From IMG/VR virus record IMGVR_UViG_3300027792_000010: a DNA stretch of 64,000 nucleotides; one strand, written 5' to 3'. The notes under the pieces were generated by a model. That model did no database searches. It was not told where the DNA came from and saw only the letters and a program-made list of their open reading frames with translations. The position numbers and the translations under genes were made by a program. Positions 1 through 64,000 of this stretch are shown here, one piece after another. Each line of letters begins with the position of its first letter. Positions within the stretch are counted from its first letter, which is position 1. This DNA comes from a virus.

Positions 1-2
1 AT

Positions 3-674
3 AATGCGGATAACTTAAACAATCAGGCAGGTAATAAGCTACTTAAGATTTTAGAAGACTCAAAGCCTCATACCTTATTTTTTCTTGTTTCATCATTTCA
101 TGAGAAGCTCCTACCTACGGTTCATTCCAGAGCTTATTCAGTAGAGTTTAAAGCTCTGCAGTCGGAAGATATACTTGAAATACTTAAGACTCAAAGGATA
201 GAACCTAATAAAATAGAAGCCTTAAAGGGTGTTGTTCCTTTTCTCACTCAGAGTATCCTAAAAGATGCCCTTAAGTATTATGAGTATGTAAGGGAACTTC
301 CAGAATTCCTATTAGGGTTTTCTACAAAGACAGAAGATGAAGTCTTATCCTATTTAAGTTCAGTAAATGATAAAGAAGAACTTCTTTATTTCATAGAAGT
401 TTTATTAGTGTATACCAACGATATTTTGAAGATAAAATATGATGGTTCCGATTCAGTTATTTTTAAGAGTAGCCATGAGACCACAGTAAAAATATCTTTG
501 GATTGGACCGATGATATTTGTGTAGCTCTGACTGAGAAGATAAGAAAAATAATCACGGACAATAATAAGAATCTGTATATAAAATTGTACCCAAGAGTAA
601 AAGTCGCAGTTAGTTGGATATATATGATATTAAAGACAGAGATTGAGAAAAGGAAGAAGAAAAATGGATTCTAA
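3..674 (+). CDS. holB: DNA polymerase III delta-prime-like clamp-loader subunit (5' truncated by window edge)
   Basis: Frame open from base 3, in frame with the track ORF 408..674. It reads NADNLNNQAGNKLLKILEDSKPHTLFFLVSSFHEKLLPTVHSRAYSVEF, matching the HolB pattern NALLKxLEEP..xFxL....xLLPTIxSRC. Lies next to holA- and dnaX-like genes. Confidence 0.75.
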   Translation, partial: NADNLNNQAGNKLLKILEDSKPHTLFFLVSSFHEKLLPTVHSRAYSVEFKALQSEDILEILKTQRIEPNKIEALKGVVPFLTQSILKDALKYYEYVRELPEFLLGFSTKTEDEVLSYLSSVNDKEELLYFIEVLLVYTNDILKIKYDGSDSVIFKSSHETTVKISLDWTDDICVALTEKIRKIITDNNKNLYIKLYPRVKVAVSWIYMILKTEIEKRKKKNGF

Positions 675-1572
675 GTTCCTTTTACAGAATAAAGAACCTT
701 TTTTGGTTAAGAGCTACATTGAGCAAATTAGGAATCAATTTCAGAATTTTGAAGTAGTATATACCGTAGAACCTGCGGACTTCATAGATAACATACATAG
801 AGGTACTCTTTTTGGAGAAGGAAGTAGGATATTAGTTTTGAACCCTCTTACCGAGGAAGCATTAGAACCGATACACTCTGTAGTGTGTATGGAATCCCCA
901 GATGTTTTTGTACTAGTAGATAATGGCGGACTTTCCAAAAATAAGTTTTATACCAAGGTAAAGGCTCTCTGCAAAATTATAAAGGTAGAAAAATTAGAGG
1001 ATAGGGAAGTAGAACCGTGGACTGACAAATATCTCAGAAACAAAGGCTTTACCTGCGATCCAGAGGTATCTACTATAATAGCTTCAAGAAAAGGGAACAA
1101 CCTTTACGCCATAGCCTATGAGATTAGGAAACTAGAGTTTGCATGTCCTGATAAGAAAGTTTCTAAACAAAAGTGTCTTGAGTTAGTTTCTTTTTCCGGG
1201 GAGACCAAGTTTTTTGATTTTTGTGACTACTTCTTTAGGAGACGGGTAAAAGAGACACTTTCGGAATTAGATAGGGTTTCTGAAGAATCATATATAGGTT
1301 TGGTGCATTTTTTGCTATCTTATATAGATAAGTTGTATAAGATATCTATCTACAAAGAGCAGAAAATGTCTGACGAAGATATCTGTAATATTTTAGATTT
1401 TAACAGATACATGTACAAGAGCAAATACCTTGTAGCTTTATCAGCACTTGGGAAAGTAAGGCTTTTAAAAATTACGGATCTTTTAAATGACCTTGATCTG
1501 AAGTTAAGATTATGTAGATTTGATAAGAAATATTTGATGGTGAGTCTTATTGCAAGATGTATGAGGGTTTGA
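664..1572 (+). CDS. holA: DNA polymerase III delta-like clamp-loader subunit
   Basis: ATG at 664 (MDSKFLL). ~300 aa with HolA-like segments GTLFGEGSRILVL and IASRKGNNLYAIAYEIRKL (cf. GxDLxxLxxELEKL), plus a C-terminal helical collar. Confidence 0.7.
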   Translation: MDSKFLLQNKEPFLVKSYIEQIRNQFQNFEVVYTVEPADFIDNIHRGTLFGEGSRILVLNPLTEEALEPIHSVVCMESPDVFVLVDNGGLSKNKFYTKVKALCKIIKVEKLEDREVEPWTDKYLRNKGFTCDPEVSTIIASRKGNNLYAIAYEIRKLEFACPDKKVSKQKCLELVSFSGETKFFDFCDYFFRRRVKETLSELDRVSEESYIGLVHFLLSYIDKLYKISIYKEQKMSDEDICNILDFNRYMYKSKYLVALSALGKVRLLKITDLLNDLDLKLRLCRFDKKYLMVSLIARCMRV

Positions 1573-1573
1573 T

Positions 1574-1753
1574 ATGTGCAAATGGAATCCTATAGAATGT
1601 AGCGAGAGCAAGACCCGTATAGAGATAAGAAAAGCTGTTGAAACTGTAGCAGGGATATATGATATGAGAGATACAATTTGCATCGGCTGTGGATCTAAGT
1701 CCAGTACTTGTATTGTCCCAGAACCTAAAATGAAAAAAGTTATAAAAAGATGA
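1574..1753 (+). CDS. small Cys-containing hypothetical protein (59 aa, below ORF-track cutoff)
   Basis: ATG 1574 to TGA 1753 fills the gap between genes and its stop overlaps the next ATG (ATGA). MCKWNPIEC...CIGCGSKSSTC. Confidence 0.5.
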   Translation: MCKWNPIECSESKTRIEIRKAVETVAGIYDMRDTICIGCGSKSSTCIVPEPKMKKVIKR

Positions 1754-2052
1754 ATAGAAATAACACAGAAGTATCTTTATCTATTTTAGGATTTGCAGCA
1801 GCTTTCTTTTTCTTTTTAATTTTTATAAACAAGAAGAAAAAGAAAAGGAAATCATCGCTTAACCTCCCTTTACTTTTTGATGGTAGGTATTATTCTATTA
1901 ACTGTAATACTAATAAGCACTACAATTGGACTAATTCACTTACCTTCTCTGGTAAGGTCATTAAGGAGCTATTAGGAACCCGAAAAGAAAACCTTACTTG
2001 TACTACTTGCAAAAATCCATTAATAATAAGAAAAATTGAAGATGTTGAGTAA
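1750..2052 (+). CDS. membrane-anchored Zn-ribbon protein, paralog 1
   Basis: N-terminal hydrophobic helix (LSILGFAAAFFFFLIFI), then KKKKKRK, then CxC and CTTCKNPL motifs. Confidence 0.75.
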   Translation: MNRNNTEVSLSILGFAAAFFFFLIFINKKKKKRKSSLNLPLLFDGRYYSINCNTNKHYNWTNSLTFSGKVIKELLGTRKENLTCTTCKNPLIIRKIEDVE

Positions 2053-2126
2053 TGACGATGATACCATAGCATCCTTATATGTTTTAGGATTTGCAGCAGC
2101 TTTCTTTTTCTTTTTAATTTTTATAA
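1784..2126. repeat. 45-bp perfect direct repeat (1784-1828 and 2082-2126)
   Basis: ttttaggatttgcagcagctttctttttctttttaatttttataa appears identically in both paralogs and encodes the transmembrane helix. Confidence 0.9.
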
Positions 2127-2326
2127 CAAAAAAGAAAAAGAAAAAGTACCAAGGCCCTATTCATTTTGCTGATAACGGATTCTATGATTTAGGGTGTAAT
2201 TGTTGTAATTGGAAAAATATAGCAGTGGAGGGATCAGTGCTGAATTATCTTCTGAAAAGGGATGGATATTTTTGTCGTACCTGTGGTAATCCTTTGTTTA
2301 TAAGAAGAGCTGAAATATATGATTGA
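2042..2326 (+). CDS. membrane-anchored Zn-ribbon protein, paralog 2
   Basis: Same architecture as 1750..2052 (LYVLGFAAAFFFFLIFI, KKKKKK, CNCC, CRTCGNPL). ATG at 2042. Confidence 0.75.
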   Translation: MLSNDDDTIASLYVLGFAAAFFFFLIFITKKKKKKYQGPIHFADNGFYDLGCNCCNWKNIAVEGSVLNYLLKRDGYFCRTCGNPLFIRRAEIYD

Positions 2327-2630
2327 TCGTGGCGTTGTAATAGAGATAGATATTGATAAGGATAGGCTTCGTGAGATCGTCTCAGAAGCTCTTAGGATGA
2401 TCTATGAGTACCTTGGTGGGGAATATACCAAGACGCAAGGTGATGTCCTTACTGAGTTGGAAAGCTATATAAGCATAGATCGAATCTCTACTGAGTTCTT
2501 TCTTCATATAGGTAGTCGTTCTATCCCAGACATGAAAATGCGTGTGGACCCTAGGAGAAGAAAAGTTTTTTTGAAGTCTAGCTTCAGGAAAAAAGTTGCG
2601 AAACTTAATCATTTTATGAAGTTACTATGA
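2319..2630 (+). CDS. hypothetical protein
   Basis: 103-aa ORF overlapping the previous gene in operon-like packing. No recognised motif. Confidence 0.7.
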   Translation: MIDRGVVIEIDIDKDRLREIVSEALRMIYEYLGGEYTKTQGDVLTELESYISIDRISTEFFLHIGSRSIPDMKMRVDPRRRKVFLKSSFRKKVAKLNHFMKLL

Positions 2631-2664
2631 ATATAGAGATAATAACTTTGAAAGATATATTATT

Positions 2665-3147
2665 ATGAGAGTAGAACCATTATTTATACGGTATGCCAAT
2701 GGATCAGCTAGTACCGAGAGTATTATTAAGAGCTATTTATCCATAGTTGAGGATGGTAATTCTAAGGAAATAGCAGAAGCCGCTCTTATCAGCATTCCTG
2801 ACCTTACGATGTTTAGAAGAGACTTTAGGAATTGTATAGATGATTTAATAGATAATGGAATTAATAATCAGTTCATAAATTATGTAGATAGCTATATGAA
2901 GCCATCGTTAGAGGAGTATATAGAAGGAAGTAATGCATCAAGAACGGGAGAAAAGAGAAGGGTAATAATAAAGGCAGAGGATACTCCTTGGATAGAGGCT
3001 ATGGTATGTTACAATATGTCCTTATATATAAGGGTTTATGGGATTTCTGAGATAAAACATTGTCCTAATTGTGGTAACTTTTTTAGCCATAAGGGAAAAT
3101 ACGCTAAATATTGTAGTGATATTTGTAAGGGAAATGCAAGTAAATGA
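2665..3147 (+). CDS. protein with C-terminal CGNR-like zinc finger
   Basis: C-terminal CPNCGNFFSHKGKYAKYCSDIC resembles the treble-clef CGNR zinc-finger spacing (CxxC...F......CSxxC). Confidence 0.5.
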   Translation: MRVEPLFIRYANGSASTESIIKSYLSIVEDGNSKEIAEAALISIPDLTMFRRDFRNCIDDLIDNGINNQFINYVDSYMKPSLEEYIEGSNASRTGEKRRVIIKAEDTPWIEAMVCYNMSLYIRVYGISEIKHCPNCGNFFSHKGKYAKYCSDICKGNASK

Positions 3148-3665
3148 GTATAGCATTGTTAGCTTTTGGGTTACAAAAGGCATACTTACACCCCCAGGGA
3201 AGCAGGTATCTTGGAGCTAAAGCTGAGATATACAAGGTTAGGATACTTGATTACTTCCGAACTTTAAATCGTAATGATATTAAAGTATACTTAATAAGGG
3301 AGGTTCATCAAGTTGATGATAAATTTTACAGTAGAACAAAAACACATTCTATTGCTGGTACTAAAGATGTAGAAATACCAGAGGAGTATAAGCCTTATAT
3401 TCATTTTATAGTAAATACAAGCAGATACAATGCTTTTTACAAAACAGCTCTGGATTCAGAGCTATATAAGATTAAACCTGAAAAGGTGTTCCTATTAGGA
3501 TTTGAGACCCATACTAATGTTCTTTTTACAGCGGAAGAGCTAAGAAATAGAGACTATGACGTTACCGTTATAGAGCCATTAGTTATGGCGGAAGATGAAT
3601 ACCTACACTCAATAGCACTTACTATGATGGTTGATTTTTTATCTACAGACATTAAACAGGAGTAA
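3144..3665 (+). CDS. isochorismatase/cysteine-hydrolase fold protein, catalytic residues substituted
   Basis: ALLAFGLQ (cf. ALLVIDMQ), RYNAFYKTALDSEL, VFLLGFETHTNVLFTAEELRNRDYDVTVIE (cf. GxxTxxCVxxTAxxA...GYxVxVxxD). Confidence 0.7.
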   Translation: MSIALLAFGLQKAYLHPQGSRYLGAKAEIYKVRILDYFRTLNRNDIKVYLIREVHQVDDKFYSRTKTHSIAGTKDVEIPEEYKPYIHFIVNTSRYNAFYKTALDSELYKIKPEKVFLLGFETHTNVLFTAEELRNRDYDVTVIEPLVMAEDEYLHSIALTMMVDFLSTDIKQE

Positions 3666-3668
3666 ATT

Positions 3669-3989
3669 ATGGTCGATTTATACGAGATAAGGTTAAAGTG
3701 CCCCTACTGTAAGACAGAGACCGCCTTATTAGTTCACGAAAGTAACCCAGTTATGTTTGAATGCCCTGGGTGTGATAAAAATGTTGTGATACAGAATAAT
3801 ATTGTGTATACTATTACAAGGAAGTACTTCAATAAGATAGCTAAGAAGTATAAGACAGAGCATTGCGGGGAAATTGTTGGTTATAAAATCAATAGCAATG
3901 ATGTTATCAGCCAAAAAGAGATAGACAACCTCCATAAGGAACTATCTGGAATCTCCACAGTAGATGACTTTATTAAGAAGTTAGAATAG
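3669..3989 (+). CDS. zinc-ribbon protein
   Basis: CPYC...CPGC pair. GGAG RBS upstream. Confidence 0.75.
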   Translation: MVDLYEIRLKCPYCKTETALLVHESNPVMFECPGCDKNVVIQNNIVYTITRKYFNKIAKKYKTEHCGEIVGYKINSNDVISQKEIDNLHKELSGISTVDDFIKKLE

Positions 3990-3991
3990 TT

Positions 3992-4025
3992 TACTTTAAA
4001 AAACCTTAACCATTAAGTACATTAT
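3992..4025 (+). promoter_or_regulatory. class A bipartite promoter (TACTTTAAA-N16-GTACATTAT)
   Basis: One of four copies with identical spacing. The -35-like TTTAAA lies 17 bp before the -10-like TACATT. Confidence 0.6.
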
Positions 4026-4029
4026 TTAT

Positions 4030-4458
4030 ATGGAAAATAAAGACCTGGATGGAAAAATAGTTTATTTGACCCTTTTCTATGAAAAGTGGATACGAGAAGT
4101 TCACCCGGAATTCAACATACCTATGGTCAATCGTTTGGCTAAGGTTGTTAAGATATTAGATTGGGAAACTGATGAAGGCAAGCTCGTTCTAAGCGAGAGG
4201 AAGAGAAACGGCAAATGGGACAAACTAAAGCCAGAGGATTACAGGTTTGTTCTTGATATCTACTACCCAGAATTGGCACTCACCAGAAAAACTATAGCTA
4301 TATCGGAGATGGTACCGAGGTATTATCCAGATAGTAAGGATGAATTATTTAAGATCCTACCAGATATTATGATAACTGGGTTACTAAAAAAAGAACAGAA
4401 TATGTTTAGGGTAGTAAAAAAGAATGTATCTAAACAACCTAATACAAAGATCAAATAA
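4030..4458 (+). CDS. hypothetical protein
   Basis: 142-aa ORF. No SD seen upstream; possibly leaderless. Confidence 0.7.
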   Translation: MENKDLDGKIVYLTLFYEKWIREVHPEFNIPMVNRLAKVVKILDWETDEGKLVLSERKRNGKWDKLKPEDYRFVLDIYYPELALTRKTIAISEMVPRYYPDSKDELFKILPDIMITGLLKKEQNMFRVVKKNVSKQPNTKIK

Positions 4459-5116
4459 GTATATATTTCAGTATCCTGAAGCAGTGACATACTTAGAAGG
4501 CAGAGGAATAACTCAGGAAGATATACTTAAATACTCTTTAGGATTTACGAAATATGTTAGTTTGTCGGATGATGGTTCAGAGGACTATCAATTTCTGGCT
4601 AAGAAAACAGCAGGTTTTCAGATGCTTCAGGGTAAACTTATTATACCCTGTAAGAATTTATTAGGTCACGTTAATGGGCTTGTAGTTAGAGATATCTACA
4701 AGAAAGAATATAGGCAGTACTTTTTAGATGAGGCTAAGAAGCTAGGGACTTTTTTTGGGCTCTACGAAGCTTTTCCTGAGATACTTCGTACCGGAAAAGT
4801 TTTTATCCACGAGGCAGCACTGGATAGTATTTCTTTCGCTAAGGCGTTTCCTAATAGTGTCTCGGTATTGACTTCCTTCATAAACGAAGTTCAATACGAG
4901 ACTTTATCTATGTTAGCTGATAAGATTATCATGGTCTTTGATGAGGATAGTGCAGGTAGTAAGGGGAGAGATCAAGTCTATAACCTTTATGGGCGTAAAC
5001 ATTTATCTGACATCTCCATTGGGTACAATGATTCTAATGCTATTCTAAAACGCTTAGGGCAGGAATCTTTTAAGAAATATATATGGAACAGAGTTCCTAT
5101 TTTACTAAGAGAATAA
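4424..5116 (+). CDS. dnaG: DnaG-type primase catalytic core (TOPRIM), no zinc-binding domain
   Basis: AVTYLEGRGITQEDILKYSLGF start of the DnaG core, TOPRIM acidic motifs HEAALD and FDEDSAG. Only 230 aa. Confidence 0.8.
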   Translation: MYLNNLIQRSNKYIFQYPEAVTYLEGRGITQEDILKYSLGFTKYVSLSDDGSEDYQFLAKKTAGFQMLQGKLIIPCKNLLGHVNGLVVRDIYKKEYRQYFLDEAKKLGTFFGLYEAFPEILRTGKVFIHEAALDSISFAKAFPNSVSVLTSFINEVQYETLSMLADKIIMVFDEDSAGSKGRDQVYNLYGRKHLSDISIGYNDSNAILKRLGQESFKKYIWNRVPILLRE

Positions 5117-5141
5117 ATATTAAAACATTATTAGGAGCTAT

Positions 5142-6491
5142 ATGTTTTCAACAAAGTATCGACCATTGGATTTCAAAAGTGTCATAGGTTTGGAAGTACA
5201 GAAGGAAATACTTCAGAATATTCTAAGGAGGCAGGAGTACGATCCTGCTTATCTTTTCTCAGGGGATTGGTCAACAGGAAAAACTACTCTTGCTAGAATA
5301 TTTGCCAGAAGTATTTTTTGTGAAAATCGCAAGGAAGATATGTCCCCCTGTAATGAGTGCTTCTCCTGCCGTGAGTTCCTCTCAGAACGCCACCCTGGAT
5401 ACATCGAGATAGATGCTGCAAACAATGGAACAAAGGATAAGATAAAAGAAATACGAGATAGTTTATCCTATGATTCTGTATCCAGAAGATTAGTAATTCT
5501 TTATGATGAGGCACACAATATAAGTAAAGAGGGGAAAGACGCTTGGCTTAAGGAGCTTGAGAAGGAATATAAAAATGTACATCTGATATTCTGTACTACA
5601 GAAATAGATAAAATGCCTGACTCCCTAAAATCTCGTTGTATGCATTTTACGATAAATCATCCCACTGAAGCACACATTAAAGATAAACTCAGATATATTA
5701 GTCTACAAAATAATTTAACTGTTGAGGACGATGCCCTTAGTACTATAGTACAAGGCGTAGGGTGCCATTATAGAGATGCTGAAAATAAGCTGCGTCAGAT
5801 ATCTTTTATAGGTGACATAACTATAGAGAATGCAAAGAAAGTCGTCAATATCTATAATGAAGAAGTCTCAAAGATGCTTATAGCACTATCCTTTAATATA
5901 AATGAGGCTATGGTTATAGCAGACTTCTTAGTACAAAGGATGACCATAAAAGAGATATATAACAATATTATTAAGATACTTATTGATAGTCTTAGGTTAA
6001 TTAATGGGATATCTAATGATAGTCAGACTTATAATGCTATTCTAAGTAGTGTAGCTAAACAGTATGGGGAGTCCTTATACGAGGTTATAGATTTTATCCT
6101 ATCTAAAAATAGATTAAATGATTTATCTTTATTTCAATCGGACCTTCTTCTGATACATTACAAGTACTTAAGATCTCATTTTGACCCTAAGAATACTACT
6201 GCTATCCCTGAACAGCCTACTACATCAAGTACTGAACCTATAGAGAGAAAAAAAGTTAATAAGATGGATGAGCTTAAAACAGTAAGTTCCCCGTGGGAAA
6301 GAGCAGAGCTAATACGTAATATGAAAAAAGAAAAAAAGGAAGCTGGGGATACTCGTGTTCCAGAAGTGGTATCCTCAGAATGGGGGTCTCCTGTAGATAG
6401 TTTTGGAGTAGGCTCTATCTTGAAGAAGGAGATTACCCCAGAGCAGTTTGGGAAAAAAGTAAGGAGACTGTTGGATGAAAACAAAATATAA
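5142..6491 (+). CDS. dnaX: DNA polymerase III gamma/tau-like clamp-loader ATPase
   Basis: KYRPxxFxxVIG start, Walker A GDWSTGKTT, zinc module C..C..C..C, EIDAANN, Walker B ILYDEAHNI, SRC motif (LKSRC). Confidence 0.9.
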   Translation: MFSTKYRPLDFKSVIGLEVQKEILQNILRRQEYDPAYLFSGDWSTGKTTLARIFARSIFCENRKEDMSPCNECFSCREFLSERHPGYIEIDAANNGTKDKIKEIRDSLSYDSVSRRLVILYDEAHNISKEGKDAWLKELEKEYKNVHLIFCTTEIDKMPDSLKSRCMHFTINHPTEAHIKDKLRYISLQNNLTVEDDALSTIVQGVGCHYRDAENKLRQISFIGDITIENAKKVVNIYNEEVSKMLIALSFNINEAMVIADFLVQRMTIKEIYNNIIKILIDSLRLINGISNDSQTYNAILSSVAKQYGESLYEVIDFILSKNRLNDLSLFQSDLLLIHYKYLRSHFDPKNTTAIPEQPTTSSTEPIERKKVNKMDELKTVSSPWERAELIRNMKKEKKEAGDTRVPEVVSSEWGSPVDSFGVGSILKKEITPEQFGKKVRRLLDENKI

Positions 6492-7140
6492 AGATGAGGG
6501 TAAAGAACCTACCAAAAAGAGAGTTCAGGAACCATTACCTAGCATAGAAAATAAGCCTAATAAGGTAAGTAGGGTTAAAAAGATAAATACTTCTATACAG
6601 AATACAAATTTGACCTTTAAATATAAAGGGTGTGGTAGGTGGGCTATATTTGAAATAAAAGAAGATTGTGATATATCAGAAAATTATGAAGCTATTGAAC
6701 AAGAGATAAAGAGCGCTTTTGGGGAAGATACAGAGTATTTTATTCCTGTATATAGGGAAAAATTTGATAGTAAAGCAGTAGGTATAACTCTTTTCGAGGG
6801 TTATATTTTCCTACGTTTTGAAAAAAATAAAGAATGTTTATGCGACCTTGCTGACTATAATTATCTTGAAGGTCCTTTAATGAAAGGCGGAAAAATCAGT
6901 TATGTCAGTGATAAGGAAATAAACGATCTTCGGAGCAATCTTTTTAAAAAGCTACAAAAACGTTTTCCTCGTAAAGGACAAATAATAGTTCCTAAATTGG
7001 GAACTTTTAAGAACTTGGAAGGAAAAGTTGTAGGAGTAGACCGAAAAAATAGAGTAGTTAGAGCAGTATTTAAGTTAAGTTCTAGAGAAGTTGTAGCTGA
7101 TATTAATGTAATAAATTTAGATTTTGAGGAAAACTTATGA
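6475..7140 (+). CDS. NusG-family paralog (NGN + KOW domains), transcription elongation/antitermination factor
   Basis: YFIPVYREK...LFEGYIFLRF (NGN domain). GQIIVPKLGTFKNLEGKVVGVD (KOW; cf. GxxVxIxxGPFxGxxGxV). Confidence 0.75.
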   Translation: MKTKYKDEGKEPTKKRVQEPLPSIENKPNKVSRVKKINTSIQNTNLTFKYKGCGRWAIFEIKEDCDISENYEAIEQEIKSAFGEDTEYFIPVYREKFDSKAVGITLFEGYIFLRFEKNKECLCDLADYNYLEGPLMKGGKISYVSDKEINDLRSNLFKKLQKRFPRKGQIIVPKLGTFKNLEGKVVGVDRKNRVVRAVFKLSSREVVADINVINLDFEENL

Positions 7141-7150
7141 GAGGTAATGT

Positions 7151-8086
7151 ATGAATTATTTTCTTATTGATGGTCACAATTTAGCGTATAGAGCACATAA
7201 TGCTAACTTTGAACTTAGAAAAGCTAATGGTGATCCGTCTGGGATGTTTTATGGATTCATACGTACCCTTATATCCTTAAAGAAGAAATATAGAGGGTAT
7301 AAATTCATAGTCACATGGGATAACAGGTCAAACAGGAAGTTCGAGATCCAACCCGATTATAAAGCTGGGAGAGCATCTTTACCACCAATCGTGTATAAAG
7401 AAATGGACGATTTGAAAGAGTTTTTGAAATACTGCGGGGTAGAGCAATACGAAAAGAAAGGGGAAGAAGCTGACGATATACTCTCAACGCTCGCTGAGAC
7501 GTTCAAAACTAAGGGAGAGACACATATCATAATATACTCTAACGATAAGGATATGCTACAGGTAGTTGAAGACGGTGTTATTACTGTATTTAAACCAAAA
7601 GTAGGTCAAACACCAGAAAAGTTTTTTGACGAAGAAGCTGTGAAAGAAGAATTTGGTGTTCTACCTAAAAGATTAGCTGAGTTTAGATCCTATGATGGGG
7701 ATACCAGTGATAATATACCTGGGATACCTAGAGTTAGAAGAAAAATTATAGCTAATCTATTGAATAAAGTAGATTCTATACAGTTTTTGGCTAAACAGGC
7801 TTCTGAGAGTTCTGAACTATCAGATAAAGAGAGGGAGGCTATACAGGCGTTCCATCCGATAGCTATGCGAAACTATAGCATCGTTAAGTTAAAAACAGAT
7901 ATATCTGACATACAGGTATCTGAAGCATCTTATTCTAAGGAAAAGTTAGAGACATTCTTCCAAGATTACGAAATAAAGTCTATGAAGCCAGATGAAATAA
8001 TCGAACTTTTTCAGTCAAGTCTAAATATTCGGTACACCGAAGCGAGGTCTTCATATAAACTTGAGACATACTCTCTCTTCGACTAA
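7151..8086 (+). CDS. 5'-3' exonuclease / flap endonuclease (PolI N-terminal / T5-type)
   Basis: LIDGHNLAYR, YKAGR, EADDILSTL, SNDKDMLQ, GDTSDNIPGIP motifs. Confidence 0.92.
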   Translation: MNYFLIDGHNLAYRAHNANFELRKANGDPSGMFYGFIRTLISLKKKYRGYKFIVTWDNRSNRKFEIQPDYKAGRASLPPIVYKEMDDLKEFLKYCGVEQYEKKGEEADDILSTLAETFKTKGETHIIIYSNDKDMLQVVEDGVITVFKPKVGQTPEKFFDEEAVKEEFGVLPKRLAEFRSYDGDTSDNIPGIPRVRRKIIANLLNKVDSIQFLAKQASESSELSDKEREAIQAFHPIAMRNYSIVKLKTDISDIQVSEASYSKEKLETFFQDYEIKSMKPDEIIELFQSSLNIRYTEARSSYKLETYSLFD

Positions 8087-8108
8087 CAGCGGTGCAGGAG
8101 GTTTTTAG

Positions 8109-8732
8109 ATGAATCATTTGGTAAAAAATATGGACCCGTTTGAGATACAAAGTCGTTTCTCTACAGAGGACTTCTCTTTTTATTCATTAAAAGAAAGTTC
8201 TTTTTGTTTAGATGACTTTGAACCATTTATCCAAAAGCTTCCAAAACGTGAGATTGACCTGATCGATATGTATTATAAAAGACAGAAGAAACAGAAAGAG
8301 ATCGCAGAGTTTTTTAACGTTACCCAGGGAGCGATTTCTCATCGTTTGTCTCGCGCTAGAAAAAGATTAGCTTTTCTAAGAGATATGCCTAAAGTGTCCG
8401 GGGACCTACGTGATAACTTATCTCAGCATTTCACGGATTTTGAATGTGATATTATAGTTATTATGATAGAGACCACATGTCAGTCCAGAACTGCAGAACT
8501 ACTTAATGACAAGTATGAGCTTAAATATAGGGAAAAGATGACCCAAGTTAAAGTTAGGCATAAATTTGACCGCTCTATAGATAAGATGAAGAAGTTGAAG
8601 AGAAAGTACCCTGAATTGAAGGTAATGTACGAACTTTCTAGATATATAAAAAAGAACCTATACATGCTTCATGAAGTTGTACTACCTCATTTTGATAAGG
8701 GTTATAAGGTAGAGTATGATGGAGTGTATTGA
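8109..8732 (+). CDS. protein with two tandem sigma-70 region-4-like HTH modules
   Basis: QKLPKREIDLIDMYY...QKEIAEFFNVTQGAISHRLSRARKRL, followed by a second similar module (FTDFECDIIVIM...QSRTAELL...TQVKVRHKFDRSIDKM). No region-2 motif recognised. Confidence 0.7.
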   Translation: MNHLVKNMDPFEIQSRFSTEDFSFYSLKESSFCLDDFEPFIQKLPKREIDLIDMYYKRQKKQKEIAEFFNVTQGAISHRLSRARKRLAFLRDMPKVSGDLRDNLSQHFTDFECDIIVIMIETTCQSRTAELLNDKYELKYREKMTQVKVRHKFDRSIDKMKKLKRKYPELKVMYELSRYIKKNLYMLHEVVLPHFDKGYKVEYDGVY

Positions 8733-8772
8733 TTTAACCTTTAAGTTATAACCTAAGAAAAGTTTAGAACTA

Positions 8773-8788
8773 ATAATCTTTTAATATA
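8773..8788 (+). promoter_or_regulatory. class B (probable late) promoter motif ATAATCTWTTAAT
   Basis: First of seven copies, each upstream of a virion-type gene. Confidence 0.6.
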
Positions 8789-8854
8789 AGTCCTCCATTA
8801 GAATTTGAATAAGCCCAGTAAAATTTGGAGCTTAAAGATTCTGATGGAGGATTT
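8788..8854 (+). promoter_or_regulatory. RBS-sequestering hairpin
   Basis: 8788-8806 pairs with 8836-8854 over 19 uninterrupted bp (3 G-U) and covers the GGAGG at 8846-8850. Confidence 0.7.
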
Positions 8855-8858
8855 TTTT

Positions 8859-9299
8859 ATGCCTATAAGTTGTATTCAGCTAAGACTTAGGAAGATAGCA
8901 AATAAGCTATTAAAGGCTGAGTATGACTATGTTAATATCCCTATATATCAGCAGTTTATAGACCAATCCGATGTGGAAAACAAGGATACCACACGCGGAG
9001 GTCCTCCTTCTATGACCGATGAGCCTATACAGGAGAACGAAGAAGGAAGGATCAAGAGGAAGCAGGATATTAGAAGACAAGGACCTCGCCCAGGGGTAAG
9101 GGACCCTTTATTACTAAATCGAGAAGATATGGGAGACTTAAATAATCCCGATTCTGTATCTCCATTGGAGAATTTGCAGGGAGAGAAAACAAGGCAACCT
9201 GATAGAAGTCCTTTCAAAAATTATTATGAAGAAGATTTGCAGAAGGACACAATAGGTTTTAACCCAGATGAGGACCATGTTACAAAGGATAACTTATGA
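8859..9299 (+). CDS. hypothetical probable virion protein (start at ATG 8859 after GGAGG)
   Basis: MPISCIQLRLRKIANKLLKAE..., in frame with track ORF 8805..9299. Acidic and Pro-rich. Confidence 0.7.
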   Translation: MPISCIQLRLRKIANKLLKAEYDYVNIPIYQQFIDQSDVENKDTTRGGPPSMTDEPIQENEEGRIKRKQDIRRQGPRPGVRDPLLLNREDMGDLNNPDSVSPLENLQGEKTRQPDRSPFKNYYEEDLQKDTIGFNPDEDHVTKDNL

Positions 9300-9637
9300 G
9301 AGGGTCATTTGAAGAAATAGTAAAAAAGGTAAATGAAAAATTTTCTGCTGTTCAACAGTACGATAAGACAATCAGTGATAAGCTCTACGCTGATTTGAAA
9401 GAAAATATTAAATCAGCCTCTGTAGCTGAAAAGGCTATAGAAGAAGGAATTGATTCTTTCTTTGATCCTAATAGGATAAAAGTAGCTAGCTTAGCTGACC
9501 TTTTTGCTTTTGACAGAATTGGAAATAATACTCTTGTGCATAAGGCCCAGAAGGATTTGTGGTCTATTGAGTCTGATGAAGGGGGAGTACATATCTCCCG
9601 TTTGTTTGATAATAGCGGTGAACCTTTGAAGGTATAA
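9296..9637 (+). CDS. hypothetical probable virion protein
   Basis: ATGA overlap with the previous gene. Contains KSAS and KVAS motifs. Confidence 0.75.
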   Translation: MRGSFEEIVKKVNEKFSAVQQYDKTISDKLYADLKENIKSASVAEKAIEEGIDSFFDPNRIKVASLADLFAFDRIGNNTLVHKAQKDLWSIESDEGGVHISRLFDNSGEPLKV

Positions 9638-9638
9638 G

Positions 9639-9881
9639 ATGGCAGAGCACGGAGAGTTTCTAAAATCCCTTTTTACTGATAGAAGTAGTGCTGTTAAAGA
9701 GTTCCTTAACGAACCACCTACACCTTTGGATGATGGCGGAAAGGAAGAGGATCAGAAGATTATGGATAGCATAACAGTAAATTCTATAATGAAAAGTTAT
9801 GCTATGAAAGAGGCCCCTAAGGGAGAAGCTTACTGGTACTATAAAAATAAGGGATATCTTAAAAAATTAGGATTAGAATAA
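9639..9881 (+). CDS. hypothetical protein
   Basis: 80-aa ORF tightly packed in the operon. Confidence 0.65.
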   Translation: MAEHGEFLKSLFTDRSSAVKEFLNEPPTPLDDGGKEEDQKIMDSITVNSIMKSYAMKEAPKGEAYWYYKNKGYLKKLGLE

Positions 9882-9896
9882 TATCGGAGGTTAGCT

Positions 9897-10520
9897 ATGG
9901 GAGATAGAGTTCGTTTGACACAAAAAGTAGCTGCAGCAGCTAAAAAAGAAAAAGATAAAAATATGAGTGATAATGGTCGTATAACAGATGGATTTGAATA
10001 TGACAAATCAAAAGCTAAGGTGCTGCAAAAAGTACTTCATAATTTAAACGTATCCCTTGGAACATTGATAGGAGCTATGAAAGAGTTGGCTATGTTAAGA
10101 GGTTCTGATATTACACCTGATGGAAAGTTAGGTGGTAGGGGATTTGTGATGGAATTTAGGGAAATCAAAGCACTTATGAGTGATTCTATTAAGAATCTCT
10201 CAGATATTACTGACTCAATTGGGGATGAGCTTACTAATCCAAAATGGGACCTCAAAGATAAAGAAATTAAAGAGATAAAAAAAGAGAAAGAGGAAGTAAA
10301 GGAAGAGGTAGAAGAAGCCATTGAACCTACTACTGATACAGATAAAGAAGAAACTACTGAAGAACCTGAAGGAAAAGAAGCAGATATAGATCCAAAAGAT
10401 GTAAAAGATTCAAATTACGTTCAATCAATGAAAAGATACCAGAGGATACTTGAGGCAGGAAAAATAGATGATGTCGCCAGTGTCCTTCGCAAAAGAATTC
10501 AAGCCAACCTTTTAAGATAG
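9897..10520 (+). CDS. hypothetical probable virion protein, acidic/charged
   Basis: GGAGG RBS. Glu/Lys-rich C-terminal half. Confidence 0.75.
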   Translation: MGDRVRLTQKVAAAAKKEKDKNMSDNGRITDGFEYDKSKAKVLQKVLHNLNVSLGTLIGAMKELAMLRGSDITPDGKLGGRGFVMEFREIKALMSDSIKNLSDITDSIGDELTNPKWDLKDKEIKEIKKEKEEVKEEVEEAIEPTTDTDKEETTEEPEGKEADIDPKDVKDSNYVQSMKRYQRILEAGKIDDVASVLRKRIQANLLR

Positions 10521-10530
10521 GAGAGATAAC

Positions 10531-12450
10531 ATGAGTCTCGGAGATATTTCAAACTTCATGTCAGAAGAAAAAGAGGCAGCTAAGCTTCCTGATTTGGATT
10601 GGTTAGCTCTTGACATAAAAGATAAGGATAACTATCCTACGCAAAATAATGTCGAGAGTATTCCGCAACTTGTACAGCAGTGGTCTCATAATGATGTGCA
10701 TACTGCTGAACTTATTCCTAATCAGATATCGGTAGCCCCGATAACTGAGAAGAAAGCCTCTTCTGGAGAAATTCAGAGTGTTGTAGACACTGCTAAGAAG
10801 GAAATGATGAAGGGTCTTGTAGGTAAAGGTTTAGTTGAAAGACTATCTAGCCTCTATCAGAAGGACCTTTTAGTAGCAGCTAAGGATGAATTGTCCAAGG
10901 TAGCTCAAGAGCAGGGACTCCTAGGTAACGTCTACATCGATTTAACACCTTTTGAATCTTGTGCTGAGGCTTCTAAGGCTCTTGGTCATAATAGGATTAG
11001 AATGGCTAAGTATGTTGTAGGTCAGCCTAAGAGACACGTCTGTGCCTCTCATAATGCAGGGACATGTAAAGAGCTGCGTAAAAAAGTAGTAGCTTCTATG
11101 GAGTACAATCAGGATTTGATGGCTGAGTATACTACTCATCTTAGAATCGCTGGGATTATATCTCAAGAGACAAAGCTTGCATCTAAAGAAGACCTTAGAA
11201 TGGCTATTATTGCCAGTAAGAAAAGCAAGACTAAAGAAGTAGAAGAGAAAGAACCCAACGACCAACCTACCCTTCTTGACGAAACAATCAAGGAAGCTTT
11301 TGAGAAAGAGCTAAGTAGGTCGATTACAGATATTAAATCCAGTCAGCAACCTTCTGGTTTTGAGAGGATTCGCCCGGTTCTTGCATTCATCCAGGATGAA
11401 ATGCTTAAGGGGAGGATGGGCGATGCTCTTAAGGATAGTATAAAGAAAAAAGTAGCAACAGAACTTATTAATGAGTATCAGGAACAGATTAAGAAAATAG
11501 CATCACTTCAGGGTTTACTTGGTAATGTTTATGTTGATGTTTCTTTCTATAAGTCTCCTGAAGAAGCTGTACATGCCATTAAGAATGCTACAACAAATCC
11601 TACATATATCATGCAGTCTCGTGGTAAGGGAGAGTTTGATAATACGTTAGAAAAAGTAGCAAAGGCTACTGGTTGCCAAATTCTTCCTAGAGATGGAAAG
11701 ATTAGCAAAAAGATAGCTCTTAGTTACATAGATGACCTAAACTTTTCAGGAAGAATATCATCAGATATTGCTGGTGGTTTAAGAGGAAAAGTTGAAGGTA
11801 GCGCTAATACCCTAGGAGTAATTAAGGAAGCTTTTATCCAGACATTAAGTTATGTCAAACCTCAGAAAGAGGGTGGAGTAAAAGCTTACTTTTCATCACT
11901 CAACACTACAAAATATGGTACCAAGGACAAGCTTAAGACAGCAGCTTACAAAGCATTAGAAGCAGGGTACTGCTTTGATAAGGTAAGGGATAAGCTCACA
12001 GAAAAAATGAGTACCATTGAGGCTGAGGGGATGATTAGGGACGTTCTTGCATCTCTGAAAGAAGTAAGCGCAGACGCTCTTCCAGAATGTAAGAATGAGA
12101 AATATAAGTTAGCAAAAGATGCTACTATAAAGAAAGCTGAAAAGTGTAACGGATGTGTATATGCAGCAGATCATACATGTACTAAACAAGGTGTGAAATT
12201 TTCTGGAGCACCAGAGATAGATAAACTTTCTGTGCAAATAGACCCAAATACACATAAGGTTTTACTTACAGATAATCCTGATACTACTCGTATAGATATG
12301 AATCAGGAATATGATATGACTGATTCTTTTGGATCAGGGATGAATATCTCCTTAGAAAAGATGGGAAAAGAAGCTAAAAATGAATCAAGTATAGAGATGG
12401 ATATTAGCTTCAATAGCGATGGATTAGACGATAATCTTGGAAAAGTCTAA
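10531..12450 (+). CDS. large probable virion protein with internal duplication
   Basis: QGLLGNVYIDL and QGLLGNVYVDV about 199 aa apart. Cys/His clusters. Confidence 0.75.
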   Translation: MSLGDISNFMSEEKEAAKLPDLDWLALDIKDKDNYPTQNNVESIPQLVQQWSHNDVHTAELIPNQISVAPITEKKASSGEIQSVVDTAKKEMMKGLVGKGLVERLSSLYQKDLLVAAKDELSKVAQEQGLLGNVYIDLTPFESCAEASKALGHNRIRMAKYVVGQPKRHVCASHNAGTCKELRKKVVASMEYNQDLMAEYTTHLRIAGIISQETKLASKEDLRMAIIASKKSKTKEVEEKEPNDQPTLLDETIKEAFEKELSRSITDIKSSQQPSGFERIRPVLAFIQDEMLKGRMGDALKDSIKKKVATELINEYQEQIKKIASLQGLLGNVYVDVSFYKSPEEAVHAIKNATTNPTYIMQSRGKGEFDNTLEKVAKATGCQILPRDGKISKKIALSYIDDLNFSGRISSDIAGGLRGKVEGSANTLGVIKEAFIQTLSYVKPQKEGGVKAYFSSLNTTKYGTKDKLKTAAYKALEAGYCFDKVRDKLTEKMSTIEAEGMIRDVLASLKEVSADALPECKNEKYKLAKDATIKKAEKCNGCVYAADHTCTKQGVKFSGAPEIDKLSVQIDPNTHKVLLTDNPDTTRIDMNQEYDMTDSFGSGMNISLEKMGKEAKNESSIEMDISFNSDGLDDNLGKV

Positions 12451-12482
12451 TAATATAAATTATATATAATATAGGAGATGCT

Positions 12483-13130
12483 ATGCCCAAGAATTCTATA
12501 GAGTTAGATGTTAATGAAATCTTACAGGTACCTATAGACTCTATTGGGCCTTCTTTTAGTGATAATAAATTAGAATCACAAACAGAGGCTCTTAAGATCT
12601 TTGAAAATGTGGAACCGCCAATAGTAGAGGTTAATAACCCTGCTAATCTTATAAGTGTGAATTTAGTAAATACCTCGATTCAAAAGATTATAGAAGATCC
12701 TACTAAAAATGATATATTGGTAGAATCTATAAAAAATGATGATCCTGGTATTACGATACTTAATAATATAATGGTTGAGTTAGCTGAAGAGATAGCCTAT
12801 ATGAAAGCTTGGAGGAATAATAACTTCCAGATTGATAAGGATGTAACTTCGGAGATTGCTGAGAAAAGAATAAAAGCACTTAATAACCTTACTATGACGG
12901 TAATACAAAAAGCAAAGATAATGAATTCTGGTAATAAAGGAAAAATAGATTTCTATAGTGAAAACTTTTCAAAGATATTTGAATATTTTTTGAAAGTTGT
13001 TCAAGATACTTTTCAAAAAGTAGGTATACCGGAGCAATACAGGAATATCTACTTATCAGAATTAGCTAAACAGTTAGATGGATTCGAAAAAACAGCAGAA
13101 AAAATATACAGTGGTAAGAAGAAAATATGA
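12483..13130 (+). CDS. candidate terminase small subunit
   Basis: Helical 215-aa protein coupled (ATGA overlap) to the large terminase. Positional inference only. Confidence 0.45.
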   Translation: MPKNSIELDVNEILQVPIDSIGPSFSDNKLESQTEALKIFENVEPPIVEVNNPANLISVNLVNTSIQKIIEDPTKNDILVESIKNDDPGITILNNIMVELAEEIAYMKAWRNNNFQIDKDVTSEIAEKRIKALNNLTMTVIQKAKIMNSGNKGKIDFYSENFSKIFEYFLKVVQDTFQKVGIPEQYRNIYLSELAKQLDGFEKTAEKIYSGKKKI

Positions 13131-16100
13131 GCATAGCTGAATTATGTGCTAATCTAATCTCTAAGGATGGTCTGGACATCGATAAGATTCTACATAAGAA
13201 TATTATCGAGTTTGTAACTGCTCCTTGGGGATTGGGGCTCGGGACTCTTCCTGGTGTTCCTTCGTTATACCCATCTCAACGTTTTATACTAAAGGTATAC
13301 TACGGGTTATCATTAGATAGGGGTAGTAATAGGGATATAATAATAAAAGACCAATTCAATGAGCTGGAACTTTACAGATTTAATGAATACGAATATTTTA
13401 AGTTTTTGTATGAACAGGGTAGAATAAATGGAGCAGAAGAAGGAGTGCCCTATACAGATTTAACTTTAGTATGTGGTAGAAGATCTGGCAAATGTGTATG
13501 CGCTGGGACAATAGTTAATACTGATAAGGGTTTAATAGAGATACAAAATTTAGGAGATCCTAAGGGTCCTGAGTATCAACCGTTAAAAATAGGTGTAGCT
13601 CAAGAGGGTGATAAAAAATCTGAATCTTCTTATTTTTATAACGGAGGTGAGAGAGATACTATAAAAATAAGAAGCTTCTATGGTTTTGAAAATGAGGGGA
13701 CACCTAACCATAGAATTAAAATATTGGATACAGACGGAGTAATAAAATGGAAGTATTTAGAAGATATAGAAGTAGGTGATATAGTATGTATTCATAGAAA
13801 ATCAGATATGTGGTCTAAAGAATACGTAAATACTGAATATTTAAGCAAAAAGTCACAAGGTCGTAAAGACAACATAAACTTACCTAAAGTTTTTGACAGT
13901 ACTTGGGCAAAACTATTAGGTGTTCTATCTGGTGATGGTACCTGGGCACTTAAAGGAGGAATACAAGTAACTGTAGGACCTTATAAAGAATGGTTAGACA
14001 AAGTTATAGATATTTTTAAAGAAACAGTAGGTGAGCCTATCATAAAGGTAGATAAAAGAAGAGAGGTGTATAGCGTAAATTATTATTCTGTTGTAGTAAG
14101 AGAGTTTTTTAATAATATAGGTTATAATGTGGATATAAAAAGTGATACAAAAAGAATTCCATGGGTTATTATGCAATCACCAAAGCCAGTAGTAGCTTCT
14201 TTTCTAAGCGGTCTTTTTGAAACAGACGGTTGTATAGAAGCTAAAAAAAGTACTGTGTCTTTTTCGACAGCTAGCTTAAAATTAGCACAGGAAGTCCAGA
14301 TATTACTGTTAAACTTCGGGATAGTCAGCAGATTAGTAGGTAAAATAAATAAAAGGTTTAATAAAACATACTATCATATATATACTTTAGGCTATAGGTC
14401 ACTAAAAATATTTCATGATGAAATAGGTTTTATAAGTGATAGGAAAAGAAAATTATTAGAATCCCGTATCAGTAAAGGATATAAGGGTAATAAAAGTAAT
14501 ATAGAGTCGATTCCTTATCAAAAGCAATGGTGTATAAATTTAAGAGAGTCTATTTATAAGGGCAAATCTAATGGTATAATTCCTAAAGATAAACCAGAAC
14601 AAAGAAGAATGCTTTTAAGAGGTGCTATAGGTAATGTAATAAAGACTAACAGTATAGAAGACCTCACATATCCTAGATTAGAAAAAATTATTTTAGTATC
14701 AAAAGAATTAGACGCTGACTCAGAGATAATTAAACATTTTGAAGAATTACAATATGCTAATTATTTTTTTGATAAAATTACAACAGTCGGTAAAAGCAGA
14801 AGTATGGTATACGATTTAAACGTACCTGATGGAGAATCTTTTGTAGCTAACGGCATGACTAATCATAATACTATGATCACTTCATGTATCATAGCCTATG
14901 AGACTTATAAACTTCTGAACATATATTGCCCACAAGAATACTATGGTATAATGCCTGAGTCTGAGATCAGGATAACATGTGTTGCTACAAGTAAAGAGAC
15001 AGCTTCTGAACTGTTTAATGCCGTTACAGGTCATATAGAAAGGTCTGAGTTTTTCAGAAGGTATAGGAATAAACCTACACAACAGAGAATGTTTCTTAGA
15101 ACCCAAAGAGATATTGATAAATACGGAGCCTCGAAGAGAGCCTCTCTTCAGATACACGTTGCTCCTTGTAGTGCTAAAGGTCTTCGTGGGCACAATAATA
15201 TTATAGTAGCTTTGGATGAGATGGCCTTTTTCTTTGAGGATGAGATGAAAAAGGGAAAGATAGTTGCAAAGAGTAGCGATAGAAATGATAGGGCTATTTA
15301 TACAGCTGTGACACCATCTATTGCTAAATTTAAGGGTAAAGATGGTAAGCCTCATGGAAAAGTTATAGCTATATCATCACCAAATACAAAATCTGGTAAG
15401 TTTTATGAACTATATGAATTCGCTTTTAACGAAGAAAATACTAAATCTTTGATGATACAGGCTCCTACCTGGGAGATAGACAGTAATCTATCTTCAGAGT
15501 TTTTAAAGAAAGAACATGTGTCAAATAGAACAACGTTTTATACTGAGTATGGAGCACAATTTAGTGACCAAGTAAAAGCCTGGATAGAAGATGCTGTTAT
15601 TTTAAGACAGAATATTATCTCAGGGTTAAAGTATAGAGATAGGTCATCACTTAGAGTACCTCATTATGCTGGAGTAGACGTAGGATTAAAAGGTGATGGA
15701 ACTGCAGTCTGTATATGTCATTATGTTTCAGAATTAGTAGGTGGTGCCAGAGAAGATTTTTTGGAGGTAGACTGCTGCGATATAAGATATGCAGAGTTAG
15801 AAAAAAAAGCTAATTTTACCCCACAAGATATAGCAGATTGGCTGATAGATTATACAAAGAGATTTAATATAATAAAGGGTTTATTGGACCAATACTATGG
15901 AATGGGTATTATACCACTATTAGAAGATAAGGGTATAAAACAGTATGAATACCGGGTATTCACTGAGGGTTTAAATTCTATAATATATCAAAACCTTCTT
16001 ACTCATTTTATATCCTCAGCATTAAGACTGCCTGAGGATGAGAGAATAATAGATGGTAGAGTAGATAAAGATTCAGACTTAGTAAAAGAGCTATTAACGT

Positions 16101-16384
16101 TACAGGCGACACAAAGAAGTAAATATATAGTTAGCGTAGAAGCTCCAGATAGGTCAGGGGCACATGACGACATGAGCGATGCCTTAGCTCGTGCGGTATT
16201 TGTTGCTACCGAATTCAAGAGAAAAGGATACGGTGTAAAATTGATTTCTGGAGGTAATTCTGGAGCCAAAGCATTTAAAGTATTAAGAGGCATCGAGATG
16301 AGAAAAGCAGAGTTATTGAGACCTACTCGTGGAAGAGTTTCCACAGGTAGGAGAAACTTCTCATCTGTGATGAGATCTTACTAA
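13127..16384 (+). CDS. terL: terminase large subunit, intein-containing
   Basis: Walker A GRRSGK|T interrupted by an intein, Walker B IIVALDEMAF, ISSP motif, C-terminal RNase H-like nuclease (GVDVG...HDDMSDA). Confidence 0.9.
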   Translation: MSIAELCANLISKDGLDIDKILHKNIIEFVTAPWGLGLGTLPGVPSLYPSQRFILKVYYGLSLDRGSNRDIIIKDQFNELELYRFNEYEYFKFLYEQGRINGAEEGVPYTDLTLVCGRRSGKCVCAGTIVNTDKGLIEIQNLGDPKGPEYQPLKIGVAQEGDKKSESSYFYNGGERDTIKIRSFYGFENEGTPNHRIKILDTDGVIKWKYLEDIEVGDIVCIHRKSDMWSKEYVNTEYLSKKSQGRKDNINLPKVFDSTWAKLLGVLSGDGTWALKGGIQVTVGPYKEWLDKVIDIFKETVGEPIIKVDKRREVYSVNYYSVVVREFFNNIGYNVDIKSDTKRIPWVIMQSPKPVVASFLSGLFETDGCIEAKKSTVSFSTASLKLAQEVQILLLNFGIVSRLVGKINKRFNKTYYHIYTLGYRSLKIFHDEIGFISDRKRKLLESRISKGYKGNKSNIESIPYQKQWCINLRESIYKGKSNGIIPKDKPEQRRMLLRGAIGNVIKTNSIEDLTYPRLEKIILVSKELDADSEIIKHFEELQYANYFFDKITTVGKSRSMVYDLNVPDGESFVANGMTNHNTMITSCIIAYETYKLLNIYCPQEYYGIMPESEIRITCVATSKETASELFNAVTGHIERSEFFRRYRNKPTQQRMFLRTQRDIDKYGASKRASLQIHVAPCSAKGLRGHNNIIVALDEMAFFFEDEMKKGKIVAKSSDRNDRAIYTAVTPSIAKFKGKDGKPHGKVIAISSPNTKSGKFYELYEFAFNEENTKSLMIQAPTWEIDSNLSSEFLKKEHVSNRTTFYTEYGAQFSDQVKAWIEDAVILRQNIISGLKYRDRSSLRVPHYAGVDVGLKGDGTAVCICHYVSELVGGAREDFLEVDCCDIRYAELEKKANFTPQDIADWLIDYTKRFNIIKGLLDQYYGMGIIPLLEDKGIKQYEYRVFTEGLNSIIYQNLLTHFISSALRLPEDERIIDGRVDKDSDLVKELLTLQATQRSKYIVSVEAPDRSGAHDDMSDALARAVFVATEFKRKGYGVKLISGGNSGAKAFKVLRGIEMRKAELLRPTRGRVSTGRRNFSSVMRSY
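13493..14869 (+). mobile_element. intein with LAGLIDADG endonuclease (459 aa) in the terminase P-loop
   Basis: Starts CVCAGT, ends FVANGMTNHN, +1 residue Thr. Motifs LLGVLSGDG and LSGLFETDG. Confidence 0.93.
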
Positions 16385-16398
16385 GACAGGAAAAAACT

Positions 16399-19300
16399 AT
16401 GGGAAGCAAGCCTTTTAAGGACCAGTTTTATTCAAATATAATCGTCTATGACGAACGTAAGAGGTACTACTATCTCTGGCAGCGCATAAACAAACCTCTA
16501 TTAGATGATGAGGTAAGAAACATGCAGCTAAGCCTTGTAGATCAAATGAGAAGATCTATACAAGGTATAGCAGGTGATGTTGCAGTTCCTATCGCCCCTT
16601 ATGCAAGAAGTCAGGACCCTGTAAACCCAGATGCTACTATTCTCAACTATTTTAAAGTGGTCGAGAATGGGATGGCTAATAGTTTCAAGGTAATAGGGGG
16701 ATCTGGAATAGACAATCCTGCTATTATGTTTGTAAAAGGTTTTTATGTATTTCTAACAGGAGACATCAATTATACAGACCAGAATGATTCTGGGGCTTTG
16801 ATTGACCCTTCTTTTACTGAAACTCCTATTCCCGATCTAAGCACTCCCACTTCAGACAGGGTAGATGTTGTATATATTGATTTTAGTTTTGGCGAAGTGT
16901 CACCAACCCTTGGAGCTAATGCAAGTGAGTATACAGACACTAATCTTAGGAATCCGATAGTAGGAACAGAGACTGGTAACAGACTAAGAGCTATTTTTGA
17001 TATTAGGGTTTGGGAAGATTATGTAAATAAAAAAATAGACGGAACTAATAGGATATCCACAGTTCAACCACTAAGTCAAAATATATTTACAAGTAGTGAT
17101 TTTTTAGGATCTATAGATTTAACTGATCCAGAAGCAAACCCTATTTATAAGCAACATTTCTTAGTACCTATAGCAATTCTTAATCGTAACTCTGCCACTA
17201 TTACACAGGACCAGATAGTTGATTTGTTAGGTTTGTATGATAAAAGAATACTATCTACCGATGAAATATCTTATAGGTCACGTCACGGAGGCTATGGAGA
17301 GACCGCAGTATATGAATTAGCATTAAGTAGTGAGTTATACGGTCTTACTGGGATACCAAGATATCCTAATGCTGTGGTAGATGAATCAGCCTTTGCCACA
17401 GGACTTAATCAGGGTTTTGCTTCTGAAGCATTCAACACCAATTCTGTTACACCTCGTATTCTTCAGAATGAGGGAAAGTTCAATATGGGTTCTCTTCTTA
17501 TTGGGGGAGAAACAGGACCTATTACCTACCCTATTTCAGCGTTAACAGGTGCTGAGCAGCTTCATCGCGGCGAGCTGCTGGCTAATGAACTCTCAACTAA
17601 ATCGTTAGCTGTAGGGTTTGATAGGGGCGTAACCGGGGCTAGAGAGTATGTAGACAGATTAAGTATTGAGATGCAGGGAGTAACAGCTACCGCAGTAGGT
17701 ATCAGGATACAGAATTCTACAGGCGAAACAGGAACTTTGGCTGCTTTTTTGAGAGGGCAGTCTTTAGGAGATACTGGTAATTATGTTTCTGTAGACTATC
17801 TCGGAAGAATGGGTATAAATACTAAAGAACCTGGATGGTCAGGCCCTGACACGGTTTGGAATGATACTGATTCTTCTAACATTGTTTTTGACGTAGATGA
17901 TTCAGGTAAAGTAAGAGCAAATCTCTTTGTAGATGGAAAGCTATTTGTTCTTGGTTATGTATATGGACCCTCTTGGCAAATACCCTCATATGTTTCTCCA
18001 GAGACTCCTGCTATCTTCGGATTTACAGGACTAGTAAATAACTATAATGGAGCAATACCGACATATCATAAAGGAATAACAGGAAGAGCCTCTTTTTATA
18101 TTCGTCCTGGTATGGCAGTTGTAGGAGACACCGGGATACCTGGGTATACAGGAACTTTCGGTTTTTATGAATGTTTTGATGGTAATGGAGACAGAGTATT
18201 TACCATTGGAAGCTTGGGAGAAGACTTCGACAGAGTAGTAAAGTCATTATACGGAAACGGTCAGAGAGTCTTATTTTATACAAGTAATAGCTTTAAGTAT
18301 TTGCCAAGTGGGTATAATGAGTTAAGTAATGGTGATGAGGTAAATATACAAGGTTTTGACTTTGAGGGAAATCTAATCAATGCCTCATACTTAGTAACAG
18401 GAATAAACGGTGGGACAGGAACAGTAGGGTTAACTGGTATTTATGATGTAGCTCAATTTATACAGTCGGAATTTGCTCAAACAAAAGTTATAGTTCAATT
18501 AGATCCTTATGATGAAGCGCGTACTATATCAACAAGGTATGGAAATGAAGGGAAGCTTATCATATCGGATTTAGAAGATAATTCTCTACTTGAGATAACA
18601 TCTCTAACAGTCGGTAGACCTCTTCTTGACCCAATAACTATCTCCCTTATCAAATCTAAATGGTATGGGTCAGGGTTGTACGGTGGGGACATTTTGAATC
18701 TGAAGTTTGCCAAGCTAGATTTGGGAGAAGCAGCTGATGCTTGGCTATTCAATGGTGACGTTTTCTTTAACGGTAATGGGTATCTAAACAGAGTTACATT
18801 CAGTCCTAACGTTATTTTTAGAGACGATGTATTTGTATACGGTAACTTTGTTGCAGATACAACAACTTTTAATGGGGCTAAGATTAATGCTCTTACTGTA
18901 AATGTAAGTTTAAAAGTAGATGGAATAGCAGCTATACATGATAGTCTGGTAGTTGGGTATCCATTAGACCAAGCATTTAATGCCTTCAATGGTGAAGTGC
19001 TTAGCTATAACAAGTTGGCTGTTTTGGTTGACGGGGATGTGCGTGCTAATGGGTTTTATGCATTACCGGAGGCTGATATAGACCCAAATCAATTTGGTAC
19101 TTTTGCTGTTAGGACAAGATATTACAAAGAAAAGCTTTCATTAGAAATAAATGGTACTTATGGCTCCGCTTCGAACCCCCTTGGTTGGCATTTGATTGAT
19201 AATAGGCCAGGAGTTACTATCGATGGTACTAGTAGTCTAAATACTATTGTTGTTGACTACAGTAATGGTAGAGGTACCTACGGAAATGTCCTACTAAATG

Positions 19301-20505
19301 TCAAAGGTGATATAGTAGCAGATAACTCAATTCTTACTAAGCACCTTTCAGTAGGTACTACTTTATCAGAAGCTGATACAGATTATTCTATTTATGTTGA
19401 AGGTGATAGTATATTCAAGGGAACAATTACAGTAGATAATTTGAAATTTTCTGGTGCTCAGTCAGCATCCGGTAGTGAGATAACTACACCTGCAGATATA
19501 ATTGTGTATCAAACTGGTCTAGAATATATAATACCGCCAGTAGGGAATATTCTTAGAACTAAGAAATTATCCCATACTAATAAGACCATTTTGAACAATA
19601 AAGGAGCACTTGGTGGAGTACTCCTTGATCCTACAGGGACACCAAGCACACCACCCCAAATATGGGCCCCATCAGAGAACTCAGCCTTATTTGCACATGA
19701 TACCCTTTCATACGCAAACAATCAATTTATCGGGACTTCTAACCAAATCGTAACAACTACAGATATATCTAAAAAAAATGATCCAAAATTATGGAGAAGG
19801 TATACAGATTGTATACTTTTAGCTAACCTTGGAACGCTGAGGGTACAGTGGGTAGGGTACGTTGTTCAAGATATTTCGGGGACTGATTTTAGTATATCTA
19901 ATGATGTAGCGTATCGTACAGCCCCTAATAGTGTAATTCAGTCTTATGAGTTTGAATCACCTTACTTCAGAAATAGATCCGGCGGCTCAATTATTAACTG
20001 GATGCCTGGAAGAAGATTTGGGGATGAAAATCTTATAGCTCATATACAATTAGATCTTGTAGGTACATACCCAGGTCAGTTCTGTGGATCTATTGGTCAA
20101 ATATTTGTACCTGATATATACAGTACTAATGCTCCAGTATCCATTTATGTGCCTATGGATAGTTGGGAAAGGTTTTGTATTAATGAGCAAACTATATCAT
20201 CAACAACTGCAGCATATAGTTACCTATTGTACTATAAGCATGAAAAGGCTATAAATAATTTTACAAGAGTAACTTTGGAAAGAAAAACAGATGGTACTAA
20301 TAGCCCCTATAATCCAGTATTTGAAACTTGGTATGTAGGTATTATGCCAAGGATTAATAATCAGAAGAGAGTGAACTACGAAAATAGTAATACTGATAAG
20401 TTGTTCATTGGGGAGTGGGACCTTGATTTAGTTATGTATCCAGAAGCAATTGGAAGATGTTCTAATATGATAGGCCAGATGTACGTGTCTTATATGCAGG
20501 GGTAA
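16399..20505 (+). CDS. large virion structural protein (baseplate/tail-fibre-like)
   Basis: N-terminal YDERKRYYYLWQRINKPLLDDEVRNMQ resembles the N-terminus of phage baseplate-wedge/fibre proteins. Later beta-rich VxGxxxA-type repeats. 11 G-x-T-G motifs. Confidence 0.6.
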   Translation: MGSKPFKDQFYSNIIVYDERKRYYYLWQRINKPLLDDEVRNMQLSLVDQMRRSIQGIAGDVAVPIAPYARSQDPVNPDATILNYFKVVENGMANSFKVIGGSGIDNPAIMFVKGFYVFLTGDINYTDQNDSGALIDPSFTETPIPDLSTPTSDRVDVVYIDFSFGEVSPTLGANASEYTDTNLRNPIVGTETGNRLRAIFDIRVWEDYVNKKIDGTNRISTVQPLSQNIFTSSDFLGSIDLTDPEANPIYKQHFLVPIAILNRNSATITQDQIVDLLGLYDKRILSTDEISYRSRHGGYGETAVYELALSSELYGLTGIPRYPNAVVDESAFATGLNQGFASEAFNTNSVTPRILQNEGKFNMGSLLIGGETGPITYPISALTGAEQLHRGELLANELSTKSLAVGFDRGVTGAREYVDRLSIEMQGVTATAVGIRIQNSTGETGTLAAFLRGQSLGDTGNYVSVDYLGRMGINTKEPGWSGPDTVWNDTDSSNIVFDVDDSGKVRANLFVDGKLFVLGYVYGPSWQIPSYVSPETPAIFGFTGLVNNYNGAIPTYHKGITGRASFYIRPGMAVVGDTGIPGYTGTFGFYECFDGNGDRVFTIGSLGEDFDRVVKSLYGNGQRVLFYTSNSFKYLPSGYNELSNGDEVNIQGFDFEGNLINASYLVTGINGGTGTVGLTGIYDVAQFIQSEFAQTKVIVQLDPYDEARTISTRYGNEGKLIISDLEDNSLLEITSLTVGRPLLDPITISLIKSKWYGSGLYGGDILNLKFAKLDLGEAADAWLFNGDVFFNGNGYLNRVTFSPNVIFRDDVFVYGNFVADTTTFNGAKINALTVNVSLKVDGIAAIHDSLVVGYPLDQAFNAFNGEVLSYNKLAVLVDGDVRANGFYALPEADIDPNQFGTFAVRTRYYKEKLSLEINGTYGSASNPLGWHLIDNRPGVTIDGTSSLNTIVVDYSNGRGTYGNVLLNVKGDIVADNSILTKHLSVGTTLSEADTDYSIYVEGDSIFKGTITVDNLKFSGAQSASGSEITTPADIIVYQTGLEYIIPPVGNILRTKKLSHTNKTILNNKGALGGVLLDPTGTPSTPPQIWAPSENSALFAHDTLSYANNQFIGTSNQIVTTTDISKKNDPKLWRRYTDCILLANLGTLRVQWVGYVVQDISGTDFSISNDVAYRTAPNSVIQSYEFESPYFRNRSGGSIINWMPGRRFGDENLIAHIQLDLVGTYPGQFCGSIGQIFVPDIYSTNAPVSIYVPMDSWERFCINEQTISSTTAAYSYLLYYKHEKAINNFTRVTLERKTDGTNSPYNPVFETWYVGIMPRINNQKRVNYENSNTDKLFIGEWDLDLVMYPEAIGRCSNMIGQMYVSYMQG

Positions 20506-20508
20506 AAT

Positions 20509-20697
20509 ATGCCTGGAGAATTAGGTGGTGAAGACGATCTTTCAATGAATGTAGGTCATTATGATAGGCTCTATGATAATTCAGGAGAGTGGATGAATGA
20601 TGTAAATAGACCGTATGATGATTCTGAGAAAAAACAGAAAGAAAGAATATTAAATAAGATGAGATCCAGATTATATCGTAGAAAGGACAAAGAATGA
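20509..20697 (+). CDS. small hypothetical protein
   Basis: 62 aa, tightly packed, with GGGG RBS. Confidence 0.6.
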   Translation: MPGELGGEDDLSMNVGHYDRLYDNSGEWMNDVNRPYDDSEKKQKERILNKMRSRLYRRKDKE

Positions 20698-21116
20698 GTG
20701 AAGTAAATAAGATGATATCAGATGTTTCTTCACTATCTAAAAAGATAGCGAAAGACCTTGATACTCTTTCTAGCGTCTACCATAGGCTTTTTGATGACAT
20801 CAATCGCAGATTCAAAGAAGAGCTTTTAAGGCAGGATGGAAAGATTAAGGGTCTTGAAGATTTTTACTCTTTGGTTATCCTGCTAAAAGGGGATAAGACA
20901 AAAGTGAGAAACGTATTATCAATTTTAGGTGGTTTAAAAGATATCTCTCATTTTAATGTTTCTGAAGAGGCTTTAGAAGAAGAACGAGATAGAAAATCTG
21001 AGGCAGAAGAAATGATTAATATTTTGGAACAAGTTTCTAATCGGGATTATGGGGAAGCTATAGAATTTCCAGAAGCAGATATAGATGAGATATTAGAAGA
21101 AACAGACGATAAATAG
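20694..21116 (+). CDS. hypothetical coiled-coil/acidic protein
   Basis: 140 aa, ATGA overlap with the previous gene. Confidence 0.7.
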   Translation: MSEVNKMISDVSSLSKKIAKDLDTLSSVYHRLFDDINRRFKEELLRQDGKIKGLEDFYSLVILLKGDKTKVRNVLSILGGLKDISHFNVSEEALEEERDRKSEAEEMINILEQVSNRDYGEAIEFPEADIDEILEETDDK

Positions 21117-21127
21117 GGGATAAGAAT

Positions 21128-24100
21128 ATGGCAATGAATAAGCAGGGAACAGTAAAAACTAGAGTTGTTAAAGGTTCAAGGGACGATATAACTGTGCAAG
21201 ATACTCACACTATTAAGCCATCTACTCGTTTGACGGAAAAAGAGGTTAAAGCTCGTCAGCTTAAGAAGTATGCTACTACTACTTTTGGTTTTGGGGCTAG
21301 AAACGCTTTTTCTGGTGGCGATATTAGTATGAGTTCCCAGGGAAACTTTTACTCACCACAGCTATCTACAGATTTCTTAGAGAAACCTCAAAACCTTAGA
21401 GAACGTAGAGCATGGTATCGTCAGTTCTACAATGGTAATGAGTTTGTAGGTGCTGCAATCGATCTTCATTCATCATTACCTCTTTCTAAGATAAGACTTG
21501 AAAAACCTAAATGTGAAAATGAGAAACTAGGAGAATATGTCTATACTTTTTTTGAAGATATGTGTAACGACGTAAATCTCTTTAAGGTACTAAGAGAAAT
21601 GAGTCATGAGTATTGGTTGATGGGCAACTGCACAAGTCGTAATTCATTGATTTTAAATGAGTTACGAGGTTTTACTAAAGCAGAGGAAGTTAAAGTAGGC
21701 GACAAAGTTCTTACGCATAATAATAGATTTAGAAAAGTTACAAAAAAATGCTCAAGAATAGCCGATAAAATTAATGAAATCTACTTATACCGAACATTTG
21801 ATACATTAGAGCTAACGGATGAACATCCCGTAGAAGTTTATAGAAATGGTAAATTTGAATTTATTCAGGTTAAAGACTTAACTATAAATGACTATGTAAG
21901 AGTAACCTGGCCAGATGAAACAATAGATGTAAGTACTATAAATTATTTAGAAGGATTTGAGAACATAAAGATAACTGAAACTGGTTATGATAAAGAAGTA
22001 ACTATAAAAAGGGAGCGTCAAGAACAAGCTCAAATGTGTAGGGAAAAATTTCTTTTATGGCTGTCTCAGTTAAAAGAACCAACCGTTAAAACAAGGGATG
22101 AGATAGCTCAGGAATTAGGAACTACTCGCTGCACTTTAGATAATGTTCTTTTACAGATAAAAAAAGAGATTGGTAAAATATTTTCTAAAAGACTCGGAGC
22201 TAAAGGGTATCAGAAGGGTTCACAAGTAGAGTGGCAACCTATATCATATGAAGATTACAAAGAGATATATACTATAAAAAGAACTGAGAAGTTCATAGCC
22301 CCGCACACAATAGAGATAGATGAGGACTTTTGTTATTTACTCGGGTACTGGTTAGGTGACGGTACTCTTGCTAGAGATAATGCAAGACCAGATAAGTGGG
22401 GAAGAGGTATTTGGAATATAGTATTTGGTGGTAAATCTGTAGAGCATGCTAATAAGATACGCTCTATACTTATTAAAAAATTTGGTGAGAGTGCAATAAA
22501 GGAGTGGGACACAGAAATAGAGTACTATGAAGGAAAATTTAGTACTATTAAAACTTTAAAAGTAGGGTCTAACCCAGCTTTTGTTGAATGGTGGGCTTCT
22601 CATTTTGGAGAGACCTATCACGGTAAAAATAAGAAAAGAATACCTATTTGGATAAATCAACTACCTAAGAATAAGCTTTATGCATTATTGGCAGGTCTTA
22701 TAGATTCTGACGGGTCTGTATCTGGAAAATACTATGCATTAGGATTAACATCAGATACTATAATTAGATCTGTAAGAGATATAGCATTAAAATGCGGTAT
22801 TATGTGTAGTGCCTCTAAAAGAAAATGTAGGTATGATAGTAAACTTCTTAGAAATAAAATAAATAACTGTAGGGACTTTTATATAATTTTACTAAGAGGT
22901 GAGGACTGTATTAATACTATAGGTAATATAGCGATTAAGAAAATAATAGATAATCCTACAATGGTATTTAAAAGTAGTAAGTACATAAAAACTGAATCTG
23001 GTGATATTGCTTTTAAGGTAAAATCAATAGTAGAAAAAGACTATAATGATTTAGTATATAATTTTGAGGTAGAAGAAGATCATACCTATCAGGTAAATGG
23101 TTTTAGTACACATAATTGTTTCATTTTCGCTGAAGATCATGACCCTTATAATGTAGATGATGACGAAATAGAAAAAATAAAAGAAGAAGGTAGAGGGAGA
23201 GCTTTAATGCTCTACGATAAATTCAAGATAAGAGACAAAGATCCTAACTATAAGGGATGGAGAAAACTAATCGTATTACCTCCTGATCAAGTTCGAATAA
23301 AGAAGATGCCTCTTACGGATGACTCGCTTGTAGAGTTCATGCCTGACCCAGACACCAAGAAGATGATTACTGGGCAGCCTGATAGGATTTATGGTCAACC
23401 TCAAGGCATTAATGAGCAGTTTGAGAGATTAAGGGGCAAGCTACCTGAAAGCCTTATTGGAAAGCTGGAAGAGGGTGGAAGTATTCCTATGGATACTGAC
23501 CCCTTCACAGGTTCTTTTGTGTTTCATCTGGCAAGAAAAAAGAGTCAGTATGAAACCCTTGGTGTTTCTATTCTTGAAAGATGTATAAATACTTTGCTAC
23601 TTCAGGATAAGCTGCGTCAAGCACAGACATCTATTGCCAGCAGGCATATGACCCCAATTCGTATAGTATGGGGAGAGGAGCTTAGCGGAGACCAGACAGA
23701 TGAGTTGAGGGAGCAGGTTGATATGGCTCTTGTGGACCCAGACTTCTCAATAATAGCTAACTATCAGGTTAACTGGGAAGAGATGGGAAGTGGCGGTCGT
23801 TTATTAGAGCTTTCGTCCGAATACGATCATATTGAAAACTCTCTGTTTGCCGGGTTGAATGTAACCAGAGAAATGCTTACGGGAGAAGGTACTTATTCAG
23901 GAAATAAGATAACTCTTCATATCATGAATAACATATACTTGAATTTTAGAGATGATTTACAGGAATATGTAGAGAATTATCTATTTAAGCCAATAGCCTA
24001 TAGAAAAGGCTTTATAGAAAAAGATGAGTTTGGAAGAGAAAAGTTGATATATCCAAGATTAACATTTACAAGATTAGCTATCAAAGATAATGATGCCTAC

Positions 24101-24538
24101 TTCGATCAGCTGTTTCAGTTATATCAAAAAGGTTCAATATCTATTGATGTCATACTTGATATCTTTAACATCGATCCTGTGGCGACAAAAAAGAAACTCG
24201 AATCTGATCTATTCACAGTTAATGATCCGACATTCAATACTTTCTTACAGGCTATGTACAATTCAGCTGGTAGTGATTTTGCTTCTAAGTATGATATTAA
24301 TGGTGCTATGGCTAAGTATTTGAATGTTCCTGAGCTTCCTCCTGGAACACAAGGAGAAGAAGGAGGGCTTGGGGGTTTAGGCGGATTAGGTGGGGGTTCT
24401 GATGCGGGGGCTAGCAGGTTTGCCTCCACACTTAATAAGAGCCAAAAAGACGCAATGGCTAACTTAATGAAGTTGGCTCTTCAGAATCCAGATAAGTTGG
24501 ATAAGTTAACCCAAATCTTCAAAAAGAAGCAACAGTAA
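21128..24538 (+). CDS. portal protein, intein-containing
   Basis: Position between terminase and prohead protease. Extein motifs WYRQFY..NEFVGAAIDLHSSLP, FHLARKKSQYETLGVSILERC, Gly-rich C-terminal tail. About 640 aa after splicing. Confidence 0.75.
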   Translation: MAMNKQGTVKTRVVKGSRDDITVQDTHTIKPSTRLTEKEVKARQLKKYATTTFGFGARNAFSGGDISMSSQGNFYSPQLSTDFLEKPQNLRERRAWYRQFYNGNEFVGAAIDLHSSLPLSKIRLEKPKCENEKLGEYVYTFFEDMCNDVNLFKVLREMSHEYWLMGNCTSRNSLILNELRGFTKAEEVKVGDKVLTHNNRFRKVTKKCSRIADKINEIYLYRTFDTLELTDEHPVEVYRNGKFEFIQVKDLTINDYVRVTWPDETIDVSTINYLEGFENIKITETGYDKEVTIKRERQEQAQMCREKFLLWLSQLKEPTVKTRDEIAQELGTTRCTLDNVLLQIKKEIGKIFSKRLGAKGYQKGSQVEWQPISYEDYKEIYTIKRTEKFIAPHTIEIDEDFCYLLGYWLGDGTLARDNARPDKWGRGIWNIVFGGKSVEHANKIRSILIKKFGESAIKEWDTEIEYYEGKFSTIKTLKVGSNPAFVEWWASHFGETYHGKNKKRIPIWINQLPKNKLYALLAGLIDSDGSVSGKYYALGLTSDTIIRSVRDIALKCGIMCSASKRKCRYDSKLLRNKINNCRDFYIILLRGEDCINTIGNIAIKKIIDNPTMVFKSSKYIKTESGDIAFKVKSIVEKDYNDLVYNFEVEEDHTYQVNGFSTHNCFIFAEDHDPYNVDDDEIEKIKEEGRGRALMLYDKFKIRDKDPNYKGWRKLIVLPPDQVRIKKMPLTDDSLVEFMPDPDTKKMITGQPDRIYGQPQGINEQFERLRGKLPESLIGKLEEGGSIPMDTDPFTGSFVFHLARKKSQYETLGVSILERCINTLLLQDKLRQAQTSIASRHMTPIRIVWGEELSGDQTDELREQVDMALVDPDFSIIANYQVNWEEMGSGGRLLELSSEYDHIENSLFAGLNVTREMLTGEGTYSGNKITLHIMNNIYLNFRDDLQEYVENYLFKPIAYRKGFIEKDEFGREKLIYPRLTFTRLAIKDNDAYFDQLFQLYQKGSISIDVILDIFNIDPVATKKKLESDLFTVNDPTFNTFLQAMYNSAGSDFASKYDINGAMAKYLNVPELPPGTQGEEGGLGGLGGLGGGSDAGASRFASTLNKSQKDAMANLMKLALQNPDKLDKLTQIFKKKQQ
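21629..23116 (+). mobile_element. intein with LAGLIDADG endonuclease and extra HTH-like insertion (496 aa)
   Basis: Starts CTSRNS, ends VNGFSTHN, +1 residue Cys. Motifs LLGYWLGDG and LLAGLIDSDG. Confidence 0.93.
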
Positions 24539-24539
24539 T

Positions 24540-24923
24540 ATGCGATCAATAATCTCTAAATATCTAAGACGTATAGTAGCTGGTATTGAAGTTACTGAAG
24601 AACAGGATGGGTTCAAGGATAATCCAGTACTCAAAGATGTTAAGCCACGACAACCAGAAGATATAATAGAACCTCAGGATATGAAATCTAATAAAAAGAC
24701 TAAACAAGTCTTACCTGAGGATAGAAAAGTAGAAAAAGAAAAAGTAGTAACGAAGACACCAGATATAAAGCCTTCCAGAAAAGAGCATACTACTGGAGAA
24801 TGGGAGTACTCAGAGAAGATGAGACAGTATCAGGAAGATAATAGGGCTAACGGTAATGGCACATATCTTAAGAAAAAAATAAATCCTGAAACTGATAAGA
24901 GATTTAAGAATAAAGGAGAATAG
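24540..24923 (+). CDS. hypothetical probable internal virion protein
   Basis: MRSIISKYLRRIVAG leader followed by charged low-complexity sequence. Confidence 0.7.
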   Translation: MRSIISKYLRRIVAGIEVTEEQDGFKDNPVLKDVKPRQPEDIIEPQDMKSNKKTKQVLPEDRKVEKEKVVTKTPDIKPSRKEHTTGEWEYSEKMRQYQEDNRANGNGTYLKKKINPETDKRFKNKGE

Positions 24924-24925
24924 AT

Positions 24926-25216
24926 ATGTCTAAGGTCCCTAAAGAGCTTGAGAAGCAGATAGAAACAATGGATAAGATAATATCTGCTTTGAATGATTTA
25001 GTTGATGATAACAAGATATCAATGGAGTACTACGGAAAAGATTTCCAAGAACCCATTGTAGAGTTAAGAAAAATGGGACTTGAACTTAGAGATAAGTTAC
25101 AAGTTTTCAAAGGAAATATGGAATATGCTATCGGTGAACAATATAACACTAGTAGTAGATTTGCTTCGGCTAGGGGTGTTATCGATAGATTCTTATCAAA
25201 GAGTTATACAGAATAA
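24926..25216 (+). CDS. hypothetical coiled-coil protein
   Basis: 96 aa with a C-terminal SRFASARG motif. Confidence 0.7.
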   Translation: MSKVPKELEKQIETMDKIISALNDLVDDNKISMEYYGKDFQEPIVELRKMGLELRDKLQVFKGNMEYAIGEQYNTSSRFASARGVIDRFLSKSYTE

Positions 25217-25228
25217 TCTATTAATATA
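25213..25228 (+). promoter_or_regulatory. class B (probable late) promoter motif
   Basis: ataatctattaatata, overlapping the TAA of the upstream gene. Confidence 0.55.
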
Positions 25229-25268
25229 CTAAAGTAAATGATTAAGATACATCCGAAAGGATCTGATA

Positions 25269-26513
25269 ATGGCTAATATTGATAAAGACAAAAAGCAGGA
25301 CAAAAAAGAAGAGAAGAAAGACAAGCCTAAGACGGACGATAGGGTTAAAGATACCAAGAAGGACGACTTGAAGGCTATGGCTAATAATCTTCTTTTAAAA
25401 CATCCAGAGATACTGAATAATGCTAGACATCTATTCAGAAATGAAAATGGTACTACTATAGTTCAAGAAGTAGTACCAAGAGGAGATGCTAAACCAAGTG
25501 ATATTCAGGTTCAAGGTGATATTCAGGATATGGATTTAAGAGGATTAGCAGTATATGCTAAAGCTCTTCTTAATGATAAGCTATTAAAGTACGATAAGAG
25601 AGTAGCCTATGAAGATGCACTTTGGAGTGCTATTAAGACCAAGGATAATGGTAAGTACCAAGGTAAGGTAAATGCCAGCACTTTTGATTTGATATTGAGC
25701 TACTTAGAGGGTATGAGAACTGCCAAAGATCTTGGAAAAAAGCCACAGTTAGATGAAAAAGAAAATGTCCCTGTGGAAGTAAAACCTGCTGAAGAGAAAA
25801 TAGAAAAGAAACCAGAAGATAAGCCTAAAGAGAATGAACCTAAAAAGGTTGTTCAGGTCACAGAGGTTACCAGAAAAATTATGACCCCTGGACAAGAACA
25901 AGCTCTTAAAGGAGAGACTCCTAAAGGTGAAAAACCAGAATATGTCTCTGAGACTGATAAGAAAAAATATCAGAAGTTTCAAGATCAGGAAGATAGTAAG
26001 AATCAGGATGATAAGTCCAAATTAGATAAAGAAGCCAATAATGGGAGGAATGATATGGAAAATGAAAAAATCCTTAAGACGATAGAGGCTATGGAAAATC
26101 AGATATCTGAACTCAAGAAAAGTTTGGAAGAAAAAGAAGAGAAGAAGGATGACTCTGTTGAAGCTAGTACTGGTGTAAAGAATATTCTTGAATCTCTAGA
26201 CAAGATTGCCGGACAACTTGAAGAGACTCAGCAGTTAGAGCTTCTTAAGGTAGCCTATAGTATTGATGCTATCTCAGATGTTATTGAAGGAAAGAGAACC
26301 GCAGCAACTCTCGAATCTGACCTTGATGAAGAGTACATGAAGAAGTATTTCAAAGGCGGATTGAGAGAGGGAGATGCAGATGAGAAGTCTTATATGGGTG
26401 AGTTTAACTCTGATATTACAACTCAGGTAGAACAGGCTCAAGGTCAGCTTGCAAAGGGTAAAAGCGGGATCAAATTAGCTTCTAATAGACCATATGTAAT
26501 TCTCAAGGACTAA
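25269..26513 (+). CDS. head-associated charged protein, possibly with a nested in-frame product from ATG 26055
   Basis: Lys/Asp/Glu-rich with C-terminal coiled coil. Internal GGAGG-N-ATG. Confidence 0.75.
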   Translation: MANIDKDKKQDKKEEKKDKPKTDDRVKDTKKDDLKAMANNLLLKHPEILNNARHLFRNENGTTIVQEVVPRGDAKPSDIQVQGDIQDMDLRGLAVYAKALLNDKLLKYDKRVAYEDALWSAIKTKDNGKYQGKVNASTFDLILSYLEGMRTAKDLGKKPQLDEKENVPVEVKPAEEKIEKKPEDKPKENEPKKVVQVTEVTRKIMTPGQEQALKGETPKGEKPEYVSETDKKKYQKFQDQEDSKNQDDKSKLDKEANNGRNDMENEKILKTIEAMENQISELKKSLEEKEEKKDDSVEASTGVKNILESLDKIAGQLEETQQLELLKVAYSIDAISDVIEGKRTAATLESDLDEEYMKKYFKGGLREGDADEKSYMGEFNSDITTQVEQAQGQLAKGKSGIKLASNRPYVILKD

Positions 26514-26533
26514 GGTTCCGAAAGGACACTACT

Positions 26534-27106
26534 ATGCCAGGATTATATCCTAACCCATCTGCGGCTCCTGAGAATTTTCATGTTGGAGAAGCAGTTAGGT
26601 ATTTCGTAAATGAGCGAGAGATATCACCCTATGTAGGTAGGGTGACAGCTATTTGTCCAGGTATTCAAAAGGTTTGGGTCGAATGGCCTGTTGGTGGAAA
26701 TACTCAGATGGACCCGGAATACCTTATTAAGGTACCTATATTTCAAGGAATACCTACAGTAGAAGAAGATACTGGGTATTCTAGTTTTGATAAAGATAGG
26801 TCAAATAAGGAATATGGTACTATAAAGCAAGAAAAAGCTGTAAGACTCGCTCATAATATTATTAAAGAAAAAATGAGTGCTGAAGAAAATAAGAATAAGG
26901 TAGAAGAGCTAGCCTCTAAGGTTGCTAGTTCCTTTGCTAATAACGTAATAAATAAACTTTCTTCAGATATAGTAGAATGTAAAGGTAAGGATCTTAGTGA
27001 TATAGAAGCATATCAAAGGATATATCCTAAGTACGCAAGTACGTGTTCCGATCACATTATTAGGTATGCGATAGAAAACATATACGCCTCAACTGATGGA
27101 GAGTAA
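26534..27106 (+). CDS. hypothetical head-region protein
   Basis: 190 aa with an SH3-like N-terminus (VGEAVRY...VGRVTAI...KVWVEWP). Confidence 0.7.
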   Translation: MPGLYPNPSAAPENFHVGEAVRYFVNEREISPYVGRVTAICPGIQKVWVEWPVGGNTQMDPEYLIKVPIFQGIPTVEEDTGYSSFDKDRSNKEYGTIKQEKAVRLAHNIIKEKMSAEENKNKVEELASKVASSFANNVINKLSSDIVECKGKDLSDIEAYQRIYPKYASTCSDHIIRYAIENIYASTDGE

Positions 27107-27109
27107 GCT

Positions 27110-28660
27110 ATGGCAATGAGAAAAGAAGGTCATGCTTCTATAGCGGAGCTTGCCATAGATCCATTCAAATGGGTTGATAAGAAAGCATCTCCTTCGCGTG
27201 TAAAAGTAGCTAAGGACATAGTTGCTCAATACGATCCTGGTAAATGGCTTTTGAGTCACGCTACTATTATTGCTTCAGTGGATGTAGATATAGCGGACCA
27301 AAGTAATACAAAAGGTAACTATTGGATTAAGCCAGAGTACTCTATGTTTGTGAATAATAATGGAGATTCTTGGGAAAGAGAACTTCTTAAGAAATGTTAC
27401 CAGACATTTGTAGGCTCTGATAATTATGTAGAGCATGTCCAGATACCAGAATTATCTAAAGGAAAAATTGTTGATGTAGCTCTAAGGGAGATACCTTTTA
27501 TGAAGGGTCCTGAGGGACACGACCTCACAACTCTTTACGTAGATATCTTAATTGCTACAAACAAAAAGCATACAGACTTAATCGATAAAATTAAGTCAGG
27601 TGATTATAACGCCATGAGTATGGGCTGTTTGATAGAATACTCCCAGTGCTCACAGTGTGGTAAAATTGCTAAAGATGAGTCAGAATCTTGTGATCACGTT
27701 AGATACTTTAAGAAGAACTATTTCTATGATCCTAATGGTACAAAAAGAATCATCGCTGAGTTATGCGGTAGAGCAGAAGATCCAGGAAGCTGCAAATTCA
27801 TAGAAGCAAGCTGGGTAAAGAAACCAGCTTTTGAAGGTGCTGTTCTTAGGAATATTGTAGAACCATCAGCAGGTTTTGACAGCAAATTCCAAATAGCTTT
27901 AGGTATGCCCTCTTATGTAGCTAAGCCTGGAGATATTCTAAGGGCTGCTTCAGACGCTGCTGCTAAGCTTGTTAATGAAATTGAAGGTCAAGATGAGAAG
28001 GAAGATAAAGCACCAGCTGATGATGCAGGTTTTCCAGAGGCCCCTGCAGAAAAAGATACTCCAGTAGAAGAAGATACTGGAGAAGGTGTGCCTCTTGGAG
28101 ATTTAGCGGGTGCCCCTGCTGATGCTGCTCCTTCAGAAGAGCAGCCTGAAGTACCAGTACCAGAGGGCGATGCTTCTGTAAAAGAGGTTAAAGATTTGCT
28201 AAAGAGGCAGATACTTAATGAGATCAGAGATGAATTGTATAAAAAGAGTCCTGGAGGCAAGGCAGAACCTGAGGATAGACCTATAGGGTTAGAGAATGAT
28301 ACTAACGACTCTTTAGTTAAAGAAGCTTCTTATAAGAGAATCGTAAAAGCTGCTAAGGAAACAGGTAATGATAGATTAGTTAATGGTCTACTTATATTGT
28401 CTAATCTTAAAGAGTGGGATAGACTTAAGAGATATGGGTATACTAAGAGTGATGTAATAGGTATGCTTCACTTCGTAGATAAAATAGCATCATCTATACC
28501 ACTTAGTAGGGATATTGTAGAGTCTCTATCTGTAACAAAAGATAGTTCAGATTTAAAATCTTTTTTTACAGAGATTATAATAGAGACTGGAAGAAAGCTT
28601 AGTAGTACAGAAGCACGTAAACTTGCTAGTTGGAAACAAATAATAGATAAGGTAAAATAG
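27110..28660 (+). CDS. prohead maturation protease (HK97/herpes-like fold) with Cys-rich insertion and acidic tail
   Basis: GKIVDV, IDKIKSG..NAMSMGC, CSQCG..C.H, ELCG, FIEASWVKKPAF (cf. xExSxVxxPA). Lies upstream of scaffold, decoration and MCP genes. Confidence 0.7.
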   Translation: MAMRKEGHASIAELAIDPFKWVDKKASPSRVKVAKDIVAQYDPGKWLLSHATIIASVDVDIADQSNTKGNYWIKPEYSMFVNNNGDSWERELLKKCYQTFVGSDNYVEHVQIPELSKGKIVDVALREIPFMKGPEGHDLTTLYVDILIATNKKHTDLIDKIKSGDYNAMSMGCLIEYSQCSQCGKIAKDESESCDHVRYFKKNYFYDPNGTKRIIAELCGRAEDPGSCKFIEASWVKKPAFEGAVLRNIVEPSAGFDSKFQIALGMPSYVAKPGDILRAASDAAAKLVNEIEGQDEKEDKAPADDAGFPEAPAEKDTPVEEDTGEGVPLGDLAGAPADAAPSEEQPEVPVPEGDASVKEVKDLLKRQILNEIRDELYKKSPGGKAEPEDRPIGLENDTNDSLVKEASYKRIVKAAKETGNDRLVNGLLILSNLKEWDRLKRYGYTKSDVIGMLHFVDKIASSIPLSRDIVESLSVTKDSSDLKSFFTEIIIETGRKLSSTEARKLASWKQIIDKVK

Positions 28661-28669
28661 TGATTTATA

Positions 28670-28685
28670 ATAATCTATTAATATC
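28670..28685 (+). promoter_or_regulatory. class B (probable late) promoter motif
   Basis: ataatctattaatatc, flanked by the inverted repeat tagtgat/atcacta. Confidence 0.6.
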
Positions 28686-28751
28686 ACTAAAATAGTGAGT
28701 TTGAATATAGAATTTTTCTCTATATCGTATTGTTAAATAGGAGGATATCAG

Positions 28752-29780
28752 ATGGCTAGAGAACGCTTAACACAAAAGACTGCTGAAACACTTCTTTCAA
28801 AACCGGGGACTTCCGTTGAGGAGAAGGATTCAGGAATACCACACGATGTGTACACAATGAACAATCCTGAACATGAGAAGAATGATCCTAGTAAGGATGA
28901 GTATGTCATCGGAGATCCTTCAAAGTTTGGTGAAGATGTAAACAAGGATAATCTTTGGAAGAAAGACGATGCTTCTCGTGATCCTAAAACTAATCACCCT
29001 TCTAAAGGTGAGATTGCTAAGTCTGCTGCAGAAGCAGTAAAGCAAGCTAAACAACTCGAAGAGAAAGCTGTGAAGTGTATTATTGCTTCTCAGAGAATTC
29101 TTCCTGGAGCATCTGATGCTATTGTTGAGGAACAGGCTACTGATTTAATGTATCTCCCTCTCCAAGCGGTAAATGCAATGCTTACCCGTCAGGAAAAGCT
29201 TGCTATGATGATAGGTGAGGCTGCTGACGCTGCTGCTGATACAGCTAAAGAGGAAGATGAGGACAAAGAGGAAGAGGATAAGGAAAAAGAAGATAGTGAA
29301 AAAGAGGCCGGAAAGAAAGGTGAGATGCCTGCTGGCTTTGCTGCTATGATGAAGGCCAAGAAAGAAAAGGCTGAAGGTAAAGAAGAGGGTAAGGCTGACG
29401 AGGGTGAAGAGGGTGAATCTAAGGAAGCCAAGAAGGAAGAAAAGAAAGACCCTATGGAAGAAATGGAAGAGAAGCTTGCTGCTATGACTGCTGAATTTGA
29501 GAAAATGAAGGCAGAAAAGGGTAAGAGCAAAGACGAAGATACTAAGGAAACAGAAGAAGCTAAGGAAACCGAAGAAGCTAAGGAAGTTACAGAAGTTGAG
29601 GCTGGTGACAGCTTGATCGATGATATCTTCAATAGCGTTATGGCTTCTGATGAGAAAAAGGGCGCAAAGACCCTTAAAGGTCTTGTGAAGAAGGAAGCTT
29701 CTGAGGGTAATGGCCTCAACGGAGTAAGCCTCTGGGGAGCACCTCCTGACATCAGCCAGCACTTTGATACAAGAGCTTAA
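28752..29780 (+). CDS. capsid scaffolding protein (probable)
   Basis: Strong GAGGA RBS. Highly Glu/Lys/Ala-rich coiled coil between the protease and capsid genes. Confidence 0.6.
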   Translation: MARERLTQKTAETLLSKPGTSVEEKDSGIPHDVYTMNNPEHEKNDPSKDEYVIGDPSKFGEDVNKDNLWKKDDASRDPKTNHPSKGEIAKSAAEAVKQAKQLEEKAVKCIIASQRILPGASDAIVEEQATDLMYLPLQAVNAMLTRQEKLAMMIGEAADAAADTAKEEDEDKEEEDKEKEDSEKEAGKKGEMPAGFAAMMKAKKEKAEGKEEGKADEGEEGESKEAKKEEKKDPMEEMEEKLAAMTAEFEKMKAEKGKSKDEDTKETEEAKETEEAKEVTEVEAGDSLIDDIFNSVMASDEKKGAKTLKGLVKKEASEGNGLNGVSLWGAPPDISQHFDTRA

Positions 29781-29846
29781 ATAAAGAATTCCCGCCTTCG
29801 ATGTGAAGGATTGGATGTTACACAATACAGTTAATGGAGGTTTACA

Positions 29847-30425
29847 ATGGCTATCGGAGAAATGAGTGGAATAGTTCAGGATAAAAGTTTTAATATCCTG
29901 TACAGAGTGACTCTAAACACTCTTGGTAATCTGACCGCTACTGGTCTTACTCAGGACAACACAGGAACTACAGGTAATACTGCTCAGAAGGGAGCTAACA
30001 CCCGTCTTTCCAGCGACACTCCTAAGGGTATCCTCGGTGGTTCAGTAGTTGCAGTTGATGCAACAGGTGGAAGTGGGTATATCGTAGCAGCTAGCGGTGC
30101 AAACCGTGTAGTGGGTATTGCTGAAAACAATGCAGTTGGTTATCCTTATGAAAGCTCCAGTGGCGTTGCTTCTGGCAAGCTTCCATACCTCTGCGGTTCT
30201 GGTTCCGTATTTGCAACTGATCTCTATGAGACTAGAAATGCAGCGAACTCTGCGGATATTGCTTATGCAGCTGGTAATGCTCTGTATGCTTCTGCTAACG
30301 GTCTCCTGACTAATCAGACACCTACAGCAGCTTCTATCGGCAGCCCTCTTGACGAGATTGTCGGTATTCTTCTTGTAGCCCCATCTTCAAGCGATCCTTT
30401 TATGGTCGTTCAGATGAGGATCTAA
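29847..30425 (+). CDS. capsid decoration/cement protein (probable)
   Basis: Gly/Ala/Thr-rich 192-aa beta protein directly before the MCP. AGNALYASANGLLT motif of head decoration proteins. Confidence 0.65.
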   Translation: MAIGEMSGIVQDKSFNILYRVTLNTLGNLTATGLTQDNTGTTGNTAQKGANTRLSSDTPKGILGGSVVAVDATGGSGYIVAASGANRVVGIAENNAVGYPYESSSGVASGKLPYLCGSGSVFATDLYETRNAANSADIAYAAGNALYASANGLLTNQTPTAASIGSPLDEIVGILLVAPSSSDPFMVVQMRI

Positions 30426-30443
30426 GTAAGAGTAGTTTTTTTC

Positions 30444-30469
30444 AAGGGGCCTAAATACTTAGGCCCCTT
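30444..30469 (+). other. 11-bp perfect GC-rich hairpin without a following U-tract
   Basis: aaggggcctaa-atac-ttaggcccctt, preceded by T7 and followed by atcag. Confidence 0.7.
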
Positions 30470-30620
30470 ATCAGATAAGATGAATATTTGTGTAGGATGA
30501 CTAAAATACAGTAACTGAAAAGTATAGCTGAGTAGAGTCTCCTTACAAAATTCAATATAGGTCGCATCTAGCATCTGCTAGAATAGCGTAAGTTTTAAAG
30601 TCCTTTTTAGGAGGTTTTTC

Positions 30621-31502
30621 ATGGAACAGCAGATTACTAATGAACTAAAACAGCAGATCATTGGTGAGTACATCAAGACCGCTGGCGGTCGTGCAAAGCT
30701 TGCCGCTTCGATGGTTCAGCCTTTACGTCTTCGTAGAGACTATACTTCCGTAGCGCGTAAGGCTTTCTTGGTAGAACAACTCCCTGATGGTGCTCTCCCG
30801 ATTTATGACAAAGATCCTAACGTTACAGCCTTTGTGGTTGGAGAAGAGGGTGAGAATATTCTTGCCATCACTCGTCCACGTAGGGTGATTTTTCCATTGT
30901 TCGAGATCGCATCTAACCCTGAGATCCCTTTGACTCAGATTAAAGAAAGACGCTTTGACCTTATCGAGAGAAGTCAGGACCTCGCTAAAGCTCAGATTCA
31001 GGCTGCTGAGGATGGTCGTGCCTTTGATGTTATGGATGCAGTTGCAAGTAACGGTTTCGATAATCTCGGTGCCGCTTATGTGAATGCTCCTGTTAATGCT
31101 ATGGCTCCTCTTACACCTTCTGACCTAATCGATGCATTCGCACGTATTGAGACTCACGACCTTCGCGTAGCAAGAGTGTTTTGTAATGCTATTGATTTCG
31201 CGGATATTCGTAAATGGGGACGGGACGTTCTGGACATCGAGACACAAGCAACATTGCTCAAAACAGGTTTGATGGCTACTGTTTGGGGTGCTCAGATCAT
31301 CGTTACTCGTAAAGTAGCCCCAGGTTACATTTACGTTTGCGCAGATCCAGAGTTCTTCGGACGTATGCCTGTCAGAACTGAACTTACGGTATTGAGTGCA
31401 GACGATCCTAAGGCTCGTAGGATTGGGTTTAGTGTGTTCGAAAATTTAGGGATAGGCGCACATAATCCTTTAGCTATTACAAGAGTTAGAATCGCTCGAT
31501 AA
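30621..31502 (+). CDS. major capsid protein (HK97 fold, probable)
   Basis: 293 aa, strong GGAGG RBS, terminator downstream, end of the protease-scaffold-decoration series. LPDGALPIYD and GLMATVWGAQIIVT motifs. Confidence 0.8.
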   Translation: MEQQITNELKQQIIGEYIKTAGGRAKLAASMVQPLRLRRDYTSVARKAFLVEQLPDGALPIYDKDPNVTAFVVGEEGENILAITRPRRVIFPLFEIASNPEIPLTQIKERRFDLIERSQDLAKAQIQAAEDGRAFDVMDAVASNGFDNLGAAYVNAPVNAMAPLTPSDLIDAFARIETHDLRVARVFCNAIDFADIRKWGRDVLDIETQATLLKTGLMATVWGAQIIVTRKVAPGYIYVCADPEFFGRMPVRTELTVLSADDPKARRIGFSVFENLGIGAHNPLAITRVRIAR

Positions 31503-31525
31503 TTAAGTAGTACTTGTTTTTTAAT

Positions 31526-31560
31526 AAAAAAGGGAGATTTTTTCTCCCTTTTTTATTTTT
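31526..31560. terminator. intrinsic terminator (possibly bidirectional)
   Basis: aaaaaagggaga-ttttt-tctcccttttttattttt. Confidence 0.85.
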
Positions 31561-31594
31561 TACTTGATAATGACCCGAATACACGGTATATTAT
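31561..31594 (+). promoter_or_regulatory. class A bipartite promoter (TACTTGATA-N16-GTATATTAT)
   Basis: TTGATA-17 bp-TATATT, same frame of reference as the other three copies. Confidence 0.65.
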
Positions 31595-31610
31595 ACTTAG
31601 AGGTGTTACT

Positions 31611-33509
31611 ATGTATTCAGAACGTATTAAAGAAATACAAAAAAAAATTAGTATCGGCGTGACTTATACTGAGTTGTGCAAGAGCTATCCTATAACTAAA
31701 GCTCTTTACAGAAAACTTGGCGGGTCCTTTGTAAGACCTGTAAATACTAACAATGATATATTATCTTATATTGTAGATCCAAATTACAATATACTGAATA
31801 AAAATAATATTAGTAATATTGATCACGATGCTATTTTAGGGACTTTATTAGGGGATGCTAATATATATAAGATAACAGGTATTTACGACGATACCTATAC
31901 ATATTCTTTAGCGCATACATATGCTCAGATTGAGTATATAAAATTTCTTTATGAGTTATATAAACCATACACTAATAGGCTGCAGCTTAGAGAACCTTCA
32001 GATAATGATGGATTTAAGGATTACTGGATTTGTATTATACTAAAATCAGACATTTTTTTTAAAACTTATTATGATATGTTTTATTCATATGATGCGGGCT
32101 TAAATAATAAGCAGAAATATGTTTTTACAGATAAGATAGCGGAGGGTGTTAATTGGAAGAGTTTATCGTTTTGGGTTATGGATGATGGTAATAAGTCTGG
32201 AAGCGGTAAGGGTGTATTTGAAATATCTATAGGAAAAAAACCATATTATGAATTTAATGAAGTAAAAAGGTTTACAGAGATAGTATCCAATAACCTGAAT
32301 TTCAAATTAAAAGCTACAGAAGAGAAGTCCTGTTACACTATTAAAAATGATATGCATAATAGCAGTGAGGCTATATCTCAACTGTCTAAATATTTGTTAC
32401 CCCATTTTCATTATAAATTAGGTGTTTTACCGGATGATTGTTATTATAACTATAGACACGCTAAATGGTTTAAAGACTGGGAGAAGAGCAAGCATAATAT
32501 ACAACATCCATTTTTGATAGATAGGACAGTGACGGATTATAGAGAATCAGAAGATCCTATATTTAAAGTAAAATTCGAAAATGCTTTAAAAGTAAGAACT
32601 ATAATAAGGGGTTTTCCTTTTTACGACCTATCAGAAGAGGAGAAGAGATACCACTGGGGTAATATAACCCGATATGAAGCTAAATTGGTAGATAAAAAGA
32701 TTAGTGCAAGTCCTAAAGCTAATACTTTTCCTAGCTCTTTTATGAATCATAGATTTTATACGAAAATTGATAATAAACCAAGTCCTTATGAAGCCTTCTA
32801 TGACCGCAAAAACTTAGAGTTGATTATACAGAAACAGGTAGATAGTGGGGATAATATAGAAAATAGTAATATAAGAAATGCTATAGGGTATTATAGAAGT
32901 CAAGTAGCTGGTCAGTTTAATCCTTGTTTTGCTAAATATTATATTAATAAATACTGTGCTGGTGCGAGCGTCTTTGATCCGTGTGCTGGGTGGGGAGGAA
33001 GACTATGTGGGGCCGCTAGTTTAAATAAAAGTTATTACGGAATAGAGCCATATACTAAGACGTATGAGTCTTTGAAGGAGATGGCGGTTTGGATTAAGGG
33101 AAATACAGATTGTTTATCAGAAATATGCATATCTAACGGAGTAGCTGAGGATGATAGCTTTTTTAGTGGTTTGCTTTTTGATATGGCTATTACAAGTCCA
33201 CCTTATTTCAATAAAGAGAGATATTGCAATGAGGATACACAAAGTTATATAAGATACCCGCATTATGAGGATTGGAAAATAAAATTTTTTAAAAAAATGA
33301 TATTAAATGTTTTTAATAGACTTAAAATCGGTTCTTATTTTATTCTTAATATAGCTGATGTAAATGATTATTCTTTAGTTTTAGATGCTATACTAATAGC
33401 TAAGGAAATAGGGTTTTTAATGGAAGACGTGCATAAAGCCTCAACTTTTAAATCTGTTACTAATTTCAGTAAGATGAACGAAACTTTTCTTATATTGAAA
33501 AAGGATTAA
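31611..33509 (+). CDS. LAGLIDADG endonuclease fused to an amino (N4C/N6A) DNA methyltransferase
   Basis: N-half has ILGTLLGDANI and SLSFWVMDDG (two-motif LAGLIDADG). C-half has VFDPCAGWGGRL (SAM-binding), GIEP and AITSPPYF (catalytic). Confidence 0.8.
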   Translation: MYSERIKEIQKKISIGVTYTELCKSYPITKALYRKLGGSFVRPVNTNNDILSYIVDPNYNILNKNNISNIDHDAILGTLLGDANIYKITGIYDDTYTYSLAHTYAQIEYIKFLYELYKPYTNRLQLREPSDNDGFKDYWICIILKSDIFFKTYYDMFYSYDAGLNNKQKYVFTDKIAEGVNWKSLSFWVMDDGNKSGSGKGVFEISIGKKPYYEFNEVKRFTEIVSNNLNFKLKATEEKSCYTIKNDMHNSSEAISQLSKYLLPHFHYKLGVLPDDCYYNYRHAKWFKDWEKSKHNIQHPFLIDRTVTDYRESEDPIFKVKFENALKVRTIIRGFPFYDLSEEEKRYHWGNITRYEAKLVDKKISASPKANTFPSSFMNHRFYTKIDNKPSPYEAFYDRKNLELIIQKQVDSGDNIENSNIRNAIGYYRSQVAGQFNPCFAKYYINKYCAGASVFDPCAGWGGRLCGAASLNKSYYGIEPYTKTYESLKEMAVWIKGNTDCLSEICISNGVAEDDSFFSGLLFDMAITSPPYFNKERYCNEDTQSYIRYPHYEDWKIKFFKKMILNVFNRLKIGSYFILNIADVNDYSLVLDAILIAKEIGFLMEDVHKASTFKSVTNFSKMNETFLILKKD

Positions 33510-33513
33510 TAAG

Positions 33514-34344
33514 ATGGATGACTTAATTTGTAAAATATGTTTATTAGTAAGTGGTAAAGATTTGTCTAAACATATTAAAGAAGTACATAAAATGAGATTG
33601 AAAGAATATAAAGATATATATGGAGAGTATTTTAGTAAGTACATTAGTGAAAAGAGAAAACAAACATGTTTGTTAAAGTACGGAAATGAAAACTATAAAA
33701 ATGAAGAAGCACGAAAGTTATCTTTTGAGCTATATGAGGGAGGGCATCCTTTAAGAGATCCTTCTGTTAGAAGAAAAGCAGAAGAAACTAGTTTAAATTT
33801 ATATGGGGAGGCTCACTACACAAATAGAGAAAAGGCTAAGCAAACAAATAAAGAAAGATATGGAGTTGAATATACATGTGCTGCACCAAAAGTGATTGAA
33901 AAAAGGATTAGGACTTTAATAGATAAGTATGGTAAAGTTTTTAATATTTCTGATCCTCACAATAAAATAGAGTCACCCGATGATTTTATAACTCGCTATA
34001 ATAGTGGTGAAACTATTTCTAAACTAAGTTCTATGTATGGCGTATCAGAACCTACAGTATGTAGGTGGATTTCTGAGTTAAACTTAAAGAGGAGTGCGGT
34101 ACTAAAGGGAGAAAGAGAGGAGATTTCTCCTGTACTCTTGGTTATTAGTTATTTCAAAACTTGTGCAGAGTTATGTAGGATACTTTCTTTTTACGAATAT
34201 GGGAAAATTAAAGGATCTAAATATACTATTAAATTAAAAAGATTATTTAACTCAGGTAAAAAATTTAGCCACCTCAAGCAGGAATTATTTGATGTAGCAT
34301 TAAAGGCTGAGTTACAAAAATTATTTTTAGATAAGCTACTTTAA
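33514..34344 (+). CDS. homing-endonuclease-associated DNA-binding repeat protein (C2H2 finger, KxTxxxKYG repeats, HTH)
   Basis: CKIC...HIKEVH, KRKQTCLLKYG / KAKQTNKERYG repeats, TISKLSSMYGVSEPTVCRWI HTH. No nuclease active site recognised. Confidence 0.6.
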   Translation: MDDLICKICLLVSGKDLSKHIKEVHKMRLKEYKDIYGEYFSKYISEKRKQTCLLKYGNENYKNEEARKLSFELYEGGHPLRDPSVRRKAEETSLNLYGEAHYTNREKAKQTNKERYGVEYTCAAPKVIEKRIRTLIDKYGKVFNISDPHNKIESPDDFITRYNSGETISKLSSMYGVSEPTVCRWISELNLKRSAVLKGEREEISPVLLVISYFKTCAELCRILSFYEYGKIKGSKYTIKLKRLFNSGKKFSHLKQELFDVALKAELQKLFLDKLL

Positions 34345-34370
34345 ACTCATTGTTCCAAATAGTATATTAT
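34337..34370 (+). promoter_or_regulatory. class A bipartite promoter (TACTTTAAA-N16-GTATATTAT)
   Basis: Same motif and spacing as the copies at 3992 and 41111. Confidence 0.65.
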
Positions 34371-34419
34371 TTTGTTGAGTAATTTTTTATATCCATATTC
34401 ATATTAAAAAGGAGTTTTT

Positions 34420-34710
34420 ATGCCTACAGAAAAGAAGCCTCTATCAAAAACGGCACGTATCCAGTTGGTACGTGAGGCAAAGAAATTGGTTGGTACCATG
34501 AATAAGACAAATATGGCGGAAGCCATTCGTGCGCTTAAAGCTGATGTTACTAGGGTAGACGCTCGCTCCATCGTGGATGAGGCTGTTACTGCGGTTAAGG
34601 CAAAGACTGTTGCTAAACCAAAGACTGTTGTGGAACCAAAGACTACTGCTAAACCAAAGACCGTTGCTAAACCAAAGACCGTTGCTAAACCAAAGACCGC
34701 TAAGAAATAA
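34420..34710 (+). CDS. histone H1-like basic protein with AKPKTV repeats
   Basis: Lys/Ala-rich tail of five hexapeptide repeats. GGAG RBS. Confidence 0.75.
   Translation: MPTEKKPLSKTARIQLVREAKKLVGTMNKTNMAEAIRALKADVTRVDARSIVDEAVTAVKAKTVAKPKTVVEPKTTAKPKTVAKPKTVAKPKTAKK
34612..34701. repeat. 5 x 18-bp tandem repeat
   Basis: gctaaaccaaagac(c/t)gtt units encoding AKPKTV. Confidence 0.9.
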
Positions 34711-34781
34711 TCAGTTCCATAATCTTTTGATAAAGGATGGTATGTATACTCTTACCATCCTTTATTATTTTAGGGGGAAAT

Positions 34782-34985
34782 ATGGCAGCTGTAAAATATG
34801 AGTGTGCTACTTGTAAGAGCGACCCTATTAAGAAAGAAGATAACTTTGTTTCAATAGGCAAAGATTCAAAAGGCGCAAATATACAAGGTATAAGAAATAT
34901 AGTAGATTGTAATAATGTAAGATTCTATAATAATCAAGTTATGTGTAGAACATGTAATGCTATTGTCTATGAGGATATCAAATAA
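34782..34985 (+). CDS. small zinc-binding protein (CxxC x2)
   Basis: ATG 34782 after GGGGG RBS. CATC...CRTC. Confidence 0.7.
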   Translation: MAAVKYECATCKSDPIKKEDNFVSIGKDSKGANIQGIRNIVDCNNVRFYNNQVMCRTCNAIVYEDIK

Positions 34986-34997
34986 TCTTTTAATATA
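34982..34997 (+). promoter_or_regulatory. class B (probable late) promoter motif
   Basis: ataatcttttaatata, overlapping the TAA of the upstream gene. Confidence 0.55.
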
Positions 34998-35035
34998 AAC
35001 ACATAATAATTAAGGATATTTTCATAAGGTGAACT

Positions 35036-36067
35036 ATGTCCAAACTTATTAGCTGTTATATTAGAAAATTAGCAAATGAACTCCAAGGTAAAACCTGGTC
35101 TGATAGGATCAAGGAAGAGTTTGACATTCATATAGACTCAGATACGAAAGTAGAGTATCTGATTAATCTGTATAATGACCTAAGCAAAATCCCCGCTAAG
35201 ATTATAAAAGACTGTAAGATAAAGATTCTAAAGTTTGAAGATTTAGGACCGTCAAAAGAGTATTACCCTAATCATGGGGTGTATACTAGTGATGGTACCC
35301 TAATACTGAACTATAGAATGTTTGATGATCCTGAGTTATTTGAGGACGGTTCTGGTAAGTCTATGAGTAGATTTACCCATACGCTATACCACGAGTTAGG
35401 TCACGGGTTTGATATGTTAGAGGGAGAAGAGTTCTCTCTTAAACCTAAATGGATTGAATTATCTGGGTGGTCAGAAGACCCTAAACCAGGACTTAAAAGA
35501 ATTATTATTAGAGAGCAGGGATGCCCTGAAATAAGGGGGGAGTGGTTTTACGATCCTAATTCAGTGTTCTCACGTTTTTATGGTAAAAGGAATCCTTGGG
35601 ATGACTACGCGGATACGTTTAGTTTTTACGTAGGCGGGTTGAAAGGTATAATATCAGATAGCAAAATTAAGTATTTTGATGATGTACTAAAAAAGTATTA
35701 TACCCAAAAGTTAGCTATTGTTATACCTCCCCCAAAAGATGAAGAAACAAGAAAAGCCTTAGAGAGATATATGTCTGATAAGACCATAGATGAGTATAGA
35801 AAATATCTTCATACTTATTTAGATAAAGATGAGGAGTTACTTTCCTCGAAAGGATATGATATAGTAGATCTTACAAGAAATAAATTGATGAAGCAAGAAG
35901 AAAAAGTAAAGATGATGAGAGATGAGTTGAGTAAAGCATTAAGTCAGCACCCAACAAGAATGATTAAAAAAGCCTCAGAAGAGATATTAAAGGTATGTCA
36001 TAATTTATTAGGTATAGGTAAAGTCCGAGAATCTGAATATCTAATGTATCTAATAAATGAAAGATAA
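35036..36067 (+). CDS. zincin-like metallopeptidase (HExxH), anthrax-lethal-factor-like
   Basis: TLYHELGHGFD followed by YG..NPWDDYADTF. N-terminal leader MSKLISCYIRKLANE. Confidence 0.7.
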   Translation: MSKLISCYIRKLANELQGKTWSDRIKEEFDIHIDSDTKVEYLINLYNDLSKIPAKIIKDCKIKILKFEDLGPSKEYYPNHGVYTSDGTLILNYRMFDDPELFEDGSGKSMSRFTHTLYHELGHGFDMLEGEEFSLKPKWIELSGWSEDPKPGLKRIIIREQGCPEIRGEWFYDPNSVFSRFYGKRNPWDDYADTFSFYVGGLKGIISDSKIKYFDDVLKKYYTQKLAIVIPPPKDEETRKALERYMSDKTIDEYRKYLHTYLDKDEELLSSKGYDIVDLTRNKLMKQEEKVKMMRDELSKALSQHPTRMIKKASEEILKVCHNLLGIGKVRESEYLMYLINER

Positions 36068-36086
36068 AGACTAACAGGAGGGTAGT

Positions 36087-36398
36087 ATGTGGGGCATGTT
36101 TAAGGGACCGGATGGGAAAATTAGTATGATGCGTGCATCCACTTTCATAGTCGTTATATCTATTATGGGAGTTTTTGTAGCCCATAATATTGTGGCTATG
36201 GTAGCGGGTGCCGCCTTTGTCTCAATAGGTTTCTCAGAAGCAGGTTTAATTGCTGCTGCTATAGGAGTAAAAGCTTATCAGTCTTCAATAGAAAATAAAG
36301 ATGGTAAAGCAGCCGCAGATTTAAGTGCAGGCTCAGATATATCAGAGACAGCTTTAATGGTACCTGAGGAAGATGTATCTAAAGTGAATAAGAGGTAA
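36087..36398 (+). CDS. small membrane protein (2 TM), possibly holin-like
   Basis: DGKISMMR followed by two hydrophobic stretches and a charged C-terminal tail. Confidence 0.5.
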   Translation: MWGMFKGPDGKISMMRASTFIVVISIMGVFVAHNIVAMVAGAAFVSIGFSEAGLIAAAIGVKAYQSSIENKDGKAAADLSAGSDISETALMVPEEDVSKVNKR

Positions 36399-36402
36399 AA
36401 TT

Positions 36403-37371
36403 ATGCCCAATCCTAAGGATTATGACAATAAAAATAAATTCATGCATGATAGTATAAAGACTAATATAGCTGAAGGAAAGAAAAGAAATCAGGCTATAGC
36501 TATCTCTATTAGTATGTGGAATAGTAGGAATAAGAAGAAAAAGGGTAAAAGAAAAACTGCTTCGGAAATACTCAGGGAACTCTCTATGAGAATAGCTTTC
36601 ACTTTTCTAGGCAGGGAACCAACAGAGGTAGAAAAGAAAAAGTTGGAACAGGTATTTGATAAGTATCCCCAGGAAGAATTGAAACAGTTATCATCCCTTA
36701 TAGATAGGTGGTGGTATAATTCTAGCGACTTAATGACTAAAAATCCTGATAAAATGAAACTTTTTGTTATGTCATTCTACAATGAAGTGCTTAAAGACTT
36801 TTTGATGAAGCACTCAGACGATAAAGAATTACAGGAGATTAAGAAAATTATTACTGATTTAGGAGACCAGAATCAGAGGATACACCCAGCTTTTGTTATT
36901 AGGTTGATTAGGGATGCTATAAAGGAAGAAGCTATGGAAAAAAGGGCCGCAGGTAGTATAGTTTATTATGGATTATTTTTTGTACCCCCAGAGTCTATTA
37001 AACTTTTTAATGCGGCACAAAGTGGACCTTTATTAGTTAAAAAAATTCCTGATCCTCATATAACTTTTGCTTTTAAACCAGCTCCGGGTAAGCTTCCTCC
37101 AGAAGATTTATGGGGGGAAAAGTTTGATGTAGTAATAACTGGTTTGGGTAATGACGGAAATAACCAAGGATATAAAGTAGAGATTCCAGAAGAGTTGAAA
37201 AAATACTATTTTAATGATGCTATACCACACATCACGCTATCTGTTTCAAACATTGGAAAACCTGTAAATACAAGGAACCTTTTATTTAAAGATATTCCTA
37301 ATTTCAAGGTACAGGGTATATTTGGATACCACAACGGAGCAAAAGCAGTATTAGAAGAGAGTCCTAAATGA
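36403..37371 (+). CDS. multidomain protein with C-terminal 2H phosphoesterase
   Basis: Two HxT motifs (DPHITFAF, IPHITLSV) after a KRAAGS linker. N-terminal MPNP...EGKKRNQAIAISISMW module. Confidence 0.75.
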   Translation: MPNPKDYDNKNKFMHDSIKTNIAEGKKRNQAIAISISMWNSRNKKKKGKRKTASEILRELSMRIAFTFLGREPTEVEKKKLEQVFDKYPQEELKQLSSLIDRWWYNSSDLMTKNPDKMKLFVMSFYNEVLKDFLMKHSDDKELQEIKKIITDLGDQNQRIHPAFVIRLIRDAIKEEAMEKRAAGSIVYYGLFFVPPESIKLFNAAQSGPLLVKKIPDPHITFAFKPAPGKLPPEDLWGEKFDVVITGLGNDGNNQGYKVEIPEELKKYYFNDAIPHITLSVSNIGKPVNTRNLLFKDIPNFKVQGIFGYHNGAKAVLEESPK

Positions 37372-37943
37372 AGATATCCATATCACACAAGATAAGATAC
37401 AACGCTATGAGGTTAGCAAAAAAAGGAGCTAACTATTCAAAGTCTAGCTTACAATACGCTCTTCCAGAAGAGACTGCTAAAAGGATACTAAAGTGGTCAA
37501 AGGATAATATACCTGATGAAGAATTGTATACTGAAGAAGAGGATAAGGGAAGAGAAGATGAAATACATATAACGATCTTCTATGGAATATTGGATGAAGA
37601 TTCAGGCTCTACAGTTAAGGTTTTAGAAGATCACAATATAAAGTCTTTCCCTGTTCAACTTTCCACAGTTACTGCCTTCCAGAATAAGCCTGAATATGAT
37701 GTTCTTAAAGTAGATATAGAGTCATCAGAACTCCATAAGATTCATAAGCTTATAGAGAGATACTTGGATACTAAGAATGACTTTCCAGAATATAAACCCC
37801 ATCTTACCTTAGCATATTTGAAAAAAGGATATGCTGATAAGTACATAGGGAAAAAAGATTTTCAGGGTATTAGTGTGATTGCGGAGTCTGTGGAGTTTTC
37901 TTCTAAGAACGGCACAAAAACGAATATCAAATTAAAAAAGTGA
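37368..37943 (+). CDS. 2H phosphoesterase, T4 57B/Acb1-like
   Basis: EIHITIFYG and SSELHKIH...KNDFPEYKPHLTLAY (T4 57B/Acb1 has SEYLRCRH...THDFDDYTPHITLSY). Confidence 0.75.
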   Translation: MKISISHKIRYNAMRLAKKGANYSKSSLQYALPEETAKRILKWSKDNIPDEELYTEEEDKGREDEIHITIFYGILDEDSGSTVKVLEDHNIKSFPVQLSTVTAFQNKPEYDVLKVDIESSELHKIHKLIERYLDTKNDFPEYKPHLTLAYLKKGYADKYIGKKDFQGISVIAESVEFSSKNGTKTNIKLKK

Positions 37944-38012
37944 TAATTTATTAATACTATCTGATTTGTTAGATGCATATCTTTATTACATTCATATTAA
38001 AAGGAGATAGAT

Positions 38013-39137
38013 ATGTCAGAGATGAAATCTTATGTCGCAGTTGTTGACTTCAACATGAGCCTTAACAATGGTAAAGAATCCATAAGGGTTACAAGAGGTC
38101 AGGTTCTATCATTCGATGGATTGTACGTTGATATGGGTGATGGAACAAGAGGCACAGCAAGGCCCCTTTCCAAGATGATTGGTGAGTGGGTAGTTCCTTA
38201 TCAGCAGCAGGTCCCCCAGGCTCCTCGTCCTCAGATAAGGACATCAGTAGCCGGAAGAGACAGTATAGAACAAAGTAATGAGTACCAGGATTTTCCTGTG
38301 ACTAATGCAGGTCGTGACCCCTCTCTTGAGAGAGATCTTCAGACCTACGAAGAGAAAACTTTTGGTAAGACTGGTAAATTGATTCAGGATGATTCGTCTG
38401 TAGTTTCACAAGTTAGACAAGCATCCAATAGTGGAGCCATAAAGAATACGTCAGGTGTTCAGATTGAAGAGCAGAATATGCAGGTAGGTACTGTAATCTC
38501 CCATGAGGAGAGAGTAGTCAAAGAGACCAGTTATAACGGGCCTCAAGTAACTTCTCAGCAGGAGCACCTAAGGGTTGTGAATGATGAGGTTATTGCAAAA
38601 CAGACGGTTTCCAACCCAACTGTAGAAGAACTTTTGAAGCAGATGGCAGCGCTACAGCAGCAGGTTCTTAAGTTAACGAGACAGCCTACTGTTTCACAGG
38701 AAGAGAGAGTTGTTAAAGAAACAGGTTCTATAGCGATTCCTCGTACAGATGTTGGTTCTTCTACTCAGGCCCAAGTAGCTCAGAGTAAGGTAGCAGCATC
38801 CCAGCAGAAAGTGATTATAAAGTCGCCTAATAAGAAAATTACAGAGGACAATGAGGGAGTGATAGTTAAGAAGGTAAAGAATACTAATGTAAAGGTAGAC
38901 GGTGGGAATAGCGGTATTTCTATAAAGACTGCAGTAGTACCTGAAGATACAAATATAGCAGATGCTAATGTTACTTTCGGAGGTAATGCTAAAGATATTT
39001 ACGAAAGTGACACTGAATTTAGCGGAACTGGGGCAGAAGTTGTTGATGTGTCAGTAGCAGGACCTAAACAAGGTGTGCATGTAGCAAGACAACTAGACTC
39101 TGGAATAGATGTGGATGAATTACTAGGAGCTGTATAA
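38013..39137 (+). CDS. hypothetical Gln/Val/Ser-rich protein
   Basis: AAGGAG RBS. Repeated SxEERVVKET motif. Confidence 0.75.
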   Translation: MSEMKSYVAVVDFNMSLNNGKESIRVTRGQVLSFDGLYVDMGDGTRGTARPLSKMIGEWVVPYQQQVPQAPRPQIRTSVAGRDSIEQSNEYQDFPVTNAGRDPSLERDLQTYEEKTFGKTGKLIQDDSSVVSQVRQASNSGAIKNTSGVQIEEQNMQVGTVISHEERVVKETSYNGPQVTSQQEHLRVVNDEVIAKQTVSNPTVEELLKQMAALQQQVLKLTRQPTVSQEERVVKETGSIAIPRTDVGSSTQAQVAQSKVAASQQKVIIKSPNKKITEDNEGVIVKKVKNTNVKVDGGNSGISIKTAVVPEDTNIADANVTFGGNAKDIYESDTEFSGTGAEVVDVSVAGPKQGVHVARQLDSGIDVDELLGAV

Positions 39138-39138
39138 G

Positions 39139-40875
39139 TTGGAAGCTAATGTTCATCATGTATTAGCAAAGTACCAAGAAGATCCGAATATTGAGGAAGC
39201 TAATCCTTTTTATGAAAACCCGGATTGGATGAGGTACATGAAGGAACATAACCAGGGGGGACCTATAAAAAAGGTTCCTCCTGCTGTTGGTGAACTTGTT
39301 AAAACTCTTACTAAGAATAAAAAAGTAGATGAAGGATTCAACATAAATAATCCTTGGGACTATAGTGACCCAAATACTAAACCTAAAGAACAAAAAGATT
39401 CTCCACCTACTGATAAAGAAATAGTAACACACCCAGAGATTGATAAACCAGATAAGTATAACGAACAGGGTGTATTAAAAGAGTGGTGGGAATCAAGAAG
39501 AGTAGACTATACTCAAGAACCTGAGGAACAAAATCCAGCAATAAGTATAGATAGAAAATATGCTTCATCAGAAGATGTCCTAGCTAACTATTACTTTGAG
39601 AATATCCCTATGATAGTAGATGCTGGAGATTTTGATGACTTCGGTGAGTATATAAAAGTAGCAGCTACTTTAAATGAGGTAATAAATAAAGATACCCACT
39701 ATAAGAATAATGAAAAAATGCAGAGGTCTAAAGGATGTACTGTATTTCTTAAGAATAGGACTAATAAGAGCGAAATACAAGGCGGTAAGTTCGTTTTTAA
39801 TGTCGCTAGCTATGCTGGTCACGTTCATACAGTTGTTTTTCAGTTTTATAGAGATGCAGGTAAAAGACCTCAGACTTACGCAGACTGTAAAGTTGAGATA
39901 GCTTGTAGTTGCCCATCATTTTTATTCTACGGCGCTCAATACTATGCTGTTCTTGGTAAGTATATGTACTCTCCTCGATTTAGAAGGTCCTTAGTACCGC
40001 CTACGCCTCAGGACCAGGTATCTTCGTATAGAGGTAATAGAGCCAATCCCGGAAGAGGTTTAAATTTTAGAGTGTGCAAGCATATTCTTGCAGCATACAA
40101 TACCATTAAAGGCTGGCCTATAGAGAAGCACTTCCAGAAGTATCCTCTTGAGGGACCTCCTTCTGCTATAATGAATGTGGACGAGTGGAAGAGGATAATG
40201 AAATTTGATTTTTCCGAAAAGAGTATAGTAGATAGTTTAGAGAAGAAACCTACTAAGATACCGTCAGTACTTAGAGCAAGATGGCTTAATAAGAAGCTTA
40301 CAAATTGGATAGAAAGTATATGGGTGCCTAGGTCAGATCAGCAAAAATTGGATATTTTGAAAACACTAGTAGAGCATCCTGAAGAAGTATATTTTTTAGC
40401 GCTTAAAGAAGCTGACCTAAAAGGCGGGGTTACCTCATTATTTGCAAAAAAAGTTTTTGAGTTATTAGACCTTACTGTAAAGTCTAAGGCCGAGGGTAAG
40501 CCTATTACTGAGACATCTCCAGAAGTTCCTGATGAGCAGGTAGAGACTGGGAAAGGCACGGGTGATGTCCTGGAGCAGATGGCGGGTGCTATAAAGGAAA
40601 AATCAGAGGATAAGATTGAAAAACAGGTTGAGAAGGAAGTCACAAAAGAGGTTAATAAAACTAAAACCCCAGTACCAGAAGAAACCTTACAGGGGATAAT
40701 AGGTGACGTAAAATTAGATATACAGGAAGAGATAACTAAGGGATTAGGAACAGATCCTGGATTAAAAAAGCCATCTCAAAAACTTATAGATAAATATTTA
40801 AACAAGATAACACCTACATTGGTAAGGAGAGTACTATGGAAGTACTTAGAGCAGAGTGGGAAGCTAAAGACATAA
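39139..40875 (+). CDS. SWIM zinc-finger protein with charged extensions
   Basis: EIACSCPSF...RVCKHILA (CxC..CxH). TTG start after GGAG. Confidence 0.7.
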   Translation: MEANVHHVLAKYQEDPNIEEANPFYENPDWMRYMKEHNQGGPIKKVPPAVGELVKTLTKNKKVDEGFNINNPWDYSDPNTKPKEQKDSPPTDKEIVTHPEIDKPDKYNEQGVLKEWWESRRVDYTQEPEEQNPAISIDRKYASSEDVLANYYFENIPMIVDAGDFDDFGEYIKVAATLNEVINKDTHYKNNEKMQRSKGCTVFLKNRTNKSEIQGGKFVFNVASYAGHVHTVVFQFYRDAGKRPQTYADCKVEIACSCPSFLFYGAQYYAVLGKYMYSPRFRRSLVPPTPQDQVSSYRGNRANPGRGLNFRVCKHILAAYNTIKGWPIEKHFQKYPLEGPPSAIMNVDEWKRIMKFDFSEKSIVDSLEKKPTKIPSVLRARWLNKKLTNWIESIWVPRSDQQKLDILKTLVEHPEEVYFLALKEADLKGGVTSLFAKKVFELLDLTVKSKAEGKPITETSPEVPDEQVETGKGTGDVLEQMAGAIKEKSEDKIEKQVEKEVTKEVNKTKTPVPEETLQGIIGDVKLDIQEEITKGLGTDPGLKKPSQKLIDKYLNKITPTLVRRVLWKYLEQSGKLKT

Positions 40876-41123
40876 GCGGGGCAGTTAAGTTAGGTTTTAG
40901 TTTCATGGAGATTAAAGATAAGATAGTCGGGTTTGTGTCTGCTCATCCAACTGTTATGAAAGCTCTTATTCTCGCAACACACAGTGATATCACCTTTGAT
41001 TACATACCTGAAGGATTAGGGTTTATTAGGACAGCCTATCTTATGTTTAAATTTGGACGTTCAAATGAGATAGTCTTTATTGATCAAGATAAAACAGAAA
41101 AATTGATTATTACTTTAAAGTAA
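40836..41123 (+). CDS. hypothetical protein
   Basis: 95-aa ORF with GGAG upstream. Confidence 0.6.
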   Translation: MEVLRAEWEAKDISGAVKLGFSFMEIKDKIVGFVSAHPTVMKALILATHSDITFDYIPEGLGFIRTAYLMFKFGRSNEIVFIDQDKTEKLIITLK

Positions 41124-41144
41124 GATACCCAAATAGTACATTAT
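41111..41144 (+). promoter_or_regulatory. class A bipartite promoter (TACTTTAAA-N16-GTACATTAT)
   Basis: Heads the FmdB-glycosyltransferase operon. Shares an 18-bp near-identity (caaatagtayattatttt) with the 34337 copy. Confidence 0.65.
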
Positions 41145-41168
41145 TTTATATAAAATAAGGAGGTAGCT

Positions 41169-41615
41169 ATGCCCCGGTACGATTATAGATGTAATGAGTG
41201 TGGGACCATCTTTGAGATTATCCACTCTATCAAAGAAACACCCATTCTTCAATGCCAAGAATGTGAATCTAAGGAATCTCTTGAGAGATTAATTTCTCAG
41301 AATTTTGGCGGCTTTATATTTAAGGGTCATAAGACTGAATCAATGAATTGGAAAGAAAAGAGAGTTCGTCATAAAAAGAACGCAGAATTAGAAGTGAAGC
41401 AGATAGAAAAGTGGAGCGGTACAAATGGTAAACTTGTACCTAATATAGGTGGGACTCCTTTTGATAACTGGAGAGATGCTGCAGTGGCGGCTAAAGAATC
41501 AAAGTTAGATCCGACAGGGTTCCAGAAGAAAGCAGAAGAATCTAAACACTTAAATGCTTTTGGGATAGATGATAGAAAGTGGAAAGAAGCTAAGAAGAAG
41601 AGAGATGAAGCTTAA
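41169..41615 (+). CDS. FmdB-family zinc-ribbon protein
   Basis: MPRYDYRCNECGTIFE...CQEC...LERLIS. Confidence 0.85.
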   Translation: MPRYDYRCNECGTIFEIIHSIKETPILQCQECESKESLERLISQNFGGFIFKGHKTESMNWKEKRVRHKKNAELEVKQIEKWSGTNGKLVPNIGGTPFDNWRDAAVAAKESKLDPTGFQKKAEESKHLNAFGIDDRKWKEAKKKRDEA

Positions 41616-41657
41616 TAAGCTCTCATAATAGATTAAAATTATATAGATGGAGATAAT

Positions 41658-43361
41658 ATGTCAAACCTGAAAAAAGGTCTTTCTTTATGTGTCATAGTGG
41701 GCCCTGGAGAAGCTAAAGATTTAGATAGGCTTCTAAGTTCGTGTACCCCAAAAGATAAGCCTCAATTTTTTGACGAAATTTGTATAACCCACGCTACTAA
41801 GGAAAATGATCAGGAAGTTATATCAGTTGCAAATAAATATACTAGTAACGTGTCTTTTTTCAAATGGCGAAACGATTTTAGCGCTGCCCGTAACTATAAC
41901 TTCGATAAAGCAACCTGTTCTCACATACTTTGGCTTGATGCAGATGACGTTATAAAACCTGATAATTATGATAAGCTATTAGCTATTAAAGATAGTATTT
42001 TCTCAAAAGACCTTATCCTTCTTACCTATGTATATCATCACGATGAAAATGATAATCCTGTAGTTGTTTTACCTAGGGAGAGGATAGTTAGGAACTGTGG
42101 GGAAATACGTTGGCATGATCCTATTCATGAATATCTTCCTATGTTCAATCATTTCAAGATGGAGCAGTATAGCGAGATAGCTATCGATCACTATCGCTCA
42201 AAGCCTTTTAACCCAGAGCGTAATCTTTCCATTCTTGCTGAGGAATATAAAAAGTCTAATTGTTCTGGTAGGACTAAATTCTACTATGGTAAAGAATTAT
42301 TCGATATACAGAGGTACATAGAAGCTCTTCCTGTTTTAGAAGATTACTTATCTAAGGATAATGACGATTTTGTAGATAATAAGTGTGTCGCCTGTATTAA
42401 ACTCTCTACTTATTACTATGTGCAGAAGAACATAGATGCTTGTAGAAACTACGCCATGAAGGGTATGCGTTTTAATCCTAATTATGCAGAAAACTATGTA
42501 ACTATGGGTGATACCTATTCTGATGATAATAAGATAGATACCGCAATTGAATATTACAAAGAAGCAAAAACAAAAAAATTAGTAGGGGGGATGTCTCAGC
42601 TTGTCGATTATTACGGATTCATTCCATCTTATAGATTAGCGGTTATGTTCGCAAAGAAAAAGGAGTTTAGAGAAGCTATTAGATACATGGAAGAGGCTAT
42701 GGCTTTAAAACCACAGCATGAACAGCTTATCAAACTTCATCGAGACCTAAAGAGTGAGTTTGATTCTACGAGTAAGGTAAAGTTACTAGATGAGTCCTCG
42801 TTGAAGAAGATTACAGATTTTCTTAAAGAAAATAATTTTATAATTAATGTAGAGGATAATAACTCAGACTTTGCACGATTAAAAATTACTAGGGTTAAGA
42901 ATATCAGTGTGGCTTGGATGATTCCTTACATTAATATAGATGATCCTGCCACACGCATAAGAAGGGTAAATATTCATGGACTTCTTGCAACAAAAAATAT
43001 CAAAACTCAAATTCTGGCTAACCTCATTACGAACTATAATACTAAAACTCCAATGGAGGTACGGAACTCTGTCGGAGATGCTAATATTGCTATTTTCTCT
43101 TCTTTTACTCCGACTGATGTGGAAATAATCAAGCACTTTAAGGGTGTCGGGATCAAAGTTATATTTGACCTTGCTGAGGCTATTTTTGATTTCCCTGGGG
43201 TATCTGAAATTCTTAAGATGGTTGATTTAGTGGTGTGCTGCTCCACAAAGCTTCAGGATATGTGCATAGAGCGAGGAATCACGAAGACGGCTATAATAAA
43301 GGACGCTGTAGAAGAAACTTCCTTTGATACTCCTCATCAGTATATACGTGATATGGAATAA
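41658..43361 (+). CDS. GT2 glycosyltransferase + TPR repeats + N-terminal half of a GT-B fold
   Basis: LSLCVIV, WRNDFSAARN, WLDADD (DxD), WHDPIHE, TPR helices. C-terminal ATRIRR...DLVVCCSTKL...IKDAVE. Confidence 0.85.
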   Translation: MSNLKKGLSLCVIVGPGEAKDLDRLLSSCTPKDKPQFFDEICITHATKENDQEVISVANKYTSNVSFFKWRNDFSAARNYNFDKATCSHILWLDADDVIKPDNYDKLLAIKDSIFSKDLILLTYVYHHDENDNPVVVLPRERIVRNCGEIRWHDPIHEYLPMFNHFKMEQYSEIAIDHYRSKPFNPERNLSILAEEYKKSNCSGRTKFYYGKELFDIQRYIEALPVLEDYLSKDNDDFVDNKCVACIKLSTYYYVQKNIDACRNYAMKGMRFNPNYAENYVTMGDTYSDDNKIDTAIEYYKEAKTKKLVGGMSQLVDYYGFIPSYRLAVMFAKKKEFREAIRYMEEAMALKPQHEQLIKLHRDLKSEFDSTSKVKLLDESSLKKITDFLKENNFIINVEDNNSDFARLKITRVKNISVAWMIPYINIDDPATRIRRVNIHGLLATKNIKTQILANLITNYNTKTPMEVRNSVGDANIAIFSSFTPTDVEIIKHFKGVGIKVIFDLAEAIFDFPGVSEILKMVDLVVCCSTKLQDMCIERGITKTAIIKDAVEETSFDTPHQYIRDME

Positions 43362-43429
43362 TTAATTGTATATTTCAATAGAGATGATTAGTTATATAAC
43401 ATATAGATAAAAAAGAGAGGCTATATAAT

Positions 43430-46400
43430 ATGAAAGAGTTAAAAGCAGGTTTTTTTGGATGCGGTGGAAATTCCTTTCTTGTGACCGACTATTTGAGAAA
43501 AACTATAGAAGATGCAGGATATAAATTAATTGTTTGTAGTGAGTGGGACAATGCGGATGTAAAGTGGGGGTTAAACACATGGAAAGCAGCGATGAATGAC
43601 TGTGATGTCGTATTATGCCCTCAGAGAGTTGAGGTACAAGCTGCCAAATCAAATGTGAAGGTTACAACGGCTATGGCCCTTGGTATGCCTGTTATTGCTA
43701 GTCGTATAAAGTCTTATGAAGAAGTTATAAGGCACGGAGAAAATGGGTACATCTGTGACAGTATGGATGATTGGTCTAAGGCACTTATAGAATTAAAGGA
43801 CCCTGAAAAAAGGAAACAGGTAGGAACTGCAGCAAAAAATTCTATAGGGCAGTACACTCAGGATTATATATCTACGCAGTGGATAACAACCTTTAATAAG
43901 ATTTTGTCTGAAGAGATAAAAGAAGTTAATTCTGAGCCTATGGTTTCTGAGCTGAAATCAAGAGACTTAATAGACATAATTATTCCTAACTATCAGAATC
44001 TTGATTATCTAAAAATGTGTCTTACTTCTATTAGGTTGAACACTACGCATCCTTATAACCTAATTATTTCTGATGCCGGAAGCGGCGAAGAGGTATGGGG
44101 CTATCTAAGAACATTACAGGGCATCACAGTTCTTGGAAGCCCTACCCAAAGAAAGACTTATTCTGAAGCTTGTAATTCAGGTATAGAGGCTTCTAATACT
44201 AAGTACCTTGTTATCCTTAACTCAGATGTTATAGTATCTTCAGGATGGCTTACAAACCTTGTGGATAAGATGGATAGCGTAGAGAGACTCGCTGCTTGTG
44301 GTGTTCTTTCGAACTGTGATCGTGGTTGGTTATTCAGAGCGCCTGAGGACACTGATCCGAGGTTGAGTCAGCTTCCTGTATACCCTATGACTCTTATGAA
44401 GTCTGGTGTAAATCTTCATCCGGGTATGAAGAAGGATGAGATAGAACCTCATATTGAGGAACTGTATAAATTTATGGAGGACTCAAATAAGGCTAACAAG
44501 GGTAAATTTGTTAGACAGTCTTGGGTAGCAGGTTATGCCACTATCTATGCTAGAACAGCTATCAATGAAGTAGGGTTATTTGACACTCAGTATAAGAACG
44601 GTTGTGAAGATTCAGATCTTTGTTTGAGACTTGCTAAGAGTTATTTCTCTATGGGTCAGGCTATTGATTCTTTTGTATTCCATTTTGGTGGTGTTACTAG
44701 AACTACCTATCAAGGTGAAAATAAAGAAGTATATGATAAAGAAGATATGGATAATCATATAAAGTACCGTACTAAGTGGGCTAAACAAAGAGTTTGGATA
44801 TACACAGGACCTGCTCACGAGCCTTGGGATAAAGCTAAGGTAGATGCAGGCATGGCAGGATCAGAAACTTGGGCAACATATTTGGGCGAGGCTTTTGCTC
44901 GTAAAGGGTATGACGTTAGAATCTACAACGATTTGAATATAGAAGATAAAGCACTGCCTAAGCTGGAGCCTGTATATGTAGATAACGAGTTAGTAGGGGC
45001 TGTAACGTACAGACACTATACAAATATGTATGAAGATTTGAAGTATGACCATATCGATTACTTTATTAGTTCGAGGACAGTACAGCCGTTTTTAAATAAT
45101 GTACATTCTTGTAAAAAATTTGTAATGGTGCATGATATTTGGTTATCTAATGATCCTAATTATGATTTGCAGGCATGGCAGGTATTCAAGTATGCTTATT
45201 TGAGTGAGTGGCATAAGAATTTTTTGATCCATCATCATAAAATGCCCTCTGAAAAAATGTTTTTGACTGGAAACGGTGTTGTGCAGGATCTCTATAAAGA
45301 TGTAGATTTATACACAAAGAAAAATAAGATTGTGTATAGCTCCAGTCCAGATAGAGGTTTATACCAGTTACTACAGATGTTCCCAGCAATTAAGAAAGAA
45401 GTCCCCGATTTGGAACTTGTGGTAGGGTATGGGTTTTTTAACTGGAAATCATTTGCGAGGCAGAGAGGTGATACTGCTTCTATTGCTTTGATGGAAAAGA
45501 TAGAAGGATTGATGAATCAACCAGGGGTAACTTATCTTGATAGGGTTGATAAGAAAACACTTGCTTACCATCAGATGGAAGCTAAAGTATGGGTAATGCC
45601 TACATGGTTTAGTGAAACTTTCTGCTGTCACCCTGATAATGAGATTGTGACTGATAAAGGTTTTAAACGAATAGTTGATCTAACTATGACTGATAAAGTT
45701 TTGACGCATAAAGGAAGATTTAGAAGAATTGAGAAAATTCTTTCACGTAAGGTAAATGAGGAGTTATTGGGTCTAATAATAAAAAACCATACAGCAGATA
45801 TTGGGTATTATACCCCAGAGCACCCAATACTTAGAATTACGTCAAAAGTTGCTAATAAAATTAAAAGAAATAAGGAGATGATAAAGGAACAGGGTATTAT
45901 ATCTGATTGGGTTTCAATCAAAGATATCCATGTTGGGGACTATGTTTGTTTACCTACTATTAAAGAAAGTACCCCAGTAAAATATTATGAACTTATATCT
46001 GATATGAAAGATATAAATAGAAACTACAGAGTATACGGTAATAATATCATGACTAGAAAAGATAGCAGGTATAAGACTATACCATCAAAAATATTAATGA
46101 ACGAAGAATTTGCTAGATTTTTGGGTCTATACTTCTCTGAGGGATCTTTTAGTGGTGGCTGTATAAAGTTTTCTTTTCATAAGAAAGAAGAAGCATATAT
46201 TTCTTTTGTGAGAGAGTACATTAAAAATACTTTTGGTTACGAAACTAAAGTATCAACTAAAAATAACTGTTCAATAGTTTCATGCTACTGTAATTCTTTG
46301 GGGGAGTGGCTAAAAAGAATATTTGGGAGAGAAGCCTCAAAGAAAGATGTACCTCATTTTGTGTTTATGCAAAGTTATGACTTCATCAAATCTTTTATTA

Positions 46401-47059
46401 AAGGGGTTTTTGAGGGCGATGGTAGTAAGAATGCTAATGAGTATAAAATAGATATGGCGACTAAGCGTGGTATAATGAGTTTAAAATTATTATGCTCTAA
46501 AATAGGATTACACCCTAGTTTTAGAAGAACTAAGCATGGGGATGATGGAAATCTTGATTATTACGCTCTTGGACTAAGTAGTAGTCTGTGGTCTAAAATT
46601 TTCGATGAAAAACAAAAAGATAAAACTTATGAAGTATTTTTAGAATATGACGGTCAGGTATATTATCGTATAAAAAATATTAATAGGAAACAATATGAAG
46701 GCTATGTGTATAATTTAGAGGTAGAGGAAGATAATTCATATGTATCCAATTTTGTAGCAGTACATAATTGCATCACAGCGGTCGAGAACGGATTAGCTAA
46801 GAACGCTCTATTAAGTACAGATTTTGCAGGATTGTCAACAACAGTAGGGGATTCAGGTATCCTATTACCCTATGATCCTCAGCTTACGAGGGATGAAGAT
46901 TACCCTAAGGATTACTCTGATAGATTTATATCTGAATCTATAAGACTATTTAAGGATGAAAGTTATAGAAAAGAATGGGCTAATAAAGCTTATAATAAGA
47001 TGAAAGAATATACCTGGGATAATATAGCTGAAGGTTGGATTAAGCAATTTAAAGCTTAA
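43430..47059 (+). CDS. multidomain glycosyltransferase (GT-B C-half + GT2 + GT4-like GT-B with intein)
   Basis: KSNVKVTTAMALGMPVIAS...GENGY; IDIIIPNY, LNSDV, GCEDSDL; YSSSPDRGL and, after splicing, ETFCITAVE (EX7E). Confidence 0.85.
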   Translation: MKELKAGFFGCGGNSFLVTDYLRKTIEDAGYKLIVCSEWDNADVKWGLNTWKAAMNDCDVVLCPQRVEVQAAKSNVKVTTAMALGMPVIASRIKSYEEVIRHGENGYICDSMDDWSKALIELKDPEKRKQVGTAAKNSIGQYTQDYISTQWITTFNKILSEEIKEVNSEPMVSELKSRDLIDIIIPNYQNLDYLKMCLTSIRLNTTHPYNLIISDAGSGEEVWGYLRTLQGITVLGSPTQRKTYSEACNSGIEASNTKYLVILNSDVIVSSGWLTNLVDKMDSVERLAACGVLSNCDRGWLFRAPEDTDPRLSQLPVYPMTLMKSGVNLHPGMKKDEIEPHIEELYKFMEDSNKANKGKFVRQSWVAGYATIYARTAINEVGLFDTQYKNGCEDSDLCLRLAKSYFSMGQAIDSFVFHFGGVTRTTYQGENKEVYDKEDMDNHIKYRTKWAKQRVWIYTGPAHEPWDKAKVDAGMAGSETWATYLGEAFARKGYDVRIYNDLNIEDKALPKLEPVYVDNELVGAVTYRHYTNMYEDLKYDHIDYFISSRTVQPFLNNVHSCKKFVMVHDIWLSNDPNYDLQAWQVFKYAYLSEWHKNFLIHHHKMPSEKMFLTGNGVVQDLYKDVDLYTKKNKIVYSSSPDRGLYQLLQMFPAIKKEVPDLELVVGYGFFNWKSFARQRGDTASIALMEKIEGLMNQPGVTYLDRVDKKTLAYHQMEAKVWVMPTWFSETFCCHPDNEIVTDKGFKRIVDLTMTDKVLTHKGRFRRIEKILSRKVNEELLGLIIKNHTADIGYYTPEHPILRITSKVANKIKRNKEMIKEQGIISDWVSIKDIHVGDYVCLPTIKESTPVKYYELISDMKDINRNYRVYGNNIMTRKDSRYKTIPSKILMNEEFARFLGLYFSEGSFSGGCIKFSFHKKEEAYISFVREYIKNTFGYETKVSTKNNCSIVSCYCNSLGEWLKRIFGREASKKDVPHFVFMQSYDFIKSFIKGVFEGDGSKNANEYKIDMATKRGIMSLKLLCSKIGLHPSFRRTKHGDDGNLDYYALGLSSSLWSKIFDEKQKDKTYEVFLEYDGQVYYRIKNINRKQYEGYVYNLEVEEDNSYVSNFVAVHNCITAVENGLAKNALLSTDFAGLSTTVGDSGILLPYDPQLTRDEDYPKDYSDRFISESIRLFKDESYRKEWANKAYNKMKEYTWDNIAEGWIKQFKA
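45623..46768 (+). mobile_element. intein with LAGLIDADG endonuclease (382 aa) in the glycosyltransferase EX7E motif
   Basis: Starts CCHPDNE, ends NFVAVHN, +1 residue Cys. Motifs FLGLYFSEG and IKGVFEGDG. Confidence 0.92.
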
Positions 47060-47085
47060 ATAGGTTATAGTATAAAAAACGGATG

Positions 47086-47120
47086 AAAGCCTCTTGGGTA
47101 ACCAAGGGGCTTTTTGTTTT
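47086..47120 (+). terminator. intrinsic terminator of the GT operon
   Basis: aaagcctcttgg-gtaa-ccaaggggcttt followed by ttgtttt. Confidence 0.85.
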
Positions 47121-47121
47121 G

Positions 47122-47135
47122 ATAATCTTTTAATA
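47122..47135 (+). promoter_or_regulatory. class B (probable late) promoter motif
   Basis: ataatcttttaata immediately after the terminator. Confidence 0.6.
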
Positions 47136-47176
47136 AAGGTACGGTAGGTAAATGAGTTTCTTTTTTGGAGGTATAT

Positions 47177-47626
47177 ATGAGTGCCCCTGCGATTCAAGTA
47201 GCTGTTAGTGATGAGTTAGTGAAAATATTTTGGGATATAGATACATCAAATACGTATAGAGGTTTTAATCTTTACTATTCTCTTACCGATGCTACTATGG
47301 CATCACCTACTGTGCAGGGGAAAGAGATACCTAATGTCCCGAGTACTACATATAGCAAGAGTCAGGTCATATACACGTTTAGGAGAAGTGATATAGGAGC
47401 AGGTATTAATCAGCCTTTTTATCTTAGATTAAGAGGTGTGAGTCAAGCCGGGGTAGAAGATACTGCAACACCGGGGCCTATAAAGTACCTTCCTAGTTAT
47501 TCTGAAAAAGCTCCTATGGTAAAACAGATGATGTATGCCTATGACCCTACAGATAATGTATACAGAAAAGTAAAAGTAGTGCAGGATACAGGTAATGAAT
47601 CCGGTAAACTTGATACTACAACTTAA
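47177..47626 (+). CDS. virion protein with FN3/Ig-like domain
   Basis: ATG 47177 after GGAGG. VKIFWD...YRGFNLYYS...FYLRLRGVSQAGVE pattern. Confidence 0.6.
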   Translation: MSAPAIQVAVSDELVKIFWDIDTSNTYRGFNLYYSLTDATMASPTVQGKEIPNVPSTTYSKSQVIYTFRRSDIGAGINQPFYLRLRGVSQAGVEDTATPGPIKYLPSYSEKAPMVKQMMYAYDPTDNVYRKVKVVQDTGNESGKLDTTT

Positions 47627-47635
47627 GAGATGGTA

Positions 47636-47651
47636 ATAATCTTTTAATATA
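47636..47651 (+). promoter_or_regulatory. class B (probable late) promoter motif
   Basis: ataatcttttaatata. Confidence 0.6.
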
Positions 47652-47728
47652 AGAGTATAAGTAATATGCTCTTATATAAGAGCTTGTAAATAGATTTAGC
47701 AAAGTTCACATTTTAAGGAGGAATTACA

Positions 47729-48160
47729 ATGGCTAATCGTCTAAAAATCGAGTATAAGGGAAGCAACATAGGTAAGATATATCTTAGCGATGTTGGTAAA
47801 AGATATGGTCTTGGTGGAGGGCAAGAGGGTGACTATGGTACATCAGGCCAAGATCTATATATGATTTGGGGCGAGACAATTGTTTTAGACCTGACTGGGG
47901 AAGTTTTAAGAAGTATGACTGCTGGTGTTCTTAAGTTTTTCACTACAGCTTCTAGCTCAACAGCTTTTACAACTAACGGTGCTCCATTAACTCTAACTGA
48001 AGGTTCTTATACCTCTGCTGATGAGTATCCAAGAAGAGACCTTGGTGCTACAGGTGGTACAAAATTCTCGGATGCGTATCTTGCCATTCTTGCTAATGAC
48101 AAATACGCTCCTACAGGTGCTGCTGGCGCGACTGGTGTATATGTTGGAAACTCGTTCTAA
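47729..48160 (+). CDS. probable abundant virion structural protein
   Basis: AAGGAGG RBS, Gly/Thr-rich, contains two G-A-T-G motifs, followed by a strong hairpin. Confidence 0.65.
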   Translation: MANRLKIEYKGSNIGKIYLSDVGKRYGLGGGQEGDYGTSGQDLYMIWGETIVLDLTGEVLRSMTAGVLKFFTTASSSTAFTTNGAPLTLTEGSYTSADEYPRRDLGATGGTKFSDAYLAILANDKYAPTGAAGATGVYVGNSF

Positions 48161-48175
48161 GTGACGGTCTTTTTA

Positions 48176-48204
48176 AGAGTAGCTCAGAAATTCTGGGCTA
48201 CTCT
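48176..48204 (+). other. 13-bp hairpin without a following U-tract
   Basis: agagtagctcaga-aat-tctgggctactct, preceded by T5 and followed by aatcat. Confidence 0.65.
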
Positions 48205-48236
48205 AATCATCATAGATTAGATAAAGGTATAACAAA

Positions 48237-48521
48237 ATGACTATAAATAGTATACATGGAGATCTGATCCACACAGAAGAGGGTGTAAAAACCTGTGACT
48301 TATATCTTGCAGCATTCTTTGTTTCTGCTGGATGCCCAATAAAAAAGACGTATAAAGACCCAAAGAGAGTCTATTTTTTGTTTGAAAACCCAGACATGAT
48401 CGAAAGGCTGAGAGAGGACTATTTTACAAGAAGATCGAATGTCATAGCTCTAACATATGCAGACAACATAAAGTCTCTCAAAAGCCTGTGTGCAAGTATT
48501 ACAGATAATCTAAAGAGGTAA
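48237..48521 (+). CDS. DUF5659-like protein
   Basis: DLYLAAFFVSAGCPI...KRVYFLFE matches the pattern of this small phage family as recalled; not searched. Confidence 0.55.
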   Translation: MTINSIHGDLIHTEEGVKTCDLYLAAFFVSAGCPIKKTYKDPKRVYFLFENPDMIERLREDYFTRRSNVIALTYADNIKSLKSLCASITDNLKR

Positions 48522-48524
48522 AAA

Positions 48525-48737
48525 GTGGCAGGATTATACGATACTTTTCAGGGGAGTATAGGCACTGTATCCCCAGTGTTTGGTCAATATAAGCAACTTA
48601 TGGGTATTGACCTTGATATCGGAATATCCGGTATAAATGGTCTTACTGGAGCTGGAACACTACAGCCATATAATGTATGGGTGGGTATAACAGGGATACA
48701 GGGAAGTAGTCAAGTACATTCAAAGTGGGAATATTAA
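48525..48737 (+). CDS. small Gly-rich probable virion protein
   Basis: GTG start after GAGG. Contains GLTG and GITG motifs. Confidence 0.6.
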   Translation: MAGLYDTFQGSIGTVSPVFGQYKQLMGIDLDIGISGINGLTGAGTLQPYNVWVGITGIQGSSQVHSKWEY

Positions 48738-48738
48738 T

Positions 48739-49224
48739 ATGTTAAGAGTCTCGGCTATTCAGGCTATGAAGCATATAGCAGCAAGTAACTTCAAATTAGG
48801 AACTGTTGTTTTTAACGATTTTGAGGGTATTAATGAGCTTCATAAGCAGAAGGCTGTAGAAGAAGACGGAGAGATAGATTTAGATACTATTAATCAGTTT
48901 GACTTTTGGGCTGATCTTAGTATCAAATACGAAGGCAACCCTCCTGAAAGCTATAGAGTTTTGAATTCCATCCTAATGGACTGGGTGGATGATAATGAGC
49001 AGAATCTAAAAAAAATCATAAATCCACGATTGAAAAAATTCCTACAAGAAAAATATAGCGATATTGATTCCAGTGAGTTAGACGAGAACTTTGATGACTT
49101 CATTTGGGAAGATCAAGTAGATTATATGCCAGAGATAAATGAAGAGGATAAGATAGTAGATTTCAAATTAGAACTAATACTTGAAATAGAAGAAGTAGAA
49201 GAAGATCTCGATGAGGATGCTTAA
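48739..49224 (+). CDS. acidic hypothetical protein
   Basis: 161 aa, Asp/Glu-rich, leader MLRVSAIQAMKHIAAS. Confidence 0.7.
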   Translation: MLRVSAIQAMKHIAASNFKLGTVVFNDFEGINELHKQKAVEEDGEIDLDTINQFDFWADLSIKYEGNPPESYRVLNSILMDWVDDNEQNLKKIINPRLKKFLQEKYSDIDSSELDENFDDFIWEDQVDYMPEINEEDKIVDFKLELILEIEEVEEDLDEDA

Positions 49225-49313
49225 AAATATAAGCACTCAAGTTAATAGGTATGATAATATGCCGTACCGCAGGATATAATATAGGTTTCAATTCCATTTT
49301 AAAAGCGGTATTT

Positions 49314-49350
49314 AAAAGCTGTGACAGAAATGTCTCAGCTTTTTTTGTTT
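49314..49350 (+). terminator. intrinsic terminator
   Basis: aaaagctgtgaca-gaaa-tgtctcagctttt followed by tttgttt. Confidence 0.85.
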
Positions 49351-49363
49351 ATAATCTATTAAT
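49351..49363 (+). promoter_or_regulatory. class B (probable late) promoter motif
   Basis: ataatctattaat immediately after the terminator. Confidence 0.55.
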
Positions 49364-49401
49364 CTTTTATTAATTATATCTGAACTATAGAAGGGTATAT
49401 T

Positions 49402-51918
49402 ATGCTCTATTTGGGATATACATTAACGGATAGTGATTTGGTCGCCAGTTTTATTGACGATACTAATAACTATTTTGACCCGTACTTTGTATCATACACT
49501 ATAAAGTATATAGATGATATAGGAAATACTTTAATAGTTGGACAGGAAGATAGAGTACCGATACATATAGCTACTGGAAGATACAGACCAGCATTTACCA
49601 TACCTACAAACTGGAGAATAGGGTATTACTTTGTAATATGGAAGTTTAGGAATAAACTTGGATGCCCTATCTTTTATAAAAGAGAGAAATTCCAGATTGT
49701 TACTGCTGATTCTATTACAGGTATTGTTAATCTTGAGAATATAGATTTTCACAATCCTTACTATTCTATAACCGGAATAAACTATACAGGGATACAGTGC
49801 CCTCAAAAGCCAGCGGTAGCTATAGGGGATACAGGTGTAATAGGTCCTACAGGACCTATGGGTATTACAGGCGCAGCAGCTTTTTTTATTCAGAAGAATG
49901 CCAGATACGTCGATTTGAATGGGTCTGATACTACAGGTAACGGCTCTTCTACAAATCCATACAGAACAATAAAGTTTGCTTGTGACTCTATTTTAGATTC
50001 CGGGAGAAATAATCCTTACAGCATATTTGTTAATGCCGGATTATATGAAGAAAATCCATTTTTAGTCCCAGAACAAGTAGGTATCTTTTCTATGGACGAG
50101 ATGGTTATTCTTGTAGCAAATGACCCTGATACTGATTTTATAACATTATCTAATTTTTCTAACTTACAATCTATGGAGATTAGAGGTCCTATTAATGCCA
50201 CTGCCATAGTATCTATAGATGTATTGCCAGTAATGAATGGTATATACATAAGCTCAGGTAAAAGAGGTATAAGAATATCTGGTTCTGGAGCTAGTGATAG
50301 CGAACTTGTTGAAACATATATAGATTTAGATGTAGAAGAAGGTATTAGTATTGAAGATGGAGTAAATAATGTAGTGTTCAGAGGTTTATTTAGTTATGCT
50401 TATAATTATGCACTTAGGATAAGTGGTGGATCAAAAATTATTTTAAATAATTTTGATATACAAAATACTGTAACTGGTATAATAGTAGAATCTACAGGTA
50501 CAGATGTATCATTAAAAGTAGGTAGGATAAGTGGATCAGAAGTAGGTATTAAAACAGATGATAGTTCAACCTCAACTTTAGTAGCAGTTATTTTTGAGTC
50601 CTGCAATGTTGACTTAGTACAAATAGGTGGTTCATATGTTTATGTAGACTCTTCTACTATACATATTAATTTATGCATAGTAGAAGACTGGGATAGGATA
50701 ATAGGGCAGTTTTTTAATATAGATGATTTTGGTTCTGGACTAAAAATACAAGGTAGGATGGATGCAGGTTCCCCAGAACTTGGAGCTATAGCAACTATAG
50801 GCGAGGGCTCTAGCGAATCCAGAGGGTTAAAAGTTTTTGAGTACAATGCCTTAACTGATACTTTTGTAGACGTATCAAGTAGCGCCAGACAAATAGGGGG
50901 GCCTACATTTACTTTTCCTTCGAATGAAGTAAACTCGGCGGTCTATGTATCGACTGAGATAAAAGATGCTAATAGCTTATACTATAAAATAAAAGGAATA
51001 AGAACAAATACCCTTACTGCCGCAGTATTAGGTACAGGAAACATAGTATCTGAGTATTGGAATGGCTCTACATGGTATCCTTTTAATACTATGTCTTTTG
51101 ATACTGTAAATTTTTATACTTATGGTAATAATCTTTTTCAAAGAGTAACAGATAGTAATACATCTGAAATGATACATTTTTCTTGCACTATAGAAGAAGA
51201 TTGGACGGATAGTGACCCGATGCTATCAGGGACTTATAAGTATTGGATTAGATTCAGAATAGCAAGCCCTATTAGTGTTTTACCGATTTTTGATTATTAT
51301 AGAATTATTACAAGTAGAACAAGAATAGAAAAAGACGGCTTTATGACATTTAGTGGTAAAGCTAGAAGTATAAGAAGAGCGCAGTATGATATTGATTCCT
51401 CATCTAGTATAAAAAATCTACCAGCAACAGTAAATCTATATAGAGGCGACATAGGAGTCAGTAGGTATCAAAATAGCTTTACTAAAGGCGACCTATGTAA
51501 TGGAGGTTATTCCTTTTTTGTTCCGTTTGACTTGGATACAAGCTGTCCCTTAATTGTTAAAGTTGTTTATATGGTATTAGATGACTCGGCTGGGGATGTA
51601 GAAATAGTTTTTAAGTGGGATATAACGTCTATAAACTCTGATGTGTATAATACTATACAATCCCCGACTCCAACAGAAAGTATCGTTTCTATTCCAATTT
51701 CTATACCCTCAAACTCATCCTTTAAGCAAATGTTTTTTACTGGATATGTACCCATACCTACTTCGGTCCCATATGCTGGAGACGAGTCTAATTTATTGTG
51801 GGGCGAAATGAGTAGAGATGGGAGATACTCTAATAGTGCTGATACGTACCAAGGAGATTTTAACATTATACAGATATCTATAGAATACGTAGCATGGAAT
51901 AACGGGAGACACATATAA
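49402..51918 (+). CDS. tail fibre/spike protein: adaptor domain, short collagen linker, pectin-lyase-like beta-helix, C-terminal beta domains
   Basis: GDTGVIGPTGPMGITG linker. RYVDLNGSDTTGNGSSTNPYRTI is a typical beta-helix entry motif. Confidence 0.7.
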   Translation: MLYLGYTLTDSDLVASFIDDTNNYFDPYFVSYTIKYIDDIGNTLIVGQEDRVPIHIATGRYRPAFTIPTNWRIGYYFVIWKFRNKLGCPIFYKREKFQIVTADSITGIVNLENIDFHNPYYSITGINYTGIQCPQKPAVAIGDTGVIGPTGPMGITGAAAFFIQKNARYVDLNGSDTTGNGSSTNPYRTIKFACDSILDSGRNNPYSIFVNAGLYEENPFLVPEQVGIFSMDEMVILVANDPDTDFITLSNFSNLQSMEIRGPINATAIVSIDVLPVMNGIYISSGKRGIRISGSGASDSELVETYIDLDVEEGISIEDGVNNVVFRGLFSYAYNYALRISGGSKIILNNFDIQNTVTGIIVESTGTDVSLKVGRISGSEVGIKTDDSSTSTLVAVIFESCNVDLVQIGGSYVYVDSSTIHINLCIVEDWDRIIGQFFNIDDFGSGLKIQGRMDAGSPELGAIATIGEGSSESRGLKVFEYNALTDTFVDVSSSARQIGGPTFTFPSNEVNSAVYVSTEIKDANSLYYKIKGIRTNTLTAAVLGTGNIVSEYWNGSTWYPFNTMSFDTVNFYTYGNNLFQRVTDSNTSEMIHFSCTIEEDWTDSDPMLSGTYKYWIRFRIASPISVLPIFDYYRIITSRTRIEKDGFMTFSGKARSIRRAQYDIDSSSSIKNLPATVNLYRGDIGVSRYQNSFTKGDLCNGGYSFFVPFDLDTSCPLIVKVVYMVLDDSAGDVEIVFKWDITSINSDVYNTIQSPTPTESIVSIPISIPSNSSFKQMFFTGYVPIPTSVPYAGDESNLLWGEMSRDGRYSNSADTYQGDFNIIQISIEYVAWNNGRHI

Positions 51919-54290
51919 TGTCACTATTTGAAAATAATACAAATAGGTATTTAAGAACTTTAGGGTATAATATAGTAGATACGAGTTCTACTCCAATTAC
52001 ATTATATAAAAATAGCGTTCAATTTATAATTTTAGAGGGTAATATATCTCAGTCTATTATATTTGATGATGCTAGAGAGATATATGCTGGAAAAGTTTTT
52101 GAAATTACTAATAACAGTATAGAAGATTCTAATATCCAAAATTCTCTATCTATTATACTTTACACATTAAAACCTAGTACCTCTGCTCGTTTTATCCTTA
52201 ATGATAATACTACCCAAGGCGGAGTCTGGGTTATTACTACCGTAGGAGGCGAGACTGGCTCTTTAGGTATGACTGGTATACAAGGAATAACGGGATTATT
52301 CGGAGGTACTGGAGCACAAGGAGTCACAGGTCCGCAAGGTTTAACTGGAGTAGGATATATAGGATCTGATGGTCACACGGGGCCACAGGGTGTTACCGGA
52401 ATAGGGGGCACTTATGGTTTTACAGGACTACAGGGAGTCACAGGTGTAGGATTTATAGGTACCGACGGAGAAACAGGAGTACAAGGAGAAACAGGATTAT
52501 TAGGGGTTACTGGAGTTCAAGGAAATACAGGAATACAAGGACATTTAGGAAGTACAGGTGAAATAGGTGCTCAAGGTATAACTGGGTTAGCAGGCCATAC
52601 TGGAGTAAGAGGGTTTACAGGATTAGGTTATACAGGCATTCAAGGTATCACAGGTCTCATCGGACAAACAGGTCCCCAAGGGTTTACAGGATTAGGTTAC
52701 ACAGGCATTCAAGGTATAACTGGGTTAGTAGGCCATACAGGTCCTCAAGGGTTTACAGGATTAGGCTATACAGGTCTCATCGGACAAACAGGTCCCCAAG
52801 GGTTTACAGGATTAGGTTATACGGGTATTCAAGGTATCACAGGTCTCATCGGACAAACAGGTCCCCAAGGGTTTACAGGATTAGGTTATACAGGCACTCA
52901 AGGTATAACTGGGTTAGTAGGTCATACAGGTCCCCAAGGGTTTACAGGATTAGGCTATACAGGCATTCAAGGTATAACAGGTCTCATCGGACAAACTGGA
53001 GTAAGAGGGTTTACTGGATTAGGTGTAACTGGATTACAGGGACAAACCGGAATACCAGGACCTACGGGATTTCAAGGATTAACTGGTTCTCAAGGACAGA
53101 CAGGGCCTTTTGGAGTCGCAGGGTCAACTGGTTCCCCTGGAGTACAGGGACTAACAGGTAATCAGGGTATACAAGGACACACAGGATTTGTAGGATTAAC
53201 AGGATATCAGGGTATAACTGGGAATCCGGGAAATAGCCCTACAGGACCTATAGGAGCTACAGGAGTAAGAGGATTTACTGGGTTGGGTGTAACAGGGGTA
53301 CAAGGTCTTACTGGGTCACAGGGTACTCAAGGAGCTACTGGGTTGGGATCTACGGGTCTTATCGGTAGCACCGGAATACAGGGTTATACAGGATTAGGTA
53401 TTACAGGTATCCAAGGTATCCAAGGAAATACAGGGCTTATAGGTAATCAAGGACAAACAGGACCTATAGGAAGTACTGGAATTCAGGGCATCCAAGGAGT
53501 TCAAGGAATTCAAGGAATTCAAGGTGATACAGGTACTCAAGGAATCCAGGGAACTCAAGGTATAACAGGAGTAATAGGAGTCCAAGGGGTAACTGGGTTA
53601 GTGGGTTCAACCGGAGTTCAAGGGATAACAGGTTTAATCGGATCAACCGGAGTTCAAGGTATACAGGGTAATACAGGTACTCAGGGAGCCCAAGGAATCC
53701 AAGGTAGTACAGGTACTCAAGGAACCCAAGGAATAACAGGATTATTAGGATTAACTGGAGTTCAAGGTATACAGGGCAATCAAGGACAAACTGGTGTACA
53801 AGGAATCCAAGGTAGTACAGGTACTCAAGGAACCCAAGGAATAACAGGATTATTAGGATTAACTGGAGTTCAAGGTATACAAGGCAATCAAGGACAAACA
53901 GGTACTCAGGGAATCCAAGGTACTACAGGTACTCAGGGAACCCAAGGAATAACAGGACTACCTGGATCAACTGGAGTTCAAGGAACCCAAGGAATAACAG
54001 GGTTGGGTTTTACTGGAAATCCTGGTCCTACAGGATTACCTGGATTAACCGGAATCCAAGGAATCCAAGGAACCCAGGGTGTAACAGGGTTGGGTTTTAC
54101 CGGAAATCCAGGTCCTACAGGCCCCGCAGGTACGGGATCTGTCTCAGATGATTTAGTTCTTAATAGTTTGAGAATAACAGGATCTAACGGTGGTACAGGT
54201 CTTTATGTCTCTAATATATTATATGGAACTGGTACGGCTCCTACCGGAATTAATGCGCCTAATGGTACTATTTACTTTAGATATGTATAA
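51918..54290 (+). CDS. collagen-like fibre protein (G-X-T / G-X-Q triplets)
   Basis: About 630 aa of interrupted Gly-X-Y repeats between small N- and C-terminal domains. Confidence 0.9.
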   Translation: MSLFENNTNRYLRTLGYNIVDTSSTPITLYKNSVQFIILEGNISQSIIFDDAREIYAGKVFEITNNSIEDSNIQNSLSIILYTLKPSTSARFILNDNTTQGGVWVITTVGGETGSLGMTGIQGITGLFGGTGAQGVTGPQGLTGVGYIGSDGHTGPQGVTGIGGTYGFTGLQGVTGVGFIGTDGETGVQGETGLLGVTGVQGNTGIQGHLGSTGEIGAQGITGLAGHTGVRGFTGLGYTGIQGITGLIGQTGPQGFTGLGYTGIQGITGLVGHTGPQGFTGLGYTGLIGQTGPQGFTGLGYTGIQGITGLIGQTGPQGFTGLGYTGTQGITGLVGHTGPQGFTGLGYTGIQGITGLIGQTGVRGFTGLGVTGLQGQTGIPGPTGFQGLTGSQGQTGPFGVAGSTGSPGVQGLTGNQGIQGHTGFVGLTGYQGITGNPGNSPTGPIGATGVRGFTGLGVTGVQGLTGSQGTQGATGLGSTGLIGSTGIQGYTGLGITGIQGIQGNTGLIGNQGQTGPIGSTGIQGIQGVQGIQGIQGDTGTQGIQGTQGITGVIGVQGVTGLVGSTGVQGITGLIGSTGVQGIQGNTGTQGAQGIQGSTGTQGTQGITGLLGLTGVQGIQGNQGQTGVQGIQGSTGTQGTQGITGLLGLTGVQGIQGNQGQTGTQGIQGTTGTQGTQGITGLPGSTGVQGTQGITGLGFTGNPGPTGLPGLTGIQGIQGTQGVTGLGFTGNPGPTGPAGTGSVSDDLVLNSLRITGSNGGTGLYVSNILYGTGTAPTGINAPNGTIYFRYV
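52611..53006. repeat. six near-identical tandem units (5 x 69 bp + 1 x 51 bp)
   Basis: Unit encodes GFTGLGYTGIQGITGL(I/V)G(Q/H)TGPQ. Confidence 0.85.
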
Positions 54291-54304
54291 AATAGAGAGG
54301 TTGT

Positions 54305-56248
54305 ATGGCTGCTAACAGAACAAAAACTATTGAATATACCCTTCCCTCAATATTGACGGATATAGCGGAGAGCGCAGTATTCACTAACTCAGCTGATACA
54401 ACTATATACATACCAGAGACTACAAGTAGATCTTTTGTTAGTGTTTCTATGGAGGTAGTATGTGGAGATAATGGAGCCGGGAACGTAGCTCTATCAGCTT
54501 GGGGACTACAAGGATCTTGTGATTCTGGATCTAATTGGACTACAGCCGTAATAGGGAGCGGGTATGCTGCTACGGCAGAAAATATATCTCATATATTTTT
54601 TGTAGATATGACCGATGAATTTACAAGCAGATTTGGAAGTGGCACATCTGGGACTTTTATGTATGGTATATATTTAGATTATGCCTCAGCAATAAATTTC
54701 ACTAATGTATCTGCTAAGCTTATAATAACGTACAACTATGATGATAGCGCTCATAATACAAGAATAAAAACAGTACGGATACCTATTGAGAGTTTTAACG
54801 GCAGGCTCTCAAATACCGCCCAGATTATCAGGCAGGGGACGATAACAAACCAGATACCAGCACTTGATACTTTCTTACCAGAAACAAGTAAAGTATATAG
54901 ACAGATTACAGCTGAACTTTGGTCCAATACCTTACCGTCCGCAGCAACCGCTACTACTTTATATGTAAAACTTGATAGTGGGGGGGCAGAAACAACATAT
55001 GGTACTTTAGGAACGACACTAGTAACTCCTGTGACTTTAAGATTCTTCTTTAATCTTAATAGTATGGATACATCTCTTTCCCATGATCTTTATGCTAGAC
55101 ACGCTGTAGCATCACAGAGCTACTTTACAAATATAGGTGGGTGGGTTATTGTTACATATGAGTACGACCACTCTAATTCTAATACTATAATGAATAGCTT
55201 ATTTATGGGTTTTGGGGAAACAACCTGTAATACACGGTTAGTAGGAGACAAAGATATAGTTAGTATACAAAGATTTATAGAAGAGCCTGGTACTATTACT
55301 CTCCAACAGAGTGCTATTTGGGTGACTGCCGCCGCAGGGACAACAAATAGAACTTTTAATTTTGGTGTCGGGAGCCAAACCGTTACAGGATATACTGTTA
55401 CAACAGGTGGGGGGATGGCAGGTATGCTATCCATTTTTCATAGGGTTGATTCTGGGTCATATAGAGGAGCTGGAATAACTTTAGATCGCGGATTAAATAT
55501 ATTTACGGCACAATGGTATGCCTCAGCTATTGACACGTTTTCAAACGTGTCCTGTCTAATGATCCTTAATTACACTAGTGGGAAACACGCTTCCGGTGAT
55601 GGTGTACATTCTCATAGCGTACATTGGAATATATTCTCAAACAATAGAGCGACAACAGCATATATACCACCATTATCCGCTAGTAGGCAACCAACAATCA
55701 TAGAACCAAATTACTATTTGTTAGGAGTTATGCCTGTAGTATATCAGAATGGAACAACAGGGGCAATTCAATATTTAGTTTTTCAATGTGAAAATCTATC
55801 TACAGAGTCTAATGCAGGGGGTTGGACTGACCTGTTTTCCTCAGTAGGGATTACTAGTAATGAAAGAATGTTTCAAATATCAAATGGTGTATGTAGATTT
55901 GCTTTTAAACGATGGCCTCTAGATACTGATAGTACAAGGTTAGACATAGAAGGTGCTAGGTCATGGAGAATAACAGGTCTCTCTGCTCAATACGGTGTAG
56001 GATTATGGATTACATATCATTCCGTGACGTATACCATAGCAGGATCAATAAAGAATTATACTGGAGACGGATCTGGTATTACTGTAAATATACACAGAAC
56101 AGATACAGATGAGTTAATAGGATCAACTACTACTTCAGTAGGAGGCTCCTATACTATAACCTGGTATGATAATGAAACTAATGTTTATGCTAATGCTATT
56201 CAAAACTCTACACACATAGGAAGATCTATAGACGGATTAGCAGTTTAA
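54305..56248 (+). CDS. virion protein, beta-rich, probable fibre tip/receptor-binding component
   Basis: 647 aa Thr/Ser/Gly-rich with an internal two-fold similarity and a C-terminal Ig/carboxypeptidase-regulatory-like domain (IAGSIKNYTG..ITVNIHRTDT). Confidence 0.55.
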   Translation: MAANRTKTIEYTLPSILTDIAESAVFTNSADTTIYIPETTSRSFVSVSMEVVCGDNGAGNVALSAWGLQGSCDSGSNWTTAVIGSGYAATAENISHIFFVDMTDEFTSRFGSGTSGTFMYGIYLDYASAINFTNVSAKLIITYNYDDSAHNTRIKTVRIPIESFNGRLSNTAQIIRQGTITNQIPALDTFLPETSKVYRQITAELWSNTLPSAATATTLYVKLDSGGAETTYGTLGTTLVTPVTLRFFFNLNSMDTSLSHDLYARHAVASQSYFTNIGGWVIVTYEYDHSNSNTIMNSLFMGFGETTCNTRLVGDKDIVSIQRFIEEPGTITLQQSAIWVTAAAGTTNRTFNFGVGSQTVTGYTVTTGGGMAGMLSIFHRVDSGSYRGAGITLDRGLNIFTAQWYASAIDTFSNVSCLMILNYTSGKHASGDGVHSHSVHWNIFSNNRATTAYIPPLSASRQPTIIEPNYYLLGVMPVVYQNGTTGAIQYLVFQCENLSTESNAGGWTDLFSSVGITSNERMFQISNGVCRFAFKRWPLDTDSTRLDIEGARSWRITGLSAQYGVGLWITYHSVTYTIAGSIKNYTGDGSGITVNIHRTDTDELIGSTTTSVGGSYTITWYDNETNVYANAIQNSTHIGRSIDGLAV

Positions 56249-56257
56249 GAGGTATCT

Positions 56258-56461
56258 ATGTCTTTTGATATTATACTAAGAGAAAATACTGGACAAAATT
56301 TTGATATAAATTTTGGTACCAATGCTTATACCGTAGTAGAGGGTATTCCAAAGCAAGTAGCAGACACATACGTTTTAGTAGATGGTACTTGGAGATTGGT
56401 TACCGAGGCTTATATTAGTGTTAACGGGACATGGGAACAAAGCACAGGTATGGATATATAG
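56258..56461 (+). CDS. small virion fibre-associated protein
   Basis: Duplicated YVLVDGTWR / YISVNGTWE beta-hairpin motif. Confidence 0.65.
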   Translation: MSFDIILRENTGQNFDINFGTNAYTVVEGIPKQVADTYVLVDGTWRLVTEAYISVNGTWEQSTGMDI

Positions 56462-56589
56462 TACATCAGTATCTTAGTTTATCTACTTAATTGTAGAAAT
56501 AGTTTCCACCAATTAAATCTTATTAGCTTCTAATAATGAATTAATAAAAAAGTACAAATAGACATACTCTATTTAAAAGGGATACACAA

Positions 56590-58431
56590 GTGGCTGACTT
56601 AAAAGAATATGTTAAAGGATATACTCTAAATGAAGATGATTTAACTATTACTTTTATTAGTAATAATTATTTAGGATATCCTACATATTATTCTCCTTAT
56701 TATTTAAGATACGAAATAAACTACTTTGATCCTGTCGATCAAATATATCATACTGTAGGATATGCTAATAGGCAGCCTTATGAGATAAAGGTTGGTATAT
56801 TTTGTGCCCTATTTGTTGTTGAAACGGTATGGGAAGCCGGATACTATCAGATTAGGTGGAAGTACAAAATATCAGATGCTAGCCCTGAACAGTATAGTAC
56901 AACAGAATTTCAAGTACTTGGCAATCTATATAGCCCAGTTGATGATACTATAGCAGGTTTACAAGTTGATGTATATAGTAATATAGGTGTAACTGGAGTA
57001 CCCGGTCCTACAGGACCCGTCGGAAGCGGTTCCATAGCCACGGGGACGGGCGGGATCACAGGGCCTCAGGGAGCCACTGGGATTTCAGGAGGTGGAACAG
57101 GGTTACCCGGTCCTACGGGACTTCAGGGGGCTACAGGAATTTCAGGAGGAGGTACAGGGCTACCAGGTCCTACAGGCTGGCAAGGTGTTACAGGTCCTAC
57201 CGGAATAGGATATACAGGATTACCCGGCACTACCGGAATAGGATATACAGGATTACCCGGCCCTACAGGTTGGCAAGGTATTACAGGTCCTCAAGGATTA
57301 GGATATACAGGGTTACCTGGCTCTACTGGAATAGGGTATACAGGAGTAGATGGGGTGACAGGACCTGTAGGATGGACTGGGGTACAAGGTGATACAGGAT
57401 TACAGGGGTATACAGGATTAATCGGAGCGACTGGACCTCAAGGACAGATAGGACATATAGGAGCAACAGGCTTAATAGGTCCTACAGGACCCCAAGGTTT
57501 ACAAGGGTCTCAGGGTAATCAAGGTATAACCGGAGCACAGGGTCAAACAGGTTTGCAAGGGCCTCAGGGTGATCAAGGTCAAACAGGAGTACAAGGTCAA
57601 ACAGGAAGTTTAGGTACTCAAGGACTTCAAGGGGCAACGGGCCTGATAGGTCAAACAGGTATTCAAGGGCCTGTTGGAAGTATAGGTGTTACAGGTGTAG
57701 GGGTAACAGGACATCAAGGCATTAAGGGTGATACGGGGATAGCTGGTCAAACTGGTATTCAAGGTAGTACTGGATTAGGATCTATAGGTATACAAGGTGT
57801 TACCGGAATCGGCGTAACAGGGACACAAGGTATACAAGGTAGTACTGGATTAGGACATACAGGTCTAAGAGGTGATACAGGTCTAAGAGGCGATACGGGT
57901 CTAAAAGGTGATACAGGTCCGCAGGGTATAACTGGTCCTTGTATCATAAGTCAGCGTACTACATTTCCTACGGGGAGTATATCAGTCCCAGATATAATGT
58001 GGAATTTTAAGAATGAGGCTTTTTACGGATTTGTTACAGGGGTTAATAGATGGGTTCAAATAAGTGCTGGGGCACAAGCTGGTGTAACAGGACCGCAAGG
58101 AGCTACGGGAGTAAACTTTTCAACACTGTATAATGCAGGGACTGTAACAAGTTCCCCGTTACAAATTAATTGGTCTAATGGTTTAAAACAATATGCGACC
58201 GTTGGTACATCAGGAATAGTATATATGACTAATGGAGCTACAGGAGTAAACTATACATTTGAATTGAGGTATTCTGTCAATTTATCACCAGGATGGACAG
58301 GTATAATGTGGCCTTTTGGAGGTACTATACCATTTTTTGGATCATATACAGGAGCTAAAGATATACTGTCATTCTTTTTTGATGGAGAGCACTACTTAGG
58401 TACCTCTACTCCAGATTTTAGGTACCCATAA
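56590..58431 (+). CDS. collagen-like fibre protein with N-terminal adaptor domain
   Basis: GTG start, about 320 aa of Gly-X-Y, C-terminal globular domain ending in [15 protein letters not shown]. Confidence 0.85.
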
Positions 58432-58439
58432 GGAAAAAT

Positions 58440-59150
58440 ATGTTACCTAGTTATTCTAATTTGATAGCGCATTGGAAAATGAATGATAATAATGACAATA
58501 CTATAGTATTAGATAGTACTAATAGAAATCATAATGGTGTTTGGCAGCATGGTAATACGTCATCAGACAGTGTATCAGGTAAGATAAACAGAGCTTTAAA
58601 TTTTAATGGTACTAGTGATAATATTGTAATAGATAGTCATGCAGATTTTAATAATTCAACTTTTTCATTCTGTGCTTGGCTAAAGCATACAAGTGCAGCA
58701 GGGAATTGGGATAGGGTATTATCTAAAAAAAGTACGTACTCTGCAACTAATGGGTATGAGATAACTTTAAACAATACTGCGGATAGTACTTTATGGGTAT
58801 CTGGGTCTAGTGGCTCTTTTGCAACGTCAGCATTACAGTTTAATTGGACTGACCAACTATGGCATCATATAGTTGTTGTATATATAGGGAGTACACTTAG
58901 AATATATGCAGACGGTGTAAATAAAACTTATTCAGGATCTATAGCCTCTGTAGTATCTAATACTCAGCCATTAAAGTTAGGGCCTAATGTAGATGATGCT
59001 AATACATATTGGAGAGGTGCCATGGATGATATTAGGTATTATAATATAGCACTATCACAGTCACAAGTTACAAGTATCTATAATAACGGTCTTGGTACGG
59101 AGATCCCGACAGATTTAGTAAGTTCAATAGTTTTAAGTTCCAATTATTAA
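58440..59150 (+). CDS. LamG / concanavalin-A-like lectin domain protein
   Basis: LIAHWKMND, GKINRALNFNG, FSFCAWLK, WHHIVVVY, IYADG, GAMDDIRYYNIAL. Confidence 0.9.
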   Translation: MLPSYSNLIAHWKMNDNNDNTIVLDSTNRNHNGVWQHGNTSSDSVSGKINRALNFNGTSDNIVIDSHADFNNSTFSFCAWLKHTSAAGNWDRVLSKKSTYSATNGYEITLNNTADSTLWVSGSSGSFATSALQFNWTDQLWHHIVVVYIGSTLRIYADGVNKTYSGSIASVVSNTQPLKLGPNVDDANTYWRGAMDDIRYYNIALSQSQVTSIYNNGLGTEIPTDLVSSIVLSSNY

Positions 59151-59164
59151 AAGAGAGAATTAGT

Positions 59165-62100
59165 ATGGCTTTTCCTGTAAATCCTATAAATAATGAAATC
59201 TATATAAACCCTCTTGGTACACAATATAGGTATGTTGCAATAGATAATGCATGGACTATCGATAGCACCGCTGTTACAGGTAATGCTGGATTAACAGGTG
59301 TAGGTATAACAGGTACACAAGGAGCCACAGGTGTAGGTATAGCAGGATTACAAGGTCAGACAGGTCCTCTTGGTACCCAAGGTGTAACAGGAGTTGGCAT
59401 AACAGGACCACAGGGTAGTACAGGTTTACAGGGTATTCAAGGTACTCAGGGATTAACCGGAGCACCGGGATCAACAGGTCCTTATGGTCTCGCTGGATCG
59501 ACAGGTACCCCAGGAGCACAGGGACTAACTGGCTTACAAGGCACACAAGGACTAACAGGATTCTTCGGACTTACTGGTTATCAAGGTATAACTGGAGCAT
59601 CCTCTATAGGATCTACTGGGCCTACAGGAGAAACAGGTTTACAGGGTATACAAGGTATTACCGGAATCCTTGGTATAGATGGTCAGACTGGAGCACAAGG
59701 AATAACAGGTTTACAAGGTCAGACTGGTATACAGGGTACTCAAGGGGCTTTAGGTCAAACTGGAATTCAGGGAATTCAAGGTACACAGGGAAGCACAGGT
59801 ACCCAAGGAATCAAAGGTGATACAGGTACCCAAGGAATCCAGGGTATACAAGGTAATACAGGTATTCAAGGATTACAAGGAATTAAAGGTGATACAGGTA
59901 TCGGAGTTACTGGTATCCAAGGTACCCAAGGAATCAAGGGTGATACAGGTATCGGAGTTACTGGTATCCAGGGAACTCAAGGACAGACGGGAGTAGGAGC
60001 TACAGGGTCACAGGGAATTCCTGGTCAAACTGGAATACAAGGGCCTCAGGGTATCACAGGTATAGGGATAACCGGGCCTCAAGGTATTACAGGGTTAGCT
60101 GGGCCTACAGGATGGCAGGGATTAACAGGACCTGCTGGTTCTACAGGACCCTACGGGCTTGGGGGATCTACAGGATCTCCTGGGGAACAAGGGATAACTG
60201 GCGCTCAAGGCGCACAAGGACTAACAGGATTCTTCGGACTTACTGGTTATCAAGGTATAACTGGAGCATCCTCTATAGGATCTACTGGGCCTACAGGAGA
60301 AACAGGTTTACAGGGTATTCAAGGTATACAAGGTATTACCGGAATCCTTGGTATAGATGGTCAGACTGGAGCGCTGGGTAGTACAGGTGCCCAAGGGCCA
60401 CGAGGGTTAACAGGTTTACAAGGTATCCAGGGCTCACAAGGAAATACTGGTATTCAGGGTACCCGAGGCGAAACAGGTCTGCAGGGAACGCAAGGTATCC
60501 AAGGTGAAACAGGTTTACAAGGAACGCAAGGTATCATAGGAGCTACGGGTATCATAGGAATTCAAGGTACCCAGGGTGAAACAGGTCTGCAGGGAATACA
60601 AGGTACCCAAGGAACTACTGGCTTACAAGGAATTAAAGGTGATACTGGAGTTCAGGGCATACAGGGTATTAATGGTGATACAGGTTTACAAGGATATACT
60701 GGTATAGGGGTGACAGGGTTACAAGGTCATACCGGAACAGTAGGTACTCAAGGGGTTACAGGGTTAATAGGTATAACAGGTGCTCAAGGTCCCTCATTAA
60801 TTTATGCAGGTATAGCATTTGATGGGGCAAATACCCCATTAATAGATATATATCCAGATGCATCTATAGGTATTACCGGAACCTATGTAAATCTATATGA
60901 TAATCCTTACTTTGATGGTTTATTATCAAGGTACTATATTCCAGGGGTTACAGGTTTAACATTTACAGATGGATCAGCACAGTACATAGCTATTGATTAT
61001 AACGGTGGATCACCTATATATCGCGTCGCCGCACCCTATGAACTTAATAGTAGCACAGTAGTTCCTATTTACAATATATGGAGAGTTGGTACTGAGATTC
61101 ATTCGGCAGGCCCATATCAAGCCGGATTTGGATTAGGCGAGAAAATTGCAAATAGAATCGGCGCTACAATGCCGTATACCAGATCTTTAGCTGGTGGCCT
61201 TATTATAAGTGAAACATCTACCCCAGTAGAAAGAACTGTTCTTATTACTTCTGCTACTGTATATGCAAATATACTACCTATAAGTGTTTTAGCTTATAAC
61301 TCAAGCACCGATGTATTAACTAAAGCTACAATAACAACTGGTGTTTGGACATATACTTCAGAGACACAATATAACAATACGGACTATAACCCAACTTCTG
61401 GCCCTGCCGCCATGAATAATAACTACTATTCAGTGAGGTGGTTTTATAGAAGCATAGGAGATGTAAAAGAAGTCTTTTATGTGATGGGTACTTCAGAATA
61501 TAGTAATTCTAGAGATGCAGAGGCAGAGCAGCCTAGAAGTGACCTCCCTAACGTTATTAAGTCACATTGTATGCTAGTAGGTAAATTAATCATTAAAAAG
61601 GGAGCATCTTCAGGAGTAGTATATAGTGCTTTTAATATAGTATTTGATAGTTCAGGAGTAGTAGAGCATAATAACTTAGCTAGTCTTCAGGGTGGTACAG
61701 TAGGAGAGTATTACCATCTTTCCGCAGCAGGGTATAATTGGGTTTTAGGCGGGATGAGTGGTATACATTTGGGAGCCACAGGCGCTCAAGGTTTAACTGG
61801 CGTGCAAGGTATACAGGGATTAACAGGTATCGGTGCCACAGGTATCCAAGGTACTCAAGGTACTCAAGGTCAGACAGGCGTTGGTGCCACAGGTATCCAA
61901 GGAATCCAAGGATCTCAGGGAGAAACAGGGATTAACGGAGACACTGGAATACAAGGGTTAACAGGGGGTATAGGTAGCACAGGAATTTCTTACAAGTCAT
62001 TTATAGATAAGTTTATCTTACATACTGCAAGTTCTAGTCCGCCCGGTAGTGCGATTTCAGTTGATAATGCTAATCCATCAATAGCAACAAAACTATATAC

Positions 62101-64000
62101 AAATAAATCAGATAGTGATACGCTTGAGTTCTACAATTCTGTAGGCTTAGGTAGTTATTTAAAGATCCAAGATGTATTGGGCTTCGGATATTTTAATATC
62201 TATAAAGTAACAGGTAAATCTATAACGTCAAATACGTATTATTTCAATGTTATTCACAGTACAAAGATCGCAGGGTACGAAACAGTTCTTACACGTTATA
62301 TAAATGTAAGTGGTGAAGTATATTTAACAATAGTAGGTGAGCCTGGAGATATAGGTAGTACTGGACTTGCAGGTGCTACCGGGCTACAGGGATTACAGGG
62401 CACTCAGGGACAAACAGGCTTAGGAGTAACAGGGCCTACTGTGGCGGGTGTTACCGGATTAGCTGGTGCCACTGGATTAGCTGGCGCTACTGGATCTATA
62501 GGTGTCCAAGGAGCAGGTGGAGCATATACAACCTATTACTTCAATGAAGACCTTTACGGGTATACAGGAACATTAGCTCCTTACTATGCTTATAAGACTT
62601 TAAGTAAGACTCCTTCTATTAGTAATAACTTCGATAGTACTGCATACTATGTAAATAATGCGACATCTATGGGAGGGTTTACGGGAGTACATTTGGGATC
62701 GTATGTTATACCTCCATCTGAGTTGAATACTTCTCAAATTGATATAGGATTAGCTACATTCCGTAATTGGGGTATAAGAGCAGTGTCCTTTGCTGGTTTT
62801 AGATATGATATTTTAAAACATGCCGCAGACCATAGCGAGACTATGCTAGTGTATAGCCAAGATGGTGAAACACTGACTACTACCTCAGAAGCTGCTGTAT
62901 CTAACTCAGTTATTATACCTACTACTCCACTCGATACTACAGATGCTATAGTAGTCCGTTTGTGGGGTGCAGGGCAGGGAGCAGCCACAGCTACTGTAAG
63001 AGCTTATAATCAGTACCCAAGGCGACAGAGTTATCTTACCATGCCTATAAGTTATGGCAACCAAGGCCCTACAGGTTGGCAGGGATTAACGGGGGCTATA
63101 GGTAATGCTGGGGCGCAGGGAGATACTGGATTACAGGGAACTCAAGGTATACAAGGAAATACAGGTATTCAAGGTATCAAGGGAGAAACTGGTCTACAGG
63201 GTATCCAAGGCTCCCAAGGTATCCAAGGAAATACAGGTATTCAAGGCATACAAGGATCTCAAGGTACTACGGGTACCCAAGGTACAGCAGGATCGCAAGG
63301 TACCACTGGACTACAGGGTATACAAGGCTCTCAAGGTACTACTGGATTACAAGGATCAGCAGGTTCCCAAGGACAAACTGGTGCGGGTGGGGTAACGGGA
63401 TTACAAGGTATCCAGGGCTCCCAAGGTCAAACTGGTGCTCAGGGTACTACTGGTTTAGTAGGGTTGACCGGAAGTGGTACTCCTTTTAAGGCTGTTATTT
63501 TAAAAAATATGTATCCTGTAGCAGGCGTTACAGGGCTTGCAGGTTATATAGTATTGAATAATGACAATCCTTCATTAGCGACACAAATAGCGCTAAGCAC
63601 TTCGGATAGTAATACATATGCTTTCTTCAATTCTTTAGATACTAATACCTATTTAAAGATAGGGGATACATTGGATCAGAATTTTTTTAATATCTATAGG
63701 GTATTAAATGAGCCTGATAGTACTCCTATTACTTATAAGATACCTGTTATACACATTACAAAAATAGCAGGGTATCAGACTGATATTTTCCCATATACAA
63801 TAGGTGGTGCCGTAACTTTAAGTATAGTAGGAGACCCAGGAGACCAAGGATCTCAAGGTATAACAGGGCTACGAGGACAGACAGGCTTACAAGGTACCGC
63901 TGGTACCGCCGGAACCGATTCGGGGGCTACAGGCGTTGTATCTTTCACCTACAGCAATTCAGGTACCGCATTCACACCTACAGGTATGTTGGGTGAGTTC
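59165..64000 (+). CDS. very large collagen-like fibre protein with interspersed globular domains (3' truncated by window edge; absent from ORF track)
   Basis: ATG 59165 after GAGAG (MAFPVNPINNEIY...). The frame was open in every segment I translated (60782-61800, 61982-62370, 63481-64000) and no stop was seen before 64000. Includes HNNLASLQGGTVGEYYHL. Confidence 0.85.
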   Translation, partial: MAFPVNPINNEIYINPLGTQYRYVAIDNAWTIDSTAVTGNAGLTGVGITGTQGATGVGIAGLQGQTGPLGTQGVTGVGITGPQGSTGLQGIQGTQGLTGAPGSTGPYGLAGSTGTPGAQGLTGLQGTQGLTGFFGLTGYQGITGASSIGSTGPTGETGLQGIQGITGILGIDGQTGAQGITGLQGQTGIQGTQGALGQTGIQGIQGTQGSTGTQGIKGDTGTQGIQGIQGNTGIQGLQGIKGDTGIGVTGIQGTQGIKGDTGIGVTGIQGTQGQTGVGATGSQGIPGQTGIQGPQGITGIGITGPQGITGLAGPTGWQGLTGPAGSTGPYGLGGSTGSPGEQGITGAQGAQGLTGFFGLTGYQGITGASSIGSTGPTGETGLQGIQGIQGITGILGIDGQTGALGSTGAQGPRGLTGLQGIQGSQGNTGIQGTRGETGLQGTQGIQGETGLQGTQGIIGATGIIGIQGTQGETGLQGIQGTQGTTGLQGIKGDTGVQGIQGINGDTGLQGYTGIGVTGLQGHTGTVGTQGVTGLIGITGAQGPSLIYAGIAFDGANTPLIDIYPDASIGITGTYVNLYDNPYFDGLLSRYYIPGVTGLTFTDGSAQYIAIDYNGGSPIYRVAAPYELNSSTVVPIYNIWRVGTEIHSAGPYQAGFGLGEKIANRIGATMPYTRSLAGGLIISETSTPVERTVLITSATVYANILPISVLAYNSSTDVLTKATITTGVWTYTSETQYNNTDYNPTSGPAAMNNNYYSVRWFYRSIGDVKEVFYVMGTSEYSNSRDAEAEQPRSDLPNVIKSHCMLVGKLIIKKGASSGVVYSAFNIVFDSSGVVEHNNLASLQGGTVGEYYHLSAAGYNWVLGGMSGIHLGATGAQGLTGVQGIQGLTGIGATGIQGTQGTQGQTGVGATGIQGIQGSQGETGINGDTGIQGLTGGIGSTGISYKSFIDKFILHTASSSPPGSAISVDNANPSIATKLYTNKSDSDTLEFYNSVGLGSYLKIQDVLGFGYFNIYKVTGKSITSNTYYFNVIHSTKIAGYETVLTRYINVSGEVYLTIVGEPGDIGSTGLAGATGLQGLQGTQGQTGLGVTGPTVAGVTGLAGATGLAGATGSIGVQGAGGAYTTYYFNEDLYGYTGTLAPYYAYKTLSKTPSISNNFDSTAYYVNNATSMGGFTGVHLGSYVIPPSELNTSQIDIGLATFRNWGIRAVSFAGFRYDILKHAADHSETMLVYSQDGETLTTTSEAAVSNSVIIPTTPLDTTDAIVVRLWGAGQGAATATVRAYNQYPRRQSYLTMPISYGNQGPTGWQGLTGAIGNAGAQGDTGLQGTQGIQGNTGIQGIKGETGLQGIQGSQGIQGNTGIQGIQGSQGTTGTQGTAGSQGTTGLQGIQGSQGTTGLQGSAGSQGQTGAGGVTGLQGIQGSQGQTGAQGTTGLVGLTGSGTPFKAVILKNMYPVAGVTGLAGYIVLNNDNPSLATQIALSTSDSNTYAFFNSLDTNTYLKIGDTLDQNFFNIYRVLNEPDSTPITYKIPVIHITKIAGYQTDIFPYTIGGAVTLSIVGDPGDQGSQGITGLRGQTGLQGTAGTAGTDSGATGVVSFTYSNSGTAFTPTGMLGEF
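59544..60318. repeat. 106-bp perfect direct repeat (59544-59649 and 60213-60318)
   Basis: cacaaggactaacaggattcttcggac...gaaacaggtttacagggtat is identical in both copies. Confidence 0.9.

Follow-up and report, generated by a model that had tools for sequence, protein, structure and literature searches.

The role of phage 2H phosphodiesterases in immune evasion is a current topic of research (Acb1; Doherty et al., 2025), and Acb1 enzymes (T4 gp57B; Erwinia phage FBB1, 7T26/7T27; Burkholderia phage BCSR5 PDE-9, 9Q2G/9Q2Y) are the nearest solved relatives of a 191-aa protein described below. A broader concept is that of the polyvalent protein, for which a part in early or late counter-defence, with processing by its zincin, has been proposed (Iyer, Burroughs, Anand, de Souza, Aravind, 2017; PMC5512222). 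In the cultured relative Tunturi_5, a related 2H domain (30% identity) is part of a classical polyvalent protein, and gp321, encoded in the virion gene block, combines an SprT-like zincin and a 2H domain with ART-PolyVal and GNAT. The locus analysed here belongs to an uncultured phage of roughly 200 kb, of which a 64-kb stretch (hereafter the window) was available, and similarly places a zincin, 2H domains and other enzyme domains among virion genes. In contrast to the polyvalent proteins, these are arranged as separate, translationally coupled genes with swappable modules instead of one giant chain; the zincin belongs to a family other than that of gp321, and MuF, portal and ART domains are absent. 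The cassette is most likely a counter-defence kit of the kind already proposed in print (Iyer et al., 2017), and we lean, with modest confidence, towards reading it as a late-transcribed counter-defence module resembling a polyvalent protein split into several genes.

The cassette (35036-37943) comprises four genes on the same strand, flanked by two copies of a phage-specific promoter-like motif. The first-pass annotation had placed an HExxH peptidase, a membrane protein and two different 2H enzymes downstream of a class B motif; all four reading frames exist as described and the motif is real, since ATAATCTWTTAATA, allowing at most one mismatch, occurs 10 times in the window against 0.48 expected. 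Nine of the ten copies lie on the + strand in intergenic gaps. The copy ATAATCTTTTAATA (34982..34995, + strand) precedes the zincin start codon by 41 nt, the next one (37943..37956, + strand, one mismatch) opens the following unit (38013 onwards), and further copies stand upstream of head genes (25213, 28670) and tail genes (47122, 47636, 49351); in the closest IMG/VR relative (L010) the position of the motif is identical. No terminator was found on the + strand inside the cassette and sigma-70 sites were not enriched, the scans for both being at chance level. The cassette is therefore one unit behind a motif common to head and tail genes, and this sharing makes late co-expression with capsid genes plausible, in line with the late timing assumed in the first pass; the activity of T4 Acb1 likewise appears late (PMC9117128). 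RNA-library contigs match the zincin, membrane and head genes at 100% identity, which is weak evidence for transcription and not proof, and the lack of cover at 31.2-35.2 kb in these runs is a hole in the data rather than a finding. Synteny is kept in 11 IMG/VR loci (L001, L002, L004-L007, L010-L012, L014 and L019), throughout this clade of large phages the cassette keeps its place, with the capsid gene on one side and the next conserved genes of the virion region on the other, and the block of zincin, membrane protein, N-module and 2H protein is conserved among relatives as a whole. A blastn search of the cassette against GenBank phages returned no match.

In peptidases of MEROPS family M34, the third zinc ligand is a glutamate and, together with a catalytic tyrosine, lies on a helix downstream of the HExxH motif. 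The first gene of the cassette (35036-36067, + strand) encodes a 343-aa protein with HELGH at residues 119-123, consisting of a zincin domain (residues 1-225; 35036..35710, + strand) and a C-terminal helical tail (residues 226-343; 35711..36067, + strand) modelled at low confidence (pLDDT 40-68). Among 29 aligned family members H119, E120 and H123 are invariant, as are H80, D126, Y182, D190 and D193, with D189 nearly so. The model exceeds pLDDT 90 over most of residues 11-220, with lower values at 71-80 and 161-190, and its best fold match is the catalytic domain of anthrax lethal factor (LF; 1yqy_A, Z 11.2, 182 residues aligned), followed by 4l7a (Z 9.2), PPEP-3 (Z 8.8) and PPEP-2 (Z 8.6), while Foldseek places LF and PPEP-1 at the top. 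The lethal-factor-like fold suggested in the first pass is thus borne out, with HExxH on the equivalent helix. In contrast to M34, the family is viral, spans about 225 residues and has no sequence match to ATLF or to the PDB: Pfam gives no family match (ATLF absent at E<=0.1; the best zincin score, Peptidase_M91 at E 0.037, is below cut-off) and a sequence profile against the PDB yields nothing significant, no LF or PPEP chain included. Its invariant acids are Asp126, Asp190 and Asp193; downstream of HExxH no glutamate is invariant, and the tyrosine-to-acid spacing is 7-8 residues (Y182 to D189/D190).

One clade of phage polyvalent-protein metallopeptidases has an Asp three residues after HExxH and a conserved core-sheet His (PMC5512222), and the HELGHGFD motif with invariant D126 and H80 fits this text description, the comparison being by description only. 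Homologues of the zincin number more than 160 at about 50% identity; most consist of 205-240 aa without a fused partner and are encoded on large phage contigs; tblastn against GenBank phages gave no match, and a single-protein scan of IMG/VR was empty where an alignment-based scan recovered the loci. The family was not found inside classical polyvalent proteins, its fusions being only to helical tails that lack a Pfam domain. The present tail is common only to the three closest homologues, and its homology to the helical proteins encoded separately behind the zincin in relatives was not significant. The zincin of N4 vRNAP was considered as a relative and rejected, its alignment to the family being confined to the HExxH motif; phage G gp28 and Tunturi_5 gp335, which adjoin the capsid gene, are not zincins. 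The second gene (36087..36398, + strand) encodes a 103-aa membrane protein with an acidic C-terminus and a single hydrophobic stretch (residues ~17-62), which by hydropathy could hold two membrane helices. It is kept at the same place in relatives (37-61% identity) and matches nothing in Pfam, PHROG or NCBIfam.

The last gene (37368..37943, + strand; 191 aa), whose start overlaps the preceding stop as ATGA, has HxT motifs at residues 67-69 (HIT) and 145-147 (HLT), with H67/T69 and H145/T147 unchanged across 11 sequences. It had been annotated as a 2H enzyme with the T4 57B/Acb1 layout, and this assignment is upheld by a Pfam Acb1 (PF23474) score of 37.8 bits against a cut-off of 27, by a match to phrog_755 and by a profile search of the PDB (Acb1 9q2g at E 3e-6, 7t26 at E 2e-3), in which both HxT motifs align to those of 9q2g and the second to that of 7t26; pairwise matches to solved Acb1 are distant (E 0.008-0.25). 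We consider it an Acb1-type 2H enzyme by sequence, with its substrate a prediction. The score for 2_5_RNA_ligase2, 35.0 bits at the same cut-off, almost equals that for Acb1, which counts against the counter-defence reading. Like T4 Acb1, whose activity is late, it is a viral enzyme predicted to be made late, but its gene sits in the head gene block, and in relatives the domain forms the C-terminal part of a 305-489-aa chain with Nuc_deoxyri_tr2. Such a chain occupies the same place in 11 related large phages, so that the Acb1-type gene is a fixed core gene of the head block, predicted to be late, with differing partner domains.

The third gene (36403-37371, + strand; 322 aa) is composite. Its N-module (residues 1-~48) is followed by a Lys-rich stretch, KTAS and an amphipathic helix (together 36403..36612, + strand; pLDDT 90-97 for residues 1-40); the helical middle region (residues 71-183; 36613..36951, + strand; pLDDT 53-78) is lineage-specific and common only to P0122-P0124; and residues 184-322 (36952..37371, + strand) form a minimal 2H domain, hereafter mini-2H, with HITF at 219-222 and HITL at 276-279. 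The N-module matches phrog_2423 and no Pfam family, and its structure resembles segments of XkdF-type proteases and of DUF5824 and DUF6321 proteins. In relatives it is either a stand-alone gene of 65-90 aa or fused, to Cupin_2 (L007), to Nuc_deoxyri_tr2 and a 2H domain (L001; L002 has the same sequence motif) or directly to the mini-2H (P0128).

The best fold match of the mini-2H is mouse CNPase (2xmi_A; Z 13.2, rmsd 2.2 Å, 127 residues aligned over model range 184-312), on which it superposes with both HxT motifs kept. Other 2H members reach Z 5-7.7, and the remaining domain-covering matches are all 2H proteins except two uncharacterised chains. The Foldseek comparison proposed in the first pass returned CNPase at E 2e-5 and also listed the fungal tRNA-ligase kinase-CPD. 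Judged from the model, the domain has a 2H fold of a CNPase-like branch other than that of Acb1, in keeping with the first-pass claim of two different 2H enzymes; its closest known counterparts are the catalytic domain of CNPase and the CPD domain of fungal/plant tRNA ligase. The mini-2H is shorter than CNPase (~130 against ~215 residues), has no kinase partner in the window and belongs to a viral family seen only in metagenomes. This family comprises, at E<=1e-3, at least 461 cluster representatives, most of them unfused and 120-145 aa long; across 62 sequences H36, T38 and T95 never vary and H93 hardly does, giving the two HxT motifs. Pfam contains no model for it, tblastn of three members against 50,697 GenBank phage records gave no match, its sequence profile finds nothing significant in the PDB, and a search with a degenerate DNA pattern found only two loci. 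The locus adds a sizeable viral family of minimal CNPase-like 2H domains that is as yet unnamed and is absent from cultured-phage records.

The company kept by these domains bears on their function. In relatives, the mini-2H is fused to Tad8, a known anti-Thoeris domain, and the Acb1-like domain to the nucleoside deoxyribosyltransferase-like Nuc_deoxyri_tr2, while P0126 unites in one chain the N-module, a segment with the Nuc_deoxyri_tr2-like motif of relatives, the Acb1-like domain and the mini-2H. Together with the polyvalent fusion of Tunturi_5, the Tad8 and Nuc_deoxyri_tr2 fusions therefore lean towards anti-defence, and that part of the earlier proposal of anti-defence cargo is plausible for the cassette. 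Under the split polyvalent module that we favour, the Acb1-type enzyme would cut cyclic oligonucleotide alarm signals of the CBASS type when capsid assembly triggers them, and the CNPase-like domain would be a recently gained, dispensable add-on that opens 2',3'-cyclic phosphate ends or a second class of signal. The zincin would be a site-specific endopeptidase, which either processes its modular partners at conserved basic-x-Ala junctions or cuts a host protein. The cassette also lends itself to testing, in a compact setting, the 2017 suggestion that phage polyvalent effectors are processed by zincins, as protease, junctions and cargo are encoded by separate small genes and can be expressed individually.

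The same 2H pair might instead heal the 2',3'-cyclic phosphate ends left on tRNA or mRNA by host anticodon nucleases or toxins, and so protect translation late in infection. The closeness of the mini-2H to CNPase and the listing of the tRNA-ligase kinase-CPD speak for such repair, as does P0260, the only scanned fusion protein with a P-loop kinase and a mini-2H, which has the CNPase/Trl1 layout; furthermore, the 191-aa protein scores 42 bits against TIGR02258 (bacterial cyclic phosphodiesterase), below the cut-off of 65.7. The CNPase-like and Trl1-CPD-like folds, with the kinase fusion of P0260, suggest RNA-end healing as much as signal destruction. Nevertheless, the 322-aa protein lacks a P-loop kinase-like domain upstream of its mini-2H, neither the cassette nor its immediate surroundings contain an RNA ligase or kinase, phage-type 2H domains are not associated with RNA ligases (Iyer et al., 2017; PMC5512222), the Tad8 and polyvalent-protein fusions point to immune evasion and Acb1 enzymes are the closest relatives of the 191-aa protein among solved structures, so that we regard RNA-end repair as unlikely. 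Even less probable, and in our judgement very unlikely, is that the zincin serves as a second morphogenetic protease of head or scaffold with the membrane and 2H genes as unrelated passengers. Its gene does always come after that of the capsid, separated from it at most by homing-nuclease genes, and its conservation (~50% identity) matches that of the head genes, but phage G and Tunturi_5 share the head genes without a zincin at that place, and the four-part block is conserved together. A lysis cassette, with the zincin as cell-wall peptidase and the small membrane protein as its holin, would suit the late timing and the holin-like size and layout with a charged C-terminus. It is nonetheless highly improbable, as the fold list of the zincin contains LF, PPEP and the uncharacterised 4l7a and 3dl1, none described as a cell-wall hydrolase, and no wall-binding domain, holin or endolysin family was detected with Pfam, PHROGs or NCBIfam.

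The possibility of packaging, raised in the first pass, deserves separate consideration: the prohead would take up the enzymes, its protease would trim them at basic-x-Ala sites, and they would be injected along with the DNA. P1 DdrB and N4 vRNAP are precedents of polyvalent or packaged proteins (as cited in PMC5512222). The cassette lies within the head gene block and shares its late motif, and [KR]xA[SA] occurs 23 times in head-region proteins against 5.8 expected, with no enrichment in the rest of the window; however, the motif was defined on those same proteins, which are rich in Ala/Lys helices. In all relatives a conserved K-x-A-[KN] precedes the Acb1-like domain by 8-10 residues, in most of them the N-module is followed by KK-x-AS, and the gene borders of one phage correspond to positions within fused chains of another. 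A short amphipathic 'LRRIA' helix recurs at the N-terminus of the zincin and at module borders of its partner proteins, although these matches are individually marginal (E 0.02-3), and the strict tag-helix pattern recovers only three window proteins, no head protein among them. The K-x-A motifs of the capsid protein sit in a conserved N-arm, a segment which is conserved to Tunturi_5 and more weakly in phage G and therefore looks structural rather than like a removable leader. The first-pass statement that all three enzymes carry basic-x-Ala leaders like the head proteins did not hold as worded: strict [KR]xA[SA] falls at residue 311 of the zincin, in its tail, occurs twice in the 322-aa protein (residues 51 and 180) and is missing from the 191-aa protein. 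Moreover, an enzyme destroying a late-made signal would gain little from early injection. Packaging is thus possible but on the unlikely side, and action of the enzymes in the cytoplasm late in infection is somewhat more likely than that they are also capsid-loaded. An elaborate variant, which we find quite doubtful, is a self-contained cargo system whose LF-fold protease would recognise a junction code, made up in this order of a Lys-rich run, K-x-A-S/K and an amphipathic LRRIA-type helix, and release swappable nucleotide-signal and RNA-end enzymes. Its cargo would be Acb1-like, CNPase-like, deoxyribosyltransferase-like and cupin domains, docking to each other or to the capsid via common helices; the 2H pair would act in series, the Acb1 type opening cyclic oligonucleotides and the CNPase type then clearing cyclic-phosphate products or other signals, and populations would shuffle single domains in and out as they track host defences.

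The border KRAA|GS, after which the first pass had the 2H domain released, is indeed exact: residue 184, which directly follows KRAA, is where the stand-alone homologues start and also where the fold match starts. Release does not follow from this, because the insertion of a strain-variable domain with its own linker accounts for the border, and cleavage is not needed; this counts against the packaging reading. A segment of 435 nt (36931..37365, + strand), comprising the linker AMEKRAA and the mini-2H, is present or absent between strains: in one contig of DNA run X2 (soil strain) position 36930 is joined to 37366 with AGCCAG between, and a second contig from this run runs through the segment without alteration. 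The short form without the mini-2H ends in KEESQK, as do the 180-aa homologues P0123 and P0124. By this polymorphism and these short homologues the mini-2H is dispensable, and the natural gain or loss of a single domain has been caught between co-occurring strains.

The window belongs to a contig of ~202 kb, and its long ORFs all lie on the + strand. It encodes a clamp loader, a terminase, a portal, a prohead protease (27110-28660), a scaffold-like protein (28752), a major capsid protein and collagen-like fibres. The major capsid protein shares 74% identity with its counterpart in an uncultured 485-kb phage, 48% with the one in Tunturiibacter phage Tunturi_5 and 40% with Bacillus phage G gp27, which puts the phage among the large myoviruses of the wider phage-G-like group. 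The four adjacent ORFs reported in the first-pass annotation are confirmed at 35036-37943 (+). These comprise a zincin (35036-36067, 343 aa), a small membrane protein (36087-36398, 103 aa), a mosaic protein ending in a CNPase-like 2H domain, here termed mini-2H (36403-37371, 322 aa), and an Acb1-type protein (37368-37943, 191 aa), the start of which overlaps the stop of the preceding ORF as ATGA.

The promoter-like motif ATAATCTWTTAATA, earlier termed class B, has 10 matches in the window at ≤1 mismatch against 0.48 expected by chance, and nine of the ten are intergenic and on the + strand. Copies stand in front of head genes (25213, 28670), of tail and fibre genes (47122, 47636, 49351) and of a gene at 8805; two others flank the cassette, directly 5' of the zincin gene (34982) and directly 3' of the 191-aa gene (37943). 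The closest IMG/VR relative (L010) keeps the motif at the equivalent position 5' of its zincin. A scan of the cassette itself turned up neither a + strand terminator nor an enrichment of sigma-70-like sites. The motif is therefore real, and on these features the four genes appear to form a single late-class transcription unit. Two wetland RNA libraries contain contigs with 100% identity to parts of the zincin gene (35762-35931) and the membrane gene (36129-36279) and to several head genes; since such contigs cannot prove transcription, they count only as a weak hint that the cassette is transcribed. Directly upstream lies a gene for a 67-aa CxxC...CxxC protein (34719-34985, start 34783) with its own motif copy at 34719 (one mismatch), and a 96-aa Lys/Ala/Pro/Thr-rich protein with AKPKTV-type repeats (34420-34710) is encoded between homing-endonuclease genes and the cassette.

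An IMG/VR alignment scan with the zincin family gave 30 loci having a homologue, and most or all of the gene order recurs in 11 of them (L001, L002, L004-L007, L010-L012, L014 and L019; contigs of 46-467 kb). The shared order runs from the capsid gene, often through homing-endonuclease genes, to a zincin of ~230 aa, a fast-evolving helical protein, a small membrane protein, a 65-90-aa protein corresponding to residues 1-64 of the 322-aa ORF, a 305-489-aa protein with homology to the 191-aa ORF in its last ~175 residues (35-47% identity), and homologues of the genes at 38013 and 39139. Phage G and Tunturi_5 possess the head genes but lack a zincin at the corresponding place; the block is thus particular to this clade and occupies an insertion-prone spot of the virion gene region.

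The zincin sequence has no significant match in Pfam, PHROG, NCBIfam or PDB. Across 29 family sequences H119, E120 and H123 are invariant, as are H80, D126, Y182, D190 and D193, and the longer forms (310-688 aa) add helical tails only. The AlphaFold model is confident over most of residues 1-222, and in an exhaustive structural comparison its top match is the anthrax lethal factor catalytic domain (Z 11.2, 182 aligned), followed by an uncharacterised Bacteroides zinc peptidase and Pro-Pro endopeptidases (Z 8.6-9.2), in agreement with Foldseek. The earlier label "lethal-factor-like" is therefore right for the fold; membership of the lethal-factor family, however, is not established, because the 29 sequences lack an invariant Glu after HExxH and there is no sequence match. 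HELGHGFD and the invariant H80 fit the text description of a metallopeptidase clade from phage polyvalent proteins, in which an Asp follows HExxH at a distance of three residues and the sheet bears a conserved His (Iyer et al., PMC5512222). This stand-alone zincin family of lethal-factor fold is new here.

The 322-aa protein is a mosaic, in which an N-terminal module (residues 1-~48; high-confidence model, phrog_2423) is followed by a stretch rich in Lys that includes KTAS, by a helical region specific to the lineage and by the mini-2H domain. The N-module (MPDPK...C...W) resembles, in structure, segments of several DUFs and of XkdF-type proteases; elsewhere it is fused to a Cupin_2 domain (L007:7463-8116), to a large 2H protein (phage loci L001 and L002) or directly to a mini-2H (metagenomic protein P0128). 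The 2H domain does begin exactly after KRAA in KRAA-GS, as had been noted, yet this border is explained without the proposed proteolysis. Two close homologues end ...IRDAIKEESQK exactly where the window reads on into AMEKRAA-GS. In the soil DNA run X2, one contig connects 36930 to 37366 with six other letters in between (by codon arithmetic ...KEE-SQ-K-stop), and a second contig covers the full form. Linker and mini-2H (435 nt) are therefore an in-frame segment present or absent among co-occurring strains, and its gain or loss suffices to produce the border. Such strain-level domain polymorphism is new here. An X2 contig also runs from 29448 back into 25797, with 11 foreign letters at the join; as the head-region genes are charged and repetitive at both positions, this may reflect either a rearranged strain or an artefact of assembly.

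The CNPase-like mini-2H family is likewise new here and has no Pfam model. Among 1.84 billion representatives, 461 proteins matched at E≤1e-3, nearly all aligning only to residues ~184-320 and most being stand-alone proteins of 120-145 aa; H36, T38 and T95 are fully conserved and H93 almost fully. The domain model (pLDDT 95-99 across most of its length) matches the mouse CNPase catalytic domain over residues 184-312 with Z 13.2 and rmsd 2.2 Å, a score that the other 2H enzymes do not approach (Z 5-7.7) and that exceeds every non-2H match; the Foldseek list also includes fungal tRNA-ligase kinase-CPD and rotavirus VP3. In metagenomic proteins the domain has telling fusion partners: the type II Thoeris inhibitor Tad8 (P0125), a P-loop kinase (AAA_33; P0260), LPD28 of polyvalent proteins (P0141/P0285) and an Acb1-like domain in the opposite order (P0126). 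A tblastn of three members against 50,697 GenBank phage records gave no match. In a 66-kb phage (L034:4767-5273(-) and 7497-8108(-)), one stand-alone mini-2H gene has small accessory genes around it and a SprT-like HELLH protein ~2 kb away.

On balance, and with some reserve, the unit is most likely a late counter-defence cassette. The 191-aa protein scores 37.8 against Pfam Acb1 (threshold 27) and exceeds the 2_5_RNA_ligase2 threshold nearly equally; both HxT motifs are invariant throughout its clade. The best solved relatives of the clade profile are Acb1 of Burkholderia phage BCSR5 (E 3e-6) and of phage FBB1 (E 2e-3), with the plant cyclic phosphodiesterase ranking below them, and a language-model search places the protein next to viral 2H/Acb1 clusters. 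As far as the chemistry goes, RNA-end repair deserves serious consideration as a rival, at low probability. Acb1 activity falls late in T4 infection, matching late CBASS onset (Hobbs et al., PMC9117128), and 13 of 75 diverse phage 2H enzymes occur in multidomain proteins (Doherty et al.). In relatives of the cassette the Acb1-like domain lies downstream of a nucleoside 2-deoxyribosyltransferase-like domain in one chain. Pfam scanning identified this PF15891 domain in L010:8032-9267 and L001:8053-9522; L002, L004-L006, L011, L012, L014 and L019 carry the same "VFLGG..." motif, and the domain is absent from the window's genes at the cassette.

Packaging of the enzymes with maturation by the prohead protease is also unlikely, if slightly less so. 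The motif [KR]xA[SA], defined on the very proteins counted, which are rich in Ala/Lys helices, occurs 23 times in head-core and cassette proteins against 5.8 expected (z 7.1); the remainder of the window shows no enrichment (9 observed, 5.5 expected). Furthermore, K-x-A-[KN] lies upstream of the Acb1-like domain in every relative, KK-x-AS downstream of the N-module in most, and a 15-residue amphipathic helix, [IL]-[ST]-x-x-[IL]-R-[RK]-[IL]-A-x-x-L, marks the zincin N-terminus and module borders of partner proteins (matches each marginal on their own, E 0.02-3); gene borders of one phage fall on linkers of another. A junction code is thus possible, with the KKKKGKRKTAS-EILREL region, AMEKRAA-GS and MRLAKKG as candidate junctions, and if it exists, the zincin encoded next to them would qualify as its reader no less than the prohead protease. 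Lethal factor cleaves behind clusters of basic residues that precede hydrophobic ones. Nevertheless, basic-x-Ala leaders like those of head proteins, earlier ascribed to all three enzymes, could not be confirmed in that form: the 191-aa protein lacks the strict motif, and the zincin has it at residue 311. In the capsid protein, K-x-A motifs belong to an N-terminal segment that is still conserved in Tunturi_5 and, more weakly, in phage G, which suggests structure and not a leader. Overall, the first-pass interpretation is supported in part.

The counter-defence reading has a counterpart in gp321 of Tunturi_5, a cultured relative, where a related 2H domain (30% identity) lies inside a 1,362-aa protein encoded between head-tail connector and minor tail genes. 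With a SprT-like zincin, 2H domain, ART-PolyVal, GNAT and DUF3990 by Pfam in one chain, gp321 is a textbook polyvalent protein. Such proteins were proposed to be delivered, or processed by their own zincins, and their 2H domains to degrade nucleotide signals of host defence (Iyer et al., 2017; PMC5512222); the window cassette falls within this frame in a multi-gene, modular form. The gp321 gene (L036:3492-7580; PP885688 261501-265589) is annotated as "MutT/NUDIX hydrolase". Segments resembling the zincin N-terminal "LRRIA" helix occur in the 8805-9299 protein (residues 23-41) and at the N-terminus, MRSIISKYLRRIV, of the 24540-24923 protein encoded 3' of the portal gene.

Follow-up and report, generated by a model that had tools for sequence, protein, structure and literature searches.

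We consider it fairly likely that an uncultured jumbo phage carries, within the 64,000-nt stretch of DNA analysed here (the window), a cassette which serves as a soluble cytoplasmic O-glycosylation line of four glycosyltransferase (GT) modules for its own collagen-like fibres. That the phage sugar-coats these fibres is probable, given that the first enzyme of the line is a full-length relative of SgtA, which glycosylates collagen-like spore proteins in Clostridioides difficile. Two genes at 41658-47059 encode the four modules (Table 1), which an initial annotation had listed as a GT2-TPR protein, a split GT-B, a GT2 and a GT4-like protein; Pfam matches and, for the first of the two proteins, an AlphaFold model bear out this list.

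Table 1. Features of the cassette and the downstream fibre region, in window coordinates
Feature	Coordinates	Strand	Remarks
Promoter-like motif TTTAAA-N17-TACATT	41114..41142	+	27 nt upstream of gene 1 in the GT unit; putative function
FmdB-like zinc-ribbon protein, 148 aa	41169..41615	+	Gene 1 of the GT unit; PF09723 E 3.2e-13
SgtA-like GT2 (GT-A) + TPR stack + N-terminal Rossmann half of split GT-B, 567 aa	41658..43361	+	PF00535 and TPR Pfam matches
GT-B C-half + second GT2 + GT4-like GT-B with intein, 1209 aa	43430..47059	+	PF00534, PF13692, PF00535, PF14890
Intein with LAGLIDADG nuclease, 382 aa	45623..46768	+	PF14890 E 5.5e-11, PF14528, TIGR01443
Intrinsic-terminator-like hairpin, 13-bp stem and T-run	47085..47114	+	Closes the GT unit; putative function
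Four small genes, 153/143/94/161 aa	47165..49224	+	Between cassette and fibre genes; 94-aa protein is DUF5659, PF18903
Fibre-like protein, 838 aa	49402..51918	+	Six-triplet collagen linker at 142-159; phrog_4577 tail protein E 4.4e-7
Collagen-like fibre protein, 790 aa	51918..54290	+	PF01391 E 6.8e-75; candidate substrate
Ser/Thr-rich protein, 647 aa	54305..56248	+	Between collagen genes; S+T fraction 0.23
Collagen-like fibre protein, 613 aa	56590..58431	+	PF01391 E 1.4e-28; candidate substrate
LamG / concanavalin-A-like lectin-fold protein, 236 aa	58440..59150	+	PF13385 E 1.9e-23
Collagen-like fibre protein, at least 1611 aa	59165..64000	+	Extends past the window end; PF01391 E 6.1e-94; candidate substrate

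By sequence, the closest characterised relative of the GT2-TPR module is SgtA of C. difficile, with GmaR more distant. BLASTP aligns the module with SgtA at 33% identity over 355 aa (E 7e-50), end to end on the 358-aa enzyme. The SgtA ORF was located via the published sgtA forward primer; it codes for 358 aa, the last of which agree with the translated reverse primer. SgtA adds beta-O-GlcNAc in vitro to Thr residues of the BclA3 collagen repeats (PMC7157674), and a 687-aa collagen ORF with a Thr fraction of 0.76 at Y is found just downstream of its gene. The phage module and SgtA share an N-terminal GT-A domain placed directly before the TPRs (Pfam and AlphaFold model), and the phage (A1) and bacterial (A2) alignments alike keep D94, D96, D97, R140, R142, W152, H157, E158, H178, R188 and N189 invariant, which correspond to the DxDD motif and its partners in metal and nucleotide-sugar binding. 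Linkage to Thr-rich collagen-like genes is also seen repeatedly, in several phage relatives and at 39 of 81 bacterial loci. In the AlphaFold model of the 567-aa protein (pLDDT 87) the GT-A domain is accompanied by a TPR stack at ~204-372 and a Rossmann-like domain at ~394-546, and we propose this protein as a candidate initiating protein O-glycosyltransferase. Unlike SgtA, the phage module comes with three more GT modules fused to it; the BclA3 work identified no enzyme extending the first GlcNAc (PMC7157674). The collagens of the window have mainly Ile, Leu or Val at X and Thr or Gln at Y, whereas the BclA3 system has G-P-T, and the setting predicted from the phage genes is a virion fibre instead of the spore exosporium.

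The initial annotation had taken GmaR of Listeria monocytogenes as the analogue. GmaR does contain a homologous GT domain, an N-terminal GT2 again followed by TPRs, and O-GlcNAcylates flagellin (PMC9638930). However, its similarity to the phage module is limited to ~190 residues with an E value of 1e-9, far from the 7e-50 of SgtA, and its C-terminal antirepressor domain is absent from the phage protein, which has a GT-B half in that place. Indeed, the region after the phage TPRs adopts a Rossmann-like fold in the AlphaFold model and is continuous with the GT1-type C-half in fused relatives. The closest solved relatives by sequence are GmaR (profile E 3.7e-29) and SunS (8e-21), while Foldseek places SunS and ThuS first, followed by SPY and OGT. 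These best structural matches (PDB 7msn, 7msp and 7msk, E 1.8e-16 to 5e-12, identity 15-20%) likewise pair GT-A with a helical, TPR-like domain that binds the substrate, but they are glycocin S-/O-glycosyltransferases, whose targets are Cys or Ser residues of small ribosomal peptides. No glycocin-like precursor gene was noticed next to the cassette.

Glycosylation of phage DNA bases as a protection against restriction is a common role of phage GTs (reviewed in PMC12619734 and PMC7029224), and the initial annotation had named it as an alternative. We regard it as very improbable here, since the TPR stack is of a protein-binding kind, the nearest relatives in sequence and fold act on proteins or peptides, and no base-hydroxymethylation-like genes were seen among the scanned ORFs of the cassette and its neighbours. 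Rather unlikely, too, is an action of the GTs on a host surface polysaccharide, flagellin or pilin, which would serve to prevent superinfection or to alter the cell surface. That the closest solved relatives include GmaR, which O-GlcNAcylates flagellin, speaks for such a target, as does the reading of GTs in the tail-fibre region of pelagimyophages as LPS modifiers (PMC7029224). Nevertheless, the similarity to SgtA far exceeds that to GmaR, and neither GT protein contains a hydrophobic segment of transmembrane strength or any lipid-carrier feature that we could find.

In a FastTree tree of 150 GT2-TPR modules, SgtA belongs to a bacterial clade of 81 rows with a support of 100. The 16-row phage clade that includes the window falls outside it, with a deep-node support of only 80-88, and we therefore describe the phage module as a relative of SgtA with no established orthology. 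The survey of the 81 bacterial loci (the sgtA locus and 80 found by scanning) widens the single sgtA-bclA3 example to many: a collagen-like ORF lies at most 1 kb from 39 of them, mostly with a Thr fraction of 0.5-0.99 at Y, and such pairs of an SgtA-like and a Thr-rich collagen gene occur in many Clostridia and Bacilli. Roughly half of the SgtA-like loci have no nearby collagen gene and may serve other proteins, a point in favour of a host target.

The other three modules reside wholly or partly in the 1209-aa protein and are proposed as candidate glycan extenders. It consists of a GT1-type C-terminal half (match at residues 43-137, module about 1-160), a second GT2 (match at 183-307, module about 178-470) and a GT4-like GT-B (about 475-1209) which is interrupted by the intein. 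Its ORF has its own RBS and ATG and follows the 567-aa ORF after a gap of 68 nt. The two ORFs are fused in frame in many relatives (P0003, P0007-P0009, P0013, P0014 and others) and split at the identical point elsewhere (P0006, P0010-P0012, P0015, P0018; L010; L017-L019). With two predicted Rossmann halves on separate chains that form one chain in relatives, this is a split GT-B. In GT-Bs of the Alg13/Alg14 type the N- and C-terminal Rossmann halves also come from separate genes. The phage enzyme differs in that both of its halves are joined to further GT modules and that split and fused forms alternate among close relatives. The intein occupies residues 732-1113 and interrupts the E-x7-E motif in the GT4 module. 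As read from the sequence it carries Cys1, a C-terminal His-Asn and Cys+1, which together with the nuclease domain identify it as a class 1 intein with a LAGLIDADG homing nuclease; its predicted splicing would restore SETF|CITAVE. At this exact insertion site L005, L006 and L013 read through intein-free, and L003 and L010 have an intein.

A plausible course of events would start with the SgtA-like module, whose TPR stack, by homology, would hold the still-unfolded collagen chain while the catalytic domain attaches the first sugar, which the SgtA example suggests is probably a HexNAc, to Thr and perhaps Ser at the Y position of G-X-Y. The split GT-B would reassemble from the C-terminus of the 567-aa protein and the N-terminus of the 1209-aa protein. 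The reassembled enzyme, then the second GT2 and then the GT4 module may add one sugar each, the last becoming active only once the intein is spliced out; a short oligosaccharide would result. After trimerising, the glycosylated chains would be attached to the virion, giving it fibres with a glycan coat.

The initial annotation had also placed an operon of GT genes directly before the collagen block. The GT unit is indeed upstream, but it is bordered by a promoter-like motif and a terminator-like hairpin of its own, and 4.9 kb with five intervening genes separate it from the first collagen gene, whereas in the sgtA locus the collagen gene lies just downstream. It thus probably represents a separate promoter-to-terminator unit. 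The promoter-like motif occurs three times in the window, where shuffled sequence leads one to expect 0.15 occurrences. The other two precede the units at 3995 and 34340, and this shared motif could be counted in favour of a host target. However, the cassette sits between the head genes (terminase, portal, protease and major head protein) and the fibre genes, and this position in the morphogenesis region is fixed across the phage relatives, i.e. it is no variable island, which argues against a host target and for fibre glycosylation. A homolog of the FmdB-like gene adjoins the cassette in L001-L011, L013 and L015, and the same relatives have homologs of the four small genes in the same order. 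No family match was obtained in family searches with the 153-, 143- and 161-aa proteins.

At least three long collagen-like genes with Y positions dominated by Thr and Gln and with little Pro had been described in the window, and both the PF01391 matches and the Y composition agree with this. In the 790-, 613- and at least 1611-aa proteins, respectively, 600, 291 and 777 residues belong to G-X-Y runs, with 76, 38 and 86 Thr at Y, or ~200 in all; the longest run covers 201 residues (497-697 of the 790-aa protein). In the same order, the fractions at Y are 0.38, 0.39 and 0.33 for Thr, 0.34, 0.27 and 0.41 for Gln, and 0.04, 0.04 and 0.02 for Pro. As Thr makes up 31.6% of the Y positions of bacterial collagen-like proteins overall (PMC8968730), the Thr content of the window collagens is high yet ordinary for prokaryotic collagens.

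The linkage between cassette and collagen recurs in separate phage lineages and in several configurations. Collagen genes lie 4-9 kb downstream of the cassette in the window, L001 and L002, immediately upstream of it in L012, L014 and L015, and divergently at a distance of 174 bp in L017-L019, while L063 has three Thr-rich collagen ORFs immediately upstream. The complete 470-kb relative G020 carries a second copy, a methyltransferase-GT2-TPR-GT9 gene, 600 bp before a 3078-aa collagen gene. This recurrence is a further argument against a host target. Nine close relatives have no collagen gene within 10 kb of the cassette, and in G003, G005, G007 and G009 the listed collagen matches are tens to hundreds of kb away from it. 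Co-occurrence across large phages, which the initial annotation had suggested as a check, was observed in that all 12 cassette-bearing contigs of at least 90 kb carry collagen genes (three are complete or near-complete genomes). However, nearly all phages of this jumbo-phage group have collagen genes, whether the cassette is present or absent, and co-occurrence alone therefore says little. Moreover, distant GT2-TPR genes occur in two small-phage clades of which 12 of 13 complete genomes are without collagen, so that the module can serve other substrates.

For this reason we have to consider that the cassette glycosylates other virion proteins, such as capsid or tail proteins, the 647-aa Ser/Thr-rich protein or the globular fibre ends. 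We judge this to be unlikely, though the likeliest of the three alternatives. In the small phage L023, the one annotated example, the GT2-TPR gene is located among virion structural genes. A GT2 gene of G026 comes immediately after a collagen gene whose Y positions hold Gln and no Thr (G-x-Q), and G022 has a four-GT2 protein beside a collagen with a Thr fraction of 0.07. The position of the GT unit between head and fibre genes, and its transcription apart from the collagen genes would also suit such targets, and mycobacteriophages provide a precedent, since their GTs glycosylate capsid and tail-tube subunits at the C-terminal tails (Freeman et al. 2023, Cell Host Microbe, as described in PMC12619734). 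On the other hand, SgtA, the nearest characterised enzyme, acts on collagen repeats (PMC7157674), and the cassette repeatedly lies directly beside giant collagen genes. The collagen repeats and other virion proteins could both be targets. The earlier proposal that the GT2-TPR enzyme starts O-glycosylation of the fibres and the other modules extend the glycan thus gains from the SgtA homology and the gene linkage, but is weakened by the collagen-free phages with GT2-TPR genes and by the Thr-free collagen of G026.

To our knowledge, mycobacteriophages are the only phages in which experiments have shown that phage-encoded enzymes glycosylate the virion, and we found no report in the literature of a phage glycosylating collagen fibres by its own enzymes. 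According to the account in PMC12619734, the mycobacteriophage GTs are likewise encoded in or near the structural module and place O-glycans on the phage's own virion proteins; that system is experimentally shown with non-collagen substrates, while the present one is predicted. Mimivirus also encodes collagen-like proteins together with a glycosylating enzyme, L230, and has fibrils with virus-made glycans (PMC9614988). However, L230 of this eukaryotic virus hydroxylates Lys and glucosylates the hydroxylysine via a GLT25D1-like GT (PMC9614988), whereas no lysyl hydroxylase was seen in the phage stretch and Lys is rare at Y in the phage collagens.

Should our favoured reading of fibre glycosylation be correct, many uncultured jumbo phages would glycosylate long collagen-like fibres. 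This would change the view of host recognition, stability and antigenicity in jumbo phages, and one enzyme type would link exosporium naps, giant-virus fibrils and phage fibres. The cassette, an initiating enzyme fused to three candidate extenders and predicted to be soluble, could be tested in E. coli and is a possible tool for producing glycosylated recombinant collagens. More tentatively, the jumbo phages of this group may place a defined oligosaccharide on hundreds of fibre Thr residues by a self-encoded four-module line seeded by an SgtA-like enzyme, giving the virion a glycosylated fibre coat, and in some relatives might use unusual phage-made sugars, for example amino sugars that are formylated or de-acetylated. 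Such a coat would be a bacteriophage counterpart of the exosporium nap of Bacillus and Clostridioides and of giant-virus fibrils, and the outermost layer for host contact or shielding would then be glycan and not protein. In G020 the cassette is followed by a nucleotide-sugar gene cluster with a UDP-glucose dehydrogenase, two epimerase/dehydratases, a nucleotidyltransferase, a formyltransferase and a PIG-L deacetylase, which also counts in favour of the main reading.

The remainder of the fibre region agrees in part with what had been reported. Beta-helix tips did not emerge: neither Pfam (up to E 5) nor PDB sequence searches returned any match for the 838- and 647-aa proteins, the latter of which had no Pfam, PHROG or PDB match, and a single-sequence fold of the fibre-like protein (pLDDT 32) was uninformative on this point. 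The short collagen linker was recovered in the 838-aa protein, whose N-terminal region is common to shorter proteins in relatives. The lectin (LamG) gene is present as well, and the order of a collagen followed by LamG recurs in G020, where two LamG genes come after the 3078-aa collagen gene.

The first module of the glycosyltransferase (GT) cassette, the GT2-TPR part of the 567-aa protein, is a closer relative of Clostridioides difficile SgtA than of Listeria GmaR, the analogue first proposed. Homology to GmaR was borne out, since a profile of the module gave GmaR (E 3.7e-29) and SunS (8e-21) as its best non-repeat matches among PDB sequences (~1e-9 for both in a single-sequence search), but SgtA is the better match: the phage protein is 33% identical to the SgtA ORF over 355 residues (E 7e-50). 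When the structural model was ranked by fold, SunS and ThuS came out best, then SPY and OGT, protein glycosyltransferases that bear TPRs, with teichoic-acid enzymes lower. SgtA is a 358-aa enzyme composed of a GT-A domain and four TPRs; it is encoded immediately before bclA3 and in vitro transfers beta-O-GlcNAc onto Thr of G-P-T repeats (PMC7157674). The sgtA gene was located by matching its published forward primer to genomes from the bacterial family to which a Romboutsia locus (L196) belongs; the published reverse primer had no match in the genome concerned at ≤1 mismatch. The ORF found encodes 358 aa, with a C-terminal peptide identical to that encoded by the reverse primer, and is followed by a 687-aa collagen ORF with a Thr fraction of 0.76 at the Y position of the G-X-Y triplets. 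One set of GT-A residues, D94, D96 and D97 among them, shows no variation in either the phage or the bacterial alignment. In the tree the window's clade falls outside the SgtA clade, the deep branches being weak.

The genomic partnership known from C. difficile also appears to extend well beyond that species. A scan of one bacterial genome per species returned 80 SgtA-like loci (28-36% identity), and at 42 of them a collagen-like ORF occurs no more than 10 kb away. Together with the sgtA locus itself, 39 of 81 have one at a distance of ≤1 kb, usually right next to the GT gene and showing Thr fractions of 0.5-0.99 at Y; the collagen model matched in just 2-4 of the 14 control genomes. Judged by gene order, the sgtA-bclA3 arrangement generalises across Clostridia, Bacilli and others (L175-L254, L261). 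In Clostridium oceanicum (L208) four collagen genes of the Thr-rich type surround one SgtA-like GT. The observation made in the initial annotation is largely correct, and the best available reading, a prediction that we consider fairly probable, is that the cassette glycosylates the phage's own collagen-like fibres; by analogy, this reading now rests on SgtA, a better model than GmaR. Its case is weakened by the tree placement, by cassette-free relatives with collagen genes, by cassettes remote from any collagen gene, by the GT2-TPR genes of small collagen-free phages and by GT genes beside Thr-poor collagens. In full-text literature searches, neither glycosylation of collagen-like fibres in a phage nor a phage enzyme resembling SgtA was the subject of any paper found. 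Related systems are mycobacteriophage virion glycosylation (Freeman et al. 2023, as cited in PMC12619734) and the Mimivirus L230 system (PMC9614988), and glycosylation of BclA and BclA3 is already known (PMC7157674, PMC8968730). The 'moraphage' lineage, considered as a possible affiliation of this phage, has four core GT orthogroups (PMC12619734), and in pelagimyophages the GTs of the fibre region have been read as LPS modifiers (PMC7029224).

The description of the cassette as about four modules, one of them split, proved accurate: they are GT2-TPR, a GT-B in two halves, GT2 and a GT4-like module. Besides its GT2 domain and TPRs, the 567-aa protein contains, according to its model (pLDDT 87), a Rossmann-like domain spanning residues ~394-546. 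The 1209-aa protein begins with the other, C-terminal half of the GT-B, which is of GT1 type, followed by a second GT2 and finally a GT4-like GT-B. The two ORFs are separated by 68 nt, the second having its own ribosome-binding site. This gap is absent in several of 19 aligned relatives, which encode a single chain, while others end at exactly the window's split point; the IMG/VR loci likewise show both arrangements, with fused ORFs 1373-1796 aa long and the split state in L010 and L017-L019. Since they are fused in one chain in relatives, the GT-B halves are partners. No segment of either GT protein is hydrophobic enough to rank as transmembrane. The promoter-like motif preceding the unit is shared with two further units of the window (3995 and 34340), which is neutral as to timing.

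Features of the GT unit, the fibre block and other genes of the window
Feature	Position	Strand	Remarks
Terminase gene	13127-16384	+	1085 aa
Portal gene	21128-24538	+	1136 aa
2H phosphoesterase gene	37368-37943		191 aa; match to anti-CBASS Acb1 family (PF23474, E 2e-9)
Promoter-like motif	41114-41142	+	TTTAAA-N17-TACATT; 3 copies in window vs 0.15 expected
Zinc-ribbon gene	41169-41615	+	between promoter-like motif and the two GT genes
First GT gene	41658-43361	+	567 aa
Second GT gene	43430-47059	+	1209 aa
Intein with LAGLIDADG nuclease	45623-46768	+	residues 732-1113 of the 1209-aa protein; Cys1, terminal His-Asn, Cys+1
Terminator hairpin	47085-47114	+	13-bp; 3′ of second GT gene
838-aa protein gene	49402-51918	+	six-triplet collagen linker
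Collagen-like gene	51918-54290	+	790 aa
Collagen-like gene	56590-58431	+	613 aa
Collagen-like gene	59165-64000+	+	at least 1611 aa

A glycosyltransferase is an unusual host protein for an intein. Excision of the intein in the second GT gene links SETF to CITAVE and restores an E-x7-E motif, which is typical of GT4 enzymes. Intein-free alleles in three relatives (L005, L006, L013) are continuous across the exact insertion site, at which L003 and L010 carry an intein. The terminase and portal proteins are both oversized, with endonuclease-like or intein-like PHROG hits in mid-protein, so that the window probably contains three inteins.

The GT unit is followed by four small conserved genes and then by the fibre block, which opens with the 838-aa protein and in which a 647-aa protein and a LamG protein are interspersed among the collagen-like genes. 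The three or more long collagen-like genes, short collagen linker, LamG domain and low-Pro Y positions dominated by Thr and Gln that had been claimed for this block were all seen, with ~200 Thr at Y in total. Such a make-up is normal for prokaryotic collagens: Thr takes 31.6% of the Y positions in bacteria overall and 48.3% of those in Gram-positives (PMC8968730). The beta-helix tips also proposed remain unconfirmed: for the 838-aa and 647-aa proteins there were no Pfam hits even at E 5 and no PDB sequence hits, and the AlphaFold model of residues 160-838 of the former, built from a single sequence, was unusable (pLDDT 32). The N-terminal parts of the 838-aa protein and the 613-aa collagen each match short proteins of relatives (134-300 aa), and may be fibre-attachment domains.

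Gene contexts of relatives were drawn from IMG/VR and GTDB loci, the IMG/VR relatives having been obtained with an alignment-based scan, as a scan with a single-protein query gave no matches. In L001-L011 and L013 the cassette has a constant position, flanked by conserved genes. In the window, L001 and L002 it is followed at 4-9 kb by collagen genes, and in L012, L014 and L015 these are directly upstream; nine close relatives have none within 10 kb, and the collagen matches listed for four genomes (G003, G005, G007, G009) are tens to hundreds of kb from the cassette. In L017-L019, where the GT module is just 29% identical, a collagen ORF, 1461 to at least 2814 aa long, diverges from the cassette across a 174-bp interval, and immediately before the distant GT2-TPR gene of L063 come three Thr-rich collagen ORFs. 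The complete 470-kb relative G020 has a second GT gene (L167, G020:243000-258000), which encodes an 875-aa methyltransferase-GT2-TPR-GT9 fusion; 600 bp downstream of it lies a 3078-aa collagen gene, with two LamG genes behind. Co-occurrence had been suggested as a check, and all 12 cassette-bearing contigs of ≥90 kb do carry collagen genes, the five cassette contigs with no match being fragments of 46-86 kb. Within the family, however, this is uninformative as a test because relatives lacking an SgtA-like cassette carry collagen genes too. The suggested search for NDP-sugar genes was run on the relatives: downstream of the G020 cassette (L258, G020:284000-303999) lies a cluster encoding UDP-glucose dehydrogenase, two epimerase/dehydratases, a nucleotidyltransferase, a formyltransferase and a PIG-L deacetylase, which hints at unusual amino sugars, and in G005 an epimerase gene adjoins the collagen genes.

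Set against the presence of the cassette, the Thr fraction at Y ranges over 0.27-0.56 across the 19 distinct ORFs of 12 records that bear it, as against 0.00-0.07 in three, 0.25 in one and 0.61 in another of five records from the sister clade. This association is suggestive and carries little weight, since it amounts to about one phylogenetic contrast, involves fragment sequences and has one exception. The sister-clade phages possess other GTs, and although three of the five records have collagens rich in Gln and poor in Thr, GT genes are adjacent nonetheless. In G026 (L158, G026:90587-94222) a GT2 directly follows a pure G-x-Q collagen with X rich in Trp and Asn, and in G022 (L260, G022:76000-84500) a 1008-aa protein with four GT2 domains is encoded beside collagen. 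In G023 (L157, G023:146485-150111) a sulfotransferase gene adjoins a GT2-TPR gene. Two other viral GT2-TPR clades (in L020-L072) belong to phages of ~35-45 kb, in which collagen is absent from 12 of 13 complete genomes; in the sole annotated case (L023:10001-12175) the gene lies among virion structural genes. This points to other virion substrates.

All large ORFs of the window are on the + strand. Genes for replication proteins are followed by those for terminase, portal, protease and major head protein, an arrangement that marks the window as a large phage's morphogenesis region. The recorded source of the window's GT protein is a 202,460-nt contig, and the IMG/VR relatives reach 467-470 kb; among GenBank phages, megablast of 41169-49300 gave no DNA-level matches. 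A 46-kb IMG/VR contig (L073, IMGVR_UViG_3300013128_000004), which stops before the GT unit, has a capsid gene 99% identical to that of the window and probably represents this phage in a second sample. The Acb1-like phosphoesterase gene belongs to the conserved block that precedes the GT unit.
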